Assembly (NCBI GenBank): GCA_958009085.1
Contig: OY253675.1
Coordinates: 62,001-126,000, forward strand
Length of the DNA stretch: 64,000 nucleotides
From: Protoeuglena noctilucae
Taxonomy: Eukaryota
Reading direction: 5' to 3'
Shown: piece after piece, positions 1-64,000 of the stretch
Position numbering within the stretch: the stretch's first letter is position 1
Layout: every line of letters starts with the position of its first letter
Position numbers and translations under genes: made by a program
Notes under the pieces: generated by a model
Told to the model about the DNA's origin: nothing
What the model saw: the letters and a program-made list of their open reading frames with translations, nothing else
The model's database searches: none

Positions 1-716
1 ACGCCAGGTCTCCCCACATCGTCACATTGTCGCCCGCAGATCGAGGAGCCGTTCGGAGTGCTCCCTCTCGAATCCATGGTCCGCACCGCATCAGCGGACA
101 TGGACCTTTTGGTCAGGGCCAGGGCCGACCGTGCCCAGCCATGACGACACGCGAAGCACACACCGGGGGCTCGTCGTCACCAGCGCAGCATGTCGCTTTG
201 GCTACTATCGATCATGCCTCTCCACTTTCCGCCTTTTGTCCTCCCCTGGGGCCTCGAGAGTCCGCACTGTGCTGCCCAGGTCGCGTTTTGTGACCCCGGC
301 GACGTCCTGCTCCGCTAACGATGTGATGGGTTCGATACGGGACTCGTTTGCTATCAATGGCCTGGATTCCGCCTCTCCCGGCGTTGAATTCCACGGGTCA
401 ACGGCTGCTGCAGACGCCAGAACAGCTCGTCAGCCTCAGCGGGACTAGAATGGCGCCCGCCGCGTCCCGCGTATGCGAACTCGGTCACATCACTTGCGCC
501 TGCGAGTCCCACGTTGCGCGTTCGTCCACCGTCGAGGAGCCAGGGCAGCCAACACTTGCGCCTGCTGGAAGTTGCCCCGCCTACCGCGCACGCGCTTTCT
601 GAGGCTGCAGAGACCAATCCAGCCCGACCGTAGGCAGCGGGCATGTCCGGAGGCCTGGACCGGGCGCGCGTCTGAGCGGCGGCGTTCAAACGGGGCCGAG
701 CGCGCCGGTCGCCGCA

Positions 717-3420
717 ATGAGCATCGACGCGCTCCGGACGACGGGCGAGCTGTCTGACGTGACCGTCCGAGTGAAATACCACGATGTGGACAGCAACAGG
801 ATCATCGGGCAGCAGGACATGGCCCTGCACTCGACGCTGCTGGCGGCCAAGTCCGATTGGTTCAGAGACCATATTTTCCGCAACGCGGACGGCGTCACGG
901 CCAGCATGCGCATGTCGGGTGGGGAATAGTGCACTGGCGGAGGCGCCGGGGCCGCGCGCGCCGTTCCGCGGGGAACGCACAGGGTGATGCGCCGTATCTC
1001 TGCTTTTCCCTCGCAGTCCAGTCGCTGGTGCGCTCCATCTACGGCGGCTTCCTCGAAAAGAGTCTGAGTGTGATTGAGGTGCACCTCCCGCACTCCCAAA
1101 AGCTGTATTTCGAGGCCATGGTGAGTGATTAGTACCCGACTGCACACCCGCACCTGCCACCACTTCACCCGCCACCACCCGCACCTCCCTCCCACCCCAC
1201 TCACCCACCTCTGGTCCCCGCCACTCCATCCACCCCCCGTCTCCCCCCCTCCCCAACCCCAGATCGTCTTTATGTACAACAACTCGGTGGATTTAAACGA
1301 GCAGACGTACGCGGGCCTGTTGGAGGTGGCCCACACCTTCCGGGTTCGCGAGCTGGTGGACGCGGTGGTGGACTTCATTTTGGCCCGGCTCACCTGGGAC
1401 AACTGCGTCGAGGCGTGGCTGAATGCAATTGAGGTTGAGCACCCGCGATACGAGGCGCAGACGATGGCGGTGGTGGCAAGGAACTTCGACCGTGTCTATC
1501 GGGCGCCGGAGCTGGGGGATGCGGTGCCGGGGAAGGTGCTGGAGCTGCTCCGGCACCCGGATTTGAACGCCGCGGGGGAGGACGTCGTGTTTGAGATGGT
1601 CAGGTGAGACATGAGGGGGAGGGGGGGTGTTGAGGGGATTGACAAGTGGGGAAGTGGGGTGGGTGGGAGGTGAGCAGGAGGGGGCGTGTTGAGGGGCAAG
1701 TGGGGTGAGCGTGCGGTGAGTGGGACGTGGGCCATGTCGGTGCGTGTGAGTGAGGGCGTGGTGGGTGTGGGAGAGAGTGATTGTGAGGGGGAAAGGCAAG
1801 GAGCTTGCATGTGCCTTGCATGCCACTGCATCCCTCACAATCACACATGCCTGCGTGCACCCATCGCAGGGGTTACATGCAGAACATCGCCTCGCGCCAC
1901 GGCTACCAGATCAGCAGGGAGGAGAACCGGCAGCTGTGGGGGGCAGTGCGGTGAGGGGACAGGCAGCACAGGCTTGGGGAGAAGGGGTCAGCGGGGTGGG
2001 GAGAGCAACAATAGCTTTCTGCTATCGTCGATTTCCCCTGCTCGCTCAGCGCTGTTCCTCGCTTCCCTTTCTCTCCCACCCCCCAAGCCTGCACTACCTC
2101 TCGTTCACTCACCCCCCGCAGCATCCACTACCTCCCTCACCCACTCTCACCACCGCACCACCACCCCTCCCCCTCCGCCCCCGCAGCCTGCACTACCTCC
2201 CCCGTCCGATGCTGGCGGACCTGGCCGACCACAAAGACGTCACTGTGCCCCCGGACCTGGTCACGAGGGCGCTGATCGTGCGGCACAAGTTGGAAGAGAA
2301 CCCAGAGATGATGGGGAGGAGGGAGCTGGCGCCCAGGCAGTCGTACAGGCGAGGGGGGGTGGAGATGGTTGCTTATCTTTGTCGTAAGCCTCCCGTGGGC
2401 ATCTCTCACCGCTCATCAACCACACTCACCCCTCACCCGCCCGTCACCCCACACCTCTCACCCCACCACACCCCTCACACCCCCCCCCCCCCTCCCCTCC
2501 CCCCAGGCGCCTCGACATCGCCCGCGCCAAGCTCCCCTCCGCCCACCACCCCTCCCACAACTACGCCTGGCATGCGGATGACCTGCCCATGGGGTGGTGG
2601 CACCCGGGTCACCGGCAGTACCGAGCAGAGATCTACGCAGCACGGAACACGCTCGAGTGCGAGTGCTGCAGGGAGTTCCGAAAGAGGCCGGCCACACTGG
2701 CCAAGCCCAACGTGAGACGCGGTGGAGAGGGAGGGGAGACGTTGTGTTCTTTCACACCTTGTCTAGCCCTCGCACTCAACTTCATCCCCACTTCCACCCT
2801 CACACTCACTCCCACCCTCACCCCCACCCGCACCCTCACTACCCCCGCCCCTCACCCGCAGACCTTCCAGCCGACCCCTCGCTCCCCGTCCGCACCCCCC
2901 CGCACCTGCTGCGGCCTCTTCCGCCGCCCCACCCCCGCCTCCCAGACATTCCGCGACAACCACGACTCGTTGGGATTCGTGCGGCAGAGCGGGGACGGGG
3001 CGAGGAGCAGCGCGTCGGGCAGCGGGTGGCGGACCCCCCGGGGCGTCAGGAAACTGCCAGAATACGGTGTGCAGGGGTCCGGGGTGTCGGGGACGTCGGC
3101 GAATGGGAGGGAGGCGAGCGGGGCGTGGCGCAGGGCGGGGGGTGACGGTGGCGTCGTGAGGGGCAGCGGGGCGGTGGGTAACAGCGGGGCGTGGAGAGCG
3201 GCAGATCGGTACCGATACCCGCAGGTGAGTGGGGTGGGTGACTGTGTCGTGTGTGACTGTGTGGGTAGTGGCGAGCTGGTGAGAGTGGGGTGGGGACTCT
3301 GGTTTGTGGTGAGCGGGCGAGTGGGGCCCATGATATGGTGGCATCCAATAATGTCGTCCGTGCTCGCAGGACACCCCGAGCGTGGGTGCGTCGGCCGCGT
3401 CTCGGCCCTGGCAGCGGTGA
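717..3420 (+). CDS. BTB/POZ-BACK domain protein (probable CUL3 substrate adaptor), multi-exon
   Basis: Exon 1 'LSDVTVRV...HSTLLAAKSDWF' is a BTB start; later exons give 'FEAM|IVFMYNNSVDL...LLEVAHTFRVRELVDAVVDFILARLTWDNC' (BTB end) and 'VARNFDRV...LLRHPDLNAAGEDVVFEMV' (BACK). About 8 exons join in phase; last exon 3370-3420 ends in TGA. Confidence 0.8.
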
Positions 3421-4047
3421 CTTGCGCAGAGGGGGCCAGGGGAGCTGCGAGATGAAATACAGAAGAAGAGAGAGGGAGGTGGGCCAGCAGGGGCCGCGTG
3501 GATGGATAAGAGTAGGGATAGGGGCAGCGGGAGAGACACGTGAAGCGTGAGGGCTGCTTGGTCACGGTCAGCCACTCACGGCGTGGTGATACAGCGTGTT
3601 AAGTCACTTACAGATACTAGTAATAACTGTCACATGTCATCTGTTTCCATCTGTCGACACGCGTCGTCCCCTCTGCCATGGCCCTACGTCCTTCAACGGG
3701 GGGCGCGCCGCTTTACGTCTGCCGCCGCGTCGTTGCAGCCGCGTCCGCCTCAGCCGCGCGCCTCTCCCTGTGACAGACACTCTATGCCGGGCCGAAAGAA
3801 CACACGCAAGCCGTCCGCAAGCAAGAGCCGCCGCGTCACGGGGTCATGATCGCAGGGGCGCGCGCGTCGCCCCACGCATCACGCACTGCGCCCCCGACGC
3901 CTCTCCACACAAGCACCCGCCCGCACACCTGGCAGCAGCACTGCCACCGGCGCTAGCACACCAGAGGCTACACTGCCGGCACTAGCGCTTCGCCCGCGCC
4001 ACGCCGTGTCGGGGTCGGCCGTCGGCCACCACCGTCGTGTGATGCGC

Positions 4048-6724
<2,677 letters not shown>

Positions 6725-7248
6725 GTTGGGGGTTGCCTGTCCGCTGTCCCTGAAAAGGAATCTGAGTTGGTCGCTGGAGACTAACGCTGCTCGTGCGGGT
6801 AGCGAACGGAGGTTTTGCCGGCGAGCCGGCGACGGGCGAGCTGAAGAGGACCCGCAGGCGACGTTGCCAGTAAACATCGCATGCCAGCCGAGGGTGTGTC
6901 ACGCGAGGTTCAAGCCGGCGCGCCCAGAACGGGGCCATTTTCGAAATAAGGTGCTGCGGATGCGCCCGTGCATCCGACAGGAGATGCGGTCGCAGCAATG
7001 CGGTCCTGCGGCTGGCATGTGCAGCGCCAGCGCCGCTATGCTGAACGTGATGAAATGCAATGTCGCTGAAGTGCTTGGAAAGCTACCGACAACGTGGGCA
7101 TGAACTAGGATGGTCCAGATGTACGCCGAACGCACACAGTCCGTTGTCAGCGAGCCGACGAGGTTCGCGCGCTGCAGGCAATGGGCGACGGGCTTCGGCC
7201 AGCTAGCCGTGCCGCAGCACATGTCACCGCCAGCCTGGGGGCTCCCGC

Positions 7249-7533
7249 TCACCCTCGCGGGACCGGCGTGGGCGGCACCGTCATGGCATCGCCCTTGGAT
7301 GCGTGGCCGGCGCGGTGCCTCCAGCCCGTGTTGGTGCAGACGTACCGGACGCGCGTGGGGAACAACACGGAGCCGTCGTCGATGGCCGTGTCCAGTGCAA
7401 AGTCCGGGGCCGTGCTCTCCCGTTGCCGCTCTTGTAAAATGGAGTGCGGGTACGCTTTGTACACGTACGACAGCCAAATCGTGTCGTACACGAGCAAGTT
7501 CACGCCCTTGGGGACCATCGCGGCCCCGCTCAT
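7249..7533 (-). CDS. possible small hypothetical protein (first exon)
   Basis: 94-codon ORF with strong G/C third-position bias ending at a GG|GTGAG donor-like site; no recognisable domain. Confidence 0.3.
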   Translation of the reverse strand: MSGAAMVPKGVNLLVYDTIWLSYVYKAYPHSILQERQRESTAPDFALDTAIDDGSVLFPTRVRYVCTNTGWRHRAGHASKGDAMTVPPTPVPRG

Positions 7534-8064
7534 GGCTGCACGTCCATGAACGGGCTCAAGGAGTCCTTTCGTTGCTGCGGGGGGCGGACTCCGCGGGTGT
7601 TAGGGTGAAGCACACTAGCTGACCTTGACCGCGCGGCCCCGCCCCTGGCAAGCGTTTGCGCGTGCGCCACCAGCTGCATGTGATGCTCACCTGTCTTATG
7701 CGGGCAAGTGCCGCCTCAATGTCCTGCCTCGGCGCCGGGGAGGCTCGCTGTTTCTCAACTCCACGATCGAGGGCGGCTGCGGGCGCCGGTCGCCTGCGTT
7801 GGGGCGGCGAGATGCCTATCGCGACGTATCGTACAGGACGGAAAACGGATGTCACGTTTTAGAGTGGCTGGCAGTCGCGCAGGTGGCGAGGCAGCCGTTG
7901 TGTGCCTTGCCAGCAATGCTTTTGCCCTCCTCGACTCCGTCGTGGGTCTTTCCAAAAAAGGCTTTGAGAGTCGTGACGTGAATATTATCTGCAGATGAGG
8001 GACTCCAGAGGGTGTAGAAGCCTGGGTTAGGAACCCAGAGACTGACAAACGCAGGCACAGCAAG

Positions 8065-8675
8065 CCGCAGGGGGGCTTTGGTGCGTCAAGGTGGCATGTC
8101 ACGCCCTGATCACACTCACAAGGTCGTGAAAGCAGCCAAAGCGTGCCTAGTAACCAATTGCCACGCGACACATTCAACGTTCGCAACCAGGCTCGCAATG
8201 GCCGGCTGCCGCATGCGGCCTGTTAGCCGCACCCTCGCACCGGCGCCCTCCTCCCAGCGCCGCGCTTGTCACCTGCCCGTTGCACCTCGCCGCCCACCGC
8301 TTGCCCACGCAGACCACTCGCATGCACGGCCGTGCGCCCCTCACGTGCGCCACCTCCCCAGCACCCGCCCCGCTGCCGCCCACCACTGCGCCGGCGCTCG
8401 TCCCTGGGCCGCCTGCACACAGCGGCGCTGATATCGGACAGCTGACAGCCCCTGCCTCTCGCAGGGTCCCATGGGCACAGAGCGGGCCTGCTGGCGAGGC
8501 CACAAGCATGGACCTGCGCTATCATGCGCCGCTGGATGGAGCGTCGGCCTGCGCTTGAGGTGACGCCCCGCACCATCAGCCCCGTCGCTGGCCAGCTCCT
8601 CGCCCCGCATGCGCCTCCTCCCACCCGTCGAGAGGGTGACAGAGACGGGCCATGCATGCGGCGCCTGGCAGACCA
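8065..8675 (+). repeat. diverged dispersed repeat: fused copy of the two flanks of the F-box-ankyrin gene
   Basis: 8065-8420 aligns by eye to 22785-23195 (e.g. cacctccccagcacccg-c-ccgctgccgcccaccactg); 8436-8675 aligns to 25564-25812 (e.g. tcatgcgccgctggatggagcgtcggcctgcgcttga, cccacccgtcgagagggtgacag). Same orientation. Confidence 0.8.
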
Positions 8676-9290
8676 CACGCGCTGCGCAGTCTCCAGCCGC
8701 GGCCTGTGCATGCCGTGCCGCGACTCGGCGGCCTTTATATCTGCTCAGCTCGCCGCCCCGTCCGCCTCAGCGCACGGCTGCGTTGGGGCCACGGGTGGCG
8801 CGACGTCAAGCGACCGAGGCGGGGATCTGCAGTGCTGTAGGTGGCAGCGGCTCGCAGCCAGCCCGTTGCCGCACTCTCCATCCACCGCTGTCGACACGAC
8901 GCCCTCGGCCCCCGCTGCACTGGGATGCGGGCTTGCTGCTGACCTCGGCCCGTGGCCGGGCTCGGGAGCACGCGACCACAGGACCACGGCACCGGTGCAG
9001 CTGGTCCGGCAGCTGTGGCGGTGGCCGTGCGGCGGCTGTCTCTCTCTCGCTGCGGTGGGCAACGCTGTGGTGCATGCACGTGCAGCTGGGGCAGTCAGGT
9101 TCACGCGCCGTGCTCTGGCATGTGCTGACCGCGGCTGCCGAGCACTTGGCGCCCGTTGCGCTCGCCTGCCCGTGCCATCACATTTACGGCAAGCGCTGTG
9201 AGTATTAGCACGCCCGTTCGCTGCGCGGGACTGGAACCTCGCACACAAGAGAGGAAACTCCCAGGATCGGGGCGCGCGCCGCGGGGACCC

Positions 9291-10348
9291 ATGCTGAGGA
9301 AGGCGGTGTCGACGCTCGTGGGGCCGGGCGCGTTGGCTGGGGCCTGGCGTGGCCTGGCGGGGCTGGGGACGAGCCGGGGGATGGCTGCGGTCGCGCAGGA
9401 CACGTACAACGTCCCAGAGGGCCACCGGAACTCGAGGTGGGCGCGGATGACTGGGTCTTCGCGCAATAAATGGACCCTTGCATTTCTGGCGGTGTCCGGT
9501 GACGGGACAACCGCGTCCGGCGGTCAAACATTGTCCCACGTTGCAGCCCGCGCAGCGCCCCCGCAGCATGGCCGCGCCCGTCCTCAGGCTCATGAGCCCT
9601 TCATGAGATCGATTCTTTTACATCGCGGCTCATTGCAGGCTGGACGGCGTCACCTGCAACATTTCTCTGGGCCGACGACGGGACCTCACTCTGCGGCAGG
9701 ACATCCAGGTCCACGGCGCGGCGGGCCCCACGGTGTGTCCGCGCTGCAGTTGCAATGGGTCGGATGATGGTTTATCTCCGCCTCGCCGCGTCGCTCTTCG
9801 CCTTTTCGGGGACCTGCATCCCCGATGCTCCCGCCCCCGCGCAGTCGCTCGCTGCGCTTCTCAAGGACCGCAAGACGCTTCTTCTGGGCCTTCCTGGGGG
9901 CAAGGTGTGCGAGGAACAGCACTTCCCCGACTATCAGAAGAGCTTCCCGAGCCTCAAAGTGCGTGGGTGTGCACACCAAAGCCGGGCATGCTGCTGGAGG
10001 TTCGCGAAACGCCCATGACCCGCCCTGCGTTCGCTCTGATCGCAGTCCCTGGGGATCGACAAGGTGATCGTGGTGCTGCAGGAGACGCCCGAAGGCGCGC
10101 GGGCCTGGGCGCAGCGCGTGGGTGCAGACCCCGCGACGACGGAGGTGGTGGCGGACTCACGGGGCACTTTCACGCGGATGCTGGGGGTGGAGATCGCGGA
10201 GGGACCCGCGAAGAACCACCGGTACACGGCGATCGTCGACGGTGGCGTGCTCTTGCGCATGGTGGTCGAGGAGAGCCCTAAGGATTTCCGAAAGTGCACA
10301 GCGGAGGCGGTCGCCGCTGACATTCGGACGCTCATGGGGGGTCGGTGA
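9291..10348 (+). CDS. type II (PRX5-like) peroxiredoxin/redoxin-fold protein with organellar-type N-terminal presequence, 4 exons
   Basis: Exons 9291-9436, 9639-9708, 9845-9958 and 10046-10348 join in frame: 'KTLLLGLPGGKVCEEQHFPDY...LKSLGIDKVIVV...AWA...VVADSRGTFTRMLG...NHRYTAIVDGGV...VEE...CTAEAV' follows the PRX5 layout; Arg/Ala-rich N-terminus. Confidence 0.75.
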
Positions 10349-10618
10349 CCGACGGCCTGGCTCACATGAGGGCTGGAATGCGGCCGTGGTAGGGCGACGA
10401 GGGCGTGTGCTGGCGGCGGCGGGCGGTGGCGGCGGGCATGCGTGTGCTGGGCAGCGGTCGAGGCCCACATGCGTTGGCAGGCAGTGGGCACCACTGCGCG
10501 CTGCTGGGGCTTGCTATTCGTCTTGAAAGGGTAACATCTGTGCTGAATCACAACGAAGAAGTGAAAGATCTCCTTCGCCTAGTTGGAGCTCGCCCGTGCT
10601 AGACCCACTACGCGAGGC

Positions 10619-11250
10619 TTAGAAGCCGATCTGCGCCGCCTCTAGGTCTGCTGCGCGCGAGGGTTTCCGCAGGTCCCTGGAAGCGCAGTCCCGGAACTGC
10701 GGACCCCGCCGGTTGTCGATCTCTCCGTCCTCCAATGGGTCGGCACCATAGATGGCCTTGTAGCAGTCCTGGAAGCGCAGGCGGGACCGGGAAGTAGCGC
10801 AGCAAGGAGAGGCGCACGGAAGGAAAAGAGCGGTTTTGGAACGATGGCGAAGCAATGGACGCGTGCAATCCCCCACCTCGGATATGCACCGCAACACGCA
10901 GTTGTCCTTGGCCGTCTGGTCGACCGTGCACACGGGCCCCCACGAATCGACGCGCGTCTCGCACATGGTGCGGATGCGCGTCAATACCCTGTCGTTCCGT
11001 CCCTTGCCAGCCTGCGGATGCGCGGCGGTGATGGTCATTAGGGCGACGTGCCCCTTTCGCCGCGAACGCCAGCTCCTGCAGGCTCTCCCGAGTGCCATAG
11101 GTGCACTCAGGTTTTTCCAGTGCTCATAATGTTCACGCATCATGCGAGACTCGCCTTCCCGACCACGACATGCGCGCTGGAGAGGACGGAGAAGAGCGCG
11201 ACAAAGAGTACCAGCCAAAGCTCGTGGAGCCGCGGCCTGGTCGTCCCCAT
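10619..11250 (-). CDS. small secreted Cys-rich protein, DUF4787-like, 3 exons
   Basis: Hydrophobic signal-like exon 1 (LWLVLFVALFSVLSSA) ending at an AAG|GCGAGT donor, then 'C...C...DNCVLRCISE|DCYKAIYGADPLEDGEIDNRR...F.DC', the motif pattern I recall for DUF4787. Confidence 0.7.
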
Positions 11251-11973
11251 CAGCCCTTCAGCCGCAAGAAGGTACGCGGGTGCGCCTGTCGTCACGGCGC
11301 GGGGCCTGTTCGCGCGCTGTGGGCTGCTGATCACGCACGGAGCGCTCGGTTCGATGGGGTTCTCTCTGAGGCAAAGAACCAGATAGAGACCCCACCCGCC
11401 TCGCTATGCTCCCTTTGCTAGTCAGGATTCGATGATGGGAGAGGCCCCTCGCCTCGTTTCTCATAGCGTGCGAGACACCAGGTTGAGTCTTGCGTGGTCA
11501 AACCCGGGGTTTCCACCCGATCCCTGCGCTCAAACGCTGCAGATGACGATCTCCTTGTCCTTTCGAACGCAAGGTACGCCCAACCATCGCCGGGGACCTC
11601 GGCACAATCCCGAGTTGGCAAACGAGCAGTGCAGTTTGCATCTTTCGACGTGCTCGCTGCCCGATGGAGCCCGGCGACGGTGTCCAGGCAGGCGTGGAGG
11701 ATGCACACGGCTCCACGCTGCCTTTGCCGATCGATGCGGACCCAGGGAGCGCGGAGGGGCTGAGCGCAGAGGGTGCAAGCGACATGAGCGTGGCTGGTGA
11801 GTGCGATCGGCCTGCTTGCTCGTAGAACGGCTCGCAGGAGCAATGTTCCTCTTCGTGTGACTGTCCGGGCGCGCGGCGTGGGCTGCAAACGCGCCCGTCT
11901 TAGGCGCCGTGGCGTGCCCTGTGACGCAGGGTCCTCCACCGCGGCGAGCGGCGTTTCGCGAGGTGGTCCGCCC

Positions 11974-14186
11974 ATGAAGTTATTCCTCGTCACACACACG
12001 ATCGCCGCGGCGACGGCAAAGGTGCCGGGCTTTGCTCGCGACGCGCGGCATGTCACCGTTTGCGTGACCGCCGCGCAACCGCCGTCCCGCTCGTCCCGCG
12101 CAGATGCCGTTGCATATGATGATCCTTCTGCAGCACGTCTCGACGCCTTCGCCGTCCCCGCCCGCGTTCCGGTGCCGCCAGATCCTCCCGGCCTCCGGCA
12201 CCGTGTCCGTCTCTGTGTGGGACGGGTCTGGAGACGCCGCGATGCTCAAGGATTACCTGGACGGCGTGCTGAACGGCGACGCGAGCCCCGGGGATCCCCT
12301 GTACTGGCGAGTCGCGCGGCTGCGGCGCAGCGCAGCACGATTGCGGGCCCACGACACGTCTTAAGCTGTGAGGCTTGTCTTCGTGAATTGCAGCGATAAC
12401 GCGGTGCATGAGCTCGTGGAGGACTTCATGTGGGGCATCGCGCGGGACATGCTGCGCGCAAGGGCTGCGGGGCGCGTGGCGTCGACGGTGGGGGCGGGGG
12501 CACGGCAGGCCATCAGGTGCGTCATGTGGGCATCGCATGGGCATCGCCGGAATGGTGCGATGTGCGGCGCTGGCTTGCATTTGTGTTCCTAGTCATGCGC
12601 CTCTCTCCTCTCCCTGCATGCTGACTCGCTGACCCATCTCCCTCTTCATACCCCTCTCATCCATCTCTCACTGCGTTCCACCCGTCATCCATCTCTCACT
12701 GCACACCATCTCTCATCCATCCTTCACTGCATCCCCCTCTCGTCCATCTCTCATTGCGTTCCATGTCTCATCGCATGCCCCTGTTGCCCTCCTCGCAGCA
12801 CCATCAAGGGCACTGCAGCCGTGGGCCTGTCCTCTGCCGCCGCAATCCTCGGTGACTTCGACCAGAGACTACAGGTAAGGCATGACCAGAGGCTGCTGCG
12901 GTGTGGGTGACCTGGACCAGAGACTGCAGGCGAGTTAGTGGCCGATGCTGTGTGGGTGACATTGACCAGAGACTGCAGGTGAGACGATGGCAGTGGCCGC
13001 CCCTCTCGCCCACGCCCCCTTGCACGCATCTGACCGTCGCGTCTCTCACACGTCCCACACCCACCACCCCCCACACCCACCACCCCCCTCCCCGCAGGTG
13101 TCCGGCGCCGCCGCCCGTGCCCTCCAGGCCTCCTCCACCGCCGCCTCCCAGGCCCTGCAGATGTCCCGCCGCGCCCTGGAGCACCAGGCCGTGGCGTCCG
13201 GCGTGCGCACCGTCAACGACACCGTCAAGCGCGGGTGGGGGTTCCTGTCCTCCGCCATGTCATCGGTGCTGGGGCAGGTGAGGGGTGGGGTAGTGGCAAG
13301 GGATGCGTGCCGTTGACTATGTCTTCCTGTTGTCAAGCCTGTCCCCCGCGCTGGGGCAAGTGAGCCATACCCTACCGCAAAGGGGCTTTCGTGCTTTCAA
13401 TGACATCTCCACGCCTCCTCACCTCTCCCCACACTGCCCACGCCTTCGTCCTCCCCAGGTGGCCACGGCAGCCACCGACTTCAACGCCCAGTCCTCGGTG
13501 CGCCCTTTCCACTATGGCGATCACGGCGGTGACGACTATGACAATGAGACAGCGGGGGACTACGCTCACGTGGGGCCAGCGAACGAGGGAGCTGCGATGG
13601 GGGGTGACGGGGCGGGGGAGGGGGGTGTGGCTGCGCCCACGCCCGAAGCCGTGATGGCGGCGGCGGCGGCGGGGATGGTGGGCGACGCGAGGGGGGTGGC
13701 GGGGACGGGGGCGGCGGGGTGGGTGCCCGTGGGCCCGCCGCCGCCGATGCCGCAGGTGAGGGGATGAGAGGGTGGGGTGAGAGGGATGGGGAGGGAGTTC
13801 AGGATGGCAAGGGAGGGGATGCGGTATGAGACGTGACGTGGCGTGGCGTGGGTGTGGGCGTGTGATGAGTCATTGTTGGGACTGTTTGATGTCGAACATA
13901 GTAACAACATAGTAACAGTATCTGTCGGTCTCTGTCATCGCAGGCGCCGGCGGCGAGGCTGGGGGCGGCGGCCACGGCTGCGGGTGGCATGGGGGAGAGC
14001 CTGCTGGTGCCCAGTGAGCTTGTGGCGGGGCCTGCGCGCGGGACCGAGGGGGAAGCGGGTGCGCATGCGGAGGGCGCGGGAGGGGCGAAGGGGGATGCGG
14101 GGGAGGAGGAGGATTGGGAGGGAGATTTGGCGGGGGGAGACGACGAGGGCGACGATGGGAGCGGGGAGGAGTGGCTGAATCAATGA
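11974..14186 (+). CDS. hypothetical protein, ~8 exons, acidic C-terminal tail
   Basis: Codon-biased exons bounded by AG/GT(GC): MKLFLVTHTIAAATAK; ...MLKDYLDGVLNG...; ...ELVEDFMWGIARDML...; ...GDFDQRLQ; VSGAAARALQ...WGFLSSAMSSVLGQ; VATAATDF...; ...EEEDWEGDL...EEWLNQ*. Confidence 0.6.
12634..12775. repeat. intronic degenerate tandem repeat (ccatctctcactgc-type unit)
   Basis: Recurring ccatctctca(c/t)tgc / catccatc units visible directly. Confidence 0.6.
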
Positions 14187-14422
14187 GCGCTACTTTCATG
14201 CATATGTTAGGGTAGCTAACGAATGGACGGAGAAGTGAGTTGAATCGCATGCGGATCCGGGCTGCCAGCGCAGCGCGGTGTCGGACTGATGCGTGCCGGT
14301 CGCTGGGGTTCGCTGAACGCGGGCGCGCGGGCCCTGTCGCGTCACTTTGGACGGGTATTTGTCATCGCGCGCTTACGAGACGCATCGGGCGGCCCCCGGA
14401 GACTCGCGCGCCGCTCAGCGCC

Positions 14423-17400
14423 ATGACGACTGTGGCCACCCTTTTGGAGAAGCTGGCCTCCACGGACAAGGACCTGAGGCACATGGCCACGTCCGATCTC
14501 ATCGCGGGACTCGACAAGAATGCGTCCTTTGTCGTCGAGCCGCGGTACCAGGTGCGGGGGCCGCTCTGAAACACACGATGGCACGAGGCAGGCTAGGACG
14601 GGCCCAGTGTGCGTCGGATGGATCGGGCGTGGCAGCCGCAGTGACTAAATCCTGCCAGCCGTATCGCGGATTTCGAGATCGCGAGCCGCGCGCGCTGCCG
14701 GGGGCGGAGCGGGTCCCCGGGAGCGTATTTGCGAGGAGCGGCCATCCGCCGCGGGGCATTGCCTAGCCGCGCCAGCGAGCACGCTGGCGAGTTGCTGATT
14801 CTGTCATGATTTCGCGCGCACCGCCTCGCCGTCGCAGGACCAGCTCGTCGGGCGCATGCTCGAGGGCCTGCGGGACCCGTCTCCCGCGGTCGCTTCGCTG
14901 TCCGTCAAGGCTCTTCCGCTGCTGATGACCAGGCGAGGACTATGTTCGAATATATCTGATGGCCTTTACGGTCGCGCGCGCCCCTCGCGTGCAGCGTAGG
15001 GCTCCGCTGCGCCATCGCACCGCTGCGCCTGACAGCTCTCCTCGCCGCCGCATCGGATGACTCCCGCGCTCCGCAGACTCCCCGACCGGTCTCTGTACGG
15101 CAAAGTCGTCAAGTCCGTCCTCGCGGAGGTGCTTTCCACGAAGAAGGAGAACCACAGGTGGGGATAGATGGGACTGCTGATCGGTCTGATGGGTGTGGCA
15201 GCTATGCCAACCAGACAACCATGATTAACACGCAGGGACACGGCGGCTCTGTGCCTGAAGGAGATGCTCACGGCGCCTGGTTCGCCTGAGCTGTCGACGG
15301 AGGTGGCGTCCCTGGCGCTCCCCAGCCTGGTGGAGGGGGCGGCAGGGGCGGGGGATTTCGAAGTCAGCAACGAGGTGAGAGCAGAGACGCGGTACGGGTT
15401 CGAATCATTTCATATGTTATGATCGTGTGGGCCTTATCCGTTGTCCATGACTCGGTGCCACCGCACCCACGATGCGACACCCTGACCCCCGCTCTCGCCC
15501 CAGCTCACCCCGCACCCCCCACTCACTCACCACTCAACCCCATTCATCTCACTCACTACACCCACCCCACTCACCCCCCACTCACCCCCCACTCACCCCG
15601 CACACCCCGCACTCACCACCCCCACTCACCCCCCACTCACCACCCCCACTCCCCCCCAGTGCCTCTCCCTCCTCCTGGCCCTCGCCACCTCCCGCCCCCA
15701 GCTCCTCGCCCACCGCCACTCCGCCCTCCTCCCCGCCCTTTTTCAAGTCATCCAGGGCCCCAGGGCAGCTCTGAGGAAGAGGGCGGCCCAGGTCGCCGCC
15801 GCCCTCGCCCCCGCCCTCGACGACGCCGGTGAGCGAAACGGAGATCTGGCGGGGTAAATCTGGCGGGGTGATGAGGGATGTAGATGAAGCCACCTGCTTA
15901 TTTAGTCCCCATTTCCTCATCTACTCCCCACCTCCCCATCCACTCCACGTCTCCCAACCTCCTCATCCACCCTACCCATCCCATTACTTTCAACCCACTT
16001 CTCAACCCCTCTCCCTCTCCCCACCCCCAGTGGCCAGCCAGGCCCTCGACCGCCTCCTCTCCCTCCTCTCCTCCGCGAAACCCGGTTCCGACACCACCGC
16101 CGCCCCTTGCCAGGCACTGGGACTCATCGCCGCGTCGATGCCCGGACGCTTCGCCCCTTTTGTAGCAAAAGCGGTGCAGGCAGCCGCAGTGCATGCCCGG
16201 GGGTGTGGGGAAGAGGACGTGAATGCGAGGGAGCACGCCTTGCAGCTGATGGAGGCGTGCGTGCCGCTGTGCGCCCCGGGGGAGCCGGCGGCAGCGACGG
16301 TGAGGGGGATGGGTTGGGTGGCAGTGGGGGTGGCAGTGGGGGTGGGAGTAGGGGTAGCGGTGGGGGCAGCAGTGGGGGTGGCAGTGGGGTTGAGCCTGCG
16401 GTGGTGACCCTCGTTGTTGCAACCCCGACGTCGCACCCCTTGATTCGACCCCAATCCGATCCCCTCACCCCTCTGTCCCCCAGGCGGTGGACGTGGCATT
16501 GGAATTCCTGGGATTCGACCCGAATTACGAAGAGTCCGACGAGGATGAGGGCGAGGGAGAGGGCGAGGGTGGGGAGGACGGCGATGCGTCAATGGGGAGT
16601 GGCGACGAGGGGGATGAGGATGGGGAGGGGGATGAGGAGGAGGAGGAGGGGTTGACCGATGACGAGGATGAGTCGTGGAGGGTGCGCAGGGCCTGCTGCA
16701 AGTGAGTGGGGGGTTGAGGGGGGTGGGGTTGTCAGGGTGGAGTGGATGGTGCGCAGGGCCTGTTGCAAGTGAGTGGGGGGTTGAGGGGGGGGTGTGTGGT
16801 GGTGATGAGTGGGGGTGTATCAGTGCAGGGTGTGCAGAGCGTGCTGTGTGATCATGACAGTGAGTGATTGAAATAGTGTTCTTTCCACCTCACCCCCTCA
16901 CCTCCACTCCCACCCAGGATCCTCGCCGCCCTCACCCACGCCCCCCCTCACGTGGCCACCCCCCTCCTCCCCCGCGTCCTCCCTCCCCTCCTGAAACGCG
17001 CATCTGACCGGGACACGTCAGTCAGACTGGACGCCCTGGCATCCATCACCGCGCTGCTCACCCACGCGGCCCGGCAGAGGGAGGGCGGGGCGGGGCAGTG
17101 GATGCGGAGTGGAGGCGGGGGGAGGGCCAAGGCATCCGCCAGCGCAGGCGCTCATGCCAATGCCAGTGCCAGTGCGGAGGAGGGCTCAGCGGAGGGGGCG
17201 GCGTCTGCGATTGCGCGACAGGCCATGCCACGCCTCGCCTCGCTGCTAAAGGGCGGGGGTGGGGCGCGTGGGGCCAAGCTCCGCTCTGCGGCGTTTAGTG
17301 CCATCGCTGCGCTGTGCTCGGCTGCGCCGGGGGCGCTGGGGCAGCGGGGGGGTGCGCGCGTGGCGGGGCAGGCGGCGGCGGCGATAGCTGAGGCGAGGGC

Positions 17401-20400
17401 GGAGGGCGGTGTGAGGGAGGCGGCGATGGGGGCGGTGCGGGCGGCGGTGGAGGCGGGGGGTGCGGGGTCGGGGCGTGTGGTGGCCGAGGCGCTGCCGGCG
17501 CTGGCGGGGGCGGCAAGGGCGGGGGCGTTCCGCGTGTCTGCGGAGGCGATGGAGGTGAGGGGGTGGGTGATGGTGAGGGACTGGGAAGGTGGGTGATGGT
17601 GAGTGAGGGAGTGGATGAGGGCGGGTTAGAGTGAGAAGGGAATGGGCGCGAGGGAGCCTGCCCTTATCACTCCTCTACCCCCCTCAGCTCCCCTCACCCC
17701 CACCCCCCCTTCCCTCCACCGCAGCTGATCGCCGTCATCGCCCGCTCCGTGCGCCCCTCCTCTGACGCGGCCGTGGCGTCGGGGCTGAGTCAGGCCATGG
17801 AGGCCGTGGCACACGTGACGGGGGTGCAGGACGCAGACCAGGCGAGGGGGGTTGGGGTGGTGCCGGGAACAGAGAGATAATTCGAATTGAACCATGTCAT
17901 TACACGACAACATTGCATTTCTATCTTTGTCTGTTCTCTTTCTCTGTGCCTCATACGCAGTGTCACATGTAGGATGCCGCCACCCGCACCGCCTGTCGCC
18001 AGTCATCCACACAGCCATCAACCAATCCCCGATCATAACCACCTCTCCCTCGCATCCCCAGGACACCAAGAACGCCGCCACCCGGGCCGCCGCCGCCCTC
18101 CTCGCCACGTCCGGCCACGCCATGCCCGCCACCGCCGCCGCCGCCGCCGTCGCCAACGTCGCGGACCGGCTCTCTTCCGAAACCACCCGCCTTCCCGCAC
18201 TGCGAGCGATCGAGGAGGTGGCGAGGGCCGCGGGGGCGACGGGGGTGGGCGTGGGGGATGTGGCACGGCGGGTGGTGGGGGAGGCGACGCAGTTTTTGAA
18301 ACTGGCGCACCGGCCCACGAGGATCGCGGCGCTGGGGGTCGTCACGGCGCTGGCGACGGAGGGGGAGGTGAGAGGGGTGGGTGGAGTGCGGTGGTGATGG
18401 GTGCGGTGGGGTGCGGTGGGGTGGGGTCGTGTCGGGTGACTGGGTGAGGCTGAAGAGATGCGTGATGGTATGGTGACTGGCTGGTTACATTCCATGTCAC
18501 ATTGCTCTCGCACTTGCATTCACTCGCACACTCGTTTGCACCCTCCCCACCCTCACACCATCCCCTACTCCCTGCCAACACCCCACACCCTGTCCCCCAC
18601 CCCACACATAGCTCACCCCCTGTCCACTCTCTCTGCCACCCCCCAGGTCCGCCAGTCCGAGCTCTCCTCTGCTCTCTCCCTCCTCCCTCTCCTCATCGCG
18701 GATGACGACGTGCCCGCCGCCTCTGCCGCCCTCGATCTGGCAGCAGCGGCCATCGCGCGATTCCCCACGCTCGCCAAAACAGCCAACGACGGCGTCGGGC
18801 AGGCCGCGGCCAGGCTGGCCCGGTCACCGTTGGTGCAGGTGAGGGTGGAGAGGGAGGGGGAGAGGAGGGGTGGGGTGCAGGTGAGGGGGGAGATGAGGGG
18901 TGGGGGTGGGTGGGGGTGGGTGGGGGTGTTGGTGCAGGCGGGGGGTGGTGGCGATGGTGTATCAAATGGCGAGTGATGGCGAGGGGTGGTGTGCAACGAC
19001 AGTGCACTGCTTCTCGACCATTCCTGCAACCCTCCTCTCCTCTCCTACCCCCCGTTCCTCACCCAACCCCTCACCTCTCCCTCCTCTCACCTCTCCCGCC
19101 CTCTCTCCTCCCCCCAGGGCCCCGCCATCGCCAGCCTAGAGCGTTTCTATGCCGCATGCGTCAAGGCAGGCATCCTCACCCCCGACACCGCCACGCGAGC
19201 CCTGATGGCACTGGCGGACACGCCCCCACCACTCTCGGCACCCGCACAGGCGAGGAGATGGGGACTGGGGAGCGGGAGGGGTGGTGAGGTGACAGAGGGT
19301 TACTGTGCGGCACGAGAGGGCTTAGTACAAGAGGGGTTAGTTCTATGCGCCCGTGTATACTTATTCATGTTCCCATTTACGCCCACCACCATCCCACCCC
19401 ATCCATCCATCCACCCCACCTCTCACCCACCACCTCCACCCCCACCCCCATCCATCCACCCACCACTCACCCACCACTCCCGTCCCCACTCTCCATCCAT
19501 CCACCCCACCTTTCACCCACCACCCCACCCCCACCTCCTTGCAGACGGCCGTGGCGCGGTGCATCGCCGCCGCCTCCGCCGCGGCCGGCCCAGACGCCCT
19601 CGCCTCCACCGCCACCCACATCCTCGCCCTCCTCTCCGACGCCTCCACCCCCGAGCCGCGCCTCTGTCTGGCACTGGCCGTCTCAGGCGCCCTCGCCACC
19701 CAGCCCGGGAGCGCCCTGCCCCCCGCTCTGCCCGACGCCGTCCGCGCCGCCCTCGGCAGCGGCGGCGAGGCCGCGCGCGCCGCCGCAAGCCTCGCGCTGG
19801 GCAGACTGGCGGCGTCTGATCCTGACTCAGGACTGCGTCGGCTTCTGGCGGACCTGACCGGGGCGGGCGACAGCGCCAGGGGTCAGTACCTGGTCCTCTG
19901 CGCCGTCATGGAGTGTTTGAAACTCCTGCGCGCGGAGAACGCCACGGCGGGAGCGGGGTCGCCGATCCCCGCTTCGCTTTTGGAGGCGGTGCTGGGAGGG
20001 GCAGTGCACGCATTGGGGTCGCAGTCTGCAGACGCAGAGGAGGGCGTCAAGGCGGCCGTCCGGGACACCTTGGGCCTCGCGGGGCTCATGGCGCCGGCCG
20101 CGACGGTGGCGTTCCTGCAAAAGACGGTGCGGGAGGCGGCGGCGGGGCGGCGGTGGGCGGCGGTGGGGGCGGTGCGGGAGATGGCAGTGGGGGGCGGGGG
20201 CGAGGAGGTGGTGGCGTGCGTGGGGGATTTCCTGCAGTGCCTGGGGGACGAGGACCGGTGAGAGGTTGAAAGAGTCGGGCCAGGGCGGCCGCGCAGGTCG
20301 CGATATCGAATCTCGCCGGCGCACGCTCCGCCCTTTTCCGCCCGACTCCGCAGGGAGGTGCAGCGCGCGAGTCTGAAGCTCCTGGCCGGCCTGGCGGCCC

Positions 20401-21664
20401 ACCGCCCGGCTGCGGTGGCCCCCCTGGTCCCCCAGCTGCTTCCGAGGGTGTACGCGCTGTGCCCGGTCGACCCCGCCAACATCGAGCAGGCGAGCGATTC
20501 GATGCGATGCGCAGTGAGACGTGGTGCGATGGGTGTTTGTGAGGAAGCTTATGAGGGTGACGGTGCTTGTGGAAATGAGGTGCATGCGAGGGTGAGGGTG
20601 CTTGCGATGGTGATGGTGCAGGGTGCTCGAGTGGGTGAGGGTGCTTGTGATCCTGTCTCCCTGCTCATCCTCATCACTCTTCTCCACCTCACCCCATCAC
20701 CCTCATCACCCTCGTCACCCCCACCCACCCCAGGTCCCCCTGGGCGCGTTCAAAATCACCGTCGACCGTGGTCAGGCCGTGCGCGTGGCTGCCATGGAGG
20801 CATTGGAAGCGGTGGTGGACCGCGTCTCTCTCACGCCCGGCGAAGCCACGGAGCTGCTGCGGGCCACGGGGGCGGGGCTGGCGTGGAATCGGGACATCGG
20901 GGCGGGGCAGTTCGAGGTGCTCAGCCTCGCGCACGGCGTCGTGGTGCGGGCGGCCGGGTGAGTGAGCGGGTGGGGGTGGGGGGTGTGGGGGCGGGCATGG
21001 TTGTGCTCGGAAGGGTAACGGGTGCAGTTGGTGGGGTGTGCTTGGCATGGGTGCGTGGCTGGGCAATAGGGTCGCGCTGTTCCTATGTCCCATCCATTTC
21101 CTCTCACAGCAAGTACCCCCGCGTGGTGGTGCCGATGCTGGATGCGCTCGCCCCGCCGCTCACGGATATCCTCAAGGCGGAGGCCGGCAAGACGGCCGTG
21201 CAGCAGGAACAGGATCGATTCGCGGAGGTGCACAGGTGAAGAGGGAAGAGCGCTGCACAGCGTAGGCAAAACCATGCACGCGGCGCGCGGGAGGGGCGGC
21301 ATGCGCCGCGCCGGGTGTGCTTGTGTTTATTATTCATATCTCCCCGATGCTGGGCTCGAACGCGCCGCGGATTTTGTCGTGTAAGGTCCCGAATCGTGCC
21401 CGCAGGTCGGCGTTGCGCGCTGTGTTTGCGATGTCGCAGCTGCCGTCTGCCGAGCTCAGCCAGGAGCTCAACAACTGTATCCAGACGATCCAGGCGAGTG
21501 ACACTGAGCGCAATGCGGGAACGTGGCGATGCTGAAAAGATGGCTTAGCTCACGTTGCATTCTGTGCCCCACCGCCACAGAAGATGCCCGGGCATCTGGC
21601 CGTGCTGGAGCAGCTGCAGAAGGAGCATCTGAGCAGCGGCCCGGACGCTAGGCAGACGGCATAG
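14423..21664 (+). CDS. CAND1: cullin-associated NEDD8-dissociated protein 1 (HEAT repeats), ~18 exons
   Basis: N-terminus 'LLEKLASTDKDLRHMATSDL'; 'FLGFDPNYEESDEDE...DDEDESWRVRRACCK'; 'RASDRDTSVRLD'; 'DRLSSETTRLPA'; 'EEGVKAAVRDTLG'; 'VPLGAFKITVDRGQAVRVAAME'; 'AVQQEQDR...RSALRAV'. Stop TAG at 21662-21664. Confidence 0.92.
16317..16392 (+). repeat. intronic minisatellite (GTGGCAGTGGGG)n
   Basis: About six degenerate 12-bp units in a CAND1 intron. Confidence 0.7.
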
Positions 21665-22052
21665 CCTACTAGCCCTGAGGATGGGCTTAACCTTTGCCAG
21701 CGCAAGGCCCAGCTGCCAGCTTGAAGGACTCAGTATCCCATCTATCGCGCAATCGCCCTGCATTGTCACTTTTCTGCACTATCTCTGAGCGGGCAGTTAC
21801 CTCAGCTCCTCTCGCGTCGCTGACTTGCCACCGGGCCAAGTCTGCACCAATTTGTTGTGCGGTGTGTGCATAGAAAAAGTGAGTGATTTCCAATTCGCGA
21901 AGGCAGGGAGGTATGCATTCGTTTGCTGTGGTCCCGCGGCAAATTCTCAATCGCAGCGAATGCGCGGTGCTGCCCAACTTCAACGTTGCAGGACGAGTTT
22001 TTAAGGGTCGCGACGCGTCGAGAGCAGTGGAGGGGAGGGGAGGATTTGCGTC

Positions 22053-22624
22053 ATGGAAGGGAGCAACGGGGCACGCCGGCGGGAGGTCACGGCGAGCGCT
22101 GGCCCGATCGAGCTGCGCCCTTGGGAAGTGCCCGACGACGATGAGGTGAGGGCGGCGGATCCGCGACACAACTCGGCTTAATGCTGGCCCTCAGGCACGT
22201 TAATTTCGTTTGTGATTCCTCCGCGCTGCGTCTCGCATCGCGAATTCGCCGCTTCTCGCAGACGCAGGGCGCCCAGTGCTCTCCCTCAGGCCGGTCGCAT
22301 CCAGAGCCGCTGTCGCTGGGCACGCGGAGCGCCAGCGCCGGCCGATTAATGCCATCGCCACGGCAACGCGACGACGACCCATACCTGGCCCGCGCGGCCA
22401 CCGCGCCCCGCGGGGCTACGAAGACGGCACAGTCGTGGCTCGCTGCCGCGGCGCAGCTCCGCGACAAGCTGTGGGAGAAGCTGCAGAAGGCGCTGCAGCG
22501 CATCGCTGTCTCGGAGGTCAAGACCTACAAGGGGATGCTACGGAAGGACGTACCTCAGTGGCAGCGGAGCCTCATTCAGAAGCGATTGGACGCAGCAGAG
22601 GCAAAAGTTGGCAAGAAAGACTAA
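22053..22624 (+). CDS. hypothetical protein, 2 exons, basic helical C-terminus
   Basis: Exon 22053-22145 (MEGSNG...PDDDE|GTGAG) joins in phase 0 to 22262-22624 (...LRDKLWEKLQKALQRI...KKD*). Confidence 0.5.
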
Positions 22625-22784
22625 CAAGACTAGAGACTCGACAGACGGGATGATTGCTTGCAGGGACGGGTGTGCGTGTCATGGTTTCAAGGCCACACAT
22701 GGTGCAGACCGTGGCAGTCGCACGCTGCGGCATGCATGGGAGGCGGATACCGCCACACAACGGGCGTTGTCTCTGTCTGCGGCG

Positions 22785-23195
22785 CCAGGGCTCTGGTGCG
22801 GGGATCACCAGTGATCCTGTCACGGCCTTATCTCACTCAGAAGGCCGCGGGGACAGCCAAAGCCATGCCAGATAGTCGAGACAAGGCGGACATGTGGTCT
22901 CGGTCAATCAACTGCCACGCGTGCTTCAGCAGTCGCAACCAAAGGCACGCATTAGCGCAAACGAGGCGCCGCATGGCAAGGCTGCTATTAACACCCTCCC
23001 TCCCGCACCCTTCCCCCTCCAGCGCCACGCTCGTTGCCAGCTCGCTGCCCACCGCCTGCCCACTGCCTGCCCACACAGACCAGCCGCTCCCATGCTCGAC
23101 CGCACGCCTCCCTCACGTGCACCACACCTCCCCAGCACCCGCACCGCTGCCGCCCACCACTGGGCCAGCGCCGGTCCCTTGGCCGCCTGCACTAA
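22785..23195 (+). repeat. dispersed repeat, 3' flank of F-box-ankyrin gene (homologous to 8065-8420)
   Basis: Shared blocks such as tgtcacg-cct-atc-cactca-aagg and ccgctgccgcccaccactg. Confidence 0.75.
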
Positions 23196-23341
23196 GCAGT
23201 GCAGTGAGTCGCTGTAAGACCCACGCCACGCTTGCAGCTGCCCATGCCTGCTGCTGCCACCTCCTGCACCCATCCACACGCTGCAGCACATGCCGACTCT
23301 GCCCCGCTCCCACGCCCCACGCCCTCACCCTGCATGCTTGG

Positions 23342-24966
23342 TCAGCCAGGCGGGCTGCTGCTGCGCTTAGCCCGCAGCTCTGCCACCATGCGCTCCACCA
23401 GCCCCGGCTCCCCGCCCGTGTTGACCAGGTCCGCGCCGCGGTCGGCCAGCCGCAGCACGACCTCGGTTTCGACGCGAAATTGAGATGCCAGCACGCATAT
23501 CGGCGTCCTGCCCTCCCTATCCCGCGCCTCCAAGTCTGCCCCAGCGCCCAGCAGCACGTCTGCGCACGCCTTGTGCCTCACCCAGTGCAGAGGCGTCTGG
23601 CCATCCTCATCTGCAGCATTGGCGTCAGCCCCTGCCGACAGCAGCTGTCGCGTCACAGCTGCAGCTACTGCCCCTCCTAGAGAGCAGCACACCGCGGCGT
23701 GAAGGCACGTTGAACTATTCCAGCTCTTCGCGTCGACGTCTGCGCCCAGCTCAATCAGAGCGCGGACAGCATCGATGCGGCCATTACGGCAGGCCTCGTG
23801 GAGTGGTGAGCTACTGAAACCGTCGCCCTGGATGCTCAGCCCACGCGCCGCCAGCCACTGCACCACCTCCCCATTCGCCGCCTCGTGTATCGCAGTCCGC
23901 AAATCATTGCTGGCGGCAGCTACGTTGGCCCCCAGATCCACTAAAGTCTCCAGCACGGCCAGGTTGCCTCGACTTGCTGCGCGATGGAGGGCCGTAAAGC
24001 CCATAAGACCGACTGCGTTCACGTCCGCCCCTGCCTCCGCCAGCCGACGCACGATGCCCGGCGTTGGTTGGCCCTCGCACACAAATGCCAGCGTACGGTC
24101 CCGGCCAGCCCCCCCCACCTTGGCCGACGCCGCCGCCTCCAGCAGCGCCTCCACCACCATCTCGTGACCCCCACGCCCGGCATAAATCAACGCCGTAAAC
24201 CAACCTCCTTCTTCACCACCTCCCTCCGCATCCACCTCCGCCCCCGCTGCCAGGCACGCCTTCACTGCCTCCAGGCAGCCCCGCTTCGCGCAGTACGTCA
24301 TCAGCGGCCACGCTCCCTGAAGCCGCCGGTTGACGTCCGCCCCCATCCCCACCGCCACCCGCACCATCCGCGCCTCCTCCCCGTCCCCCAGCGCGTACGC
24401 CCACTCCACCTTGCCGTCCGCCCCACGCCCCACCGGCTGCCTCGCCACCACCGCCACCATCAGGGGCGACTGGTCGACATCCCTAGTATCTTGGACCGCC
24501 CACGATACCCCGTTGATGTCCGGCCCCTCTGCCACCAGCACCGCCAGCCACCACAGCCCCAGGCTCGCCAGGTGGTGCGCGTGGGACCCATCACGCGCGT
24601 ACACCACCAGCGGCCCGTAGTCGAGCGTGCCTTCCGGCATACGGGACCGGAAGTGAATGCATATGCCCTCCCGCCCGTCCTCCGCCGTGGCCCGGATGCC
24701 CCACGCCCTCCACACCTCGTCGCGCATCTCCCGCGACACCGCACGCGCCGCCGTGGCGTCGCGCAGCGGCACCAGCCGCAGGATCTCGCGATGCACCTCC
24801 CCGGGCAGGTCGCCCCACCCTGCGCGCGCGACCGGCCCACGCGGGATGCCTAAACAACCCAGCCAAAGCGACACCAAGCCAGACGGCCTCGCCGCTGCGC
24901 CTCACCCACAGGCGAACTCCTCAGGGTGGGATCCGACGCTCGCTCAGCATCTGCATCGCCCGGCAT
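23342..24966 (-). CDS. F-box + ankyrin-repeat protein (~9-10 ANK repeats)
   Basis: F-box 'WGDLPGEVHREILRLVPLRDATAARAVSREMR', then repeats such as 'FTALHRAASRGNLAVLETLVDLGANV', 'SPLHEACRNGRIDAVRALIELGADVDA', 'QTPLHW...LLGAGADLEARD'. One 1.5-kb exon; a probable 56-nt 5' intron (24850-24905) links it in phase to ATG 24966. Confidence 0.88.
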
Positions 24967-25563
24967 CCCTCGTCTGCGGGCACGCCCGCCGCGCACCGTC
25001 ACGACTGCCCACGCATCCGTCACATTCAACCAGCGCAGGCGCGGCGTCCGAGGCCTCCCGTCCGGCCCCGTCCTGCCCAGCAGCTGCATGCTCCACTCAC
25101 GCGTCCTGCACACGGCCCCCTTGGCCCCGGAACGACGCCGCGCGGACGCAGACAAGGCCTCAAGCTCTGCACTGCGTGACCAAGCTGGGATCTGGCTCAC
25201 TCCGCTCGCGCGCTCGCCACCAATGGCTCAAGCTCGCATCCCTTGACTCGCGAGATGTGCGCTGCGGCGCGCCCGAGCCCCGCGGTCGGTCCCCGGGCCG
25301 CGCGGGGGAGGCCCCGTGTCGGTTGCGCGCCAGGCCTGCGATTGCCCCGCTGCGCCGCCGTCTGCGCCGATGCGCGCGTCGGCCAGGCCATCCGGCAGCG
25401 AGTGCCTCCGATCGCGTCCCCGCACCCGACGAGCGGCAAGCGACACGCGCAGGCAGCCCAGCACGTGCGTCCTCGCTTGCTTCCTTGCGAGCCGAGCCCC
25501 GTCGAGGGCTGGCCGGTGGTCCGCTCGGCCGCGATGGTGTGCGGGTCATCCGCAGCCGGTCGT

Positions 25564-25812
25564 GGGCAGCTGTGCTGTCGGGCAGCCCCGCCGGCGCCTG
25601 GCTCTCGGGGGGTCCCATGGGCAGGGAGCGGGGCTGCTGGCAAGGCCACGAGCATGGGCCTGCGCTTTCATGCGCCGCTGGATGGAGCGTCGGCCTGCGC
25701 TTGAAGCGGCGTCTACTCTAGCAGTCCCGTCGCTGGCCGGCTCCTCGCCCCGCATGCGCCTTCTCCCACCCGTCGAGAGGGTGACAGGGACCGGCCATGC
25801 ACGCCTGGCAGA
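25564..25812 (+). repeat. dispersed repeat, 5' flank of F-box-ankyrin gene (homologous to 8436-8675)
   Basis: Near-identical blocks ggtcccatgggca, tcatgcgccgctggatggagcgtcggcctgcgcttga, ctcctcgccccgcatgcgcct. Confidence 0.8.
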
Positions 25813-26004
25813 CTCCCCTTGCCCGCTTCAATCCCGCCCGTGCAAAGACACAACCATGCACCTGCGATACCACCACGCGTCCCCCTGTCGACACTCCCGC
25901 CATCTTATCCACAGTGCCCCACGCCTGTCCCCGTGACCCTCCTGAGGACACCTGGGCCCCCCGCCTGGTGCCCTGCCCAGCCGCCGCCCCGCCTCTCCCG
26001 TCCG

Positions 26005-28236
26005 TCAGACGGGCCCCGCCACCTCCTCCTCGATCAGCTTGTCGCGCTTGGCCCGGAGGACCTCGGAGACTTGCAGCTCGTCGTGGGGCTGGAGGCCGCA
26101 GCGCTTGAGGCTCAGCACCGACAGCTGCCCCGACTGCGGGCGGAGGAACGGGTCACGACGAAGGGTGAGAGTGAGAAGGCGAGATGTGACGTGAGTGGAA
26201 GTGTGCGGCCCGAGCTGTCCATGCACCACACCCCATCGCCGCCGTCCTGCACCCATGCGCACGTAAGCACGCATCGCCACCCGCCCCTGCGCCTGCGCAC
26301 CCCACTCACCGTCGACTCCGGGTACAGCCACTGCGGGCTCTTCAGCGCCGCCAGAATGGGCGGCCCCGCGTCCGGGCCCAGCTCATTGGCAGACAGGTCC
26401 AGCTCGCGGATCATGGGGTTGGTCGACAGGAGGTCGGCGATGGCGGCGGCCGACGCTCCCGTCACGGCGTTGGCCGCCATGCGCAGGCACCGCAGCTGGC
26501 TCTCCTGCAGGCGCCGAGGGCCAGCGTGAGTTGGGTGAGGCGACGCGCGCCACGACCGTCCAAGGTTGGGGCGCAAGGGGTCGGGAGGGCCAGGGCGCGG
26601 TGGCGCGGACCGGCAAAGAACGGCAGAGCGCGCTGCCAGCCAGCTCTCCGCCCTGCGTGCGTGGTGGCAGCAGGGCCCAGGCCACGCACGGCTGTGCGCC
26701 TCGCCGGGTCTCGTACGCGCAACGCCGCCCCACCTGCGCCACGTGGCACAGCGCCACGGCGCCCTCGTCCCCGATCCGGTTCATCGACACGTCCAGCTGA
26801 GTCAGGGACGCGGAGGATTTGATGGAGCGCGCCAGGGCACGGCCGCCCTCGGCATGGATCAGGTTGTCCCTGGGGCGCAGGGCACAGCACAGTCGGACGT
26901 AACACCGTAGATGAATGCATGTGACAAACATACATAGCGACATGCATCGACTGCCATCCAACGAAGGCCCCTTGCTTGGTGGCGCACGCCCGTCGCTCCT
27001 TCGCCAGCCCCAGAGGTTGCGGTAGTACACAGGCGCCAGCGCCCGCTTTCGGCGGCAAGCCGACGGCTCGCCTGAGGTTGAGTATACTGATGACCGAGTC
27101 GGTGTCGAGTAGCTTGGCCAGGGCGCGCACGCCTCGGTCGGCAATCTTGTTTTGAGATAGATCGAGGTGCGTGATGCTGATGTTGTCCACCATTCCGGAC
27201 AGCACCATGCGCGCCTTGTCGTCGTCGAGACCGTTCCCGGACAGGTTGAGGTACGTGAGCGTCTCGGTGGACTCGAGAGCGCGTGCCAGGGACCGGCAGT
27301 CCGGCAGGCGCATCCCAAACATGGCCTTGTCGTAGTCCATGCCGACCTGGCGGAGGCCGTACTGCGACAAACAAGGAGAAACGGTGACCGGGGACGCCGC
27401 GGCAGGGTGCAGCGACTCGGGAATGGCCCGCTGGCCGCGTGTGACTTGCCTTGAGCGTCAGCGCGCACAGGTTGTTGCCCAGGCACTGGAAGATGTTCTG
27501 CAGGTCGAGGTGGCTCGGGAGCTGCTGCAAATTGACTTGCCGCACGAAGCGCGAGCTGAACGTCATCATCCTGTGACGGGCAACACGCAGAGGGCAACGT
27601 GGGCGGGCATTGCCGGGCATTCCCCACAGCTGTGGGTGATCGCTGACGATCTCTCACCTCCTCAGCTCATCCACCACGGACGCTGCGGGGTCGAAGATCT
27701 CGAGCGTGTCCTGCAAATTGAGCTCAAAGTAGAGCTGCTTCCACGACTGCCCGTGCGCAGTCGGATCGCAGTTGCGCCAGCGTTTTTGGCTGCGACGCCG
27801 CCAATACTCTTCGTTACTGCGGACGGGGGCGTCGTGGGGCCGCTATGTGGCGAAACGCCCACGCGGGACCCCTTTAGGATGCGGGCGACGCAGCACCCGA
27901 GTGCCCCGGCGTCCCCGCTCCTCCGCGGGCCCTTTCCGCACCTGATGCAGGTACCCGCAAGCTCAATGTCGAGGTCCAGTGGCAGGCGGGACGTGATTTC
28001 CTCCACGTCCTCCGCCGGCAGCCCCGACAGGTCGGGGTCCTTCTCAAAGTTCTGGACCACGACCTGCAGGCGCGGGCAGGGGGCCGGATACCATTTCTGA
28101 TCATGTAAGCTAGCCATGGAAAGCAATGCGCAGCGGATGAGGCGCTCGCCTGGATCGCCAGCTCCCGCAGCGCCGGCACGAAGCCGATGAAGCCCCCGAT
28201 GGGGCGCTGCCGCTGCGGCGCGGAGGTCGCGACCAT
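26005..28236 (-). CDS. DRC5: dynein regulatory complex subunit 5 / TCTE1-like LRR protein, 8 exons
   Basis: 'VPALRELAIQ|VVVQNFE...LPLDLDIELAGTCI|SNEEYWRRRSQKRW...HGQSWKQLYFE...LQQLPSHLDL...LTLK|YGLRQVGMDYDKAMFGMRLPDCRSLA', followed by RNI-like LRRs, matches the TCTE1/DRC5 family. Confidence 0.88.
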
Positions 28237-29475
28237 ACCCCCTACCCGCCCTGACGCGCGCCCGGGCCTCGGGGATCACGACGCTGCGTCGCGCGGGCGG
28301 GAACCCTGCACACGCATTTGGTGGGACTGCATCTGCGCTCTGCATGCCTGGCGGGGCCGGTAATGGTGCCCAGCATGATATTTACATGCACGTGCATTAT
28401 GCACGGCGAAACACAGTCTATCTGGGCCTCGCCGCGGCGCTGAGCGCGCGGCAGCATGTGCGCACACCTTCCCTCCCGCGGCGGGGCGGGCGCCTCCTGA
28501 TTTGCTACAAAACCCGTCTGACGCTTAATAAGGGAGGAGCTCTAGCCAAGTGAGCTGCAACCGCCGCGGAGCGAAGGCCCCCAGCGCTCTCGCACAGGCT
28601 CTATGTCCCGCGGTGCTCGGTCTACGGCAACCTACGTCTCTCCAAGCGCAGCGAGTGTTTTGCCGACTTCCTCAGCGCGGTGCAGAACGCGGCAATCAGA
28701 CGCAGCTGCGTTTCGTGAGCAGGCTTGACCTGACGTGCCCCGTCAGTCGGCGTCTGGCAATGTGCCGCGGCCCTAGAGGATGTCCAAACGTGGCGGAACG
28801 TCGGCAATACTGCGAAGGTTGGAGGGCTCGGACGCGGTGGGAGGTCCTTGCGCTCTCCAAACCGGCATTGTCCCTTCGCGCATGCAACGACGTTTTTTTC
28901 ATGTCTTGCGTCTAGAGACGCCGGCGTAGGACGCCGGCCTTTCCCTGACATCGCGAAGTGTCTTGGAAATGGCGAGTCCGTCCCGGCTGCGCCAGGGCTC
29001 GGCGCTGGAGAGGCAGGGCACCGCGCCGTTGTTCGTGGCGCCCCCTCCCCACCCGGGAGCCGACGGGAGGGTGAGCCGCGCGCCGTGCGTGAAGTGCTAG
29101 TAGATAGCGTGCGGTTGCGGCGAAAGGACCGGCGTCCGGGGCGCGCATGCCGGGCCCGGCGGGCTCAAAACACCGTTGCTAACTTTCAGCCCTCGCGACG
29201 CCTCTCGCCGCGCTGCACGGCGGGTCTTCCGTCACCGCTTGCTCTGGGATAGCTTAGATTTGCGGGAGATTTTGCCCCAATGACCCTGATGGCTTTCTCC
29301 TCGCCGTTTCACCCGCGCATGGCGAGCCCTGGGTCTCTCGTGGCGCGCCGTACGTTCCGCTTCGCGCACCATCTTTATCGCCGAAGAGTCTTGGAGTACA
29401 CACGATGCCTCTCCGCACGCGCAGGCATCCGGCGCGGCGCGCCTGACGGCCCGCACGTCGCAAAACACGTCGCGC

Positions 29476-32400
29476 ATGGCTGTGCATCACGCCCAGCCCT
29501 CTATCCGCGAGAGCTCCGGGTGGGGAGAGGAGTCCGCATCTCCCGCACCACGCAAGCCGCGCGGGGCGGGCCTGGCGGGCCCCGCGCGGGCGGCGTTCCG
29601 CGAGGCCGGGCCCGGGGACGAGGGCAGCGACGCGGCGGACTTGGAGGAGAGTTTGGAGGACCACGTGTCGTCTGCGATGGACCATCAAGTGGAATCGGAA
29701 CCGTCCATGGGGGTGCCACCCAGGCGAGGCGGGCGCGGGGGGCGGGTTGCAGTGGGGTGGGGCTGCGGTGGGCGTGGGGTTGCGGTGGGCGGCGTGGGGC
29801 TGCGGTGGTCAAGCGTGAGAGGGGCGCTTTCCCGGCTCCCCGTCTGTCATCATCTCCACCTATGCGATTCGTCTCAATCTGTCGTATCACCATTCGCAGT
29901 GTCCACTTCAGCCAATTGGAGGAGCAAGTGGGCCGGTCCCTGGTGGGCCGTGGCGGTGACGTGTTAGAGGGACTGTCGCTGGCACCGGGCAACTTTAATG
30001 AGGAGAAAGCGAGGGGATTGATGCAGTGGGTGGAGACGGGGCAGCTCATGTCCAAGAGAGACCAGCGCAAGTTCCGAGCGCGTATGGGTGAGTGGGGTAG
30101 GGTTTGTGGGTGCGGGAGTGGGGTTGGGTGCGGTGTGGGTGGCAGGGGGGGTGCAGGGGGTGAGGGGTGGGTGCGGGTAGCACTGAAGGTGCGGATGGGG
30201 GTGGGGGTGGGGGTAGCAGTGAGGGTGCGGCTGGGTGGGCATGTGGGTGTTGAGGTGTGGGCGAGGGTGAGGGTGCGGTGGGTACACAGTGCGATGTCTG
30301 ACGTCATTCGTTCTCAACCCCCGCGAGCGTGGCGGCAGCGTGGGGGAGCAGTCCGAGAATGCCCTGGATGACGTGCAGGATTTGAAGGACGAGTTGGAGC
30401 AGATGGCCTTGGGGGACGCGCAGGTGTTTGGGAAGGAGAAGGCGCAGGTGAGGGGGGGTGGCGGTGGCTGTGAGGGTAGTAGTGGGGGTGTGCATGCCAT
30501 GCCTTGCCTTGCCAGCGAGTCTGCATCGCTGCGACAGTCTAGCCACTGTCAGATGAAGTGATTATTACTAACAATCTCTCACGTGTCCCTTGCAGATGGT
30601 GACGGGGGAGATGCTCCGGCTGATCGAGTACGCCAAGAAGTCTGTGGGGGAGCTGACGGGTGAGGTCGATCTCCATCTCTATCTCTATCTCCATCTCTCT
30701 CACTCTCCCACTCACACTCCCTCCGCATGCAGAGACCCGCCTGTTCCTCGACCTCTTCAAGGACAACGCCATGCTCTCCCGCAACGCCCCCGCGGCGGTG
30801 CTGCTGCAGCTGGCGATCGGGGTGTCGCGATTGACGCGCGTCACTAGCGACCTCGACACCTACCTCGCCTGGCTGCAACTGGCCGTGTCGAAATACGGGC
30901 CCATGCACATGCAACGGATGGCGAAGGGTGAGGGGGTGGGGGTGTGGTAGAGGGGTATGCATGATGTAACTTGCCCATCCATATGCAGCGAGGTGGTGGA
31001 GGGTGACTGACTGACGTGGTCTGTCGGACCAGACTCACCATCGATATTATCGTTACAATTTATCACAATATACAGATGTAATTATAGAGTTATATGTATA
31101 TTACCGTTCGCGCTCTCCCCACCCCCAGACACGGAGCGTCAGTTGGCGGAGATGCGCAAGAAGCTGCGCCTGATGGAGCTGCGGATGAAGATCCTCGTTT
31201 CCTACGACCGCGTCCACCACATGGCCACCGTGGGGCTCAAGTGGTTCCGATTGGCGTCCAAGCTCAGGCGAGGACTCTTGCATATCAGTTGTGAATGATT
31301 ATAAACTGTTATTACCATGTAAATGATAATAGCTATTAATGATAGCTTTTTCTGGTAAAATAGTGCTATGTTGCAAATATCTGTATTTATATGATTACTA
31401 TAATTGTACATGTGTTAATATTATTAACACATTTACAATTATATTCATCATTCCCTTCGCCCCCAACCCCACCCCAGGGACCACCGCCTGGATCAGCACT
31501 ACCGCCTCAAATACGCCCGGCTGGTGGCGCGGTGTCGTGGATTGGAGCGCGCGCTGCAGCAGAGCTTGGCGGGGCGGTCGGCGCAGTGGATGAGGCGTCA
31601 GGTGGATCTGAGGGACGTGGCGGGGCCGCACTGGAGGCACTCGGTCGAGTGGAAGGGGGGAGGTGAGGGGGTGGTGTAGGGTGGGGTGGTGAGGGTGGTG
31701 TTGGTATGGATGGAACGTGGTTTAGCAATCCGGGTGTGACGGTGGCGGGTGCCTCACCCCCACCCCCACCGATACCCCCACTGCCACCCACTGCCACCCT
31801 TAGTACCCCCCCCACTACCACCCTCACTGCTACCCTCACTACCACCCCCACTGCCACCCCCACCCCCACCCCCACTGCTACCCCCACTCCCACCCCAATT
31901 CCCACACCCACATTCAAAAACCCCACCCCCTCTCCCCCCCCCCGCAGCATCTCGCCCCGTCTCTGCCCCCCCCGCCCGCCCCTCCACCGCCTCCGCCCGC
32001 CACCCCAAAGCATCCCCCACCAAAGGCGCCGCCCATCGCCCCGCAAGCCCTGTGGGAGACGCGGCTGTCGCCACCAAGCGCAGCACCGCCGCTGTTCGGG
32101 GATTTGTGGACAGGGGTGGCTTCCTGGCGGCGTTTCAGAGGCCGTCCAAGAGACTGCTGGACCTGTCGGGTGAGGGGTTGTTATCAGGGGATCGCATTTG
32201 GTGGGGTGACTGGGCGTGTTTGGTTGGTGTTGTGTTTGGTTGGTGTTGGCTGTGGGTGGCGCGACTTCGTAAGTGTCGCATGAGTACCGATCATCAGAAT
32301 CTGCAACAAGTACAATGCGGTGGTAACACCAGTAAAACTAGTAAGCTCAGGTGTATATAAATAGTAATATCCCATATCACAAAATGTCTCTCTAACCCCT

Positions 32401-35400
32401 TGCCCCCCAGGCGCGGACGGTGCGGGTGCGGAGGGCGCCAGCCGCATGCGCCTGACCAAGGCGCCAGAGTTGGTGTTGCACAGGGAGGGGAAGGCGTATC
32501 GGGGGGAGGACGGGGGGTGGGAGTCAGAAGCAGATCTGAGGTGAGTGGAGTGTGGAAAGTGTTAGGAGAATGCATCTTACATGAGAAAATGGGGTTGTCT
32601 TTTATTTCCTTATTTTTAAATCCACTAGCTATACACACTCCACCCATCCCAGGTCCCTGTGGTCCTCTCACTTTGCCATGGAGGGTCTCTCTCTCTACAG
32701 CATATATAATTACAATTAAAACAATCATATTTCCTTTCCCCACAACCCAGGTCCCTGTGGTCTTCTCACTTTGCCATGGAAGGGCTGTCGCTCTACAGCA
32801 GCATGCCCGGTCTGCGCTTGGGCAGGGACGGCAGCGATGCCGACATACTTCGTTATTTCGGGGAACCGTCGATGGAGGATATTATGGAGGAGGCGGCTGT
32901 GAATAACAACGCCACGCCGTCGGTGGCGTCGGGTGAGGGTTGTGGAGGGAAGGGTGGGGGTTGGTGGTGCGGGTGGGGTGGGGAGTGGGGTGAGAGTGGG
33001 GAGTTGGGGTTGATGTCCGCGGAGATTAGAACTGAGCACGAGATGGAGCAGTCTCGATTGACGATTGATTATTGATATTAGTTATATTAGTTATAATTAA
33101 TAATTATCATCATTCCTATCTCCGTAGAGATCGAGCACGAGATGGAGCAGGCGGCGTTGATGCTCCCCCGCCGCCCGGACCTCCGCAACGACCGCGCCCC
33201 GTCCCAGCCACGAATGGGAGCTGCGGACGATGTTGCTATCGACACAGTTAATGTCACGGCTACCGATGCGGGGGGTGTAAGTGGTGGTGGTGGTATGGAT
33301 GGTATGGGTGGCGTGGGGGGGGGAGCGGGGGCGGGTGGCAGCGAGGGTGGGGCTGCGGTGGTGGATGCTACTGGTGGTGGTATTGGTGGTGATGCTGCGA
33401 TTGATACAGCTATGGGTGCCGATACTGCTGGTGGTACTGGGGATGCCGTCAATGTCGCTGGTGCGGCGGCTGTGGATGGGGCGGGGGGTGCTACTGGGGG
33501 AAGCGCTGGGGGTGCAGACAATGTCAGTGGTAATGGCAATGGCAATGGCAGTGATCCTGGCATCGCCGGCAATCGCGGCAGCAACGGCAGTGGCGGGGAC
33601 AGCAGCGGTGGCGACAACAACAACAATACCCCCGCCCCCGCCCCCGCCCCCGCCCCCGCCCCCGCTGTGGCCAAGAGCCACGACACCGGCGACTCCGACA
33701 CCGATTCCGACACGCAATCTGGCACCGGCCGCGACGATTCTGGCGGCGCGTCCGCCGCCCCCTCCCCCCCCCGCGTTCTGACGTTGGTGCGGTCGGTGTC
33801 CGTGCGATCGGAGGGCATTGAGAGGGCAGAGGAGCTCGTGTTGGGGTCGAGGGCTGCCAGTATTCGGCGCATGCGGTATAACATGGCGGAGGAAACGGTG
33901 GGGGAGGAGGTGGGGGCGGGGGTGGGTGCGATGGTGGGGGCGGTGGGGGTGGGTGCGGGGGTGGTGGGGAGGGGAGCAGGGGTGCGGTGGGGGTGGGGGT
34001 GGTGGGAGAGGGGAGTGAGGGGTTGGTTAAAGAGGGGAGCAGGGAAGTTGGAAGTAAAGATGTGGTTAAAGAGGAAAATGAGGGGCCGGTGGGGATGGCG
34101 GCGGTGGGGGAGGGGAGCGAGAGTGGGACTGGGGATGGGGATAAGGATGGGGATGGAGATGGGGATAAGGATGGAGATAGTGAGGGAGAGTTGGAGGGTC
34201 TGAGTGCGGAGGAGGTGGCGAAGAGGACGGCGTATTGGAAGCAGATGTTCCCAGACAGGGTGGAGGTAAGAGATGTTATGTGCTGTTTAGTAATAGTGAA
34301 TGGGAGGTGCGTGTTTGATTGTACATGAAAATGGCAAGCAGCTGGTCCCAATCAACCCTTTTCATATCATCTCTCACTTATCGCTTCCCCCAATCGCTTT
34401 CTCCCCCCCAGCGCCTGGGCCGCCCCGATGTCGACCGTGTGATGGACATGCTGGAGGAGAGGAGCAGCCGGGTGGAGATTGAAAGAGAGGTGAGGGATGG
34501 GATGTAGTGATATTATTGTATACATATATCATATGCAATGATATAAATAGTGTGGCAGTGGCTGTGCCATGGACATGCCCGTTCAATGACACCCACACAT
34601 GCACACACGTCAAACAACATCAGTCCCCATTCCCAACACTTTCCAATTCAATTCATCCAAACCCACCCTTCATTCCAACCCCCCAACCCCCCTCATCCCA
34701 CCCCCCAGGTCCGCTATGCCGAGGCGAGCGGTGCGGGGCGGGAGGCGGTGGCGAGAGGGCTGACGCGCGATCCCAGGAAAGGGGGCACTGGGCCAAAGAA
34801 AGCAGAGAAATCGACATCGCCGGGAAGGGAGAGGGGCGGCGTGGGAGAGGAGGGGGAGGGGGGTGCGGAGGGGGGTGGGTCGCGATTGGCGATGCACCGG
34901 TGAGGGGGGGTGGAGTGGTTGGGAGGTCGCACTGAAACGTGCGATACTACTGCGGGCTACCTGTTACAGTGTTCATTCTCTCTTTCTCTCGCACAACGTG
35001 ACCCTCACCTCCCTCGTCGCTACCCCCGGCATTCAATCGCATTCCTGCTCCTGGGCCGCACCCGCTCCCTCTCACTCTCTCTCTTGGCGATCAATCCCAT
35101 CACCTCTTTATCTACCCATTACCACTCTGTCATCTCTTATCCCTTTTACTAATCGCAGTGCCTCCCAGCGCGCCCTGCTCCTGGGCCGCACCCGCTCTCG
35201 CCTGGCCAGCGCATTGGAGGAGATCGCGACGGCAAAGGCGGTGATCGACGCAGAAAAGGAAAGGGTACTGATCAAAGAAAAGGAAAGGGAGAGGGAGAGG
35301 GAGAGGGAGAGGGAGACGGGGATCGTGCGAAACACGAACGCGGGTGGTGGTGGGGGTGGGGGTGGTGGGGGTAACAACAGTGGTGGTAAAGGTGGTAATC

Positions 35401-38400
35401 AGGATAACCAGCCAGGGGCTCCCAGGCTGCAGCGCATGCGGTCTGCACTTCGAATCGGGGCGAGGGCGGAGGCCACGAGGGACCCCTCCCTCTTCGCGAC
35501 GCCCAGCTACAAGGACGCGCCGGACAAGAGGGCGCAGGTGAGAGCCGTGAATGGCAGTTGTATGTTACATTCAATATGTTGGTATATTATAACAAGCTGG
35601 TTGTTGCTGCTAGGACGCGCCGGACAGGAGGGCGCAGGTGAGGGGGCAGGTGAGAGGGGGTGGGTGTGGGTGGCATGTGGTGTACAGTACGCTGTCATTC
35701 GATATAATCCATGAACATGTCATCGACTGCAGTGATCGACGCTTTGACTCATATAATTGCTAGTATCACTGCCCATCCCACTTCGGGCGATGAATCGTTC
35801 GCTCATTGCATAGCTTATCATTATCCATCTCAACATTTCAATCTCCACTCATCTCCCTCCCCCCCGCAGCACCTGCGCCTCCCCTCCCGCCGCGGACTGC
35901 TCACTGTGGCCGGCAGCGGCAGCCACGCCACCTCCCGCGCCGCCCCTGCCCCTCTCCCCCTCTCCCGCCACCTCAACACCATCGCATCGTCGCGCCGGGA
36001 AGCCGAGGGGAGCGGGGCGGACAGCGAGAGCGGCAGCGAGAGTGATAGCAGCAGCGGCAGCAGTGCGGCTGCGGGTGCGGGTGCGGGTGGGGTTACCAGT
36101 GGCAACGCCGAGCGGCGTTTGGAGGTGCAACAGAGCGGGAAGAGCGTCGGGTCGGCGAGCGCGAGGTCGGTGGCTGCGCAGAGGTCGGTGGGCAGGAGGG
36201 CGTCGTCGGGCAGGCGTGGGAAGGGGGCGAGGGGCAAGGCCAAGGGACTGGAGGGGGCGGGGGCGGGTGAGTGAAGGGTGTGGCTGGGGGGGGGGGGACA
36301 GATGTGGGGTGGGGTGCTACGGTCGCGCAGCACAATCTGCACAATGTGTTTTTTACAGCACGATCCGTGTCGCAGCCGCCCCCGGATCCACTTGCCCTGC
36401 GCTGTGCGGCGTTCCACAGCGCGGCTCTGCGGCTTCCCAACTACTGCTAAAACAATCGCACCTCGCAACTATGTAACACGACACACCATAACTACTGCCA
36501 CTGCCACAGCTGACCCCAAACCCCCCCCTCATACTCCCCCCCTTCCACCCCAGGCCCCTCCACCGATCCCGACGCCGGTTTGGATTCCCTGCAACTGCTG
36601 ACGGAATCTCAGGAGACGGCGGGTCGATTGCAGGCGGTGCACAAGGCGTTCCTGGACCCAGCGACGGGGTATGCGGTGCCCAGGGGCCACGTCGACCGGT
36701 CGGGCATCTACGCGGGGTTTCCGATCGAGGATGCGGGTGAGGGAATTGATAATTAGGGTTACTAGTACTATTAGATATACTAATGGTAGTCGTCGATGGG
36801 GATGGTATATGCTGAGATAGAGATGGGTGCGTGTGTTGGGACCGGGGTGGCCAATCAGGGACACTTGTGAGTGAATGGGTCACGTACATACCATGCAAAT
36901 CATTCAAGCAGTCGACAACATTTCTCTCTCCCCCCATCCCTCTCAGACCGCGAGGCCGCCGCCCGCGCGGTGCTGCGCAAGCGGCAGCAGGACTTCGACG
37001 ACGGCATCGACACCGAGCTCACGCAGATCATGCAGGCGAGAGTGACTTTGCAGTTGCCATAGCATGCATGCATTATCACCTGTACTAGTACTACTAGTAT
37101 GACTATATCACTGACTGTAATACTCACCATCACACTCACCCACCCACCCCAGGGCACCGGCCTCCTCCCCGACCGCCCCCCCCGCCCTTCCGATGCCGAC
37201 CTCCCCTCCATCCTCGCATCCCTTAACGACGAACACCTCGCCAGCGCCGTGCGGTGAGGGGGGAAGAGAGCGAGGGGATGTTGGTTCATTACCATATCGA
37301 TAATATTACTTATAATAGTAATGGTTTTGTATTTTATACTATTTGCTGTTATTATTATTATATTATAATTAATCTTTTAAATTTATTTTATTCTTAACTA
37401 TATAAGAATAATTATTATTATGAAGAAGTCATCTCTCTCCCCACTCCCCCCATCCCCCGCAGCGCCGTGGTGGCCCGCCAGGAGCAGGACCCCACCTTCC
37501 ATTTGCGCGGCATCTCCCGCTCCCAGGCGGTGGCCCAGGCATACGTGGCCATCACAACGGGGCTCAAGAACCCCACATTGCCGGATCCAAGCGCGCACAG
37601 GCGAGGGGGGGGTTGGGGGTTAGTGCGGGTGGGGGCAAGGGGGGGTAGGGTGGGTGATGTGAGGGCATGTGGCTGGTTGTGTGGTACAAGCACGGGTGCT
37701 GTGTTCTTGATTCGTGCTCTGCACGCTGGCTACCACCACATTTTCGCAAAACACAATGCTGTTTCACTCACTCATCCTTTAACAACACCTAACAACACCG
37801 CCCTCCCCCCCCCCCTCTCTTCACTGACTCAGGGCTCGCGTGGAGGCGTTGGGCCTGGGCATCAACCCAGCCATCATGCAGACGTACGTGAGACGTGCTA
37901 TGCCCAGCATCAGCAGCGTCACGTCACGCGGGGCCTCCAGCGAAGCACGATCTGTCAGGACGTCAGAATCGGAGGGGGGGGTTGAGAAGGGGGGCGAGGA
38001 GGGGGGTGGTGGATAAGGGGGATAAGACGGGTGATGGGGGTGTTAAGGATAAGGACAAGGATACAAAGCAGGGGAGTGTGGATAAGGCGGGCGGGACGAG
38101 GGGAGCGGCGGGGGCGGGTGGTGGTGCGGGTGCGGATGGTAGTGGGGTTGCGGGTGGCAGTGCGGGTGGCAATGCGGGTTTATTGTCATCTGTTGACGAA
38201 AGCGGCGTGCGTGGGGCGGAGGGGAGGGTGGTGAAGCGTCTGCGTGAGCTGTCGGTGTGGGGTGCGAGGGGGCGGGGCGGGGCGGGGGGAGGGTGGGGGT
38301 GGTGATAATGATGGGGATAGGAGAGAGGGGGTGGAACAAGAGAGCGGGGCAGTGGGTGGGGTGGCGGGCGGTGGGTCGATGGCAGGGGAGGGTGGGGGTG

Positions 38401-41400
38401 GGAAGGAGGCAACGAGGGCGACGGGTGGAGTCGAGAAGCGTTCAAACGCCCCGGCGGAGTCGGGTGGCGGGTCAGATTCAAATTCCAATTCAAATTCGGA
38501 TAGATCGGATACGGGCATCGGTGGGTCGGAGGGCGGGCGCGGGAGTGCGGTGGAGTGGCGGGAGCGGCAGGGGGTGGTGGATGTTAGGGAGTATGTGCAT
38601 AATCGCTATCAGGGTGCCATGAATCCACTCAAGACGGAGATGGGGAAGGAGGGTGCGGGGAGTGGGCATGAGTCTGCGGGGGGTGGGGAGGGGGGGAGAG
38701 GGGAGCGAGGGGGAGAGCGGGGGGGTGTCGTCGGATGCTGAGATCGTGGGGAGGGGAGGTGAGAAGATGAGATGGTATCGTTGATTGATAGATTAATTAG
38801 TTAAACACGGTGATTGGGGCTTGTGTTGACGGACTCTGGGGTGTGGAGCGTGCGAACATGTTGCCACGGCTCACCGGTACCCGCGCACCCTCACCACTCA
38901 CCCTCACCCTCACCTCACCCACACTCTCACTGCCACTCTCACCCTCACCCTCACCCCCCCCCCCGCAGCCGACGCCCCACCACCCCACCCCCCGAGTCAG
39001 TGCCAGAATTCACAGCCACTGAGATGGCCACGATGCGTGCCTTGCCACCCAAGAAGCCCTCTCTTCGATTCTTGGCGATGCGCTCCAGCCTTATGATGGG
39101 GGGGGCGGGAGACGAGGGCGGGGAGGGGGGCAAGGGGGCGGAGAGGGGGAGGGAGAGGGAGGGGAAGGTGAGGGGTGGGGGTGGTTGGGAGGGTGGCGGT
39201 GGGGGTGGTGATATGGGTGGTATTGGGGGTGGCAGTGGGGGTGGTAGTGAGGGCGACATTAAGGGTAGCAGTGAGGCTAGCATCAATGACAATAACAGCA
39301 CTCATCATTCCCCGCCACATCTCATCTCCTCGTCCCCGCAGCCCCCCGCAACCACCCCCTTCGGCATGATCCGCGTCGATGACTCTGGCGGCGATCTGAG
39401 TCAGCGGGGGGGGTGGAAGGCAGACGCGGCGGCGCACCGGGACAGCATGTTTGGCGGCGGGGCGGGCGGGGGGCGGGGGCGGGAGCGGGGCGGCGAGGGC
39501 AGGCGGCAGGGTGGGGGAGACGGGGAGCAGGCGAGGGAAGCCGGCGCGGGGCGGGAGAGGGACCGCGATCGCGAGGGAGGCGCGGACAGGGGTAAAGATA
39601 AGGATATTGATGAGGATAGGGAGAGAGAGAGGGAGCGCCGGGACCGGAGGGAGCGCCGGGCGTCGCGAGTGAGGGACATGTCGAGCGATTCCGGGTCCGA
39701 GGAGCGGAGCGTGGCGCGGAGGGGCGAAAAGCGGGACCGAAAAGACGGCAAGAGCGTTAATGTCATGGACGGGCGCGGCGGGAAGGCGGAGGGCGGGCGC
39801 GGCGGGGAGGAGAGCGACGGCGACCGGCGACCGCGCTCGCTCGCGCGGCCGGCGCCGCGACGACCGCGGAGCCGGCGATAATGAGCGACGAAATGACTTC
39901 GATCGCGATCGCGACCGGGCGCTGGGCCGCGGGCGCGCGCGGTCGGCGCGGGTGCGTGCGGAACGTCCGGCGGGGGCGATGGGCGATTTGACGGAGGAGG
40001 CTGCGGAAGAGGACCGACTCCGCGACGAGACGCGATCGTTCCAGGATCCGACGGAGCTGGAAGGGGACGCGGAGGCGGCGGACGGGTCGCCGCGGACGGG
40101 GGTGGGCGGGGCGGTGGTGCCGAGGACCTATGCTGACCAGGTGGGGGGTCACTGCGAGGGGATACATGGGGTGGTTGATTCCATGAATGGGTTGGTTGGG
40201 TTTGGTATGTTTGATTGGGATTTGTTGATACTGGGATGGCTGGAGAGGGGCTGTACAGCGATTTAGCAAGGCGGAGGGAGGCAACGTGCTGTGATGGTTG
40301 AGTGATGGGAAGTTGGCCCTTGGCTCGTGTCGAGTGCTTGGATCAATGCCCGATATCATCACAACACATGTAAATGACAATTAACAGATTAACATATTGT
40401 TAACATATCCGCATCCACCTCCCCCCCAGCTCGACCGCACCGGCGTGGGCGGGGCGATGCGCGACTGGATGCAGGCGACGGCGGGCGCTGCCAGCCAGGC
40501 AGCGGAGAAGGCCCGCCGCGCGCAGCAGGAATTGATGAAAGACAAATTCGCGGCCGTCGTGAAGGCCGCGCTGCGAGCGAGGCGCGAGGCCGCCAAAGAG
40601 GAGGCGGACGGGGCGCGCGGGGGTGGAGGGGGTCAAGCGGGGTTCTATTCGCGCGCTGCGGTGATCGAGATGGCGTCGCGGCACGCGCAGCAGATGCGGC
40701 AGCTGCAGGCGGCGTACGAGGATCGGATCACCGCCATGGAGGACAGGTGACGATTTGCGGTGGGGTTTCTGCTGAGGGTACAATTAGTAGAGGAGGGGGG
40801 TGATGGGCAGTGCATGGATCGCATCACCGCCATGGAGGACAGGTGAGGGGGGGAGGGGGGTGGTGTGTTGTTGTTTGTTGTTGTCACTGTTGTAGGAAGG
40901 GTAGGGGAGTGAGTGGATGGGATCACCGCCATGGAGGACAGGCGAGGGGCGATGAGGGCGGGTGTTAGGGGTGTAAGGTGCAATCAAAGTGAGGTAGTGA
41001 AACTGATCGAGTCACCGACATGGAGGACAGGCGAGGGGGGGTCGGTGTCTTGGGGTGTTGGGGAGTGGTGGTGCGAGTGGTCGAGTGAGCTAGTGGCATA
41101 GGAAAGTAGAAGATAGTGTAGAGGGGTAGCGATGGGGAGGGCAGCGAATGGATCGAATCGCAGCGATGGTGGTTAGACGAGGGCGCACATGGCGCCTCCA
41201 TCCCACACCCTCCCTGTCACCCACCCACACGCTCACTAGCAAACCCTGCCCATGGCTCACCATCCTCATTCTCCCAATAACCGTCCACCCCTGTCTTTCA
41301 AATCCTACCCAACCATTCCCCAACCACTCCCCCCCTGCAACGCAGGCACAAGGAGCGCCTGACCCGCGCCCACCCCACCCGACCCCGTGGCCCCGCCCCC

Positions 41401-44400
41401 GCCGCCACCCGCACCCGCGCCGGCGACGAAAAAGGGGACGCGGATCGAGACGTGGTGACGCGGGGGTTGCTGGATTTGATGGGCGCGCAGATGCGGGGGG
41501 TGGCGGACCCGCACCTGACGGAGCAGGCGACACGCCAGACCGAGGACTTTTTGGAATCCGCGGGGCTGTCGAAGGACATGGTGGCCGCCGCGAGTCGGAG
41601 GTCGATGCGGTCCGCGCTGGGGATCGAAGCGGGGACCTCCCGTCGGTCAGGGATGGCGAGCGCAAGCCGGGTGAGGGGGGGCGGTATTATGGGGGGGGAG
41701 GGTAGGGGGTGGGGTGGTGTTTGCTGTGTGGGGAGGTTGGCGGTTGATGCTGGTGGGGGAGAGAAGTGCAACGGAGAGAAAATAACATTACTGCACAGCT
41801 GTAGCTATCTGTCACAGCTAGTACCACCAACAACCCCGCTCTCGCTCTACCTACCACCCCACTCTCACCTTCACCCCTCCCTCTCTCTCTCCCCCCTCTC
41901 AGCTCTCGGCCCACAGTGCCTCCCTCCCTCTCTCTCACTCTCACTCTCATCCCCCACTCACCCTCACCCCTCTCTCTCCCTCTCCCCACAGCTCTCGGCC
42001 CACAGCGCCTCCCGCCCCGCGTCCCGCGCCGACCTCACCGCCCCCTCCACCTCCCAACGCCCATCGCGCAACGAAGCGCCGCCACCCCCGCCCTTCGCCA
42101 GTGCAGCCGCGAGGCTAGCGGCAGAGAGCGGGGCGCTGACCGATTGGGGAGAAGGGGCGGGTGCTGGGGGTGTTGCACTCGCAGCTGCGAGGGGGGGGTC
42201 GCCAGTACCGGTGCCAGTACCGGTGCCAGTGTGGGCGTCGGAATCGGGTGTCGCGGGCCGCCAGTCGCCGTCTGCGGGGCTGGCGACGGCGGCGGCGGCG
42301 GGGCAGCTGTTTGCGGGTGGGGAGGCGGGCCGCGCGGCCCTGCTGGCGAGGCCGGGGTCTGCGGTGGGGGAGGCGAGGGGGGCAGGGGCGGGGGCGGCGT
42401 TCGCGAGGCCCATGGTGAGGGGTGGGGGGTGATGGTGTGGTGTGTGGGTGATAGTGTGGTGAGGGTAATTGCGTGGGATGGTTGTGATGATGGGTGAAGA
42501 GTGGGTGTAGAGGGGATGTAGGTGGTTAGAGTGGATAGTTGGGTGTGGATAGGGTGGGAGAGGTTGGGTGGGGTGGCAGTGTGGGTAGAGTTTGTGGTGG
42601 GGGGCCATGTGACAACAAGTGGAGATGAAGACAATAGGATGGCAGTTGTGTGGTCATTATCACATGCATCTCTGCCACGCCTTGCCACCCCACTCCACCG
42701 CTCACACCACCCCCACTACCCCCCCACCCACTCCCCCCATCACCCATCCACCCTAACCCTCCTTACCCCTACCCCCCACTCCCCCCCCGCAGTCTGCCGC
42801 ACCCACCCCCTCCCGCCGCTCCCGCCTTGACCCCTCAGCGACCGCCACCGCCCCCACCGCCACGCCCGCCCCCTTCGCCCCTCCTCCCTTCCTCGACCCA
42901 CTGCCAGAATCCGCGTCCCTCGCCAGCCTGGGTCGAACGGGCGACCTCCGGCGCGCTGGGCGGGACGCCTGGGCCGAGGAGGGCTCGGAGGCACGCGGCG
43001 GGGGTTCGAACCCTGGCGCCGGCGGCGCCTTTTTGGGTGCGGCGGCGGGGATCGAAGGGCGGCTGTCGGAAGTGGTGCCGGAGGCATCGGAAGGGTCATT
43101 GGCGGATGCAATGGAAAGAGCAGAGGGGGCGAGGGGGGTAGGTGGGCGCGGGGCGGGGGCGGCGGTGGCGGTGGTGGAGGGCGGGGGTGGGGGACGGGCG
43201 GCGGCGTTGGCGGAGCCGCGACAGCGCGGACAGAAGGCGCATCAAGCACGGCCCGTGTCGGGTGAGTTGGAGTGAAGTAGTGGGGGGTAATAGATGGGAC
43301 GTGGATGTGGGTATGGATTCCGTATGGGTGATTGTGATGGATTAGACACTCTTGTGACACTGCCACCTCTCTCCGCACCCCCCTCCACTTCACCCCAACC
43401 CCGCAGCCATCGTAGCACAACGCTCCACCCCCACCCCACCCCCTCACTCCACCCACCCCTACCCCACCCCCGCAGCCATCGTAACACAACGCTCCGTCCC
43501 CGACCCCATCCGCCGCCATTTGTCATTCACTCCCTCACCCCCACCACACCCGCAGCCATTCTGGCACAGCGCTCCACCCCCACCTCGGTTCCCGACCCCA
43601 TCCGCCGCCATTCGCCATTCACTCCCTCATCCCCGTTACCCCCGCAGCCATTCTGGCACATCGCTCCACCCCCACTTCGGTTCCTGACCCCATCCGCCGC
43701 CATTTGTCGTCCGCCCGCGCCGACCCCGCCCACCGCCGGGGATCACGGCCCGCCACAGGGTCGACGGTTCAAATCTCGCGGCCGGCGTCGGGGGCCGTGG
43801 GGGCCATCGCGGGAGCGGCAGGTGAGGGGGGGGGGGGCTGTGAGGGGGAGATGAGATGAGTGGGAAGTGGATGAGTGGCGTTGTTATGTGAGTTGTTCAT
43901 AATCGTTGTTTATGGATTCAATTACTATCATAACAGACACTCAATTGTCTCCTGCAATGACTCACCATCACCCACTTATCCCCCTCCCCCGCAGCCCCCC
44001 ACCCCGCCCGTGCACGGAGCGCCACCACACAACACCCAAGCAACAACCAAAACCAACCCACCCTCGCCATCACCGCCACCGCCACAGCCACCGCCGCTCA
44101 CCCTACCAGCACTGTTAGTAATGCGGAGAGGGGCAGGCAGCAGGAGGGCTTTGCGGGTGCAGCGGTGTTGCGCAAAGGGGGGAGACCGGCGACGGCGAGG
44201 GTGGGGGCGGTGGGGGGTGCGACGGATAAGGACAGAGAAAGGGATAAGGATGGATCGCTGTTCGTGGCGCCGAGGCCGTCGCTGATGGGGGTGTCCAACC
44301 GGAGCCTGCTGATGGTGAGGGGGGGTGGGGGTGGGGGTAGCATTGGGGTAGCGATGGCTGTTGTTGTATGCTCTCGCTTACCCTTTCTCAACTCTCACCT

Positions 44401-44730
44401 CATCCCCCACTCACCTACATCTCACCTATCACTCCCATCACCCCCCAACTCACCCCACTCACCTATCCCACCTATCTCTATCACTCACTGCCCCCCAACT
44501 CCCCCATCCCCCAGGACCCCACCGCCCCCACCCCCGCTTCCTCGACCGTCGTGGCCGGTCGCGACGTGCAGCCCGTCCGCAACCATCTCTTCATATACCC
44601 ACCCAAAGACGCGGAATCGGCATCGCGGCTGACGTATGGGGATAGAGCGAGGGCGGTGAGGGGGGAGCATGTGTTGAGTGTGACGCCCTATGGGGGGTGG
44701 AGCGTGGAGGGGCGGAGTGGGAGGGGGTAA
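29476..44730 (+). CDS. very large multi-exon hypothetical protein (helical/coiled-coil segments separated by Gly/Ser/Arg-rich disordered regions); may be more than one gene
   Basis: Chain of codon-biased exons with compatible phases (e.g. EKARGLMQWVETGQLMSK; ETRLFLDLFKDNAML; SLWSSHFAMEGLSLYS; DREAAARAVLRKRQQDFDDG; AQQELMKDKFAAVVKA; NHLFIYPPKD). No recognisable domain; a few apparent frameshifts at G-runs. Confidence 0.55.
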
Positions 44731-45121
44731 TTGATGAGTGATGGGTGTGATGAGGGCGATGAGCGGACAAGCCACTTAATCTATGCTGAAGATAATAATT
44801 TTACTTGGTTTACTGTTATTGTGAGTTTTTAGCTGTAGCAGGGCTGTGATAGACTAGCTGGTTAACAGACGTGATCGTGGCTGAGAGATGTCATCCCTGT
44901 GCCGGTGAAAGCGAAGTAACAGCACTCACTACCAATCCTATCAATTATTGCCACGGTCAGAGTCTCAGTATCCCTCTCTTCAATCGCGGAACACAGCCAT
45001 CTACAACCCTATCTAATACGCGTACCCACCACCACCCTCACTACCACCCTCCCCCATCTCACCACCACCCCACCACACCCACACCCTCCCTACCACACCA
45101 ACCCACCCCACCCCTCCCCAT

Positions 45122-48100
45122 TCACTTGCGCCCCTTTTTCGCAAACTCCTCCCTCAGATTCCGCCTCACTCCCCGCGCTTCCCCACTCTTCCCTCCATCC
45201 CCACCCCTCCACTTCCCACCACCCCCGCCCCTAACCCCACCCCCCGCACCGCCACCCATCGCACCAACATCGCTATCATTATCCAATTCCACTCCCACTG
45301 CGCTATTCCCCTCCTCATCTGTCGGCTCGTCGTCCCCGCCGCCACCCTTCCCGGCATTCCTGACACCGCCGCCTCTGACACCACCTGTTCTGACACCGCC
45401 GGCTCTGGCGCCAGTCTTGGCGTTTGCCGCGGGGGCGGTGCGCCCGGCCTTGGCAGCAGCGCCGCGTTGCTTGCCTCCCCGTTTGCGCACAGCAACGGGG
45501 GCAGTGGCAGCGGGGGTGGCAATGGCAGCGGGGGTGGCGATGTGGGCGGGGGTGGCGGCAGCGGTGGCTGTGATGCGGGGGGCGGTGCGGTCGAGTGGCT
45601 GCGGGTGAGGGGGAGTGGTTGGTTGATGGGAGTGGTTAGTTGATGAGGGTTAGGGGTTTGAGTAACATGCCACCACCCTATGCCATCTTCGTATCACCAT
45701 GCTCCGCTTACCACCCACACCCCTGCATGTCTCCCACCTATCGCACCAATCATTCCCACTCCACTATAGCTACTATTATTAATCCCTTATAGATGCACCC
45801 CCTCACCTGCGCCACTGCCGTGACCTGGCACCCCGTGCGCCTCTCCACCCACCGTCCACCACTCACCACTCACCACCCACACCCCACCATTACTCTAATC
45901 AACAATTACTCAAACTGTCATATCTACTTCTCACCTGCGCCAGCGCCGTGACCTGGCACCCCGTGCGTTTCTCCACCCACCGCCCCACCGTGAACACCCA
46001 CGCCGCCCCCCTCTCCCCCCCCGCCAACGCCTCCTCCACAATCACGCTCTCCGGCAGCCATGCCGAGAACAGTCCTCGCCCGCTGTGGCCCAGCCGCAGC
46101 TGCTTCAAGCGGCCCAGGTAACGTAACGCGGGGAATTCGAACTCGTCCACGCAGCCCGCCTTGAACTGCGGATTTGAATGAGATGGGGTTGATTTGAATG
46201 TGGGATTCGGTGTGCTGCAGTTACCATCATGCATATATGCATGATGGCGATAGATGATGACTTGATCATAACGTCAACATGACCATTATTGTTATCATAA
46301 CAGAACACATCCCTCCCCCCTCACCCTCCTCGGCCCCATGCGCGGCTGGATGAGACCCGAGGTGCCCCTCTCTCCCGTGATCTCGAAATGCACCTGAGAT
46401 GGAAAAGGCATAAGGATTAAGTTGATTAATGACTGTCACCAACCGTCGCCGCTCATCACAACCCATCACCACATCCCAATCCACTTATCCATTCATTCAA
46501 ATCCCCCACCCCCATCCACCCCCCACCTGCGCCCCCGTCCCAACCCACCTACCACAACACATGACCATACCTAAATTCATCCATTCAAATCCCCCACCCC
46601 CCATTCAACCCCAATCCAACTCCCCACCTGCGCCCCCGTCCCCGCCCCCGCCCCATCATCACAACATGCCAATCCATCGATCTCTCATCTCTCATACACC
46701 CAAATACCCCCCACCCAACCCAACCCCCCACCTGCGCCCCCGTCCCCGCCCCGCACTTCCTTGCCGTGGCAAACGTGACCCTGTACCCCCGCAGCCTGGC
46801 GGCCACCAGCTCATCCGCCTGCGTAGATGCGTCCGCCACAGTCACTGTCGTCTGCGCGTAGTGCACGCGATCGGAACCCAGCACGCTTTGCAGCGTGGCG
46901 TGGCAGGGGAAGCGCTGGGTGAGCGGGCGGCTGTCGTGGACGTGGGAGACGGTGATGGCCTCCAGGGGCCAGCGAATCTGGGGGTGGGAATGATATGGAA
47001 TAAACGTGTTACTGATGAGTGGTGGTTTAGATTTGTACTGCAACATATGGATTACACCCATATCTGGGAGACGGTCCAAAGCTCCTCCAACCCTTACTCG
47101 CATGCGCATCTCACCACCCCCGTCTCTCATAACAGCCAATCATATATAGCCATTCCCACACCCCATCTCACCTCGTGCACCCCCCTCATGAGCACGTGCA
47201 TCTTTGTCAGCACGCCCATCTCCCCCGCCGCCTCCGTTTGAAACGCGTCCGTCTGACCGGGGCGGAAAAGCCTGCCATTCTCGTCCGGCCACCTCCCCGT
47301 GCAGTTTCCGGCGAACAACTGGCGCCACCCCACCCCGTCCGGGTATCGATCCGAGTATAACAGGACATCCAGATTGTCAGAAACGGACTGACCGGGCTCG
47401 TCGCCCGTCTGCACCTCGAACGTGACCGGATAGGCGAACCCGGGACCTGTGATATTCCTATCGTAGTCCCCGGCATTCTGGCCATTTCTGGCAGTGTCGC
47501 CAGAGAGGGCGGAGGCGAGGGCGTTGGGCCTCTGTGCCGCGGCTGCCAGGAATGCGTCGGAATCGAGTGCCAGAGGAAGGAAGGGCTCGGATGGGGAGGG
47601 GGAGAGGAGCTGGGGGGGACAGAGAGGGGGGTGATGGGTGAGGGGGTGAGATGGGGTGGAGTTGGGCGAGGGGAGCGATGACTGGGTGACGATAGTGGTG
47701 TGAGTGATAAGTAAAATGGAACGGGGTGAGGGGTCTGAAGAGAGCTGGTGCAATCTCCACTCGCTTAGTTGATAACAATACACACACACTTATATACACG
47801 CACAACCCACACCCCACACTCGCCTTGTCGCATCGGAACACGGCCGTCTCCCTGGTAGTCAGGCACAGGATTTGAATATCGACCAGATGCCACTCGAAGG
47901 GACCCCAGAGCTTGAGATGCAGGCGGTGCATGGGGCTGGGGGGGGAGAGAGTGGGTGAGGGAGTGAATGAGGGACTGGGTGAGAGGGTGAGGGAGCGAGA
48001 GGGTGTTTACATGAAAGGGACGGGAGGAGTAGAGGTGCGGGCAGTGCATGGGTCAACCCCCACCCCATCCCATCTCACCACCCCCCACCCCATCCAATCC

Positions 48101-51100
48101 CTCACCTGACCGCGGCGTCGTCTGCAATCGTCAACAGCACAACACAACAGTGCACCCATCCCACCACACCCCATCCATATCCCACTCCCCACCATCTCAC
48201 CTGCCCGCGGCGTCGTCGGCGAATCGGCAATACAAGACAGTCCCACCCCATCCAACCCCACCCCATCTCACACCCATCCAATTCCCATAACATCCCAAAT
48301 CGCAATCCGTCACCTGACCGCCGCATCGTCTGCGAATTGGAACTCGAGCGGCCGCCGGTGGCTCAGCACCCCATCCCCCGGGGCTTCGTGCCACTCGGTC
48401 TGCTGTTCGTCTCCCCCCGACACCATCATGCTTATTTGGCGGGGGGGCACGCGGGTCTGGGGGCCCGAGCGGATGCTCACGCGATACCTGAGAGGGAGGG
48501 GGGGGGGGGTTGAGAGTAGCAATGGGGGTATGGGTGAGGTGAGAGATGGGGTGCGGGTGGGGGTGGCAGTGGGGTGGCAGTGGGGGGGGTGGCAGTGGGA
48601 GTGGGGGTGGCAGTGGGGGTGGCAGTGGGGGTGGCTTAGCAGTGGGGAAGCGGGGGCAATCACGCGCTGTCCCCGATCCCGATATGGAGTTCCAACAAAC
48701 ACACACACCCATTCATTGCAATATCAACCATATACAAACACAACCACTCCCCAAAGCCCCTCACCCGTGCTCTGCCGCCCCCTCTGCCCTCCGCACCAGC
48801 CGCACCGCCCCCCCCCTCCCCTGCCCCGCCACCGCCGGCGCCAATCCACCCGCTGCCGGGCCGAAGAAGTACTGGGAGCCGTCTGAGTATATCAACACCA
48901 TCTTGACGCACTGCCAGGTTAACCCCACGCCGCCCTGCGATGTGACGAGGGGGGTGTTGGGGTGGGGGGTTGTTGGGATGGGTGTTGGGGTGTGGGGTGG
49001 GGGCAGAGTAGCATGGAGTAGCATACAATACAATAGTACTATACTGTATGCTACTTATATATTCCATACACTATATGCATTAACAGTGGATAATTACAAC
49101 ATGATTATGACATGACACCCCATCTCCCCTAACAACCCCATCACCCACCCCCCTCTCATCTCCCTTCCCCCCTCCCCCCCCTTCATCTCACCTGCCCCGC
49201 CCCGCCCGTGTCCATTTGAATCTCCACGAACTGAGGGTCGCCGACGTCGTGGTAGGGGATTTCGAATTCGTCCCTCGCCCCCCGCTGGAAGGGGAGCGTG
49301 CCCGGTTTCGCGATTAAGGTGCTGTAGTCGGTGCGATTCGAACTCCCGACCACGGAGATGGCCACCGAGTTGGGCGGCGCCGAGGCGTCTGGGCGAGTGC
49401 CGGTGGTGGCCAACACGCGCGTGACTTGCGGTTTCCTGGCGCCAGTGTCGGCGGCGGGGGGTCCGTCCCGGGACTCCATGCGGCGCTCCAGGCTGTGGTC
49501 GGGGGAGAGCCAGTCCTGGGGGAGAGATGGGGGGTTTTATAATGGTAATTGTGATAATAGTGATAATACTATGATATACGATGATGGCTAGTGAGTGTGC
49601 ATCCATGCGGCGCTCCAGGCTGTGGTCGGGGGAGAGCCAGTCCTGTCATGTCCTGTGATTGCGAGATTGCTAAAGCATACACACACCCATCATAACCAAA
49701 TTACATTACCAAATAACACCAACTCATCGACCATCCCACCCCTCACCCGTAGATGGAACCACCTCGTGTGTTTCTTTGTCCTATCGGTCCCCTCGTGTGT
49801 GGCCTCTATATGCGATAAGTGCCACGTGTCGTCCACCTTGCCATCGGGGCTGAGCAGCGCAGTGCCCGGCTGAAGGCGAACCGACATGGCCTGCGAGTGA
49901 GGGTGGGGGTTGGGGAGGGGGTGATGATTATATAATTTGTTTGTTTATTATTACTATTATTGATCAATACTCTTAGGTAAAGAGTCCCTGCTCCGACCCG
50001 GTCGCATATCTTACCATATCCACTGTCCATATCTACCATAACTATCAATATCCACCATTACATATGAATACAATTACCCAACCACTCAAACTCGCCTTCA
50101 TCCTCCCCACGTCCCTCCCCTGCACCCCCAGGAACGCCTGCTCCGACCCGGTGGCGAATCCCCGGAACCCCGGCCTGGTTAACTCCAGCCATCCCGTGTC
50201 GCCGTTTTCACCATAAACATTCAAGAACACGGGGGAGTTGGTGCCGGCGCCGGGGATGTTGGTCGTGAAGACCTGAGGGGGTGAACAGTATTACTTATTG
50301 CTTGCATAACAAAACCTGATACTGATGGTAGCAAGCGGCACTGATAGTAAGGCTGCCTTAAGTTATTGCAAGACCATACCATGTCAAAAGGTACAGCTCG
50401 CCCGGCATGTGCAAGCACATACACCCATCACCCCACTCCCATCCCACTCCCCATCAATAAAACTCGCCTTGAACGTGTACGCGCACACCCCCTTCCTGGC
50501 CGCAGGGTCCCCCCCCTCCGTCAACACCCTCTCGCTCCTCACATCGCCCGCCCCCTGCCCCAGCCAACCATCGCCATGCTCCGGCACGTCGGCCCAGAAC
50601 ACAAAGGGACGCGGGAGGCCGTTCGCGGTCGCTGTCACGCGCCGCAGTCGCCAGGAGTGGTTGCCGGGGCCCGGGCGCAGCCCCACAGTGAGGTGGGTGG
50701 GGGTGCCGATGGGGGAGGGGGAGATGACGGTGACGGAGCTGCGGGAGTGGGTGGGTGTTTATTATATATGATTATTACTAGTACATATATATTAGATGCG
50801 TATGTCAACTGATAGCGTGGGTGAGGTGGGTGGGGGTGCCGATGGGGGCGGGGGAGGTGACGGTGACGGAGCTGCAAAGGGAGTGGTGATGAAAGGGAGT
50901 GGTGATGGGTGGTTGGTGGTTAAGGAGTGGTATTCATCATCATCAGTGGTATTAATATTTATTAATTATCAGTTCCTACTCCTTCCCTCTCACGGCGACG
51001 CCCCCCCGCGAACCCCTGCACATCCGCATCATCAATATCACCCGTATTGATATATATCATTATATTATGTATAACTATACAGTACATTTACCAACCCGCG

Positions 51101-54100
51101 ACTCACCGCGCCGTCCCCCCCGCGAACCCCTGCGCGTGTGCCACGTCCTGCGCCCCCGTCTGCCCCAGCGTGCCCTTTAAGTTGACATATGCCTGGCTGG
51201 TGGTGCCGGAGAGGGTCTCGAATTCCAAGGTATATTCGGTGGGCTTGGAGCCGGCCTGGAGGCGGGCCTGGGTGTCAGGGGAGGGGGATGGTGGAGTTAG
51301 ATATAGTTATGGTTATCATGATTATTACATTCCAGCGTGTACTCGGTGGGCTTGGAGGCGATAGTAATAATCACAACCCACAACTACCACCCACCCATTC
51401 CCCCTCACCTCTCTTGGCTTCTCCCCCCCCAGCCACCCCTTGCAGTGGAAGTACCACTCACTCATGATACTACAAACATCCATAATACTAGTAATAGTAA
51501 CTTGATAATCATAACCCCCTCACCTCCCTGGGCTTCTCCCCTCCCAGCCACCCCTTGCAGTGGAAGTACCACTCCTTATCCCCGCTCGCCACCCTTATCC
51601 AATCCAGCTGCCACGCGTCCGCGCCCGCCCCCCCCTCCAGCCCCACCACGCACTCCCGCAGGTCGCCCAGGGGGGGGAGCTCCCTGCGATTAGAAAGAGA
51701 TGGGTTGGGAAAATGTTATTATAATAATATGCGTATTGTTTATTACATGCTCTGCAGCTGAACTGCTATCCATTGCCTGTCCAAGTTGTCTTGCCGCCCC
51801 CACCCCATCGTGCTATTTACTTACTGCACTATTAATTGTCAGTGCTATTCATCATAGTAATAGTAACCCCATCCTCAACTACTCGCCAACCACCCCACCG
51901 CACCTGTCGAAGTTATCGATTTGTCCCGGCCGGAACGGGGGCTGCCTATCGCTGTCGATCAGCTCCACTCTCCCCTCACCTCGTGCAATAATGGTATTAC
52001 TCAGTATTTACTAGTAATACTAGTAATACTATTACTGCAAGATACCACTCCCACCGTACCTGTCGAAGTTATCCACTTGTCCCGGCCGGAATGGTGGTTT
52101 TTTATCGCTCTCGATCAGCTCCACCCTGCCGCTGCTCCCCTGCGCCCCCGTCAGCGCCACCACCACCGTCGCCACCGTCCCCGCCTCCCGGTCATCGCCC
52201 GTCTTCACGCTGATGCGGTACCTGGGTGGGGATTATGAATGGGGATTGTGGGTGAATATGGGTTTATGGGACTATAAACGACGATCAGTGGTCGTCGCCC
52301 GTCTTCACGCTGATGCGGTATCTGAATGGGGGGGATTATGGGAATAGATATGGGATTATAAACGAGGATGAATGATTGTGGATGTTTGAAAGAGATAATG
52401 ATGAACGGTGCATTGTTCATCCCAGCGACCGTGTTGGCACAAACAGATTATACACATTCAGTACATCCACATATAGTTATAGCTTATACATCACAACCAC
52501 CCCCTCGCCTCTGCTTCTGCGCTTTGGGCGCCTCCTTGGCCCTCCCCATCTCCAGCGTGCGCCTCTCCCTGCCCATCACCGCCCTGCCAGTAAACCACGC
52601 CTCGTCAATGATTTGGTTATTCCGGCTCTGCCGCACCCGCACGCACTCGGGCACCCAGTCGGGCGACTCGCCCTTGCCGTCGATGTCCAGGATGACCTGG
52701 GAAGGGAGGTGGGGGGAGTGAGACTTATTAAGTAAAGTAACAGTTCAACTATCATCATTAATAACTACAATTATCAGAGATATATCGCAATAGCTACTTA
52801 CCTGGTAAATTCGCAAACTCGAATTTACTCATAATTCACTGCTATATAGCAAATGCTGTCAGTAAAACACATCGCAACTGACAACCCATCGCATCGGACA
52901 TCGCATCGCTCCCCCCACCCTTTCCATCCAATCTCGCCTTGTTCATCTTGCCCACTGGCTTGGACGACATTTTGAAGAAATCCTTCTGCGCCCTCCGGAA
53001 GGGGACGGACGCGTCTTGCGGGTGCAGCTCCATCTGACCGGTGCGGCCACCCTCGCCCCTGGGGGGAGAAGAGGGAATGATGATAAGAGAATGATGATCG
53101 TGGTTTGGTGCACTGATGATCCCCGATGGATCACGCAACATCACCCCGACATGACTGGTACACCACCACCACCCGCACAAGACAACCCACTACACCGCCT
53201 TTACCACAAGCACTACCAGCCCACATTACAACCACCATCTCCCAACACTCACTCCACAGTTAACGTGACCGCGCTGGTCGTGGTGGGCCGCCTCTCGTCC
53301 GCCGTGTGCACCTCCACCTCGTAATCCGCCGACTCGTCCGCCTGACGCGGGCGGTCTGACGCCAGTAAACGCTTCGTCAGTCCGTCGGCGTCGGACAGCC
53401 ACGCGTGGCAGGGGAAGTAGTAGGTGTGGTTCTGGACCTGAAAGAAGAGAGAGGGAAGTGGAAAGGGTTTTATATTTAATAATAAATAGGAGATGATACG
53501 GTGCGTGTGGCTCTGGGCCTGAAGGGACAGATGCGAAAAGAGGTGCTCATTCTGAACTTAAGCAAGCCCAAGCGCATCCCTATTAACACCCACTCGCCTT
53601 CACCACCACCTCCTGCAGCTTCCAGGGCTTGCGGCTCCCCGCCGGCAGCAGCTGCACCGTCGCCGCCTCGAGCGGACCCACGGGGGGGCCGTCCCTCACA
53701 AACTCGTCCCTCCCGCCCCGCTCGAATAATTTCCCGGAACTGTCCTCTAATTGGAAAGGGCCCACCGAGTCGCGGCCGGAGTGCAGCGTCAGCTTGACCT
53801 CCCCATCCGTGGCCGCGCCTGCGGTTGATGGATAATGTTTATGCAGTTGATGATATCCACCGTGGTCAGTCGATGGATAATGGTGGTCAGTCGATTGATA
53901 GTAATTGGGTGAAAGTGATTATCGGTTTTATTGGTAGGATTGATTGATGGATAGATGGGGAGTGTCGATGAACTGACAGTAGGTAGCAACTAGTCCTTTA
54001 CGGAAACCACCGTCAATAGATAGTAACTAAATAACAACTAAATAGCTAAGCATACACATAACAAGCGCCTCACCCCTCTCGTCCGCGGTGAGGATGCTGA

Positions 54101-57100
54101 TGAAGTACTGCACGACCTTGGGCCTCGTATCGATCGGACCGGCATGCACCTCCAGCGTTCTCTCTAGCGTGTTATCCGATCGGCGCAGCCACTGCCCGCA
54201 CAGGAACTGGTACACCCGCCCCGTCGATATGTCTTTCACGGCCACTCGCTCCAGCAGCCAGTCCGGGCTCGTGCCCAGGCCATTGTGGCCGATCACCAGG
54301 CGGCTGCGATTGGATTGGGTGAGAGGGAGAGGGAGCGTGATGGTGGTGACATGGATGTCACATTATGACTGTTATGTTGTTATTATGATGCTTTTATAAT
54401 GATGTCAGAAAAAAGTACTAATAAAATTATTACAATGTTTACATTATAGTTGTATATTTACAACTATAATGAATTATTGCCAACACATCCATCCCATCCA
54501 CTCACGTGAGTTCCCCCACGTCAGGGACGTTGTCGAGTCGGAATCGTGCTGTGTTGCCCCTCCGGAAGTCCCCCTCATGGCAGGGCAGAGAGAGGGTGCC
54601 CGTGGCCCCGCCTGTCCCAATGAACTTCACGTACACGTCCGCGCTCGTGCCTGCGAGATATGGTGATAGTACTAGTATTGATAGTAGTATTGATAGTTAT
54701 GGTAGTAGTGATGGTGATATTAATAGTAATAGTAATAAAATAGAAATAAAATAGAAATAGAAATAGAAACAGAAACAGAAATCAAACAACACTCGCCTGC
54801 CCCCTGCGCGTCCCGGGTGACGATGTGTATCTCGAAAGCCTTGGTCTGCCGGTTGCCCTCTTGCGTGACCGGGATGCGCACCGTCGTCCCCGCCAGCACC
54901 GCAGAGGCAGGGGCGTCAAAGAAGTAACGGTCGCCCGAACGCAGGTCTGGGATGATAGGATATGAAGGGGAGAGAATAGTTGCAAGAGCAGTTCATGTCA
55001 AGCATTTATTGTATTTCTATTTGTAATAGTTAAATCGATGAAATTATATACAAACTGTTACGAGTTGCATGGCAGTCGAACACTGCCATAACCCTATAAC
55101 ATGCCAATAACTTCAATTTTGTAACAATAACAAGTACATTGCCACACACCCCAGACCCTCTCACCGGTGATGCGTCCGTGGTCAATGCCCCACCCGCGCT
55201 CCCCCCGCCCCCGCGGCAGCTTGATGGTCAGGAACTGCAGCCGGCCCAGCGCCCCCGCCTCGGTCAGCAGATGCTGCGAGCTGCTGTTTCTGGCGAATCC
55301 CCCGGGGGGGGGCTGCACGCGGTGGTGGGTGCCGGGGCCCCGGTCGCCCTCCAGCTGCGGGCGGGGCGATTTGAATGGGGGTGGGGATTTGAAAATTTGA
55401 ACGAAGATTTGGAAATAGCAGTGAGTGGGATTGTGGACGAGAGTGGCTGGAGTGATGGGCAACCCTTGGTGGTCTCTCTCATGAGCGCGACGGTCGGCAG
55501 TGAGAGGCGTTTATCATAAAATAAGTAACATAATGATGAAAGTATTAATTATAACACCCATCAGTATATTATCCCACCTGCACGACGACCTCCGCGTCCC
55601 ACTGCGACCCCTGGGCGTCCTTGGTCTTGAACGCCACCTCGTACTGATAAGACTCGAGCTCGGTGGCCTGGGAATCTCGAATGAGATGTAAACTATTGTG
55701 AGCAATAAAGTCATTATTGATAGTTGCATCTGCAATATCTACAGTTGTCCTTATAATATGATGTAAATCTAATTTCAATTACTATAAAATTTACATACTC
55801 ACGCATAATTATACTGATAATTATCATACATTATCACCACTTCGCCTCCCTTCATGGCCCTCCCCCCTCTCCCCTCGCCTGTGCGTAGAGGTCTGCGACG
55901 GTGGTGTGGTCGGCCCCCCTCGTCTTGCTGAGCCACCTCTGGCATAGAAACGTCCACTCCCGCCCCGTCGCCATGTGCAGCACGCGCACCGACTCCAGGT
56001 ACCAGTCGGGGTGGCGGCCGGAGCAGTCGTGCCACACACGCAGGATCTGGGGGTGGGGTGGGGTGGGTGGTCAGGGATGAGGGTGAGTGGTGGGATGGTG
56101 AGGGTGAGGGTGAGAGGTGATAGATGGGGAGTGGTGCTGGCACATCAACCTTTCATCATCCCATCACCGTCTCGCCTGTATGTCTCCGATGTCTTTGGGC
56201 ACCTCCACTCGGAAAGTGTCTGCCATGCCACGCTGGAAGGGGGGCTGGCCACTGGGGGTGGAGAGGGTTGAAAGTTGGTGGTGTTACACAGTAGCGATAC
56301 ACAACACGAAAATCATATGCCTCTGAGTTGGGCATAGCAATCGACCACATCACTCCTCAACCCTCAATCGCTTATCTCGCTCATTCCTCTCACCTGACGG
56401 GGCTCGCGAGCGCGATGGACCCCAACACGCACATGCAACAGCAACCCAGTCAGCATTACTACCCATCTCCAGTGCCACTCTTCTAACCTGACCGGGCTGG
56501 CCAGGGCGATGGACCCCGACGTCCCCTCGTCCCCCACCATCTCCGCATAGACGCGGGACGAGGTGCCCGCCTCCGCCTGCTGGCCCGTGCGCACAGTGAA
56601 CTCGTATACTAATGCGCCGCGGCTGCGGTGAACATGACGAATAGCTATAAGTATAGTAATAAGTATATGAGTAACTATCGACAGCCGATCGTACTGGCTA
56701 TGCAGCTTTGTCTCGCACCCACCATACCAACAACAACAAACATCGCACATCGCACAGCGACGCACCCCACCACCCCACCCACCCCCCTCACCTCCCGCCC
56801 CCTCCCCCCACCCCACCCCTCCTCGGCGACCACCTCATTCCACTCGCGCTTGCGTGATGCGGCAGGGGCGGCAGCGTGAGGCTGAGGTCCAACCCACCGT
56901 GCGCGTCAGCCTGCCTGACCGCGTGCAGGGCGCAGTCGCGCCAGGCGTCGCTCAGGCGGCGCATCCACAGGCGGGCGTCCGCTGCGAGTGAGGGAATGTG
57001 GAATGAGTTAGTGACAAAAGGGGTGAGGTAGAGGATGATGCATGGCGCATGCACAGGCGAGCGTCTGCTGCGACTGAATAGAGCTTAAATAGACATGGGG

Positions 57101-58833
57101 CCACCAGCGACGGTCGACAGTCTGCAGCTGACCACTCACCTGGTGTCTCATCGTCAAGTCAATCCACCCCATCAATCACGTTCCCTCAGCCGTATCGCTG
57201 ACCCCTCACCCGGCGTCTCGGCCGCCAGGAAGAAGGTGTGCACCATCACATGGACATGATAATCGTGAACCACACCCCATGAATACCACAATCACACCAA
57301 CTCACCCGGCGTCTCTGCCGCCAGGGAGAACGTGTGCACCACCACGTCAGTACAACAATCCAATTATTACTGATAGTATCCACTCACTACTATCAGCATC
57401 AGCATCACGAACACAAACACTCACCCGGCGTCTCTGCCGCCAGGAAGAACGTGTGCACCCCGCACGTGACGGCAAACACCCTCCCCGCCAGCCTGGCGTG
57501 CTGCACCCCTCCCTCCTCGTCATCACCCCCAATCCGCAAGTCAGGGACGGGACCGCGGATGCGACTGGTCAGCTGGCGAGGGTCCACCGCCTCAATGGGC
57601 TCGCGGGGGGGGGCCGGGCCGCGGGCACGGGGCGGGGGGGTGGCGGAGGTGCAGGCGGGGGCTGCGGGTGGGGTGGGGTGGGTGGGGATGGGTGGGGTGA
57701 GCGCGGGGCGGGGGGGTGGCGGAGGTGCGGGCGGGGGCTGCGGGGGTGGGGTGGGTGGGGTGAGAGTGGGGTGACAGGGTCAGGTGGGTTGCGTTCGATG
57801 GTTGCGTGGGTGGTGAAGAAAGGGTGTGGGTGGTTGCGGCTGCGACACTGCAACAAGGCCGATGCGATTCCCTGCATAGCGCACTACGCTCGACTGTATC
57901 AGCTATGACTCGTGACTGCACCAACTATGATCATTCGTGACTTTGCCCGCTTGCCTGGTTCGTAGTCTCCGTCGTCGAGGGGCAGCCGCGGTGGCGATGC
58001 GCGGGTGGCGGAGCGGGGGCGGCGGGGGAGGTTGGCGGGCATGTGACGCACGGGGAACTGCGGGCACGGATGGGGGTAGATGAGAGATGAGAGAGTGTGT
58101 GATGCTGGCAGTGCATGTGACGCACGGGGAACTGCGGACACAGATGGGGATGGATTGGAGATGAGGGAGAGTTAACATGGCATGTGACGCATTGCGGACC
58201 GTTGAGGATAAGAGAGACAGATGGATATAAGAGTGACAGGGGTTGGCATGGCATGTGTCGCAGCGTGGACAGGTGTTGATTACTCCACCATGCATTGGCC
58301 GCATCACAGCGCATGGTAAGATAGATAGCGACTTGCCTGGTCAAGGGGCAGGTACTTCAGCCCGGCCCTGTCCTTGCTCTGGTTGCTGCGGTAGTAGCAG
58401 AGGCGGTCGGGCAGGAGCACGAACTGCGGGAGAGGACGAGGACGAGTCAGCGGATGGCTGTGTTGATGACGACGGGCCATCATCGCTGCTGCGTTGGGCT
58501 GGACACTCGCACTCACGTAGCGACGCTTCCAGCTATGGCCGGGGGCGTCGTTGGTGAGCTTGTACAGCCATCTGCGGTCGCAAAAAGCGAGTTTATTCAC
58601 GAAACCACAACAATACGTCGAAACGACGTCGCCGGCGGGTCAGGCATCCGCCCACACCCTCACCCCTGGTGCAAAACCCGCTGCGACACCTCCGTGGTGT
58701 TCTGCATGGACAGCCAGGTGTCATCCTGGTGCGATGCGGACATCCCGCGCAGTCGAGGGGACCGGCCGGGGCGTCCCGGGTCTGCGGGACGCAACGGGAG
58801 ACCACGCATCTCGCGGGACGCGCTCCGACTCAT
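45122..58833 (-). CDS. N-terminal PH domain + ~12 tandem PLAT/LH2 domains (LOXHD1-like), >30 exons
   Basis: PH: 'VLHQG|WLYKLTN...SWKRRY|FVLLPDRLCYYRS...VHTFFLAAETP|ADARLWMRRL'. PLAT repeats: 'YEFTVRTG...AGTSSRVYAEMVGDEG...FQRGMADTF...HDCSGRHPDWYLESVRV...WTFLCQRWL', 'IGHNGLGTSPDWLLERVAV...YQFLCGQWL', 'GAGTNSPVFLNVYGENGDTG', 'FQRGARDEFEI', 'FKAGCVDEFEF...LGRLKQLRLGH'. Last exon ends ...FAKKGRK*. Confidence 0.85.
48560..48635 (+). repeat. intronic minisatellite (GGGGTGGCAGTG)n
   Basis: Five or more ~12-bp units; same motif as 16317-16392. Confidence 0.7.
54737..54781 (+). repeat. intronic microsatellite (AAATAG/AAACAG)n
   Basis: aaatagaaataaaatagaaatagaaatagaaacagaaacagaaa. Confidence 0.8.
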
Positions 58834-59370
58834 TTCCTGCGATGTCTAGCGCCACCATCCCAAATATGGCTGCAATTAGATCCAAGCACGAGCCCGATAT
58901 CCGCTCCCGCGGCCCTCCCCGGCCCCACACCGGCAGAAAGGTGCGGCACGGGCTAACAACCGGCCGGCGCCGCCTCCGGAGCGCCTACACCGCGTCTCAG
59001 CCAGGTTCAAGGAAAGTAACAGCTGCTATCGACTCCATCGCTGCGTTTCCGTGGGACTCGCACCCGCGGGCGAGGCGCGCCGGGCCACGAACCTCGTGAC
59101 TAGGGCCCACGGCCCGGGCCGCACGACGCGAGCGCGGCTGGCTCCCGGAGACTACCCGGGGGTTTGACAAACAGTTCGCAATGCGATGCGCAAATCACTA
59201 GCGGCGTTTCCCAGGCCTGAGCGGCTTCCGGCCCGCGCGCGTGGGGCGACCCTCGTGTCGCTCCGCAAGACAGCAAGCAAAGGCCGCGAGACGGGCAGGA
59301 CCTGCCCTCGCGAATGACGCGGCGAGATGCGCGTCGGGTCGAAACGTGGGGTCCCAGCGCCCGCGCACCT

Positions 59371-62300
59371 AGATCAAGCAGGTATATCCCAGGGCCAGAG
59401 AGCAACGAATCTCCATCTGCCCGCGGTTTATGCATAACGACGTCTCAATGCTCCAGAACTCTGGGCGCACGCTCACTGACCAGGAGCAGCAGAGCATCGA
59501 TACAACCATCACCGCGGAAGAGGTTCTTGCGGCCATCCACTCCTTTAAGCCTGACAGCGCCACGGTGCCCATGGGCCTGCCGCCTGGCCTGTACCAGCGC
59601 TACGCCCACCTCTACGCCCCACTCCTCACTCTCCTTCTCAACACCATCCAGCAGACGGGTTTTATGCCCGCCTGCTTCCTTGACAGCACCGTCACCCTCA
59701 TTCCTAAGCTCCCCAAAGCCACAGACTGCAAGCCCTCGGACTTCCGGCCCATCTCAGTCAATGATGTGGTCTACCGCGTCCTCGCCAAAGTCCTTAACAC
59801 CCGCCTGCGCCCCGTCCTCCAACGCATCATCCCCCTCAGCCAGCAGGCCTTCATCAAGGGCCGATGCATCTCACGATGCGTGTACCTCACCCGGGCCATC
59901 CTGGAACTCCTCAATCAATCTGACAAGGGCTGCTTTATCATCTTCAATGACTTTGCCAAGGCCTATGACACGGTCGACCGGCCCTTCCTCAGACGCATCC
60001 TCGAGACCCTGCGCTTTGGGGAAACGTTCTGCACCTGGTTCGACATCATGCACAACCCCTCAGCCACCTACCAGCTCAAGCTGGGTCACGGCCTAAGCCG
60101 TGGTTACAATGTCTCCACGGGCGTCCGCCAAGGCTGCCCGCTTGCTCCCTCCCTCTTCATCCTCGTGGCGCTCGTGCTCCATGAGCTGGTCGCCTCCAAC
60201 CCCGACATCAAGGGCCTCCCGGTACCGGGACCTAACAAGCCCTCCCTCTACGCTTTCCGCACCGATAAGCGGCTCGCCCAGGAGAGCCTCATCAGCCCGT
60301 TTGCAGACGACACCGAGTTCGTGCAGGCCACGGTGCAGTCCATGCACAACTTGTTCCAGGCCTTGGATACCTTCTACCGGGCAACTGGTCTGCGTTCTTA
60401 TTCCGTTAAGACGGGTGTCCTCCCAGCTGGAAAGTGGAACACGGACCCAGCAGCGCTCCACCTGCACCTCCATGCTGCCCAGGCCCAGGGCCTCGACACG
60501 CTAAACTATGACCATGCCCAGCAGCGCTGGAAACTTGATGGCTACTGGATTACCCCGCCTGGGGGAGAACCTGCAGCGCCAGTGAAATACCTGGGCCCGC
60601 TCATGGGGCCCGCTGGGGTCGTCCCGACTGACTACTCCTCCTTCGTGGCGAGCATCTATACACAGCTCCTTCGCCTCAGACAGCACGATATCCCACTGCT
60701 TCATCGGTGGAAGATTGTCAAGACGTTCGTGCTGTCACGCCTCATCTATGCGACCAAGCACTGCCCCATGGACTTCTCGCCAGGGAAGCCGGGTGCCTTG
60801 CTCCTACGCTACATTCAGCGCTACGTGCTCACGGAATCCCCCAAAACGCAACGGCTCCCGCCTGAGATTGACAGGAACGAGCTGTACCACCCCGTCAGCC
60901 GGGGCGGCCTTCAGGCCCAGCACGTGCCCTTTCACCAAGCGGCCCTCCGCTTTAAGATGATCCAGCTCCACGCGTCGGGCGCAGACCCCCTCTTCTCCAA
61001 TGCCATCCACCAGCACCTCGTCAGGTCCCTCAAGTACAAAGCGACGGTCAAATGGCGGGCGGGGTGATGGCCAACGTTATGAGACGACGCTGTCCATCCC
61101 GGTGGGGCCCCACATCTGTGCTCTGACAGCCAAAGACTGGGCGGAGCTCACGCCCACCCCCCTCACTCGTGACCTCTTCAGCGCCACCTCGATGTTCCCC
61201 GCCACCCAGATGCTTCCTCCACCACAGCCATACGCCAACCCACCCACCCTGAATGACCTGTGGGTCCACCTGACTCCAATGCTCCGAGCCCCGCTTCTCT
61301 CCAACCCACACAACCCTCTCTCCTTCCCTGCCAACTTCGTGCACAGCCGCTCTACTGACCCCACCCACCAAAGGCTGCTCCTTGATGCCACGGCTAGAGA
61401 TATCTGGGCCGCCATCATCCCAATCCTCGAACCTCTCCAACGGGCCTTCCCGCTGGTCTCGTCGCTCATCATCCCTCGTGCCTACAACGGCCGTCTGGGA
61501 CTCAAAGACCCTGACGATGTACTGACGACCCTCATGGTCCCTGCCTTGGGCTCCTATATGGCTAGGCAGATCCGTCTTGACTTCGTTTCTGCCCTCTCCG
61601 CCCACCTCAGCATCAACAGCCCTGGCCGCCCTGGGCTCCCCGCCAACGCCTGGAATGACGTCCGTGGACCCACAGTCCTGTCTCCAAGCTCTGTCCGAGT
61701 CTGTTGGAGGACAGCTCTCCCCACCTGGCATGTGCTGCGACTGCCGCCCTGGCACGCCCTCAGGCTAACCCCGCTCACCTGGCCGCCACCTCCACGGCCT
61801 GGCTCGCTGTCACCGACCGGTTGCCTACCTATTCTGACCTCCAGGGCAAGCCCTGCCCCCTCTGCCTCGAACGCCACGGCACGTCCCTCCACGACCTCGC
61901 AGAATCCTGCCGCACGGCCCAGGTCGTCTGGCACTCCGTCTTCCAATCCCTGCCTCCTCTTTCCTGGCAGTACCTCAACCGCTGCCTTGCTCATCCCTCC
62001 GTGGGGCCGTCCGGCCTCTGCCCTGACCGTGGCACTCCCACTGCGCTCCTCCTCCGTTTTGGCGCTACCTCTGCCGGCTCCGACCTCCTCCGGTCCCCCG
62101 CTTGGCGTCTTCTGTGGTCTGAGACTCTCCATGCCATCATCACCGCGCGCCGCTACTGGCGCACGGGCCATCCACTCCCAGGTGCACCCCCCATGCTACT
62201 CCTTGACCCTCCCGATGCTCTAGCGTTGGCAAGGGCCGCTCGCATCGTCTCCTACGCCAGCCACAGGATCTCGTCCGCCATGGCCTGCCACCACCGCCTC

Positions 62301-62644
62301 TCCTCTCCAGCTGCGGCCTCTATGCTCCAAGACCTCCACGATCCTTCCCTCCCCCAGGGGGTCTTCTTCAAGGCCATCTCTGTCACTCAAGACCTTTTCT
62401 CTTCTTTCCCACCTCTGCCTCCCCCGCAGCCGCCACCCCATCGCCGTGTTCCATTGGAGCCGGGATAGGGGGGCTAGGGGGGGTTGTCTGTTCTCCGAGT
62501 ATGCTAGCTTGGCGGCTACTACTGACCTTTGTGCCATCACCTCTCTTCTCCTACTCCTTCTCTCTATTCGGGTTTCTAGCGGGTAGGGTTTTGAGGGTAC
62601 CCTAGCCGTCATCTCTTTAAATCCTCATTGGCAAAAAAAAAAAA
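59371..62644 (+). mobile_element. 5'-truncated non-LTR retrotransposon (L1/Tx1-like LINE)
   Basis: Intronless RT ORF, downstream CCHC-type zinc motif, short 3' UTR and A12 tail at 62633-62644. No ORF1 or APE endonuclease upstream (in-frame TAG at 59370-59372). No convincing target-site duplication. Confidence 0.88.
59430..62468 (+). pseudogene. LINE ORF2 remnant: reverse transcriptase + C-terminal zinc-binding region, two apparent frameshifts (~61060, ~61660)
   Basis: RT motifs 'DFRPISVNDVVYRVLAKVL', 'QQAFIKGR', 'DFAKAYDTVDR', 'GVRQGCPLAPSLF', 'FADD', 'KYLG'; third frame 'CPLCLERHGTSLHDLAESCRTAQVVW' resembles the zf-RVT region. Confidence 0.85.
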
Positions 62645-62746
62645 TGCTGCCGCCCGGCGCTCGCGGTCGTCCCTGTCCTCGCCCCGTCGCTCGTCCGCGA
62701 GGGATTTCAGCTGCCCCGTGCCGGGAATGGTTGAAAGTGGGGAGCG

Positions 62747-64000
62747 ATGGCAACTAGCGGCAGTTCTTTCGATTTATCGCACCTCCTGGAGGCGCTGGCC
62801 AAGCGCAGGCAGGTGCGAGCGCGCGGGATGGCGTGGCCTGGGGCGTGGGAGCGCATGGATGCGGCCCAGGCCCCAGCCCGCGCACATCGCGCTCTCGGTT
62901 CGCATATACGCTCGACGGTGGCACGACATGCAAGCCATCCGGCCAGCGGCGGGCAGGACCGCGCACGATACTCGTCGCGCCGGATGTGCAACAGCCCTGC
63001 GACGCGCCTGCGCCCCCGCAGACGGGCGAGCCCCTCCGAGCGCTCCTTCCCTCGTCATCCGCATACTTGAAGTCCAATAAATCTGCCGCTGCGGCCAAGG
63101 CGGGGAAAGGTGCGCAGGGAGCGGGGGAGCACGTCCGTTTGGCGCACGCTTCGCGCATTCATCCGACAGCGTTGTCTTCCCGTCGCAGAGCGGGAGTATG
63201 AGTTCACGGCCGAAGAGGAGGCGTCGTTCCGGGAGCTTGTCTCCGCGATGGGCGTGGCGTCGTCGCGGTACATGGGCGTGGTTGTCGTGTGCGCTTTCTA
63301 CCTGGTGACTGGCGGATCGCAAGCGTCGAAACACATCGCAAATATAGTAGTTCAATTAGCATGGTCTCAGGTCTCGGTGCCACGCCTTGCCTCGCCTCGC
63401 TTCAGCTGTTTGACGTGTGCGCAATTCGGGCGCAGGTCCTGCTGGTGGTGAAGCGGACGTGGGGCTTCAGCGTCTGCCTGGGGCTGGTCACCGACATCCT
63501 CAACAACTACGCTGTCGCAGCGTTGATCCATGCCGGTGAGTCGATGCGTCACTTGCTGTGGTCCATCACTGCCCTGTGCTCCCCGCATGCGCACGCATCG
63601 CACCCACACCCTCGCTTGCCCTCCACCTTGCGTGACTTGCTGTTTCTCTCCCCGTCTCACATGCACACATACCGCAGTCGTCATCGCCACATCCCTCTCG
63701 CCCCTCACCCTCACCCCCAGGCGCGTCCCACTTCTCCGCGATCGTCAACACCACGGGCTCTGACATCGAGTGCCTCATGCTGGGACTGGCCCACATCGCC
63801 GACCTCTACCAGCAGCTGGCGGCCGTGTGGATCGGATCCGCCATCATCTCCTTCACCCAGAGCGCCGCCGCGTGGCCCTCCGCCTCCATCCTCATCACCG
63901 GTGAGACAGAGATCGACAAGCGGTGACGGAGTGCCCAGTGCATTCACCATGTCACCATGCCATTCGCTGTGTCATGCCGCGCACTGCTCTAGGATGGCGC
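62747..64000 (+). CDS. hypothetical multi-pass membrane protein, runs off the window end
   Basis: Exons 'MATSGSSFDLSHLLEALAKR', 'EREYEFTAEEEASFRELVSAM...VVVVCAFYL', 'VLLVV...GLVTDILNNYAVAALIHA', 'GASHFSAIVNTTGSDIECLMLGLAHIADLYQQLA...'; donor GTGAG at 63901. Confidence 0.6.

Follow-up and report, generated by a model that had tools for sequence, protein, structure and literature searches.

Intronic copies of exon ends in a Protoeuglena noctilucae contig differ from their exons mainly at third codon positions

Introduction

Several introns of the marine green alga Protoeuglena noctilucae carry, beside an exon, further copies of that exon's own end, which raises the question of how intron sequence could come to differ from its exon in the manner of a coding sequence. 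We considered a window of 64,000 nt (GCA_958009085.1, contig OY253675.1, 62,001-126,000, forward strand), from which alone all counts below were taken. A sequence-only reading of this window had described these exon echoes and had proposed that they passed through protein-level selection, by (a) gene conversion or duplication and collapse that cycles echoes back into the exon, (b) capture of exon ends from divergent alleles through unequal recombination, or (c) alternative or recursive splicing. That interpretation, taken as a whole, is partly supported by the analysis presented here.

Results

Exon echoes are anchored to the adjoining exon border

Gene models from a home-made HMM gave 100 introns and 200 exon borders, and matched all four introns of X9 record 26, the sole spliced RNA contig shown. 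For each border, up to 80 nt of exon end or start plus 8 intron bases were aligned to the adjoining intron. With a score threshold of 16.5, chosen from the maximum of 16.0 among 200 reversed-intron controls, 26 of the 200 borders (about one in eight) scored higher and none of the 200 controls did, the threshold having been placed just over the control maximum. Repeated masking yielded 37 copies at these 26 borders, with 1-3 copies per border. Self-BLAST with the low-complexity filter off, followed by a complexity filter, returned 23 local direct-repeat pairs lying 30-700 nt apart, and the same procedure on five block-shuffled copies of the window returned 0, 0, 0, 0 and 0 pairs. Local direct repeats are far over chance, and the existence of intronic exon echoes was confirmed; the number of genes is six and not five.

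Echo-bearing borders numbered 1/12 in the BTB gene, 1/18 in the 12-14 kb gene, 1/24 in CAND1, 5/28 in the 31-38 kb gene, 3/16 in the 39-45 kb gene and 15/58 in the PLAT-repeat gene, with 0/38 in the three remaining gene models. Four borders were judged doubtful, and their six copies were excluded from the difference counts: the low-complexity G-rich matches at exon end 33963 (33936..34117 (+), score 18.5 against the control 16.0), the low-complexity G-rich donor copies 46648-46622 and 46541-46519 at exon end 46732 (46519..46752 (-)), the low-complexity C-rich acceptor copy 57744-57701 at exon start 57661 (57625..57744 (-)), and, at 50096, a copy (50005-49987) of the internal exon bases 50155-50137, which lie off the border (49987..50155 (-)). 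In the 31 copies kept, the exon-derived part measured 13-71 nt (median 27), and the distance was 55-284 nt (median 113).

Donor copies were located downstream of the exon and acceptor copies upstream, as the sequence-only reading had it. When whole exons were used as a control, 15/17 copies in downstream introns touched the 3' exon end and 10/16 copies in upstream introns touched the 5' end; the echoes are anchored to the adjacent exon border. The exon-derived part was 90-93% alike, while likeness over 50 nt of the intron side was 60-63%, against 56-58% in unrelated introns (95th percentile 72%), so that the sequence flanking the copies is usually at the likeness level of unrelated introns and the earlier contrast between recognisable exon parts and mostly unlike spacers holds. 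True tandem units, with an intron side 84-86% alike, were seen at 16701 and 43648. Introns with echoes were longer than the others (median 290 vs 202 nt, p = 4e-5).

Individual echoes on the two strands

On the (+) strand, the exon start at 2187 in the BTB/BACK gene (2080..2201) is preceded by acceptor echoes at 2080-2100 and 2114-2136 (scores 16 and 18), with one changed codon, CTG>ATC (L>I). By alignment, exon end 12874 (12851..12983) is followed by donor echoes at 12906-12930 and 12955-12983, which have CTA>CTG in common; a single codon reads TTC, CTG or ATT (F, L or I) across the three copies, and capture from a foreign homologue would account for these three states only with at least two sources or with additional changes. 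Exon end 16701 in CAND1 (16675..16846) has aligned donor echoes at 16742-16776 and 16823-16846, the first of which is a true head-to-tail duplicate with an intron side 84% alike. At exon start 32751 (32645..32800), all 5/5 differences in the exon part of acceptor echo 32645-32702 are synonymous, and its acceptor equals the used one in score (13.0 vs 12.9). Two copies are identical to their exons: 33034-33051, which repeats bases 33133-33150 of the exon starting at 33128 (33034..33150, 18/18) and for which no adjoining acceptor was found, and 35044-35067, which repeats bases 35174-35197 of the exon starting at 35159 (35044..35197, 24/24). The donor echo 35606-35642 of exon end 35537 (35506..35642) has K>R, Y>C and a stop at the match edge, and its donor is the consensus CAGGTGAGGGG. 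Exon end 40746 (40709..41200, family D10) is followed by an array of donor copies ending at 40842, 40941 and 41030 and by a decayed fourth copy near 41150-41176; because the echoes have upstream bases in common that are absent from the exon, they were copied from one another. The acceptor echo 41900-41928 of exon start 41992 (41900..42017, score 24) differs by AGC>AGT and CGC>CTC. Before the used exon start at 43648 (43399..43708; D11, D14 and D17) stand acceptor copies starting at 43407, 43480 and 43556, of which the 43480 copy has a 12-nt in-frame gap. By parsimony, 3 position-3 changes of this array belong to the exon line, with no more than 1 assigned to the clear in-place tandem duplicate; a foreign source leaves this distribution unexplained.

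On the (-) strand, the donor echo 45857-45802 of exon end 45935 in the PLAT-repeat gene (45802..45985, by alignment) carries GGG>GGA, AAA>AGG (K>R), GCG>GCA and CTG>GTG (L>V). Exon end 48314 (48098..48340) has aligned donor echoes at 48227-48197 and 48125-48098, which have GAT>GAC and GCG>GCC in common and whose donors are both closer to consensus than the used GTGACG. The acceptor echo 49645-49602 of exon start 49515 (49475..49645) is identical over 44/44 nt, with the 83 nt that separate the copies, and their flanks, being unrelated. The acceptor echo 50875-50821 of exon start 50738 (50688..50875, D6) shows I>T and S>A and 0 synonymous changes. By alignment, donor echo 51019-50989 belongs to exon end 51107 (50989..51133), and one 1-nt gap makes this copy frame-shifted. 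Copy 51360-51329 of bases 51253-51222, in the exon starting at 51267 (51222..51360), has 4 synonymous changes and an edge G>A, and the donor echo 51459-51401 of exon end 51524 (51401..51574) has 3/3 synonymous differences and an intron side 54% alike. Donor echo 51974-51896 of exon end 52060 in a PLAT repeat (51896..52130) differs at 11 of 71 nt, with 4 synonymous codon changes and otherwise E>D, K>R, K>Q and V>I. Acceptor echo 52324-52290 of exon start 52221 (52190..52324) shows GAT>GAC. Donor echo 56426-56388 of exon end 56488 (56388..56520) has 4 synonymous changes and an edge S>L, and its donor GTGAGA is closer to consensus than the used GTTAGA. Acceptor echo 57073-57044 of exon start 56981 (56958..57073) was recovered by both self-BLAST and alignment. 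Finally, exon end 57425 (57205..57467, D13) is followed by donor echoes at 57347-57300, with F>S and G>V, and at 57244-57205, with two synonymous changes.

Wild metagenome contigs span the arrays

The copies look like allelic variants placed side by side, and an assembly or haplotype-merging artefact had been a concern of the sequence-only reading. In two wild metagenomes, contigs (X5 and X6) extend over the arrays at 40746, 43648 (partly), 45935, 50738, 51107, 51267, 52060, 52221, 56981 and 57425, with 0-4 letters other than those of the window. The 40746 array is spanned with 0 differences by X5 record 1 (40104-41714) and X6 record 8, and the 52060 echo is covered by X5 record 6 (51545-54704) and X6 record 12. 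Because independent contigs from two samples cross intact arrays, the echoes are not an assembly artefact, an explanation to which we give practically no credence. Over 19.5 kb, the wild contigs departed from the window by substitutions at 2 places and by small indels at 8.

Echo-exon differences are codon-structured

The 88 differences in the 31 kept copies were distributed over codon positions as 14/15/59, and the 77 changed codons comprised 45 synonymous, 18 conservative and 13 radical changes and 1 stop. We compared these values with a generous simulated null of one neutral and one constrained copy (300 runs at each of three settings). The position-3 share of 0.67 exceeded the null (mean 0.45-0.50, maximum 0.63) and stayed at 0.64-0.69 under jackknife by junction; the synonymous share was 0.584 (null mean 0.37-0.43, maximum 0.59). 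A conditional binomial test gave p of about 7.5e-4, and, in a sample of one window and 88 differences, the most generous null was surpassed by about 3 standard deviations. The inference from codon structure, that the differences exceed those of one neutral plus one constrained copy, thus stood up, and the synonymous fraction, which the sequence-only reading had expected to be no higher than this null if it were wrong, was 45/77 and above the null mean. Its hand counts of synonymous differences were likewise reproduced at 32751 (5/5), 51524 (3/3) and 43493 (3/3).

Codons with two changes were all conservative (AAA>AGG twice, AAA>CAG, GTG>ATC, CTG>GTA, CTG>ATC, TTC>CTG, TTC>ATT). G<->C swaps made up 19/59 position-3 differences, and GC3 was 0.88 in echoes vs 0.86 in the exon copies, a spectrum that marks prolonged silent-site evolution with GC3 constrained, and not raw decay. 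When copies were divided by the outcome variable itself, the 17 with at least 2 position-3 differences had a divergence of 0.265 at position 3 and 0.034 at positions 1+2, and the 14 with 0 or 1 such differences had 0.057 at positions 1+2.

These results bear on the plain explanation in which junctions were duplicated in place and decayed neutrally, the silent excess arising from the constrained exon line, unmodelled differences in site rates and a small sample. Such duplications are known, and would account for the anchoring, the longer introns and the use of the proximal site; the 14 copies with random-looking or no changes, the private changes of the 40746 array, spread over all codon positions, and a synonymous share barely inside the maximum of the most generous null agree with it as well. 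We nevertheless consider it unlikely, given that the position-3 share lay above all 300 simulations at each setting, that divergence at positions 1+2 remained flat as that at position 3 rose, that the echoes retain their GC3 and consensus donors, and that all 44 nt of the copy at 49645 match the exon start between unrelated flanks.

Mechanism (a) would instead have frequent exchange between echo and exon, by gene conversion or by array collapse and re-duplication, expose the echo to protein-level selection. Identical or nearly identical copies with unrelated flanks (49515, 35159, 33128) are the expected trace of recent patch-limited conversion, and the echo-to-echo copying in arrays shows turnover. 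By argument, however, conversion erases synonymous differences in both directions and replacements in one, and would leave the synonymous share no higher than under the no-conversion null; with the position-3 divergence of 0.265 in 17 copies, exchange would moreover proceed at less than roughly the mutation rate, which is insufficient for selection to act. The few differences in the wild contigs suggest low diversity and weak second-order selection, and mechanism (a) appears highly improbable.

Splice signals and RNA

RNA contig X9 record 26 splices out 43262-43647 and uses the exon-proximal acceptor 43648, which places the three copies of that array in the intron; X9 record 28 covers 49191-49514 only and ends where both edges of exon 49192-49515 are predicted. 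Donor copies were closer to the consensus than the used donor in 12/17 cases, and over 11 junctions the best donor copy scored higher than the used donor at 8, equal at 2 and lower at 1. This is unpredicted by neutral decay and would suit echoes selected as RNA elements, be it as U1-binding or decoy donors, splicing enhancers, or alternative or recursive splice sites. A splice signal constrains about 10 bases, however, and would not impose a codon pattern on 20-70 exon bases; acceptor copies were weaker than the used site in 11/14 cases, and 0/17 donor copies, scored as acceptors, reached the 5th percentile of true acceptors, which speaks against ratchet sites. Only 7/31 copy spacings were divisible by 3, and none of the examined copies had both splice sites of a cassette exon. 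With the sole spliced RNA contig shown also using the proximal site, selection as RNA elements is very unlikely, and mechanism (c) found no support in the sequence.

In donor arrays the used donors were atypical (GTGACG, GTAAGG, GTACGG, GTTAGA), and the distal copy was followed by the usual G-rich intron start. This could mean that the spacer is an inserted element, the exon-end copies its long target-site duplication and the distal copy the original junction, as the 83 unrelated bases between identical 44-nt copies at 49515 might also suggest. The spacers belonged to no repeat family within the window, though, where 3 non-local same-strand repeats of at least 40 nt were present and none lay in a spacer; the size of the duplication ranges over 13-71 nt, and copies identical at birth leave the codon pattern unexplained. 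We therefore attach little weight to insertion.

Discussion

We tentatively propose, as the best of the readings considered, that the echoes arose in two layers, namely local junction duplications and a subset that came from, or was overwritten by, a diverged functional homologue. The first layer, local duplication across splice junctions, is largely shown. A short local duplication of DNA spanning the exon-intron junction would leave a duplicate which, with its own splice signal, departs with the intron. Echoes would persist because the splice site beside the real exon is the one used, where RNA evidence shows this, and visible copies would be border-anchored because exon-only duplications break the protein and intron-only duplications pass unseen. 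Some copies are head-to-tail duplicates, some later echo-to-echo copies and some short patches with unrelated flanks.

As for the second layer, which we infer, about 17 of the 31 copies would have diverged almost wholly under coding constraint and not by decay in place. Their most economical source would be a diverged functional homologue of the same junction, whether a paralogue or an allele from a distant lineage or haplotype. If the template were switched with a backward slip while a break was repaired or the DNA replicated, the foreign exon end could come to lie beside the resident one, or misaligned gene conversion could overwrite an older echo; the mirror case, with the exon replaced and the echo native, would give the same picture. 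Likeness would end just past the splice signal because the introns of such homologues cannot be aligned. A homologue as source predicts a silent-site difference of about 27%, conservative replacements, a splice site of working grade and exon-like third-position GC in the copy. In line with this, the best echo donor was at least as near consensus as the used donor at 10/11 junctions, and the finding that positions 1+2 were no more divergent in the 17-copy class than in the 14-copy class supports this layer. Against it stands that the diverged homologue was not seen, and that an exon haplotype differing by about 10% was not evident in the two wild samples. Exons 10% apart recombine poorly. Judged from the sequence, capture from a divergent homologue, mechanism (b), seems to fit best among the three mechanisms proposed, and gene-conversion cycling, recursive splicing and plain neutral decay are poorer fits than duplication combined with a foreign source.

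Comparison with known systems

Duplications within a gene that take in a splice site (internal or tandem duplications) were reportedly described by Gao and Lynch in 2009 and by Hellsten et al. in 2011. In one account, a segment with splice signals recurs head to tail in direct orientation, with likeness over the full length of the units, the extra copy being spliced out with the coding sequence unchanged; a case discussed there is a new intron arising from an exonic AGGT (PMC3443670). The echoes are similar in being short direct within-gene duplicates with splice signals that leave the coding sequence unchanged. They differ in lying in existing introns, in that mostly the exon part alone is alike, and in their codon-structured differences.

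Tandem exon duplications and unannotated intronic exon copies (Ivanov & Pervouchine 2022, PMC9013439; SCN-alpha preprint, 10.1101/2025.08.16.670673) resemble the echoes as exon-derived intronic sequence with protein-like conservation. Tandem exon duplicates, however, are whole exons with both splice sites and mutually exclusive use, whereas an echo cannot be a cassette exon because only 13-71 nt of one exon end and one splice site are copied.

Introners are said to have been treated by Huff et al. in 2016. Work on introners and on transposon insertions with target-site duplication (PMC9860276, PMC12130899), and on Micromonas introners (PMC3879977), offers a further parallel. The likeness consists in marine green algae and in an intron-linked duplication of a few exon bases that supplies one splice site; introners fall into families whose members resemble one another and whose duplications are short and fixed, whereas the echoes have no spacer family in the window and a long, variable duplication. 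In recursive splicing, a pyrimidine tract precedes the AG of a ratchet site. The echoes share with ratchet sites an AG|GT junction inside an intron, but not, as scored above for the 17 donor copies, the acceptor.

Template-switch insertions in break repair, by polymerase theta end joining or MMBIR, are covered in PMC8421209 and PMC7407515. Like these templated insertions, the echoes are copies, tens of bases long, of nearby sequence within about 100-300 nt, sometimes made in several rounds. Copies templated on the same molecule should start out identical and afterwards decay at random; unlike these, the echoes of the codon-structured subset need a diverged template.

Gene content and gene models

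Intron-rich eukaryotic genes were densely packed along the window, and the GC content ranged from 0.51 to 0.72 in 2-kb steps. Near-verbatim matches of the window DNA were found in marine metagenomes and in runs labelled with one organism, and the beta-tubulin exon was 97-99% identical to green-algal tubulins, so the DNA comes from a marine green alga. Pfam domains detected in long open frames were tubulin, BTB/BACK, redoxin, CAND1 (TIP120), PLAT, ankyrin/F-box, LRR, and reverse transcriptase; comparison with a protein atlas assigned the CAND1 exon to the CAND1/HEAT family. Rfam and tRNA scans of the whole window returned no match. The reverse transcriptase (RVT_1, E = 3e-23) lies in the long open frame 59373-61067 on the plus strand, within the wider stretch 58300-64000, and this retroelement directly adjoins the most echo-rich gene discussed below. 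Furthermore, 8097-8656 and 22818-25801 share three collinear pieces of 206, 174, and 46 nt that are 78-88% identical; those at 22818-25801 lie in or near the ankyrin/F-box gene and may represent a partial gene duplicate.

Because the window came without annotation, we wrote a small hidden-Markov gene finder and used the exon models of its version with stiffer penalties (100 introns, 200 borders, each border named here by the exon edge in use). Record 26 of run X9, the sole spliced RNA contig among those listed (15 of 79 joints), contains introns 42415-42792, 43262-43647, 43822-43994, and 44315-44514, all eight borders of which match the gene model. A looser, over-fitted version made hundreds of tiny exons, some of them 5-nt exons built from the splice sites of the intronic copies described below. 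In practice, the consensus splice sites of these copies thus mislead gene finders.

The 100 introns share a common build (e.g. introns 40141-40429, 41671-41991, and 42415-42792), with as consensus on the coding strand (slash, splice site) a donor CAG/GTGAGGGG, a G/T-rich start, an AT-rich core, a C-rich tract, and GCAG/G. The AT-rich cores often contain ACTAGT-like words, and the G-rich start of an intron could pair with its C-rich end. Some introns carry arrays with a 12-nt period, (CCACCCCCACTG)n or the complement (GGGTGGCAGTGG)n, at 31755-31911, 16316-16389, and 48557-48635. Since many metagenome contigs of differing sequence stop or loop back at 48595-48635, this motif is probably frequent in the genome or the community.

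Exon ends are repeated inside adjoining introns

The sequence-only reading had described exon echoes, that is, extra pieces of an exon end with its splice signal inside the adjoining intron, and such echoes do exist. In a junction-anchored scan of the 100 introns, 26 of the 200 borders scored above every reversed-intron control, the threshold being placed just over the maximum of these controls; the repeats at these borders comprise exon end plus splice signal in direct orientation. Self-BLAST gave 23 complex local repeat pairs, versus none in five block-shuffled controls. Masking followed by a repeat search resulted in 37 copies at the 26 borders. Six copies at four doubtful borders (three of low complexity, one with an internal exon piece) were excluded, which left 31 copies to be counted. 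A general repeat finder had already shown, for instance, a donor family with five copies of '...ATCACCGCCATGGAGGACAG/GTGAGG' at 40709-41200 and an acceptor family with four copies of 'CCGCAG/CCATYSTRGCACA...' at 43373-43678. Of the four donor echoes in the former array (exon end 40746), those at 40816-40842 and 41150-41176 have ATG as the codon preceding the match in the exon frame, where the exon has GAG; this is probably chance.

The copies are anchored at the exon edge. Whole exons (76-423 nt) were aligned to the introns on either side. Of the 17 downstream-intron copies, 15 touched the exon 3' end, and of the 16 upstream-intron copies, 10 touched the 5' end; copies of the far exon end consisted of G-rich low-complexity sequence only. 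Introns with echoes were longer (median 290 versus 202 nt). The distribution over genes was uneven: the PLAT-repeat gene, 13 kb on the minus strand, holds 15 of the 26 echo borders, and none of the 38 borders in the tubulin, ankyrin/LRR, and 29-31 kb gene models has an echo. From 44000 to 58000, over most of the PLAT-repeat gene, the GC content is 0.51-0.61 versus 0.64-0.72 in the first 30 kb; the drop is accompanied by AT-rich cores in the introns and by the densest echoes of the window (15 of the gene's 58 borders).

Copies in wild DNA, and splice-site use in the listed RNA contigs

An assembly artefact was ruled out by contigs from two wild metagenome samples (runs X5 and X6), which were assembled independently and cross the echo arrays unchanged. 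No letter differed from the window in X5 records 1 (40104-41714), 5 (49616-51457), and 6 (51545-54704), nor in X6 record 12 (51543-52417). Overall, comparison of the window with the wild contigs over 19.5 kb showed substitutions at 2 places and indels at 8. Seven bases at 39818 are missing in contigs of all four runs, and 55113 reads A instead of T in every covering contig of X5, X6, and the metatranscriptome run X7.

At the RNA level, X9 record 26 splices 43261 to 43648, the last among four acceptor copies, and a second RNA contig coincides with exon 49192-49515 and leaves out the copy 49645-49602. Among the contigs listed, the exon-proximal site is therefore used at 43648, as seen in the spliced contig, and the data at 49515 are consistent with its use. 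The listed X7 contigs read unspliced through introns (e.g. 40095-40704 and 45728-46075; range 39691-46075) and, being unspliced, are silent on splice-site use. They could reflect DNA carryover in the library or abundant unspliced RNA.

Splice signals and flanks of the copies

Echo donors were nearer to the consensus than the donor in use in 12 of 17 copies, and the best echo donor per junction (n = 11) scored higher in 8 cases, equal in 2, and lower in 1. Of the 14 echo acceptors, 11 scored below the site in use. The consensus fit of the echo donors is odd, and favors either some function or recent descent from a working site. A role as ratchet sites in recursive splicing was rejected, as none of the 17 donor copies reached the 5th percentile of true acceptors (3.4 bits; top score 2.1). 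Likewise, the copies comprise 13-71 nt of exons of 76-423 nt with at most one splice signal each, and the lack of any copy with both acceptor and donor discards tandem or mutually exclusive exons as well as translated copies. In-frame read-through is also rejected, because the spacing was a multiple of three in only 7 of 31 copies and a stop codon stands at the very start of the spacer that follows 40746.

The likeness to the exon border ends shortly past the splice signal. Identity was 90-93% in the exon-derived part and 60-63% in the 50 nt on the intron side, compared with 56-58% between unrelated introns (95th percentile 72%). Faster decay of simple sequence is not enough to account for these dissimilar flanks, since all 44 nt of the copy 49645-49602 match the exon start while its 83-nt spacer and outer flanks are unrelated. 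True head-to-tail duplicates were few (intron-side identity 84% at 16701, 86% at 43648, and 78% at 41992), and the mean intron-side identity of 60-63% shows that units alike over their full length, intron part included, are not the general case. The echoes at 40746 share upstream bases that are absent in the exon, and hence arose by copying among themselves.

Insertion of a mobile element with long target-site duplications does not explain these arrangements. The window holds no family of spacers (there are three non-local same-strand repeats of at least 40 nt, none of them in a spacer), the duplicated part varies from 13 to 71 nt whereas a target-site duplication is short and of fixed length, and target-site copies are identical at birth. 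The well-supported reading is that the echoes are local duplications spanning splice junctions, which would be tolerated because the proximal splice site is the one used, with selection filtering the visible copies to the borders.

Differences between copies and exons follow the codon structure

With reading frames taken from the gene model, and hence independent of the differences, the 31 copies showed 88 differences from their exons, distributed over codon positions 1, 2, and 3 as 14, 15, and 59. The 77 changed codons comprised 45 synonymous, 18 conservative (BLOSUM62 score of 0 or more), and 13 radical changes and 1 stop. Random placement (2000 runs) put 33% of the differences at position 3 (maximum 48%) and made 22% of the changed codons synonymous (maximum 39%). 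We also simulated a null consisting of a neutral copy and a constrained exon, with GC-weighted mutability and transition bias, in which the exon tolerates every synonymous change and either 0, 10, or 30% of the replacements (300 runs). For these three settings, the mean position-3 share was 0.50, 0.48, and 0.45 (maximum 0.63, 0.60, and 0.58) versus 0.67 observed, and the mean synonymous share 0.43, 0.41, and 0.37 (maximum 0.59, 0.55, and 0.54) versus 0.584 observed. As the GC-weighted null stays below the observed value, CpG or GC-biased mutability was dismissed as the source of the position-3 excess.

The claim of the sequence-only reading that the divergence is codon-structured beyond what one neutral and one constrained copy would give (position-3 share 0.67 against a null maximum of 0.63) is thus upheld, as a statistical fact for this one window. 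A share no higher than under that combination, which would have spoken against the claim, was looked for and not found: in a conditional binomial test, the hypothesis that positions 1 and 2 change no less than half as fast as position 3 had p = 7.5e-4. Removing any single junction left the position-3 share at 0.64-0.69; by junction, position 3 led in 12, tied in 3, and trailed in 4. Counting shared differences once gave 14, 15, and 55 differences at the three positions, with 41 of 73 changed codons synonymous. Since the null is imperfect, plain neutral decay keeps some probability as an explanation; we nevertheless regard it as unlikely.

The 17 copies with at least two position-3 differences had a divergence of 0.265 at position 3 and 0.034 at positions 1 and 2. 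Among the remaining 14 copies the pattern was flat and random (0.038 at position 3, 0.057 at positions 1 and 2), with changes such as I>T, S>A, F>S, G>V, Y>C, a stop, a 1-nt gap, or none at all. This two-class split is descriptive, because it was drawn on the outcome variable (the position-3 count), and in that sense it does show silent divergence uncoupled from random decay. Replacements in the group of 17 were conservative and often involved two bases: AAA>AGG (K>R) twice, AAA>CAG (K>Q), GTG>ATC (V>I), CTG>GTA (L>V), and TTC>CTG/ATT (F>L/I). G-C swaps in either direction made up 19 of the 59 position-3 differences, GC3 was 0.88 in echoes and 0.86 in the exon copies, and one echo had a 12-nt in-frame gap. 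From its substitutions, the group of 17 looks like two working genes some 0.3 silent substitutions apart rather than like an exon and its decaying copy.

Gene conversion between echo and exon does not explain the origin of the silent excess. Only exon-to-echo conversion can remove a replacement difference, whereas a silent difference can be removed by conversion either way, so that conversion lowers, and never raises, the silent share; moreover, a silent divergence of 0.27 implies that echo-exon exchange is very rare. The proposal of the sequence-only reading that echoes cycle back into the exon by conversion or collapse is therefore disfavored, by argument and not by a computed test.

Possible origin of the codon-structured copies

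The observation itself is confirmed. As our best reading, put forward tentatively, junction-spanning duplications would be combined, for the codon-structured subset, with a template that is a diverged functional version of the same junction, such as a distant allele, haplotype, or paralogue. Its exon end may have been placed there when a template switch slipped backward, or may have replaced an older echo through misaligned conversion; in the mirror case, an exon that was replaced next to a native echo would give the same picture. A diverged template would account for the silent and conservative differences and the in-frame gap, and would also explain why GC3 and splice sites are kept and why likeness ends just past the splice signal. 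What is expected of a diverged functional source, namely diverged silent sites with kept positions 1 and 2, GC3, and consensus donors, was indeed seen in the 17 copies selected by position-3 count.

Several observations count against capture from a homologue. No diverged template was seen, and the wild contigs match the window almost exactly. Recombination is poor between exons that differ by 10%, and the 43648 array is an evident in-place duplicate in which the changes nevertheless seem to lie on the exon line. Two scans of metagenome contigs, one with the PLAT exon and one with the CAND1 exon, found no relative. In a profile-free search of 1.84 billion proteins, the nearest match of the PLAT exon, besides a fragment of its own protein, had 48% identity, and a protein search with the CAND1 exon matched nothing but the protein encoded in the window. 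The paralogous repeats within the PLAT protein were rejected as a source, their sequences being far too different. Readings other than homologue capture and neutral decay were rated lower.

A more far-reaching idea, which we consider improbable, is that exons of another lineage are preserved in the echoes as a fossil record, and that the region, perhaps the genome, is a mosaic of two long-diverged functional haplotypes. Replication or repair would then have switched to and fro between the haplotypes, for instance mating-type-like ones or those of a sister lineage, and each backward-slipped switch at an exon would leave the exon end and splice site of the other haplotype in the intron. In a bolder variant, by analogy with the silent cassettes of gene-conversion diversification, intronic echo cassettes might still swap with exon ends.

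Significance and comparison with known systems

If the silent-site pattern holds genome-wide, intron DNA stores exon versions shaped by protein constraint. This would point to undetected exchange between an abundant marine alga and a haplotype or lineage diverged from it, to a constraint on intronic DNA unforeseen by current models, or to an unrecognised bias in exon and intron mutation. Should the genome be a mosaic, the echoes could serve to read an unseen partner genome and to date the exchange. Intragenic duplications are regarded as one way in which new introns and splice sites arise, and are usually seen singly; because about one in eight borders, and one in four in one gene, carry copies here, the duplication process becomes open to study as a population of events.

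Internal gene duplication including splice signals was reportedly treated by Gao and Lynch in 2009 and by Hellsten in 2011. A full-text search, which covered few subscription journals, found no prior description of border-anchored partial exon copies that are this dense or whose divergence is codon-structured. Templated insertions in break repair, whole-exon tandem duplication (PMC9013439), and the introners of Micromonas (PMC3879977; also PMC9860276) each have one feature in common with the echoes but differ in others. The nearest described process is internal gene duplication that includes splice signals (PMC3443670).

Follow-up and report, generated by a model that had tools for sequence, protein, structure and literature searches.

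The window (the whole stretch of 64,000 nucleotides that was analysed, positions 62001-126000 of contig C8 in the assembly of the alga) contains an exon whose first 50 nt are found a second time in the preceding intron, with no difference that alters the encoded peptide. This copy, termed here an echo, raises the question of how a piece of intron comes to bear the mark of coding constraint: it could be in use today, it could be an error of assembly or a product of chance, or the constraint could belong to a time when the piece was not yet intronic. The features at and near the locus are the following.

32411-32540, + strand: upstream exon of the host gene, ending at a GTGAG donor; matched by tblastn with the orthologue in metagenome contig L081 (74% over 34 aa)
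32541-32652, + strand: 5' part of the 210-nt intron 32541-32750; resembles a complete intron of 112 nt, with a C-rich tract and then CAG
32653-32702, + strand: echo of 50 nt with five silent differences and without a donor; contained in DNA contigs of runs X2 and X5 and in a single unspliced X9 piece
32703-32750, + strand: spacer of 48 nt with the working acceptor; ungapped match to the 48 nt before the echo 19/48, not alignable
32751-32932, + strand: working exon; record 2 of RNA run X10 covers 32749-32931 with 0 differences, and the frame is continuous with the upstream exon and the orthologue
33034-33051, + strand: short echo of the start of the next exon, in the following intron (offset 99, from self-comparison)
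35606-35642, + strand: donor-side echo (offset 100) that carries a stop, inside a 332-nt intron

The focal exon and its echo

The echo repeats 32751-32800 at an offset of 98 nt, and a diagonal self-comparison of the window pairs 32648-32702 with 32746-32800 over 55 nt with 5 mismatches, CCCAG directly preceding both copies. According to the original prediction, all five differences are synonymous, and this was borne out on recomputation: 5 of the 50 positions differ, each a third position and silent (TCC/TCT, GAG/GAA, GGT/GGG, CTC/CTG and TCT/TCG, echo before exon), so that both copies encode SLWSSHFAMEGLSLYS. It had also been claimed that the echo does not qualify as an ordinary mutually exclusive exon. 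This holds as well, since inspection of the sequence found no donor after the echo, and splicing at its acceptor would add 98 nt, shift the frame and run into a stop four codons past the echo. The GTCCCT that follows the AG of the echo is outside the common donor motifs of this genome. A pattern search of the genome rendered two matches, namely the echo and the exon, and a search at the DNA level rendered one match; a paralogue as source of the echo was discarded on these grounds.

Among the possible single changes in this part of the exon 34 out of 144 are silent, which gives a naive chance of 7e-4 for five silent differences out of five. A fair null for a dead duplicate is, however, about 0.4 silent per difference, that is, about 0.01 for five out of five, and the focal case was picked from many. 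In addition, a (TC)5T run at 32686-32696 of the echo spans three of the five differences, which could have arisen in one slippage event. For these three reasons the focal case alone is no more than suggestive, and it is the statistic of the whole class of echoes that carries the claim.

Presence in DNA and RNA

Four runs were compared with the window: X2 and X5 (DNA), X9, and X10 (RNA). Runs X16-X23, which bear the same species label but contain next to none of its sequence words, were left out of the evidence. A single contig of X2 (record 8), a run that may be the source of the assembly, spans 31900-33598 with 0 differences and 0 gaps, and a single contig of X5 (record 14), a marine metagenome from a separate study, covers 31968-33335 without gaps and with one other letter. 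Marine metagenomes also contain the stretch. Both contigs carry echo and exon in tandem across 32540-32850 and thereby refute the wrong concatenation of two allelic haplotypes, the case that the original prediction had named against itself. Two small and probable assembly errors do occur in the neighbourhood (7 nt at 39818 absent from all four runs, and an additional 24 nt after 35251 in both DNA runs), but an artefact at the focal locus is scarcely conceivable. No second allele at this site appears among the letters listed for X2, X5, X9 and X10, the wild population of X5 having the same haplotype.

RNA carrying the variants of the echo joined to the downstream exon had also been envisaged. 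The only X10 contig over the exon start (record 2) carries the exon codons at all five sites, under thin coverage (depth 10); the 4 nt by which it overhangs do not fit the intron. The echo is covered by none of the X10 contigs, at an RNA depth that is low and in contigs that drop rare forms, and the X9 piece across it is either pre-mRNA or DNA. Record 4 of X10 joins across the 332-nt intron that contains the donor-side echo 35606-35642.

Host gene and orthologue

The host gene lies on the + strand and begins about 29.3 kb into the window. Its orthologue in L081 is one open frame of 577 codons (L081:1582-3312) that contains the focal peptide once and aligns across the junction 32540|32751, which fixes the reading frame of the host gene. 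Over these 577 codons there are 0 introns in the orthologue versus at least 8 in the gene of the window, so that there has been either heavy gain in the lineage of the window or loss in that of L081. No family was found in a Pfam search of the host protein, for which the orthologue was used. A scan of metagenomes for a partner allele rendered 1 distant orthologue among the 600 candidate stretches listed, and no echo-free allele. The gene at 14423-21660, whose start presumably resembles CAND1 and whose first exon has no Pfam match, has a homologue at L081:541-666 (64% over 42 aa), which is placed head-to-head with the host orthologue and indicates that the linkage has partly been kept.

Echoes as a genome-wide class

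The assembly comprises 26.3 Mb in 27 contigs, and 854 kb of it (the window plus 79 stretches of 10 kb) were scanned with a trained codon model and with repeats anchored at splice sites, the reading frame of each echo being taken from the working copy only. Filters of frame, motif and spacer, blind to the differences within the echoes, reduced 419 raw calls to 73, and removal by eye of three coding repeats in L042, one over-extended call in L023 and one with a doubtful donor in L074 left 68. These 68 echoes lie at 60 junctions, 46 being donor-side and 22 acceptor-side. The nearest echo is at a median distance of 94 nt (range 47-208), with no preference for multiples of three (16/60). By extrapolation, the genome would hold from several hundred to more than 1000 echoes.

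The class differs from its working copies by 94 silent versus 55 replacing changes, 95 of the 149 being at third positions. Trimming 6 nt at the far end leaves 78 versus 37 (omega 0.14-0.21), the echoes outside the window alone give 63 versus 31, and all 73 filtered calls give 117 versus 88 (omega 0.22); overall, omega is about 0.15-0.2, with a span of 0.12-0.26 over all trims and transition ratios (kappa), whereas a plain tandem duplicate with one dead copy should be near 0.5. The null of dead duplicates, with a silent share of 0.37-0.47, is rejected with p<=6e-5 in all subsets except donors alone (p<=0.005). Simulated dead duplicates that were passed through the same detector reached a silent share of at most 0.57 in 3 x 120 runs, versus 0.63 observed, and all differences are silent in 8 of the 26 echoes that have at least three. 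A held-out set of 12 mid-chromosome stretches (120 kb) contained 0 echoes, and the omega values therefore come from the 854-kb set alone.

Flanks, divergence and decay

While the exon parts of the 68 echoes are 0.93 identical to the working copies, the intron flanks are 0.38-0.40 identical, versus 0.33-0.37 for random pairs, the identity collapsing at about +6, directly after the splice motif of 5-6 nt. Nine of the echoes are perfect copies (19-34 nt), with a flank identity of 0.28-0.60. Flanks that can be aligned are found in 7/68, which indicates that plain tandem duplication also occurs. The splice motif itself is kept, as GT/GC in 43 of 46 donor-side echoes and as YAG in 19 of 22 acceptor-side ones, and the composition beyond it is similar in the two copies, with a G share of 0.43 and 0.49 after donors and a C share of 0.51 and 0.52 before acceptors; both copies have the look of genuine intron ends. 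Silent divergence falls into a single class (pS 0.21; chi2 63.6 on 67 df), uncorrelated with the replacing divergence (pN 0.036). A model of alleles at a fixed divergence fits these data; one of exponentially spread divergence fails (0/120). Silent differences with G in the exon and C in the echo outnumber the reverse by 25 to 11 (p=0.03).

Replacing changes are no more conservative than random ones (BLOSUM62 -0.58 versus -0.57, n=36) and 4/68 echoes contain stops, which places the constraint in the past and not in the present. The frame would stay open on use of the splice site of the echo in 3/68; none of the 46 donor echoes has an acceptor of its own, one of the 22 acceptor echoes has a donor of its own, and GT/GC opens 5/22 acceptor echoes. 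The echoes were once coding but no longer are, the buried pieces decaying neutrally, and the best reading of their coding signature is as a legacy of a time when they served another allele as its working exon ends. The original prediction had taken the focal case as an example of coding constraint on an intronic copy; the silent bias behind it proved real and general, but a constraint acting now is not supported, given the exon codons in the one RNA contig, the random replacing changes, the stops and the few open frames. Decay after burial is clear in L055 (C15:190001-200000), where an echo near 7660-7860 of the exon encoding VIYGDTDSVMV, which we take to be a motif of family B DNA polymerases, shows two silent changes and one S-to-L change.

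Distribution and further loci

In stretches chosen by position, junctions with echoes numbered 16 on C8 (210 kb scanned); on other contigs they numbered 7 at 50-100 kb from the start (160 kb scanned) and 2 at 200 kb (190 kb scanned), and contig middles had 0 (120 kb scanned). Echo density falls in these counts from chromosome ends to middles, as recombination often does and as the allele reading below would lead one to expect; by loci, the comparison of ends and middles is borderline (5/16 versus 0/12, p=0.053). The echoes track introns with C-poor, G/T-rich 5' ends, about 1 in 8-16 of such donors having one, and donors of this type amount to 2/100 in contig middles, the gradient from end to middle following the G-rich intron class itself. 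C8 (L022-L041) has echoes and G-rich introns along its whole length (9/21 loci, versus 7/47 elsewhere, p=0.03), and is possibly a chromosome with a different recombination history. Two further regions of the window are rich in echoes.

40816-41034, + strand: stack of three donor-side echoes at offsets 96, 195 and 284 behind donor 40747, each a different version
45603-57424, - strand: region of a PLAT-domain gene, introns placed by eye; echoes at 14/56 intron ends and in 11/28 introns, above 30 shuffles

The PLAT/LH2 identity of the second region comes from a Pfam match (PF01477) on one exon; a search of proteins for relatives with the PLAT exon passed 0 of 131 candidates. The strict caller detected 5 junctions there, versus the 14 intron ends of the guided scan. 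A perfect 41-nt exon copy (49475-49518/49602-49645) lies beside unrelated intron flank, and the amino-acid changes in a 71-nt echo at 51900-51975 are conservative, a property that was considered for the class and rejected as not general, in view of BLOSUM62 scores like those of random changes. Stacks of three or four different versions are present at junctions 40747, 57424 and 48313; a gradient of age within the stack was seen at 40747 and was inconsistent across the few others. Decaying copies of junctions are also stacked at 58040-58260 (acceptor side, minus strand) and 12851-13000 (donor side, plus strand). In contrast to the flank-less echoes, at 43399-43708 an acceptor has been duplicated in plain tandem together with its flank, in a 92-nt unit whose copies are 88% alike.

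Origin of the echoes

We favour, with somewhat better than even confidence, the reading that an echo is an old exon end, buried when one-sided recombination with another allele, whose silent sites had diverged by about 20%, was followed by end-joining. Two lineages of the green alga, separated by about 20% at silent sites and no longer alignable in their introns, would have met in one nucleus through mating or in a hybrid. A break inside an exon would then have led to one-sided strand invasion of the other allele and to the copying of about 95 nt, over the splice site and into non-homologous intron, where the new strand would have been unable to re-anneal and would have been end-joined to the other broken end. 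The product at the focal locus would consist of the old intron with its acceptor and 50 nt of the old exon start, followed by 48 nt of the end of the partner's intron, with its acceptor, and the partner's exon; accordingly worded in coordinates, 32541-32652 would be the intron of the old allele and 32703-32750 the 3' end of that of the other. Donor-side echoes would be the mirror image of this event. Each event would lengthen the intron by about 95 nt and make it chimeric, its repetition would give rise to stacks, and the buried piece would be spliced out and decay neutrally from then on. Since only events that carry a splice site keep the frame, only these would survive and stay visible.

As no second allele was seen, this mechanism is one that we infer. 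It fits the structure of the echoes, which have one homologous side (the exon part, 93% alike) and one non-homologous joint to an unrelated spacer, and the silent bias, the splice motif and the intron-end character of both copies fit two working alleles as the source. Two alleles with diverged introns would explain the unrelated flanks and the low omega at once, one-sided invasion being the simplest way to join them. The pair of haplotypes named in the original prediction probably exists, but its joining would have taken place in the organism rather than during assembly. If an omega of about 0.08 between alleles is assumed, simple arithmetic (pS 0.2, pN 0.03) would place about four fifths of the silent divergence before burial. 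GC3 is 0.88 in the codon model, and hence silent sites would be constrained and a silent difference of 20% compatible with introns that cannot be aligned. Against the allele reading, such a divergence together with unalignable introns is more like that of sister species than of one population, and a symmetric two-allele model does not predict the 25:11 asymmetry between G and C.

That asymmetry hints at directional change in the exon and would suit a duplication of the same allele at a staggered break, joined with ectopic filler, in which the exon then gains silent changes fast, by gene conversion from other alleles or by G-biased drift, and the echo slowly. Filler would account for the unrelated flanks, and partial duplications with filler are reported for rice (PMC7407515). 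However, silent sites would have to change about 4-5 times faster in the exon than in the echo to give the observed pS and pN, a duplication would be expected to end anywhere within the intron, but the identity is lost at about +6, and the supposed filler resembles a proper intron end; we regard this origin as unlikely. It can also be the case, although we find it improbable, that the genes are chimeras of an old allopolyploid or whole-gene duplicate pair collapsed by recombination, the echoes being the switch points. The single class of silent divergence would suit one such event, and the echoes are clustered in some genes, but the genome has no second copy of the focal exon and the stacks of three or four versions (40747, 57424, 48313) would need more than two parents or repeated rounds.

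A plain 98-nt tandem duplication that has since decayed, its five silent differences being luck and three of them the product of a TC microsatellite at one stroke, seems quite improbable. The (TC)5T run does cover those three, duplications bearing their flanks do exist (43399-43708, L040 and the 7/68 echoes above) and there is the weak ungapped flank match of 19/48; but the intron halves are unalignable where the exon halves are 90% alike, the silent share of the class is above that of all simulated dead duplicates, with its 8/26 all-silent echoes, and neither the perfect 41-nt copy beside unrelated flank nor an omega of 0.15-0.2 could be explained. We give very little credence to use of the echo today, be it as a mutually exclusive or alternative exon start, as part of a non-canonical 98-nt intron between the repeats, or as a recursive splice site. 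The silent-only differences, the C-rich acceptor kept at the echo, the GT directly after its AG and the in-frame GT...AG switch that can be drawn between the repeats would all agree with use, and there is little RNA coverage (a single contig of depth 10 with a 4-nt overhang). Against it, the sole X10 contig there has the exon codons at 5/5 sites, another splices over the donor echo 35606-35642, and the class shows a lack of own acceptors (0/46) and donors (1/22), few open frames (3/68) and some stops (4/68), with just 5/22 acceptor echoes starting GT/GC and random replacing changes.

Two other possibilities were ruled out by reasoning: an mRNA-templated origin, as the echoes keep intronic splice motifs and intron-like flanks, and gene conversion between echo and exon as the cause of the low omega, as it would preserve replacing differences longer and raise omega.

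Comparison with known systems

One-sided invasion, or SDSA, finished by end-joining was reportedly described by Puchta in 1998. Tandem exon duplication with mutually exclusive splicing is the Dscam type, with which the echoes share a near-copy of coding sequence in the neighbouring intron and a low omega; unlike it, they cover part of an exon and have a single splice site, would mostly disrupt the frame, contain stops in some cases, and none was seen in the thin RNA. The Rogers model is said to explain intron gain by tandem duplication of a segment containing AGGT. Direct repeats around splice signals are common to both, the focal repeat holding AG|GT, but with echoes no new intron results: an existing one gains length and a new end, and there is no relation between the intron parts of the repeat. 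The focal echo would belong neither with mutually exclusive exons nor with recursive sites or Rogers-type new introns, and it is no artefact; it would appear to work like one-sided recombination repair.

In the literature on break repair, one-sided HR completed by NHEJ is reported for gene targeting in plants (PMC5895730), templated repair scarred by local duplications and dependent on polymerase theta for Chlamydomonas (PMC8604939), and natural insertions with partial duplications of 10-1000 bp and filler for rice (PMC7407515, a review summarising Vaughn and Bennetzen 2014). One-sided invasion with end-joining shares with the echoes one homologous and one end-joined junction, and a partial copy of the template beside the retained original. 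It is known from induced breaks and transgenes, whereas the echoes would record natural events at splice junctions throughout the genome, templated by a diverged allele. The duplications of rice and Chlamydomonas are likewise local copies of tens to hundreds of bases, but they copy the same allele and start identical, while echoes differ mostly silently and extend no further than the splice motif. Introns that contain exon ends of diverged alleles do not figure in the available parts of these three papers, nor is anything comparable mentioned in that of a preprint on green-algal genomes (10.1101/2021.10.04.463119). No description of the echo pattern was found in the literature searched, mostly papers outside subscription.

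Implications

If the preferred reading of one-sided recombination is true, the echoes would be direct evidence, from one genome, of recombination between lineages of a marine microalga about 20% apart at silent sites, and would reveal a route of intron growth and splice-site replacement. We would go further only tentatively, to a ratchet in which repeated sex or hybridisation of deep lineages swaps exon ends and rebuilds the introns. Each swap would add about 95 nt of foreign intron, making introns more unlike and further events likelier; the long introns with G-rich, AT-rich and C-rich parts near chromosome ends and on C8 would have been built so, and hundreds of echoes would form, in one haploid genome, both a fossil record of extinct or unsampled alleles and a map of recombination. 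The preferred reading would also be a warning that an intronic copy of an exon can have a low omega with no alternative splicing behind it, a case that annotation software and any search for mutually exclusive exons would misinterpret.

Other features of the window and genome

An ORF of reverse transcriptase (PF00078) at 59373-62645 (+ strand), continued in other frames and with a poly(A) run at its end, looks like a non-LTR retroelement from its sequence. A dispersed repeat was noticed by eye at 8200-8700, 22960-23200 and 25560-25800, near open frames (23300-24860) that are presumably ankyrin-like. The 10-kb stretches L027 and L046 have a GC content of 0.49-0.50, versus about 0.66 for the genome, and are possible insertions of foreign or mobile DNA. 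Finally, the assignment to the green algae follows from the beta-tubulin exon of the window, which had its best match in chain 6u42_1, an entry of Chlamydomonas, with 509 bits versus 484 for the next.

Follow-up and report, generated by a model that had tools for sequence, protein, structure and literature searches.

How does the end of a coding exon, together with the splice donor that follows it, come to stand five times in a row, once in its own place and four times within the intron that follows, and does the cell make any use of the extra copies? The question is raised by positions 40720 to 41180 of the window, by which we mean the whole 64,000-nt stretch of DNA that was analysed. The upstream coding exon at this locus (40430..40746, + strand) lies in an open frame extending from 40385 to 40750, begins after the acceptor ...cccccccag|ctc at 40429/40430 and ends ...GAT CGG ATC ACC GCC ATG GAG GAC AG. 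It is followed by a 599-nt intron (40747..41345, + strand), G-rich in its 5' half, C-rich in its 3' half and ending ...caacgcag, and then by a downstream coding exon with an open frame (41346..41670, + strand) that is matched by the RNA contigs X9-25 (41343-41669) and X7-18 (41333-41555). The alignment of X9-25 from 41343 corresponds to an acceptor at 41345/41346, given three ambiguous letters. Gene models are our own reading of frames and motifs rather than annotation, and the exon boundary at the ladder was placed by frame and motif. Searches for longer proteins that used exon 2 of the ladder gene and an exon of the PLAT gene as queries returned no match.

A 31-nt block starting at 40720, comprising 27 nt of exon tail and GTGA, is followed by four further direct copies on the + strand, all of them within the 5' part of intron 40747-41345. 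The original prediction of a five-copy ladder was thus confirmed by search, and the copies exceed chance: the 27-mer has four matches at three or fewer mismatches, compared with none in each of 100 dinucleotide-preserving shuffles. The copies begin at 40720/40721, 40816/40817, 40915/40916, 41004/41005 and 41150/41151, all in register and head to tail, with start-to-start spacings of 96, 99, 89 and 146 nt. Copy 1 (40720..40750, + strand) is the authentic exon tail and donor, with the cut at 40746|40747, and is the sole copy contiguous with the open frame. Pseudo-donors are found in copy 2 (40816..40846, AG|GTGAG), copy 3 (40915..40945, AG|GCGAG) and copy 4 (41004..41034, AG|GCGAG), while copy 5 (41150..41180) is decayed, reads TTAG|ACGAG and is without a donor. 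By hand count, copies 2 to 5 differ from the 31-mer starting at 40720 at 1, 2, 5 and 9 of 31 positions; when the 30-mer at 40721 is the reference, they have 1, 2, 4 and 9 mismatches. Taken alone, copy 5, with nine of 30 positions mismatched, is near the noise floor, one unrelated 30-mer on the other strand having had 10 mismatches; it is supported by its register and by the likeness of its 11-nt left flank to the flank of copy 2 (nine of 11 positions). From copy 1 to copy 5, the codon at the 'Arg' position reads CGG, CGC, GGG, CGA and CGA, and the donor dinucleotide GT, GT, GC, GC and AC. These states are nested, with CGA in copies 4 and 5, a GC or AC donor in copies 3 to 5, and GAGGG after the donor in copies 2 to 5. 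The 11-nt left flank (GGGCAGTGCAT-like) is common to intronic copies 2, 3 and 5, and a right flank of 4-6 nt to copies 2 to 4; the exon copy has neither.

Between the copies lie four G/T-rich spacers (40751-40815, 40847-40914, 40946-41003 and 41035-41149; 65, 68, 58 and 115 nt). They had been described as dissimilar, and this held up: 10 pairwise local alignments of these four spacers and the 100 nt after copy 5 gave shuffle p values of 0.09-1.0, and the ladder spacers have no copies elsewhere within the window. Likeness is confined to the core and its short flanks. When whole units were aligned, mean column identity was 48%, and Tandem Repeats Finder did not pick up the ladder.

As read from frame and motif, only the join 40746|41346 preserves the reading frame (AG+G = Arg, then HKERL), and donor 1 would be the donor that is used. 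Use of donors 2 to 4 would put a stop codon into the mRNA, because a TGA (40748-40750) follows the first donor in frame. Among the best-supported 15 of 52 joints given by the contigs, none lies in the ladder and all 15 derive from high-depth DNA repeats. At two acceptor-side repeat families of the window, RNA contigs are consistent with splicing at the exon-contiguous site: in X9-26 the 171 unlisted letters that fall between 43260 and 43991 correspond exactly to the exon 43648-43821, and X9-29 stops at 49514, the authentic acceptor. Separately, RNA contigs X7-17, X7-19 and X7-23 are colinear through introns, which reflects unspliced RNA or DNA carry-over and is uninformative on site choice. 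Folding of the 599-nt ladder intron and of a 332-nt intron at 35538 was no better than that of shuffles (z -0.05 and +0.79), and the G-rich and C-rich intron halves pair through composition only.

The ladder is not unique, and repeats at splice junctions are general in the window. Direct-repeat pairs of at least 22 nt, at least 80% alike and spaced 30-400 nt apart number 37 and form 21 families, compared with a mean of 0.3 pairs expected from 20 control spacing bands. By inspection, 10 families span a donor junction, seven an acceptor junction and two an exon segment just inside an acceptor; the remaining two are intron-internal and at a putative gene start, respectively. Nineteen of the 21 are therefore exon-derived, with the extra copy read as lying in the adjoining intron, and they occur at donors and acceptors on both strands. 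The exon-contiguous copy overlaps a composition-defined intron edge in 11 of the 21 families versus 22% of random intervals (binomial P 0.0025). Donor-like hexamers were not significantly enriched (9 of 21 cores versus 26% of random windows, p 0.07), the motif being too common and missing GTGAC donors. Within the 64 kb, 17 of 62 composition-defined introns carry extra copies, and these introns are longer (median 362 nt, n=17) than the others (239 nt, n=45; one-sided Mann-Whitney p 0.036). The next intron of the ladder gene holds an acceptor-side counterpart (41879..42017, + strand), in which a 50-nt block at 41879, made up of 24 nt of intron tail and 26 nt of exon head, recurs at 41968 and is 86% alike.

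We consider it reasonably probable that the ladder is a degenerate minisatellite spanning an exon-intron boundary, of the type called a 'mirage', that arose by error-prone local DNA duplication and has persisted as harmless. The duplicated block would comprise the last 27 nt of the exon and the first 4-5 nt of the intron. Four further copies of it would have entered the 5' part of the intron in head-to-tail orientation, separated by unrelated G/T-rich spacers of ~60-115 nt. The most likely origin would be replication template switching or break repair with filler DNA, each event lengthening the intron by ~100 nt, and existing intronic units were probably duplicated further at a later step. The flanks shared by copies 2, 3 and 5 and lacking in the exon copy point to such duplication of intronic units from one another. 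The array would be neutral and would persist because the exon-contiguous donor is spliced and all downstream pseudo-donors are removed with the intron; a tolerated by-product of local duplication is the most likely status for it.

Boundary-spanning repeats are a known kind of structure, and what is unusual here is mainly that the same thing occurs at many nearby splice sites. The closest known cases are the mirages of amphioxus and those human minisatellites in which the first unit straddles the border between exon and intron (PMC3087553, PMC1557585). Mirage units are described as including the exon edge and splice signal, affecting 5' and 3' boundaries and measuring tens to ~160 bp; splicing is reported to be normal even though AG/GT signals survive in many of the copies, and mirages are proposed as raw material for intron change (PMC3087553, PMC3902484). 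The ladder resembles them in its head-to-tail direct repeats, its first unit spanning the exon-intron boundary and its splice signal reiterated in the intron. Mirage units, however, are described as similar from end to end (81-100% in BflGb6) and as polymorphic in length (PMC3087553, PMC3902484), whereas in the ladder only the ~31-nt block and ~15 nt of flank are alike. The mirage host is a cephalochordate, whereas the ladder lies in a GC-rich marine protist-like genome in which such repeats are dense (17 of 62 introns). The human examples include F7 intron 7 (a 37-bp VNTR), IFI6-16, CBS, LMNB2 and PDGF, and in F7 only the most upstream donor is used (PMC1557585). The ladder is like F7 in presenting an authentic donor and then a row of pseudo-donors identical or nearly identical to it, and in the ladder the reading frame would likewise call for the most upstream site. 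F7 units are 37 bp, contiguous and identical, with four exon bases (PMC1557585), whereas ladder units are ~90-146 nt, decayed and contain 27 exon bases. In both the amphioxus and the human repeats the authentic site is reported to be in use (PMC3087553, PMC3902484, PMC1557585). For haptophytes, pelagophytes and other algae we found no literature report of repeats that span such boundaries, although one may exist in subscription journals or in supplements.

Two further known systems do not fit this locus. Recursive splice (ratchet) sites juxtapose an acceptor and a donor with a pyrimidine tract upstream; the ladder copies read CAG|GTGAG, but exon-like, purine-rich sequence precedes them. In the tandem-duplication model of intron gain, an exon segment with AGGT is duplicated, and the resulting intron is bounded by the GT of the first copy and the AG of the second (PMC3265369, PMC4974935). 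The ladder shares with this model a local duplication that reiterates a splice signal, but its copies lie inside a pre-existing intron whose acceptor (41345) is unrelated to the block. An intron created in this way was rejected, as the intron ends ...ccctgcaacgcag and 165 nt separate the last copy from the acceptor.

A broader reading, which we put forward tentatively and regard as possible rather than probable, is that this lineage has a process that copies junction-straddling blocks and re-inserts them 50-150 nt away with a unique spacer, often breaking where the G run after GTGAG begins. Such a process would act genome-wide on about a quarter of introns, adding ~100 nt per event and seeding arrays of pseudo-splice sites, and would be a principal driver of intron growth in this alga, and perhaps a source of new splice sites, rather than an occasional minisatellite. 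Several donor-side copies end exactly after GTGAG, where the G run begins; this may point to a targeted breakpoint and tells against the duplication account. That account is favoured by the tandem homology over whole units found in some families (52190, 45802, 12906/12955 and 43461/43549). In the 49475 family the cores are identical (44/44), yet the spacer matches neither flank (p 0.35 and 0.39), and the spacer is likewise not duplicated in the 35512, 51400 and 51894 families. Since the spacers of these youngest families are not duplicated, simple tandem duplication cannot be the only process.

Strictly polarised growth, in which the exon copy is the template for every new copy and each is added beside the exon, so that older copies are pushed deeper and distance records age, had been proposed for the ladder, and we think it unlikely. 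The gradient on which the proposal was based stands: differences of 1, 2, 5 and 9 rise monotonically at distances of 96, 195, 284 and 430 nt, the CGA of copies 4 and 5 and the C at donor position +2 of copies 3 to 5 are nested in the same order, and the ladder spacers are unrelated. In addition, in the donor families 35512, 45802, 51400, 51894 and 57205 the authentic donor is followed by atypical sequence and the most distal copy by the G run typical of intron starts. Polarised addition nevertheless has only partial support: the intronic copies have flanks in common that are missing from the exon and, by hand counts, the other five multi-copy families of the window follow no consistent trend of divergence with distance. 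The nearest copy is the least diverged in the 43392 family, although units 2 and 3 of that family share a tail that the exon does not have; the 57205 family is trivially ordered (one versus two differences), the 2079 (two and two) and 12851 (five and four) families are flat, and the order is reversed in the 48095 family (nine differences near versus three far). A monotonic order of four copies arises by chance once in 24 arrangements. The gradient also cannot separate the readings, because distance-dependent gene conversion from a constrained exon copy gives the same gradient.

It is improbable, in our judgement, that the repeated donors are functional, either as decoy or back-up U1 binding sites or as regulated alternative donors that send transcripts to decay. 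Pseudo-donors 2 to 4 do keep usable GT or GC motifs, and several authentic donors in such families are off consensus (GTGAC, GTAAG, GTTAG, GTACG) where the copies read GTGAG. High intron retention is also reported for one GC-rich haptophyte (PMC4028052). However, pseudo-donor motifs are kept no better than the exon-derived rest of the copies (~9% versus 11% differences; hand count, 16 copies), so there is no sign of selection on the motifs. U1 binding gives no reason to keep 27 exon-derived bases, copy 5 is without a donor, the same pattern is seen in acceptor-side and exon-internal copies, and any use of donors 2 to 4 would incur the in-frame stop noted above.

Mobile elements offer another account, in which the spacers would be inserted introner-like or retro-elements and the repeated blocks long target-site duplications; we hold this to be very improbable. 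The youngest families do have the form core-spacer-core with unique spacers, most spacers are 55-85 nt, and the window contains a reverse-transcriptase ORF at 59373-61064. Introners also resemble the present repeats in having short direct repeats at intron edges that are able to supply splice sites. They are reported, however, to form multi-copy families with target-site duplications of 3-9 bp (PMC9860276), whereas the spacers here are unique and the blocks variable in length (22-75 nt). The 17 spacers of at least 30 nt that were searched against the window gave only short matches (26 nt or less) to low-complexity intron sequence, and no shared termini were seen by eye. In two families with exon-internal cores, moreover, the 'insert' would have to carry the acceptor.

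The copies are also real in DNA outside the assembly. Contig X5-9, built from short reads of a marine metagenome in a separate study, covers 40104-41714 with no differences and no gaps over 1611 nt and contains the five copies together with all the spacer junctions; contig X4-2, which spans 39224-44342, does not differ from the assembly within the ladder, and other repeat families are likewise covered by contigs X5-10, X5-11, X5-13 and X5-14. The two DNA sources (X4 and X5) both have five copies and show no length polymorphism of the ladder between them, with the proviso that contigs drop rare variants. An exact scan of JGI metagenome contigs for the 21-mer core found no loci, and hence yielded neither a second allele nor a relative. 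An assembly artefact, in which two diverged haplotypes were stitched in tandem, would look like unique spacers between identical cores, but the original prediction had called it hard to sustain and the zero differences of X5-9 across the ladder make it exceedingly improbable.

By itself, the five-copy ladder is probably an ordinary, neutral repeat. In GC-rich algal genomes, pseudo-sites of this kind will lead gene-prediction and spliced-alignment programs astray. If the pattern is genome-wide, it would provide splice sites, identical or nearly so, in hundreds of natural arrays, and with them a ready means of testing whether the spliceosome of a protist selects among tandem donors or acceptors by a first-come rule or by strength. 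It would also constitute a visible record of intron growth.

The block in which an exon tail meets its splice donor, GGATCGGATCACCGCCATGGAGGACAG followed by GTGA (40720-40750), closes an open reading frame at 40385-40750 whose first in-frame stop is the TGA at 40748. As the original prediction held, this block occurs five times on the same strand, again at 40816, 40915, 41004 and 41150, in steps of 96, 99, 89 and 146 nt. Mismatches of copies 2 to 5 to the 30-mer at 40721 rise from 1 to 2, 4 and 9, and a hand count of differences to the 31-mer from 40720 gave 1, 2, 5 and 9. A 27-mer of the ladder finds four matches at no more than three mismatches and none in each of 100 shuffles. Copy 5 is weak taken alone; it stands in register and shares 9 of 11 left-flank positions with copy 2. 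From copy 1 to copy 5 the third codon varies as predicted (CGG, CGC, GGG, CGA, CGA), and the donor dinucleotide runs GT, GT, GC, GC and a dead AC. The spacers are indeed dissimilar (shuffle p 0.09-1.0 for the 10 pairings of the segments 3′ of the five copies). Graded decay was likewise borne out, with divergence increasing with distance from the exon and character states nested.

Contigs of four public runs, two of them RNA, were aligned to 38500-58499. A 1611-nt contig from a marine metagenome of a different study (run X5, record 9) matches 40104-41714 with no differences and no gaps, so the whole ladder is in it, with its five copies and each spacer junction. A 5111-nt contig from X4, an organism-labelled run, spans 39224-44342 and differs only outside the ladder (seven letters at 39818 and one at 43826). 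Since both contigs carry the ladder, a haplotype mis-join is excluded for practical purposes; the array is not an assembly artefact, and at contig level it does not collapse to one copy. At 39814-39833 the window has three copies of a 7-nt unit, GCGACCG, whereas contigs of all four runs, both RNA runs included, have one copy fewer. Either the assembly of the window is in error here, or the unit belongs to a length-variable microsatellite within coding-like sequence.

When 40746 is joined to 41346 (GAC AG/G CAC AAG), the frame runs on as MEDR HKERL, which defines an intron of 599 nt at 40747-41345. The alignment of an RNA contig (X9, record 25) begins at 41343, which is the acceptor given three ambiguous letters (exon and intron both end in CAG), and ends at 41669, one ambiguous letter before the next donor (41670/41671). 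All four extra copies lie within the G-rich 5′ half of this intron. Judged from the reading frame, splicing from donors 2 to 4 would bring a stop into the mRNA because of the TGA in frame after donor 1.

Among the aligned pieces listed, RNA evidence on site choice concerns two acceptor families only (families are named by their start in the window). In the first, 43392, an RNA contig (X9, record 26) aligns at 42792-43260 and 43991-44313 with 171 record letters between, which, allowing for ambiguous letters, is exactly the exon 43648-43821. These lengths, the middle piece being outside those listed, suggest that the acceptor next to the exon is used and not the three copies upstream. In the second, 49475, record 29 of X9 aligns to 49514, the authentic acceptor, and then continues elsewhere. 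Metatranscriptome contigs are also colinear with the genome across whole introns at 40095-40704, 41896-42414 and 45728-46075, so those libraries contain either much unspliced RNA or carried-over DNA.

The window, at 63.6% G+C, reads as intron-dense eukaryotic sequence and contains 37 direct-repeat pairs (at least 22 nt, at least 80% identity, spacing 30-400 nt), against a mean of 0.3 in 20 equally wide control bands at spacings of 1 to 20 kb; a stricter filter left 22 pairs versus none in five control bands. Automatic clustering gave 22 groups; with 51894 and 51947 counted together, as blocks of a single repeat, there are 21 families. Classes were assigned not from annotation but by reading in context, with reading frames and splice motifs as the guide and PLAT-domain matches in addition for the minus-strand gene at 45.9-57.6 kb. 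By this reading, 19 of the 21 families (2079-58169) copy exon ends or starts together with splice signals, on both strands and at spacings of 36-156 nt. Ten comprise an exon tail and donor (plus strand: 12851 with three copies, 16675, 35512 and 40720 with five; minus strand: 45802, 48095 with three, 51400, 51894, 56388 and 57205 with three). Seven comprise an intron tail and exon head at an acceptor (plus: 2079 with three, 32648, 41879 and 43392 with four; minus: 49475, 50688 and 52190), and two an exon segment 16-18 nt inside the acceptor (35044, plus; 51222, minus). Example extents are 35512/35612, 43392-43703, 48095-48333, 49475/49602 and 57205-57459. As we read them, the extra copy appears to lie in the adjoining intron in 19 of 19 exon-derived families, 3′ of donors and 5′ of acceptors. 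One further family is intron-internal (12647, plus) and one is at a putative gene start. The latter (58039-58260) has four head-to-tail copies of a 62-74-nt unit beginning GCATGTGACGCA, just upstream, in the minus-strand sense, of the apparent start codon of the PLAT-repeat gene, and is therefore a repeat of the gene's 5′ end and not of a splice site.

A rule using composition only, a G-rich arm followed by a C-rich arm, delimited 64 stretches in 64 kb. In 11 of 21 families an edge of such a stretch falls within the exon-contiguous copy, versus 22% of random intervals (P 0.0025). Leaving aside two stretches at 62.5 kb (81 and 31 nt), 62 putative introns remain; the 17 that contain an extra copy are longer than the rest (median 362 vs 239 nt, one-sided p 0.036). 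The introns share a strand-symmetric build of G/T-rich 5′ arm, A+T-rich centre and C-rich 3′ arm (e.g. 34900-35158, 41671-41991 and 52660-54560), the centres often with TACTAGTAATA-like words (3614, 37083, 50773, 51483, 52009). By reading, both GT and GC serve as intron starts, GC in two of five donors read. Folding of the introns tested is no more stable than that of shuffled sequences. A C-rich simple repeat (CACTGCCACCCC-like) lies in an intron at 48505-49171, with its core at ~48540-48650. Its contig depth is 7451 in X4 (~100-300 elsewhere) and 161 in X5, it draws most of the false joints among the best 15 of 52, and it is a high-copy dispersed repeat of the genome. Genes on the minus strand include those for beta-tubulin (4643-6184), in which one intron happens to remain open in frame, an ankyrin-repeat protein (23345-24901) and a long product with several PLAT/LH2 domains (45902-57600), whose gene carries 10 of the repeat families. 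On the plus strand, a 564-codon open frame at 59373-61064 with a reverse-transcriptase domain (RVT_1, E 3e-23) is a retro-element adjoining the repeat-bearing genes.

The proposal that copies were added in a polarised manner beside the exon is partly supported: such addition is possible for the ladder and is not a general rule in the window. The gradient and the nested states speak for it, but an 11-nt left flank is common to copies 2, 3 and 5 and a GAGGGG right flank to copies 2 to 4, and the exon copy has neither, so at least some intronic units were copied from one another. Nor, by hand counts, is there a consistent trend of divergence with distance in the five other multi-copy families. 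In 43392 the nearest copy differs least (4/61, then 7/49 plus a deletion and 4/36 plus a truncation), and 57205 is trivially ordered (1 then 2), but 2079 (2, 2) and 12851 (5, 4) are flat and 48095 (9, 3) is reversed. Moreover, the intronic copies of 48095 and 12851 share synonymous states since altered in the exon, which argues that they are old and were not overwritten by it. Conversion weakening with distance would look the same as polarised addition.

The copies occur in two layouts. One is plain tandem duplication of a whole unit of 50-100 nt, as in 52190, where spacer and flank are homologous (z 6.1), and in 45802, 12906/12955 and 43461/43549. In the other, that of the youngest families, duplication affects the block and spares the spacer: the core of 49475 is identical at 44/44 positions and its 83-nt spacer is unlike either flank (p 0.35 and 0.39), and 35512 (97% alike), 51400 (95%) and 51894 are built alike. 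Given such a layout, either a spacer came to lie between the two copies of a staggered break, or the intron received a short templated patch. Elsewhere in the window, the 17 spacers searched, each of at least 30 nt, had only short low-complexity matches. Many donor-side blocks stop directly after GTGAG; in such cases a G run comes after the most distal copy and atypical sequence after the authentic donor (35512, 45802, 51400, 51894, 57205), which suggests breakpoints at the edges of G runs. Block ends are briefly stuttered beside some copies (35512, 16675, 49475). Microhomology-driven template switching may generate the copies, and the stutters would fit it.

Hand counts in 16 donor-side copies put differences from the authentic site at ~9% in the splice motif (-3 to +5) and ~11% in the exon-derived remainder, with no sign of selection on these pseudo-donors. 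The ladder belongs to a known kind of boundary-spanning repeat array, here decayed, and is most likely neutral. The amphioxus "mirages" are reported to leave splicing undisturbed and were suggested as a route to new introns (PMC3087553, PMC3902484), and several human genes have a minisatellite whose first monomer lies across the junction of exon and intron; in one of them, F7, intron 7 has five to nine identical donors and is spliced from the 5′-most alone (PMC1557585). Both share the ladder's defining layout, whereas the ladder is set apart by its unlike spacers, decay along the array, high local density and GC-rich marine host. Introners differ in forming multi-copy families with 3-9 bp target duplications (PMC9860276). 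The window resembles what is reported for the haptophyte E. huxleyi (PMC4028052) in its ~64% G+C, its density of introns and its frequent GC donors, a resemblance only; Pelagomonas, with 0.45 introns per gene, seems an unlikely match (PMC9481584). The literature searched contained no account of repeats like these in algae; other papers and supplements could contain one. What merits follow-up is the density of boundary repeats, together with the core-spacer-core layout of the youngest families.

What the first reader, a model, noticed from the sequence alone, without database searches (positions are those of the whole stretch)
51222..51576. One intron carrying both a donor echo (3/3 synonymous) and a downstream-exon echo (4/4 synonymous)
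Minus strand. Donor side: EWYFHCKGWLGGEKPRE|gtgag repeated with GGA>GGG, CCC>CCA, AGG>AGA only. Acceptor side: exon TCC AAG CCC ACC GAA TAT ACC TTG GAA versus echo TCC AAG CCC ACC GAG TAC ACG CTG GAA (SKPTEYTLE), including a first-position synonymous Leu change; this echo lacks the splice site. Seven of seven changes are silent within one ~250-nt intron.
Basis: seen in the sequence. Interest (0 to 1): 0.75.

Follow-up and report, generated by a model that had tools for sequence, protein, structure and literature searches.

The report
Exon-end echoes inside algal introns
One intron of a marine green-alga-like genome holds decaying copies of the ends of both neighbouring exons, a habit shared by many introns nearby, which looks like introns growing by copying their own borders and keeping a partial record of older exon sequence.

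Summary
On the minus strand, a 256-nt GT-AG intron (51523-51268) of a multi-PLAT-domain gene carries a 60-nt copy of the upstream exon end plus splice donor (57/60 identical) and a 27-28-nt copy of the downstream exon start. All seven differences are silent. It is not a mis-assembly: contigs from an independent culture reproduce it without a difference.

It is not special to this intron. At least 15 exon borders in the window, on both strands and in several genes, have one to four such echoes. All are direct repeats within 250 nt. Across 21 echo/exon alignments, 32 of 50 differences fall on third codon positions, and the replacements are conservative. Other echoes carry replacements and frame-breaking gaps, and the two focal echoes are out of frame with the exon.

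Best reading: local duplication of exon-intron junctions that is tolerated because the copy joined to the exon body is spliced. Most differences passed a protein filter, so the echoes changed less than expected. Why is open.

No RNA covers the focal intron and no relatives were found. This is a new variant of a known kind: the human F7 boundary minisatellite and intron birth by duplication.

The parts
51524..51574 (-). Last 51 nt of exon B (EWYFHCKGWLGGEKPRE). This is the end of a PLAT domain and the source copy of the donor echo.
51515..51523 (-). Presumed functional 5' splice site, gtgaggggg.
   Evidence: Its use is inferred from the frame and is not shown by RNA.
51460..51514 (-). Spacer S1: 55 nt, 25% GC, with no relative elsewhere in the window.
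51400..51459 (-). Donor echo: 51 exon-like nt plus gtgaggggg, 57/60 identical to 51515-51574. The three differences are all silent third-position changes. It lies in the +1 frame of read-through.
51358..51399 (-). Spacer S2: G/T-rich, composed like the 5' part of an intron.
51330..51357 (-). Acceptor echo (SKPTEYTLE). Over the 27 nt 51356-51330 it is 23/27 identical to exon C 51249-51223, and one search gives 25/29 over 51357-51329. The four differences are all silent. It has no AG, carries an 11-nt gap against the exon start, and lies in the +2 frame.
51268..51329 (-). Spacer S3: A/T-rich, then C-rich, ending in the acceptor cag.
51223..51267 (-). Start of exon C (ARLQAGSKPTEYTLE), the source copy of the acceptor echo.
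51894..52130 (-). Neighbouring donor echo pair, family o: 65 exon-like nt with 9 changed letters (E>D, K>R, K>Q, V>I and two silent).
52190..52331 (-). Neighbouring acceptor echo pair, family p. The echo keeps its own cag, and the flanks are also related.
50688..50875 (-). Acceptor echo pair, family k: 53/55 identical, and both differences are replacements (I>T, S>A).
49475..49645 (-). Acceptor echo pair, family j: 44/44 identical, with unrelated sequence on both sides.
40720..41041 (+). A series of four donor copies in another gene, spaced 89-99 nt. The distal copies have gcgag and a 5-nt gap.
43392..43708 (+). A series of four acceptor copies in another gene. The last two are a true 92-nt tandem repeat. 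The arithmetic of one RNA contig fits use of the last copy (exon start 43648).

Best explanation
The echoes are leftovers of small local duplications, 25-90 nt of sequence copied 50-215 nt away in direct orientation, that span an exon-intron junction.

Such a duplication does no harm if the spliceosome uses the donor copy that adjoins the upstream exon body and the acceptor copy that adjoins the downstream exon body. The other copy then lies inside the intron and is removed with it, so the intron grows and the mRNA does not change.

This has happened repeatedly and in many genes of this genome, a GC-rich marine picoeukaryote whose beta-tubulin is closest to green algae. The result is series of decaying copies.

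The silent-only differences arise because most differences between exon and echo passed a protein-level filter. By inference, they accumulated mainly in the exon copy, which is under purifying selection, while the echoes changed little.

Shown: the repeats, their reality in DNA, their spread, their direction, and the codon-position bias.

Inferred: which splice-site copy is used at the focal intron, the way the duplications arise, and which lineage changed.
For: Structure and reality
- The focal structure is read.
- Independent culture and metagenome contigs are identical to the window.

Spread and direction
- 37 of 47 direct self-matches lie within 250 nt, and 0 inverted matches lie within 1500 nt.
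- Echo families occur in several genes on both strands.
- Donor echoes always lie downstream of their exon and acceptor echoes upstream.

Duplication
- Some families are true tandem duplications. The flanks are related in 7 of 25 adjacent pairs.
- TRF reports arrays at 12851-12999, 16675-16781 and 43391-43708.

Not translated
- Read-through stops after VRGL, and the echoes are out of frame.

Splicing
- One RNA contig removes a 255-nt intron of the same gene as one piece (54073|53818).
- The 171 unlisted letters of another RNA contig fit exactly an exon that starts at the last of four acceptor copies.

Codon pattern
- Positions 1/2/3 carry 10/8/32 of 50 differences. In a composition-aware permutation, 0 of 20000 runs reached the observed third-position count.
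- The 18 replacement codon pairs have mean BLOSUM62 +0.44 against -0.80 for random replacements, P = 0.0014.
Against: - No RNA covers 50801-52000 in X9, and only traces do in X10. Use of the outer donor at 51523 and of the acceptor at 51268 therefore rests on frame and analogy.
- For the best-preserved blocks, the sequence beside the two copies is unrelated. These are j 44/44, r2 40/41, e 30/31, n 57/60 and k 53/55. TRF does not see them as tandem arrays. Plain tandem duplication does not explain them.
- If echoes drifted freely, they should contribute most of the differences, spread evenly over codon positions, with an expected third-position share of about 0.43-0.50. The observed share is 0.64, P about 0.005-0.03. 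Something slows change in the echoes, or the model is incomplete.
- Where exon and echo differ between A/T and G/C, the exon has the A/T 24 times and the echo 11 times. This is unexplained.
- The sample is one 64-kb window with 50 differences.
Confidence: 0.6

Rival explanations
1. The copies were not made by tandem duplication. Either a short foreign or filler segment (the A/T-rich spacer) was inserted near the junction with a long flanking duplication of 25-75 nt, as after widely staggered nicks. Or a patch copied from the junction was pasted into the intron during break repair. The outcome is the same: an intron lengthened with an echo inside. Only the mutational origin differs.
For: - Family j is 44/44 identical, with abrupt ends and unrelated flanks on both sides.
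- The best-preserved blocks are the ones without flank likeness.
- TRF misses most families.
- Spacers are unique sequences of 17-126 nt.
Against: - Spacers share no ends, no family and no relatives in the window beyond G-rich low-complexity matches.
- Periods within a series are similar (96/99/89 and 74/74), as in array growth.
- 7 of 25 flanks are related.
- Only direct copies occur, whereas patch repair usually also gives inverted ones.
Confidence: 0.3
2. The echoes are kept in step with the coding exon by recombination between the two copies. This could be gene conversion, or deletion by annealing of the repeats, which now and then puts echo letters into the exon. In a very large population, echo variants that would damage the protein are then weeded out at second hand, so echoes evolve like coding DNA without being translated.
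For: - The third-position share of 0.64 is close to what two constrained lineages would give, and the replacements are conservative.
- Exon-derived blocks stay 86-100% alike while the sequence beside them is unalignable.
- Frame-breaking gaps sit at block edges, where homology, and so exchange, would end.
Against: - No mosaic pattern that would show conversion was found in the four multi-copy families.
- Echo-versus-echo differences, counted by hand, are 2/3/5 at positions 1/2/3. That is too few to tell.
- The A/T-versus-G/C asymmetry is not predicted.
- A bias towards A/T-to-G/C changes could by itself make replacements look conservative.
Confidence: 0.2
3. The echoes are working parts of the gene, either as small alternative or extra exons, or as decoy splice sites that steer or regulate splicing.
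For: - 13 of 16 echo donors keep GT and 3 have GC. GC is apparently also used at exon ends of this gene.
- An AG at 51458-51457 would make the donor echo an in-frame 48-nt exon preceded by a 67-nt A/T-rich intron. That intron has the size and composition of the short A/T-rich introns described for low-GC regions of Mamiellophyceae (PMC3879977, passages read).
Against: - That reading would repeat 16 residues of a PLAT strand.
- The acceptor echo has no AG, and no frame-keeping donor was seen.
- By eye, no in-frame AG acceptor was found directly upstream of the echoes of families q and h (sequence). This was not scanned by script.
- Distal copies decay with gaps and GT>GC changes.
- RNA contigs remove a 255-nt intron of this gene whole and skip three acceptor echoes in another gene.
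- The intron does not fold better than shuffles (z -1.3).
Confidence: 0.07
4. Assembly artefact: two haplotypes or strains were laid in series.
For: The window comes from a metagenome, and silent differences are what alleles would show.
Against: - Contigs of a culture from another study are identical over 18 kb. They include the joins echo-spacer-exon copy (record 5, 51430-51572) and both echoes in one record (49616-51457).
- Series of 3-4 copies cannot come from two haplotypes.
- Only one base difference and one 1-letter gap were listed over 18 kb among four runs.
Confidence: 0.02

Closest known systems
Human F7 intron 7 minisatellite (37-bp VNTR whose first unit spans the exon 7-intron 7 boundary), PMC1557585 (abstract read)
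   Same: Direct repeats that start in the exon and run into the intron, so that the true donor is followed by look-alike donor sites that stay silent. There the most upstream site is chosen, which is what the frame requires here.
   Different: - F7 is a single locus with identical short units in a strict tandem array.
- Here it is a habit of many introns, at donor and acceptor sides alike.
- The units are 50-215 nt, and their spacers are mostly unrelated.
- Splice-site choice is not shown by RNA at the focal intron.
Intron birth by segmental or tandem duplication of an exon piece holding AGGT (Hellsten et al. 2011, PMC3265369, abstract read; Drosophila cases PMC2891723, search listing only)
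   Same: A local duplication supplies spare splice signals, and the duplicated exon letters end up inside an intron without changing the mRNA.
   Different: There, a new intron is created between the two copies. Here, an existing intron is lengthened and only one of its borders is duplicated at a time.
Introners / introner elements of Micromonas and other marine protists (PMC3879977, passages; PMC9860276 and PMC12130899, search listings only)
   Same: Marine picoeukaryote, recent change of intron content, and direct repeats of target sequence beside inserted DNA.
   Different: - Introners are families of look-alike elements with short target duplications.
- Here the inserted spacers are unique: no family was found in 64 kb.
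- The repeats are 24-75 nt of the host exon.
Short direct repeats at the two borders of introns (Rogers and Bendich 2025, PMC11782384, abstract read)
   Same: Direct repeats near splice sites, read as scars of insertion.
   Different: Those repeats are 4-30 bp and pair the 5' border with the 3' border of an intron. Here each border is repeated on its own, inside the intron.

Membership tests
Junction-spanning tandem repeat with silent pseudo splice sites (F7 IVS7 type) | Head-to-tail direct repeats whose first unit spans the exon-intron boundary. | tested here: inconclusive
   - Met for some families: the flanks are related in 7 of 25 adjacent pairs, and TRF reports arrays at 12851-12999 and 43391-43708.
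- Not met for the focal pair: only the 60-nt block is alike, the 55-nt spacer is not.
Junction-spanning tandem repeat with silent pseudo splice sites (F7 IVS7 type) | The true splice site is followed by look-alike sites. | tested here: met
   gtgaggggg occurs at 51523 and again at 51408. 13 of 16 echo donors keep GT and 3 have GC.
Junction-spanning tandem repeat with silent pseudo splice sites (F7 IVS7 type) | The copy next to the exon body is the one used. | not testable with these tools
   No RNA covers the focal intron. Indirect support comes from the reading frame and from the arithmetic of one RNA contig in family g.
Intron created by duplication of an AGGT-holding exon piece | The donor lies in the first copy, the acceptor in the second, and the intron is made of the duplicated piece. 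| tested here: not met
   The donor echo and the acceptor echo copy two different exons, and each lies beside its own border within an existing intron.
Introner (transposon-derived intron family) | Many introns share one element sequence. | tested here: not met
   Spacers match nothing else in the window except G-rich low-complexity stretches. Only 9 direct and 3 inverted self-matches lie beyond 500 nt. Only 64 kb could be searched.
Introner (transposon-derived intron family) | Terminal inverted repeats. | tested here: not met
   The 5' halves against the reverse-complemented 3' halves of 16 introns score no better for the same intron than for different introns.
Alternative or mutually exclusive exons | Own acceptor and donor, frame kept, and seen in RNA. 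| tested here: inconclusive
   - The donor echo could be an in-frame 48-nt exon (AG at 51458-51457).
- The acceptor echo has no AG and no usable donor.
- RNA is lacking.
Mis-assembled haplotypes | Absent from independent assemblies of a clonal culture. | tested here: not met
   X1 culture contigs are identical, with 0 other letters.
PLAT/LH2 repeat protein (identity of the host gene) | Match to Pfam PF01477 in successive exons. | tested here: met
   - 5 of 7 exon frames tested match PLAT at E 8e-6 to 7e-3. Two of the five reach the curated cut-off.
- A 53-residue exon finds 224 proteins at E <= 0.001 with up to 17 matched stretches each, at most 49% identical apart from P0121.

The most novel reading that the evidence does not exclude
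Introns of this alga carry a dated fossil record of their own exons, and these untranslated fossils evolve under second-hand protein-level selection. Frequent exchange or repeat-mediated deletion between echo and exon exposes echo letters to selection, so in a very large population a non-coding copy is kept silent-only for long periods. If that is so, exon-border echoes would be a new way to measure conversion and deletion rates, and to read ancestral coding states without an outgroup.
Probability: 0.2. Interest if true: 0.75.

Novelty: new variant of a known kind. Interest (0 to 1): 0.55.

Why it matters
How introns grow and move is known mostly from rare single cases and from transposon-like introners.

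Here a compact marine genome seems to lengthen many introns by copying their own borders. Each copy freezes a piece of the exon as it once was.

With a whole genome, and with the culture that exists, this gives hundreds of natural experiments on three questions:
- How does the spliceosome choose among identical sites?
- What mutation process makes 50-200-nt local duplications?
- Can non-coding copies be held under indirect selection?

For annotation it is a practical warning. Gene finders and protein aligners can pick the echo instead of the exon end.

Tried and rejected
- **RNA test of the focal intron.** X9 has no depth at 50801-52000 and X10 has 0.17-0.76, so nothing can be said about splice-site use there. 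The joint table was cut (31 joints not shown).
- **Relatives, to date the echoes.**
  - The scan of metagenome contigs with exon B gave two loci. One is a plant NAC-type gene by my reading. The other was not examined.
  - Protein searches with exon A found nothing among longer proteins and only the window's own piece among similar lengths.
  - The search of cluster representatives gave only distant multi-PLAT proteins, at most 49% identical.
  - No whole genome is held.
- **Earlier notes of this scan.** None on this genome, and one unrelated note on other DNA.
- **Palindrome or foldback idea.** The stretch after the donor echo aligns to the reverse complement of the intron's 3' end (score 17). 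But same-intron scores are no higher than different-intron scores in 16 introns, so this is composition (a G/T-rich 5' half and a C/A-rich 3' half). Dropped.
- **RNA folding.** z = -1.3 for the focal intron and -0.08 for the RNA-supported one. Nothing special.
- **Spacers as a mobile family.** No support.
- **Family c.** First read as a minus-strand donor echo. It is better read as a purely intronic acceptor-side block on the plus strand, and it was left out of the codon counts.
- **Families left out of the codon counts.**
  - g and s: the frame is ambiguous.
  - l: the alignment is gapped.
  - u: the echo copies an inner exon part.
  - d: the copy is identical, but the boundary-anchored alignment fails at a 14-nt gap.
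  - One echo of family t (13 nt) fell below the 12-letter... 13-nt row was kept; only alignments under 12 nt were dropped.
- **Literature.** Searches for a description of such echoes found none. This covers only the held library and those terms.
Full report
**What is there.**
On the minus strand, exon B of a multi-PLAT-domain gene ends at 51524 with ...GAG TGG TAC TTC CAC TGC AAG GGG TGG CTG GGA GGG GAG AAG CCC AGG GAG, followed by gtgaggggg. After a 55-nt spacer of 25% GC, the same 51 letters plus gtgaggggg recur at 51459-51400. The only changes are GGA>GGG, CCC>CCA and AGG>AGA.

Exon C starts at 51267 after ...cacccag. Its codons TCC AAG CCC ACC GAA TAT ACC TTG GAA recur at 51356-51330 as ...GAG TAC ACG CTG GAA, without an AG in front and with an 11-letter gap against the exon start.

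The intron is 256 nt, GT-AG. Both exons have open, GC3-rich frames (0.83 and 0.87) and match Pfam PLAT.

**Is it real DNA?**
The window belongs to a marine metagenome assembly. Four runs of a cultured organism from another study hold 0.99 of the sampled words of 47001-56900.

Laid on 40001-58000, contigs of culture run X1 cover 49616-51457, 51430-51572 and 51545-54704 with no other letter. Contigs of X6, another metagenome sample, cover 49902-51430 and 51543-52417. The contigs break only where the two donor copies share 32 identical letters, as a short-word assembler must. The only linear path through these pieces is the tandem order of the window.

Over the 18 kb, one base difference and one 1-letter gap were listed among the four runs. 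A haplotype or strain mis-join is therefore very unlikely.

**It is a habit of this genome.**
A self-comparison of the window gives 47 direct matches that pass my filters (length 22 or more, 28 bits or more, not low-complexity). Of these:
- 37 lie less than 250 nt apart.
- 1 lies at 250-500 nt.
- 9 lie further away.
- Of 3 inverted matches, none lies within 1500 nt.

Read on the coding strand, nearly all the close pairs are an exon end with its donor repeated downstream, or an acceptor with the exon start repeated upstream. They occur in several genes on both strands. Some borders have series:
- Four donor copies at 40720-41041, spaced 89-99 nt. The distal ones have gcgag and a 5-nt gap.
- Four acceptor copies at 43392-43708.
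- Three copies at 12851-12999, 48095-48333 and 57205-57459.

The neighbouring introns of the same PLAT gene carry echoes too (51894/52050, 52190/52290, 50688/50821, 50989/51102, 49475/49602).

**Are the silent differences more than chance?**
I fixed the frame of each exon from open length and GC3. I then aligned 21 echo/exon pairs of 15 families without gaps.

- Of 50 unique differences, 10, 8 and 32 fall on codon positions 1, 2 and 3. P = 8e-6 against one third.
- In a permutation that keeps the base composition, 0 of 20000 runs reached the observed third-position count.
- Of 52 changed letters (without family c, plus family m), 27 leave the amino acid unchanged.
- The 18 replacement codon pairs are conservative (K/R three times, V/I, I/V, E/D, L/V, L/I, F/L ...). 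Their mean BLOSUM62 is +0.44 against -0.80 for random replacements with the same number of changed letters, P = 0.0014.

So the focal 7 of 7 is the top of a real trend. Its chance at the window-wide silent share is about 0.01, before allowing for the choice among families.

Results against a coding reading of the echoes are just as clear:
- Family k differs only by replacements, I>T and S>A.
- Families e and r-mid each differ by one replacement.
- Echoes m, f2, l and d carry gaps of 11, 5, 1 and 14 letters.
- Read-through from exon B stops after VRGL.
- The donor and acceptor echoes lie in the +1 and +2 frames.

**What the bias means.**
Suppose an echo drifted freely while the exon copy accepted only silent and mild changes. 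The echo lineage should then supply most of the differences, spread evenly over codon positions. The third-position share would be about 0.43-0.50. The observed 0.64 exceeds that at P 0.005-0.03.

Per site, positions 1 and 2 differ at about 4% and position 3 at about 14%. So the echoes changed at no more than roughly 0.4 of the rate of the exon's third positions.

Where the two copies differ between A/T and G/C, the exon has the A/T 24 times and the echo 11 times. The echo more often keeps the G/C-ending codon typical of this genome.

I read this, with moderate confidence, as echoes being fairly well-kept records of older exon sequence. Why they are so well kept is not settled. The sample is small: one window and 50 differences.

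**How the copies arise.**
Some families are plain tandem duplications that later diverged.
- The sequence beside the two copies is related in 7 of 25 adjacent pairs (a1, f3, i1, i2, l1, p1, t2).
- TRF reports arrays at 12851-12999, 16675-16781 and 43391-43708, the last with period 92 and 88% matches.

The best-preserved blocks, however, have unrelated flanks, and TRF does not see them. These are j (44/44), r2 (40/41), e (30/31), n (the focal donor echo, 57/60) and k (53/55).

For these, two origins fit better. One is that a spacer was inserted with a long flanking duplication. The other is that a copied patch of the junction was pasted into the intron.

The spacers are unique. They have no relatives in the window apart from G-rich low-complexity matches and no shared ends. 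They have the composition normal for their place in the intron: G/T-rich on the donor side, A/T-rich then C-rich on the acceptor side.

I could not decide between these origins without an empty site from a relative.

**Splicing.**
No RNA contig covers the focal intron. Two indirect supports exist.
- An RNA contig of X9 joins 54073 to 53818. This removes a 255-nt GT-AG intron of the same gene as one piece.
- Another X9 contig has pieces ending at 43260 and starting at 43991, with 171 letters between that are not listed. After allowing for letters that fit both sides, this is exactly the length of an exon from 43648 to 43821. Position 43648 is the last of the four acceptor copies.

One alternative parse is not excluded. 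An AG at 51458-51457 would make the donor echo an in-frame 48-nt exon behind a 67-nt A/T-rich intron. That intron has the size and composition of the short A/T-rich introns described for low-GC regions of Mamiellophyceae (PMC3879977, passages read). It would repeat 16 residues of a PLAT strand, and by eye the echoes of families q and h offer no comparable in-frame acceptor.

**Who and where.**
The beta-tubulin of the window is most like those of green algae. Named hits reach 94% for a volvocine alga and 93% for a record whose name begins 'Man', by my reading Mantoniella.

GC falls from about 0.68 to 0.51-0.60 after 30 kb, and A/T-rich islands (introns) become dense there. This recalls the low-GC, intron-rich outlier regions of Mamiellales (10.1101/2025.04.21.649811 and PMC3879977, passages read). 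This placement is a lead, not a finding.

**Comparison with what is known.**
- The nearest described case is the human F7 intron 7 minisatellite. Its first unit spans the exon-intron boundary, so the true donor is followed by silent look-alikes and the most upstream site is used (PMC1557585, abstract).
- Intron birth by duplication of an exon piece (PMC3265369, abstract) shares the principle that duplicated splice signals hide duplicated exon letters.
- Introners differ. They are families of look-alike elements with short target duplications.
- My six literature searches found no account of pervasive exon-border echoes inside introns. This holds only for the held library and those terms.

**Verdict.**
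- It is not an artefact.
- The feature is one instance of a genome-wide habit.
- The best explanation is junction duplication that lengthens introns.
- The silent-only pattern is real but not proof of function.
- The slow change of the echoes is an open and interesting residue.

Noticed in passing
window 59373-61064 (+): A 564-residue open frame matches reverse transcriptase RVT_1 (E 3.3e-23). It is probably a retroelement next to the PLAT gene.
   Followed up: no
window 4643-6184 (-): A 514-residue open frame for beta-tubulin. Pfam Tubulin matches at residues 108-240 and Tubulin_C at 406-485. Most listed local alignments to other tubulins cover only about 47% of it. The frame may run through a G/C-rich intron that has no stop codon.
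   Followed up: no
window about 53593, 52935, 52505 (-): Three exon ends of the PLAT gene seem to be followed by gcgag rather than gtgag, so GC donors may be common here. Three echo donors also read gcgag. No RNA check was possible.
   Followed up: no
window 51430-51572: The culture contig that bridges echo, spacer and exon copy has depth 366, against 205 and 158 for its neighbours. The culture may hold one more copy of the unit, or A/T-rich DNA is simply read more deeply.
   Followed up: no
introns across 30-58 kb, e.g. 54073-53819 (-): Introns have a G/T-rich 5' half and a C/A-rich 3' half. The two halves of one intron are not more complementary than halves of different introns.
   Followed up: yes
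window 48401-49000: Depth is 8329 in the culture run, against 100-300 elsewhere. It lies over GGGGTG / GTGGGGGTGGCA arrays at 48548-48635, a simple repeat that is abundant in the genome.
   Followed up: no
window 1-64000: GC drops from 0.64-0.72 (1-30 kb) to 0.51-0.63 (30-58 kb, apart from two bins near 0.68). A/T-rich islands rise from 0-5 to 6-18 per 4 kb. This is possibly the edge of a low-GC, intron-rich region.
   Followed up: partly
window 40001-58000: Only one base difference (55113 T>A, in X6 and X10) and one 1-letter gap (43826) were listed among the culture, two metagenome samples and the window. Diversity is very low over 18 kb.
   Followed up: no
window 12653-12772 (+): A tandem repeat lying wholly inside an intron: period 28/55, 4.3 copies, upstream of an acceptor. 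Local duplication is therefore not limited to exon borders.
   Followed up: no
all echo families (see parts): At sites where exon and echo differ between A/T and G/C, the exon has A/T 24 times and the echo 11 times. C/G transversions make up 14 of 50 differences. No explanation so far.
   Followed up: partly

What the first reader, a model, noticed from the sequence alone, without database searches (positions are those of the whole stretch)
56390..56520. Donor echo with 4 of 4 silent changes in 9 codons
Exon GGG TCC ATC GCC CTG GCC AGC CCG GTC AG|gttag; echo GGG TCC ATC GCG CTC GCG AGC CCC GTC AG|gtgag (GSIALASPV). All four changes are C<->G transversions at fourfold-degenerate sites, which is hard to obtain by neutral decay.
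Basis: seen in the sequence. Interest (0 to 1): 0.7.

Follow-up and report, generated by a model that had tools for sequence, protein, structure and literature searches.

The report
Exon ends echoed inside algal introns
In a green alga, about one predicted intron in twenty carries a short copy of the neighbouring exon's edge that differs from the exon mostly at silent positions (and is cut out of the RNA in both cases checked), which suggests these copies are leftover pieces of other versions of the same gene, stitched in during DNA repair.

Summary
On the minus strand, the last 30 nt of a PLAT-domain exon (56517-56488) recur 94 nt further on (56423-56394), followed by a second donor, with 4 of 4 silent C/G changes. 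It is no assembly fusion: unbroken DNA contigs from two samples span both copies. One RNA contig splices at the first donor and removes the echo.

Alone, 4 of 4 is weak (p 0.012-0.06), but it is one case of a genome-wide pattern in this green alga. In 864 kb, 115 of 1308 predicted introns hold an exon-end or exon-start echo (null 0 of 2614). In the cleaned set of 100 echoes the differences are 89 silent and 71 replacement (dN/dS 0.21; neutral expectation 43 silent). Echo third positions stay 92% GC, and changes private to echoes are mostly silent (14 of 23). Simple self-duplication with decay is rejected at p 0.0006-0.002.

Best reading (0.5): pieces of diverged alleles left by repair that copied a homologue at one end and was end-joined at the other. 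No donor allele was found, so this mechanism is inferred.

The parts
56488..56622 (-). Exon of a PH + multi-PLAT/LH2 gene (first half of a PLAT domain)
   Evidence: Gene model; Pfam PLAT E 0.0036; RNA joint at 56488
56488..56517 (-). Exon end that is echoed (G + GSIALASPV codons + AG)
56483..56487 (-). Donor that is used (GTTAG; matrix score 6.1)
   Evidence: RNA contig X9 joint 56251-56488, skip 236, depth 4.42, 1 contig; score
56424..56487 (-). 64-nt spacer with intron-start composition; not alignable to the intron after the echo (score 12, inside the null range)
56394..56423 (-). Echo: 26 of 30 identical, 4 silent C<->G changes, no AG in front of it
56389..56393 (-). Echo donor (GTGAG; matrix score 10.1, stronger than the used one); not seen used; use would add 94 nt and shift the frame
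56252..56487 (-). Whole intron, 236 nt = 94-nt echo unit + 142-nt remainder
56176..56251 (-). Next exon (GQPPFQRG...)
   Evidence: RNA joints 56046-56176 and 56251-56488
57210..57459 (-). Same gene: exon end 57459-57425 with donor echoes at 57340-57306 (1 replacement) and 57244-57210 (2 silent)
51904..52130 (-). Same gene: 71-nt donor echo (51974-51904) of exon end 52130-52060; 4 codons silent, 4 replaced (E>D, K>R, K>Q, V>I)
52190..52320 (-). Same gene: acceptor-side echo (52320-52290) of exon start 52220-52190, 1 silent change
51222..51357 (-). Same gene: echo (51357-51329) of 51250-51222, 4 of 4 silent
49475..49645 (-). Same gene: identical 44-nt acceptor echo; RNA uses the last acceptor and removes the echo
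   Evidence: RNA joint 49514-49746

Best explanation
The echo is a leftover piece of another allele of the same gene. Two diverged haplotypes (after mating or hybridisation) match in exons but hardly in introns. A break near an exon edge is repaired by copying from the homologue at one end. The copied strand gains only about 15-45 nt of imperfect exon homology, too little to anneal, so it is end-joined to the other broken end instead. The product is exon end + donor + start of one intron, then the other allele's exon end + donor + intron (mirror image at acceptors). Both copies were coding until the event, hence the silent-site bias. The lineage survives because the first donor (or last acceptor) is used, so the echo is spliced out; each event lengthens the intron by one unit of about 90 nt. 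SHOWN: real DNA; removal from RNA (2 of 2 echo introns covered); genome-wide occurrence; codon-structured differences; intron lengthening. INFERRED: allelic origin, repair route, which copy is the foreign one.
For: (1) Cleaned set, 100 echoes in 83 introns: mismatches by codon position 39/28/93; 89 silent, 71 replacement; pS 0.148, pN 0.034, dN/dS 0.21; base-matched neutral expectation 43.3 silent, z 9.2. Against self-duplication with silent drift of the exon p 0.0006, and p 0.0019 with one echo per intron side (n 88). (2) Frame-free check: 34 of 66 distances between successive mismatches are multiples of 3, p 0.0017. (3) In 10 families with two or more echoes, changes private to an echo are 14 of 23 silent; for the nearest echo 9 of 14 (p 0.004 against 0.27). 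(4) Third-position GC is 823 of 899 in exon copies and 828 of 899 in echoes, while echo-bearing introns are 56% GC; silent GC>AT 26 against AT>GC 29, p 0.0002-0.0014 against decay. (5) Similarity stops a median 6 nt into the intron (69 donor echoes), yet 27 of 60 intron starts are related above the null 95th percentile (before cleaning): related but far more diverged than the exon parts. (6) Echo introns have median 269 nt (n 75) against 192 (n 653); the remainder after the last echo has median 192.5 (n 50). (7) Of the 26 cleaned echoes of 33 nt or more, the identical ones reach 38 nt and the three of 60 nt or more carry 6-12 differences. (8) No paralogue supplies the echo: the best other matches in the genome are 38-50% identical in protein.
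Against: No donor allele was found, and the second sample is nearly identical to the window (1 substitution and one 2-nt gap listed over 9.8 kb), so allelic divergence of 15% or more at silent sites is unproven for this species. Replacement changes are not more conservative than random (BLOSUM z 0.9, n 98). In the most diverged echo (a DEAH helicase), the echo's R and M occur in 0 of the 76 homologues that matched the motif once, of 80 hits (hits are biased to the query), which looks like later decay. 47 of 144 raw echoes are identical to their exon, as self-copies would be. The silent excess is absent in the small blocks C3 (3/5), C17 (3/6) and C18 (5/6). Exon-private changes are only 1 against 14 and 9 for the echoes, which a symmetric three-allele model does not predict. 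Gene models are home-made, and at least one cleaned echo (49475, no differences) is still called on the wrong strand.
Confidence: 0.5

Rival explanations
1. Two steps: a self tandem duplication across the splice site, then allelic gene conversion replaces the working exon end and intron start while the echo stays. It needs the same diverged alleles but no one-sided joining.
For: It predicts much of the same silent bias and GC3 symmetry. 47 of 144 echoes are identical, and about half of the intron starts are related.
Against: It needs a conversion tract ending within about 60 nt for most echoes. It predicts exon-private changes, yet only 1 was seen, and does not explain silent echo-private changes (14 of 23).
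Confidence: 0.2
2. Plain self tandem duplication (slippage, or aborted repair off the sister chromatid), followed by neutral decay of the echo, silent drift of the exon and fast slippage in the low-complexity intron part.
For: Simplest and known (PMC8654963 passages; PMC1557585 abstract). It explains anchoring at splice sites by selection, the identical echoes and the unremarkable BLOSUM scores. For this one echo p is 0.06.
Against: It allows at most about 43% silent differences; 56% are seen (p 0.0006-0.002). Echo GC3 has not decayed, and nearest-echo private changes are 9 of 14 silent. No CpG effect would speed up the exon (189 against 193 CpG). Echoes identical over 33-35 nt sit next to clearly diverged intron starts.
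Confidence: 0.17
3. Echoes are kept by selection because they are sometimes translated (alternative donors or mutually exclusive exon halves).
For: Codon-structured differences; 56 of 58 echo donors keep GT/GC and 23 of 58 score higher than the first donor; the 71-nt echo has only conservative replacements.
Against: No AG lies in front of this echo. YAG near echo starts is 19 of 69 against a null of 73 of 207. Only 27 of 100 offsets keep the frame, and use of this echo donor shifts the frame. RNA skips the echo in 2 of 2 covered introns (contigs drop rare forms).
Confidence: 0.08
4. Assembly artefact: two haplotypes fused by the assembler or polisher.
For: The pattern looks like two alleles side by side. 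110 loose ends and 268 contig pieces were not shown, and X4 may be the data behind the assembly.
Against: Unbroken contigs of X4 and of X6 (another sample, 2016) span 54790-56755, and depth is level with the flanks. The RNA intron is exactly 236 nt on this reference. No echo lies within 300 nt of an N gap.
Confidence: 0.03

Closest known systems
Human F7 intron 7 (IVS7) 37-bp minisatellite with silent pseudo-donors (PMC1557585; abstract and outline seen)
   Same: The repeat spans the exon-intron border; the most upstream donor is used even when a downstream site is as good or better.
   Different: F7 is one head-to-tail minisatellite with identical pseudo-sites. Here there are many unrelated one- to three-copy echoes on both donor and acceptor sides, with poorly matching spacers and codon-structured differences.
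Tandem duplication by aborted SDSA plus polymerase-theta end joining (C. elegans helq-1, PMC8654963; passages seen) and one-sided invasion in plants (Puchta 1998, as cited in PMC9369344; passages seen)
   Same: One end is extended on a template and the other is end-joined, leaving a direct repeat. That paper puts the lower limit for single-strand annealing at about 50 bp, near the upper size of most echoes. Local duplications also occur in templated repair in Chlamydomonas (PMC8604939; passages seen).
   Different: There the template is usually the sister chromatid and the copies (about 100 bp to 10 kb) are seen in mutants. Here the inferred template is a diverged allele, and the scars are fixed in a natural genome at splice sites.
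Intron gain by tandem genomic duplication / internal gene duplication (review PMC3443670, passages seen; Gao and Lynch 2009 seen only as a reference there)
   Same: A local duplication of gene sequence is made harmless by splicing.
   Different: No new intron is made: the echo lies inside an existing intron, which it lengthens.
Earlier scan finding e1-7787398 (sea-urchin gene with duplicated splice junctions; unchecked AI note)
   Same: Exon ends copied into neighbouring introns at high density.
   Different: It was read as head-to-tail self-duplication in one gene; the lines shown mention no silent-site bias.

Membership tests
Junction-spanning tandem repeat (F7 IVS7 type) | Repeat spans the exon-intron border and creates a second donor | tested here: met
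   68 of 100 cleaned echoes reach the splice site exactly
Junction-spanning tandem repeat (F7 IVS7 type) | Most upstream donor used, pseudo-donor silent | tested here: met
   One RNA contig, joint 56251-56488; no joint at 56393; rare forms not visible
Junction-spanning tandem repeat (F7 IVS7 type) | Units homologous head to tail over their whole length | tested here: not met
   Spacer against rest of intron scores 12, inside the null; median extension 6 nt
Self tandem duplication with neutral decay | Differences at most about 43% silent; copy drifts to intron composition | tested here: not met
   89 of 160 silent; GC3 92% in both copies
Intron gain by tandem genomic duplication | A new intron is spliced between the two copies | tested here: not met
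   RNA joins the first donor to the ordinary acceptor at 56252
Introner / transposon with target-site duplication | Inserted spacers form a dispersed repeat family | tested here: not met
   6 of 93 spacers have distant hits in 864 kb, all short, low-complexity or at splice-site sequence; only 3% of the genome searched
Mutually exclusive duplicated exons | Copy has its own acceptor and keeps the frame | tested here: not met
   No AG before this echo; YAG 19 of 69 against null 73 of 207
One-sided homologous repair plus end joining | One copy matches a real homologous template (another allele) | tested here: inconclusive
   Indirect signature present; no allele found
One-sided homologous repair plus end joining | Microhomology or templated insert at the junction | not testable with these tools
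   Needs the donor allele; junctions listed show no common motif by eye
One-sided homologous repair plus end joining | Dependence on polymerase theta or on meiosis | not testable with these tools
   Needs crosses or mutants

The most novel reading that the evidence does not exclude
In this alga, long introns grow by repeated capture of exon edges from diverged alleles. A single genome then holds on the order of 1,500 spliced-out fossil allele fragments (42 introns in 660 kb picked blind, scaled to 26.3 Mb), a readable record of past outcrossing and a route of intron lengthening that my searches did not find described.
Probability: 0.45. Interest if true: 0.8.

Novelty: new variant of a known kind. 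Interest (0 to 1): 0.64.

Why it matters
If right, it gives a concrete mutational route for intron lengthening and turnover tied to recombination between diverged alleles. It also offers a way to infer sex and past allelic diversity from one genome of a microalga. Whatever the origin, the genome is a natural test bed for splice-site choice: 23 of 58 echo donors score higher than the first donor, and here the weaker GTTAG is used ahead of GTGAG. In practice, echoes mislead gene prediction (my own model called several as mini-exons) and look like assembly errors although they are real.

Tried and rejected
Haplotype fusion: rejected. Paralogue as source: none. Mobile-element spacers: none. CpG hypermutation as cause of the silent bias: no support. 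RNA structure hiding the echo donor: fold z 0.53, nothing special. BLOSUM test: not significant. Search for other strains: 131 candidates and no hit for the 54-aa PLAT exon; one 41% identical, uninformative locus L088 in metagenomes. RNA run X10 gave no joints. One search aligned overlapping stretches and is void.

Rows dropped: 23 of 144 echoes as antisense double calls and 21 more for a weak coding score (those 21 give 15 silent, 11 replacement); 27 of 1335 predicted introns for length or acceptor. The YAG, BLOSUM and intron-similarity tests ran before cleaning. The extra stretches were mostly chosen next to echo-rich blocks, so 115 of 1308 overstates the genome rate; the blind figure is 42 of 867.

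Literature: searches found 0 papers, two unrelated ones; some searches gave only the neighbours named; some searches were for mechanism. The library lacks most subscription papers, and no supplements were read.

Full report
The observation. The window is G000:C8:62001-126000 of a 26.3-Mb, 27-contig assembly. The organism is a green alga: 21 matches to the chlorophyll a/b-binding family, and the best one resembles LHCII of plants and green algae. The finding lies on the minus strand in a gene with several PLAT/LH2 domains (Pfam hits on 6 of 10 exons tested; the N-terminal PH-like label is my reading of the translation, not a call result). The exon end 56517-56488 is repeated at 56423-56394 with four third-position C/G changes, each copy followed by a donor.

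Is it real? I laid four runs on 49000-58800. A contig of X4 (depth 105) covers 54790-56755 with no difference; a contig of X6, another sample, covers the same stretch with one difference. The copies share at most 12 identical letters in a row, so no 31-mer ambiguity can make this path. RNA run X9 has one contig (depth 4.42) joining 56488 to 56251: the first, weaker donor (score 6.1 against 10.1) is used and the echo is removed. A second joint (49514-49746) skips an acceptor-side echo. No joint uses the echo donor, but contigs drop rare forms. Use of the echo donor would shift the frame.

How common is it? The window holds many such repeats (17 listed). I took 800 kb more of the genome, trained a coding model and a small gene-finder, and checked that it reproduces the ten gene-like RNA joints, some of which overlap its training introns. 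Of 1308 predicted introns, 115 hold a match to the adjacent exon (98 donor-side, 46 acceptor-side matches); the null gave 0 of 2614. In blocks picked blind the rate is 42 of 867. Echoes occur almost only in introns over 150 nt, and in 8 of 18 blocks there are none. Echo-rich bins are intron-dense with lower CpG. Echoes are 15-41 nt (5th-95th percentile) and mostly 40-150 nt from their exon. They lengthen the intron by about one unit: 269 against 192 nt, remainder 192.5.

The silent bias. For this echo alone p is 0.012-0.06. After dropping 23 antisense double calls and 21 weakly coding cases, 100 echoes give 89 silent and 71 replacement differences, dN/dS 0.21, against 43.3 silent expected (z 9.2). 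A self-copy whose exon keeps drifting at silent sites allows about 43% silent; the data exceed that (p 0.0006; 0.0019 with one echo per side). Three further tests agree: mismatch spacing is periodic without using frames (34 of 66); echo third positions remain 92% GC with symmetric flux (26 against 29); changes private to echoes are 14 of 23 silent. Against: replacements are no more conservative than random; the most diverged echo has two residues found in 0 of 76 homologues; a third of raw echoes are identical to the exon; three small blocks show no excess.

Mechanism. The echo sequences look as if they had been coding, but cannot be coding where they lie: there is no acceptor in front, the frame is kept in 27 of 100, and they are skipped in RNA. 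No paralogue supplies this one, and the spacers are not a mobile family. Intron starts after the two donors are often related but much more diverged than the exon parts. The simplest source is another allele. I infer repair between diverged haplotypes in which one end copies the homologue and the other is end-joined because the exon overlap is too short or too mismatched to anneal; selection keeps only products in which the outer splice site is used. The break could lie in the exon (the working copy is foreign) or in the intron (the echo is foreign). The near absence of exon-private changes (1 against 14 and 9) leans weakly to the second. That the G-rich intron starts provoke breaks is speculation. 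No donor allele was found, so confidence is 0.5; two-step and plain self-duplication routes take 0.2 and 0.17.

Comparison with what is known. It works like the F7 IVS7 pseudo-donors in splicing (PMC1557585, abstract) and like aborted-SDSA or one-sided-invasion duplications in origin (PMC8654963, PMC9369344, PMC8604939, passages). It fails membership of head-to-tail repeats, intron gain by duplication (PMC3443670, passages), introners and mutually exclusive exons. De novo duplications in Chlamydomonas lines are much longer (medians 0.9 and 12.9 kb) and often tied to a LINE (PMC9977147, passages). Searches found no description of genome-wide exon-edge echoes with a silent-site bias; the library is incomplete.

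Verdict. Real, non-coding, one of probably more than a thousand such scars in this genome. A new variant of a known kind; interest 0.64, and 0.8 if allele capture is confirmed in other strains.

Noticed in passing
window 59373-61067 (+): 564-aa frame with a reverse transcriptase domain (RVT_1, E 3e-23) just upstream of the PLAT gene; looks like a non-LTR retroelement.
   Followed up: no
window and G000 blocks C8, C5, C13, C3: GC donors are common: GCGAG in 66 and GCAAG in 12 of 454 first-pass predicted introns; four RNA joints fit GC donors.
   Followed up: partly
G000 blocks: Two intron styles: short (median 87-128 nt, about 65% GC) in most blocks; long (190-340 nt, 56-59% GC, CpG-poor, G/T-rich start and C/A-rich end) in patches that also hold the echoes.
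   Followed up: partly
window 40720-41041 (+): One exon end with three successive donor echoes at 96, 195 and 284 nt.
   Followed up: partly
window 43392-43704: Three to four copies of a roughly 92-nt unit, 109 of 121 identical between neighbours; looks like full head-to-tail duplication.
   Followed up: no
L020:1-151 and L019 (G000:C5 about 519900-520151, -): DEAH helicase exon with a 60-nt echo starting only 12 nt after the donor, 12 differences, 9 silent, plus a second shorter echo.
   Followed up: partly
proteins P0001, P0003, P0004, P0011, P0030, P0043: Unnamed proteins from other sources repeat the same helicase motif twice or more, some with intron-like sequence between; they may be junction duplications in other eukaryotes or assembly errors.
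   Followed up: no
window 55113 and 51884: Only differences listed between the window and DNA run X6: one T>A and one 2-nt gap.
   Followed up: no
G000:C8:152001-166000 (L032-L033): GC drops to 0.48-0.49 with few predicted introns.
   Followed up: no
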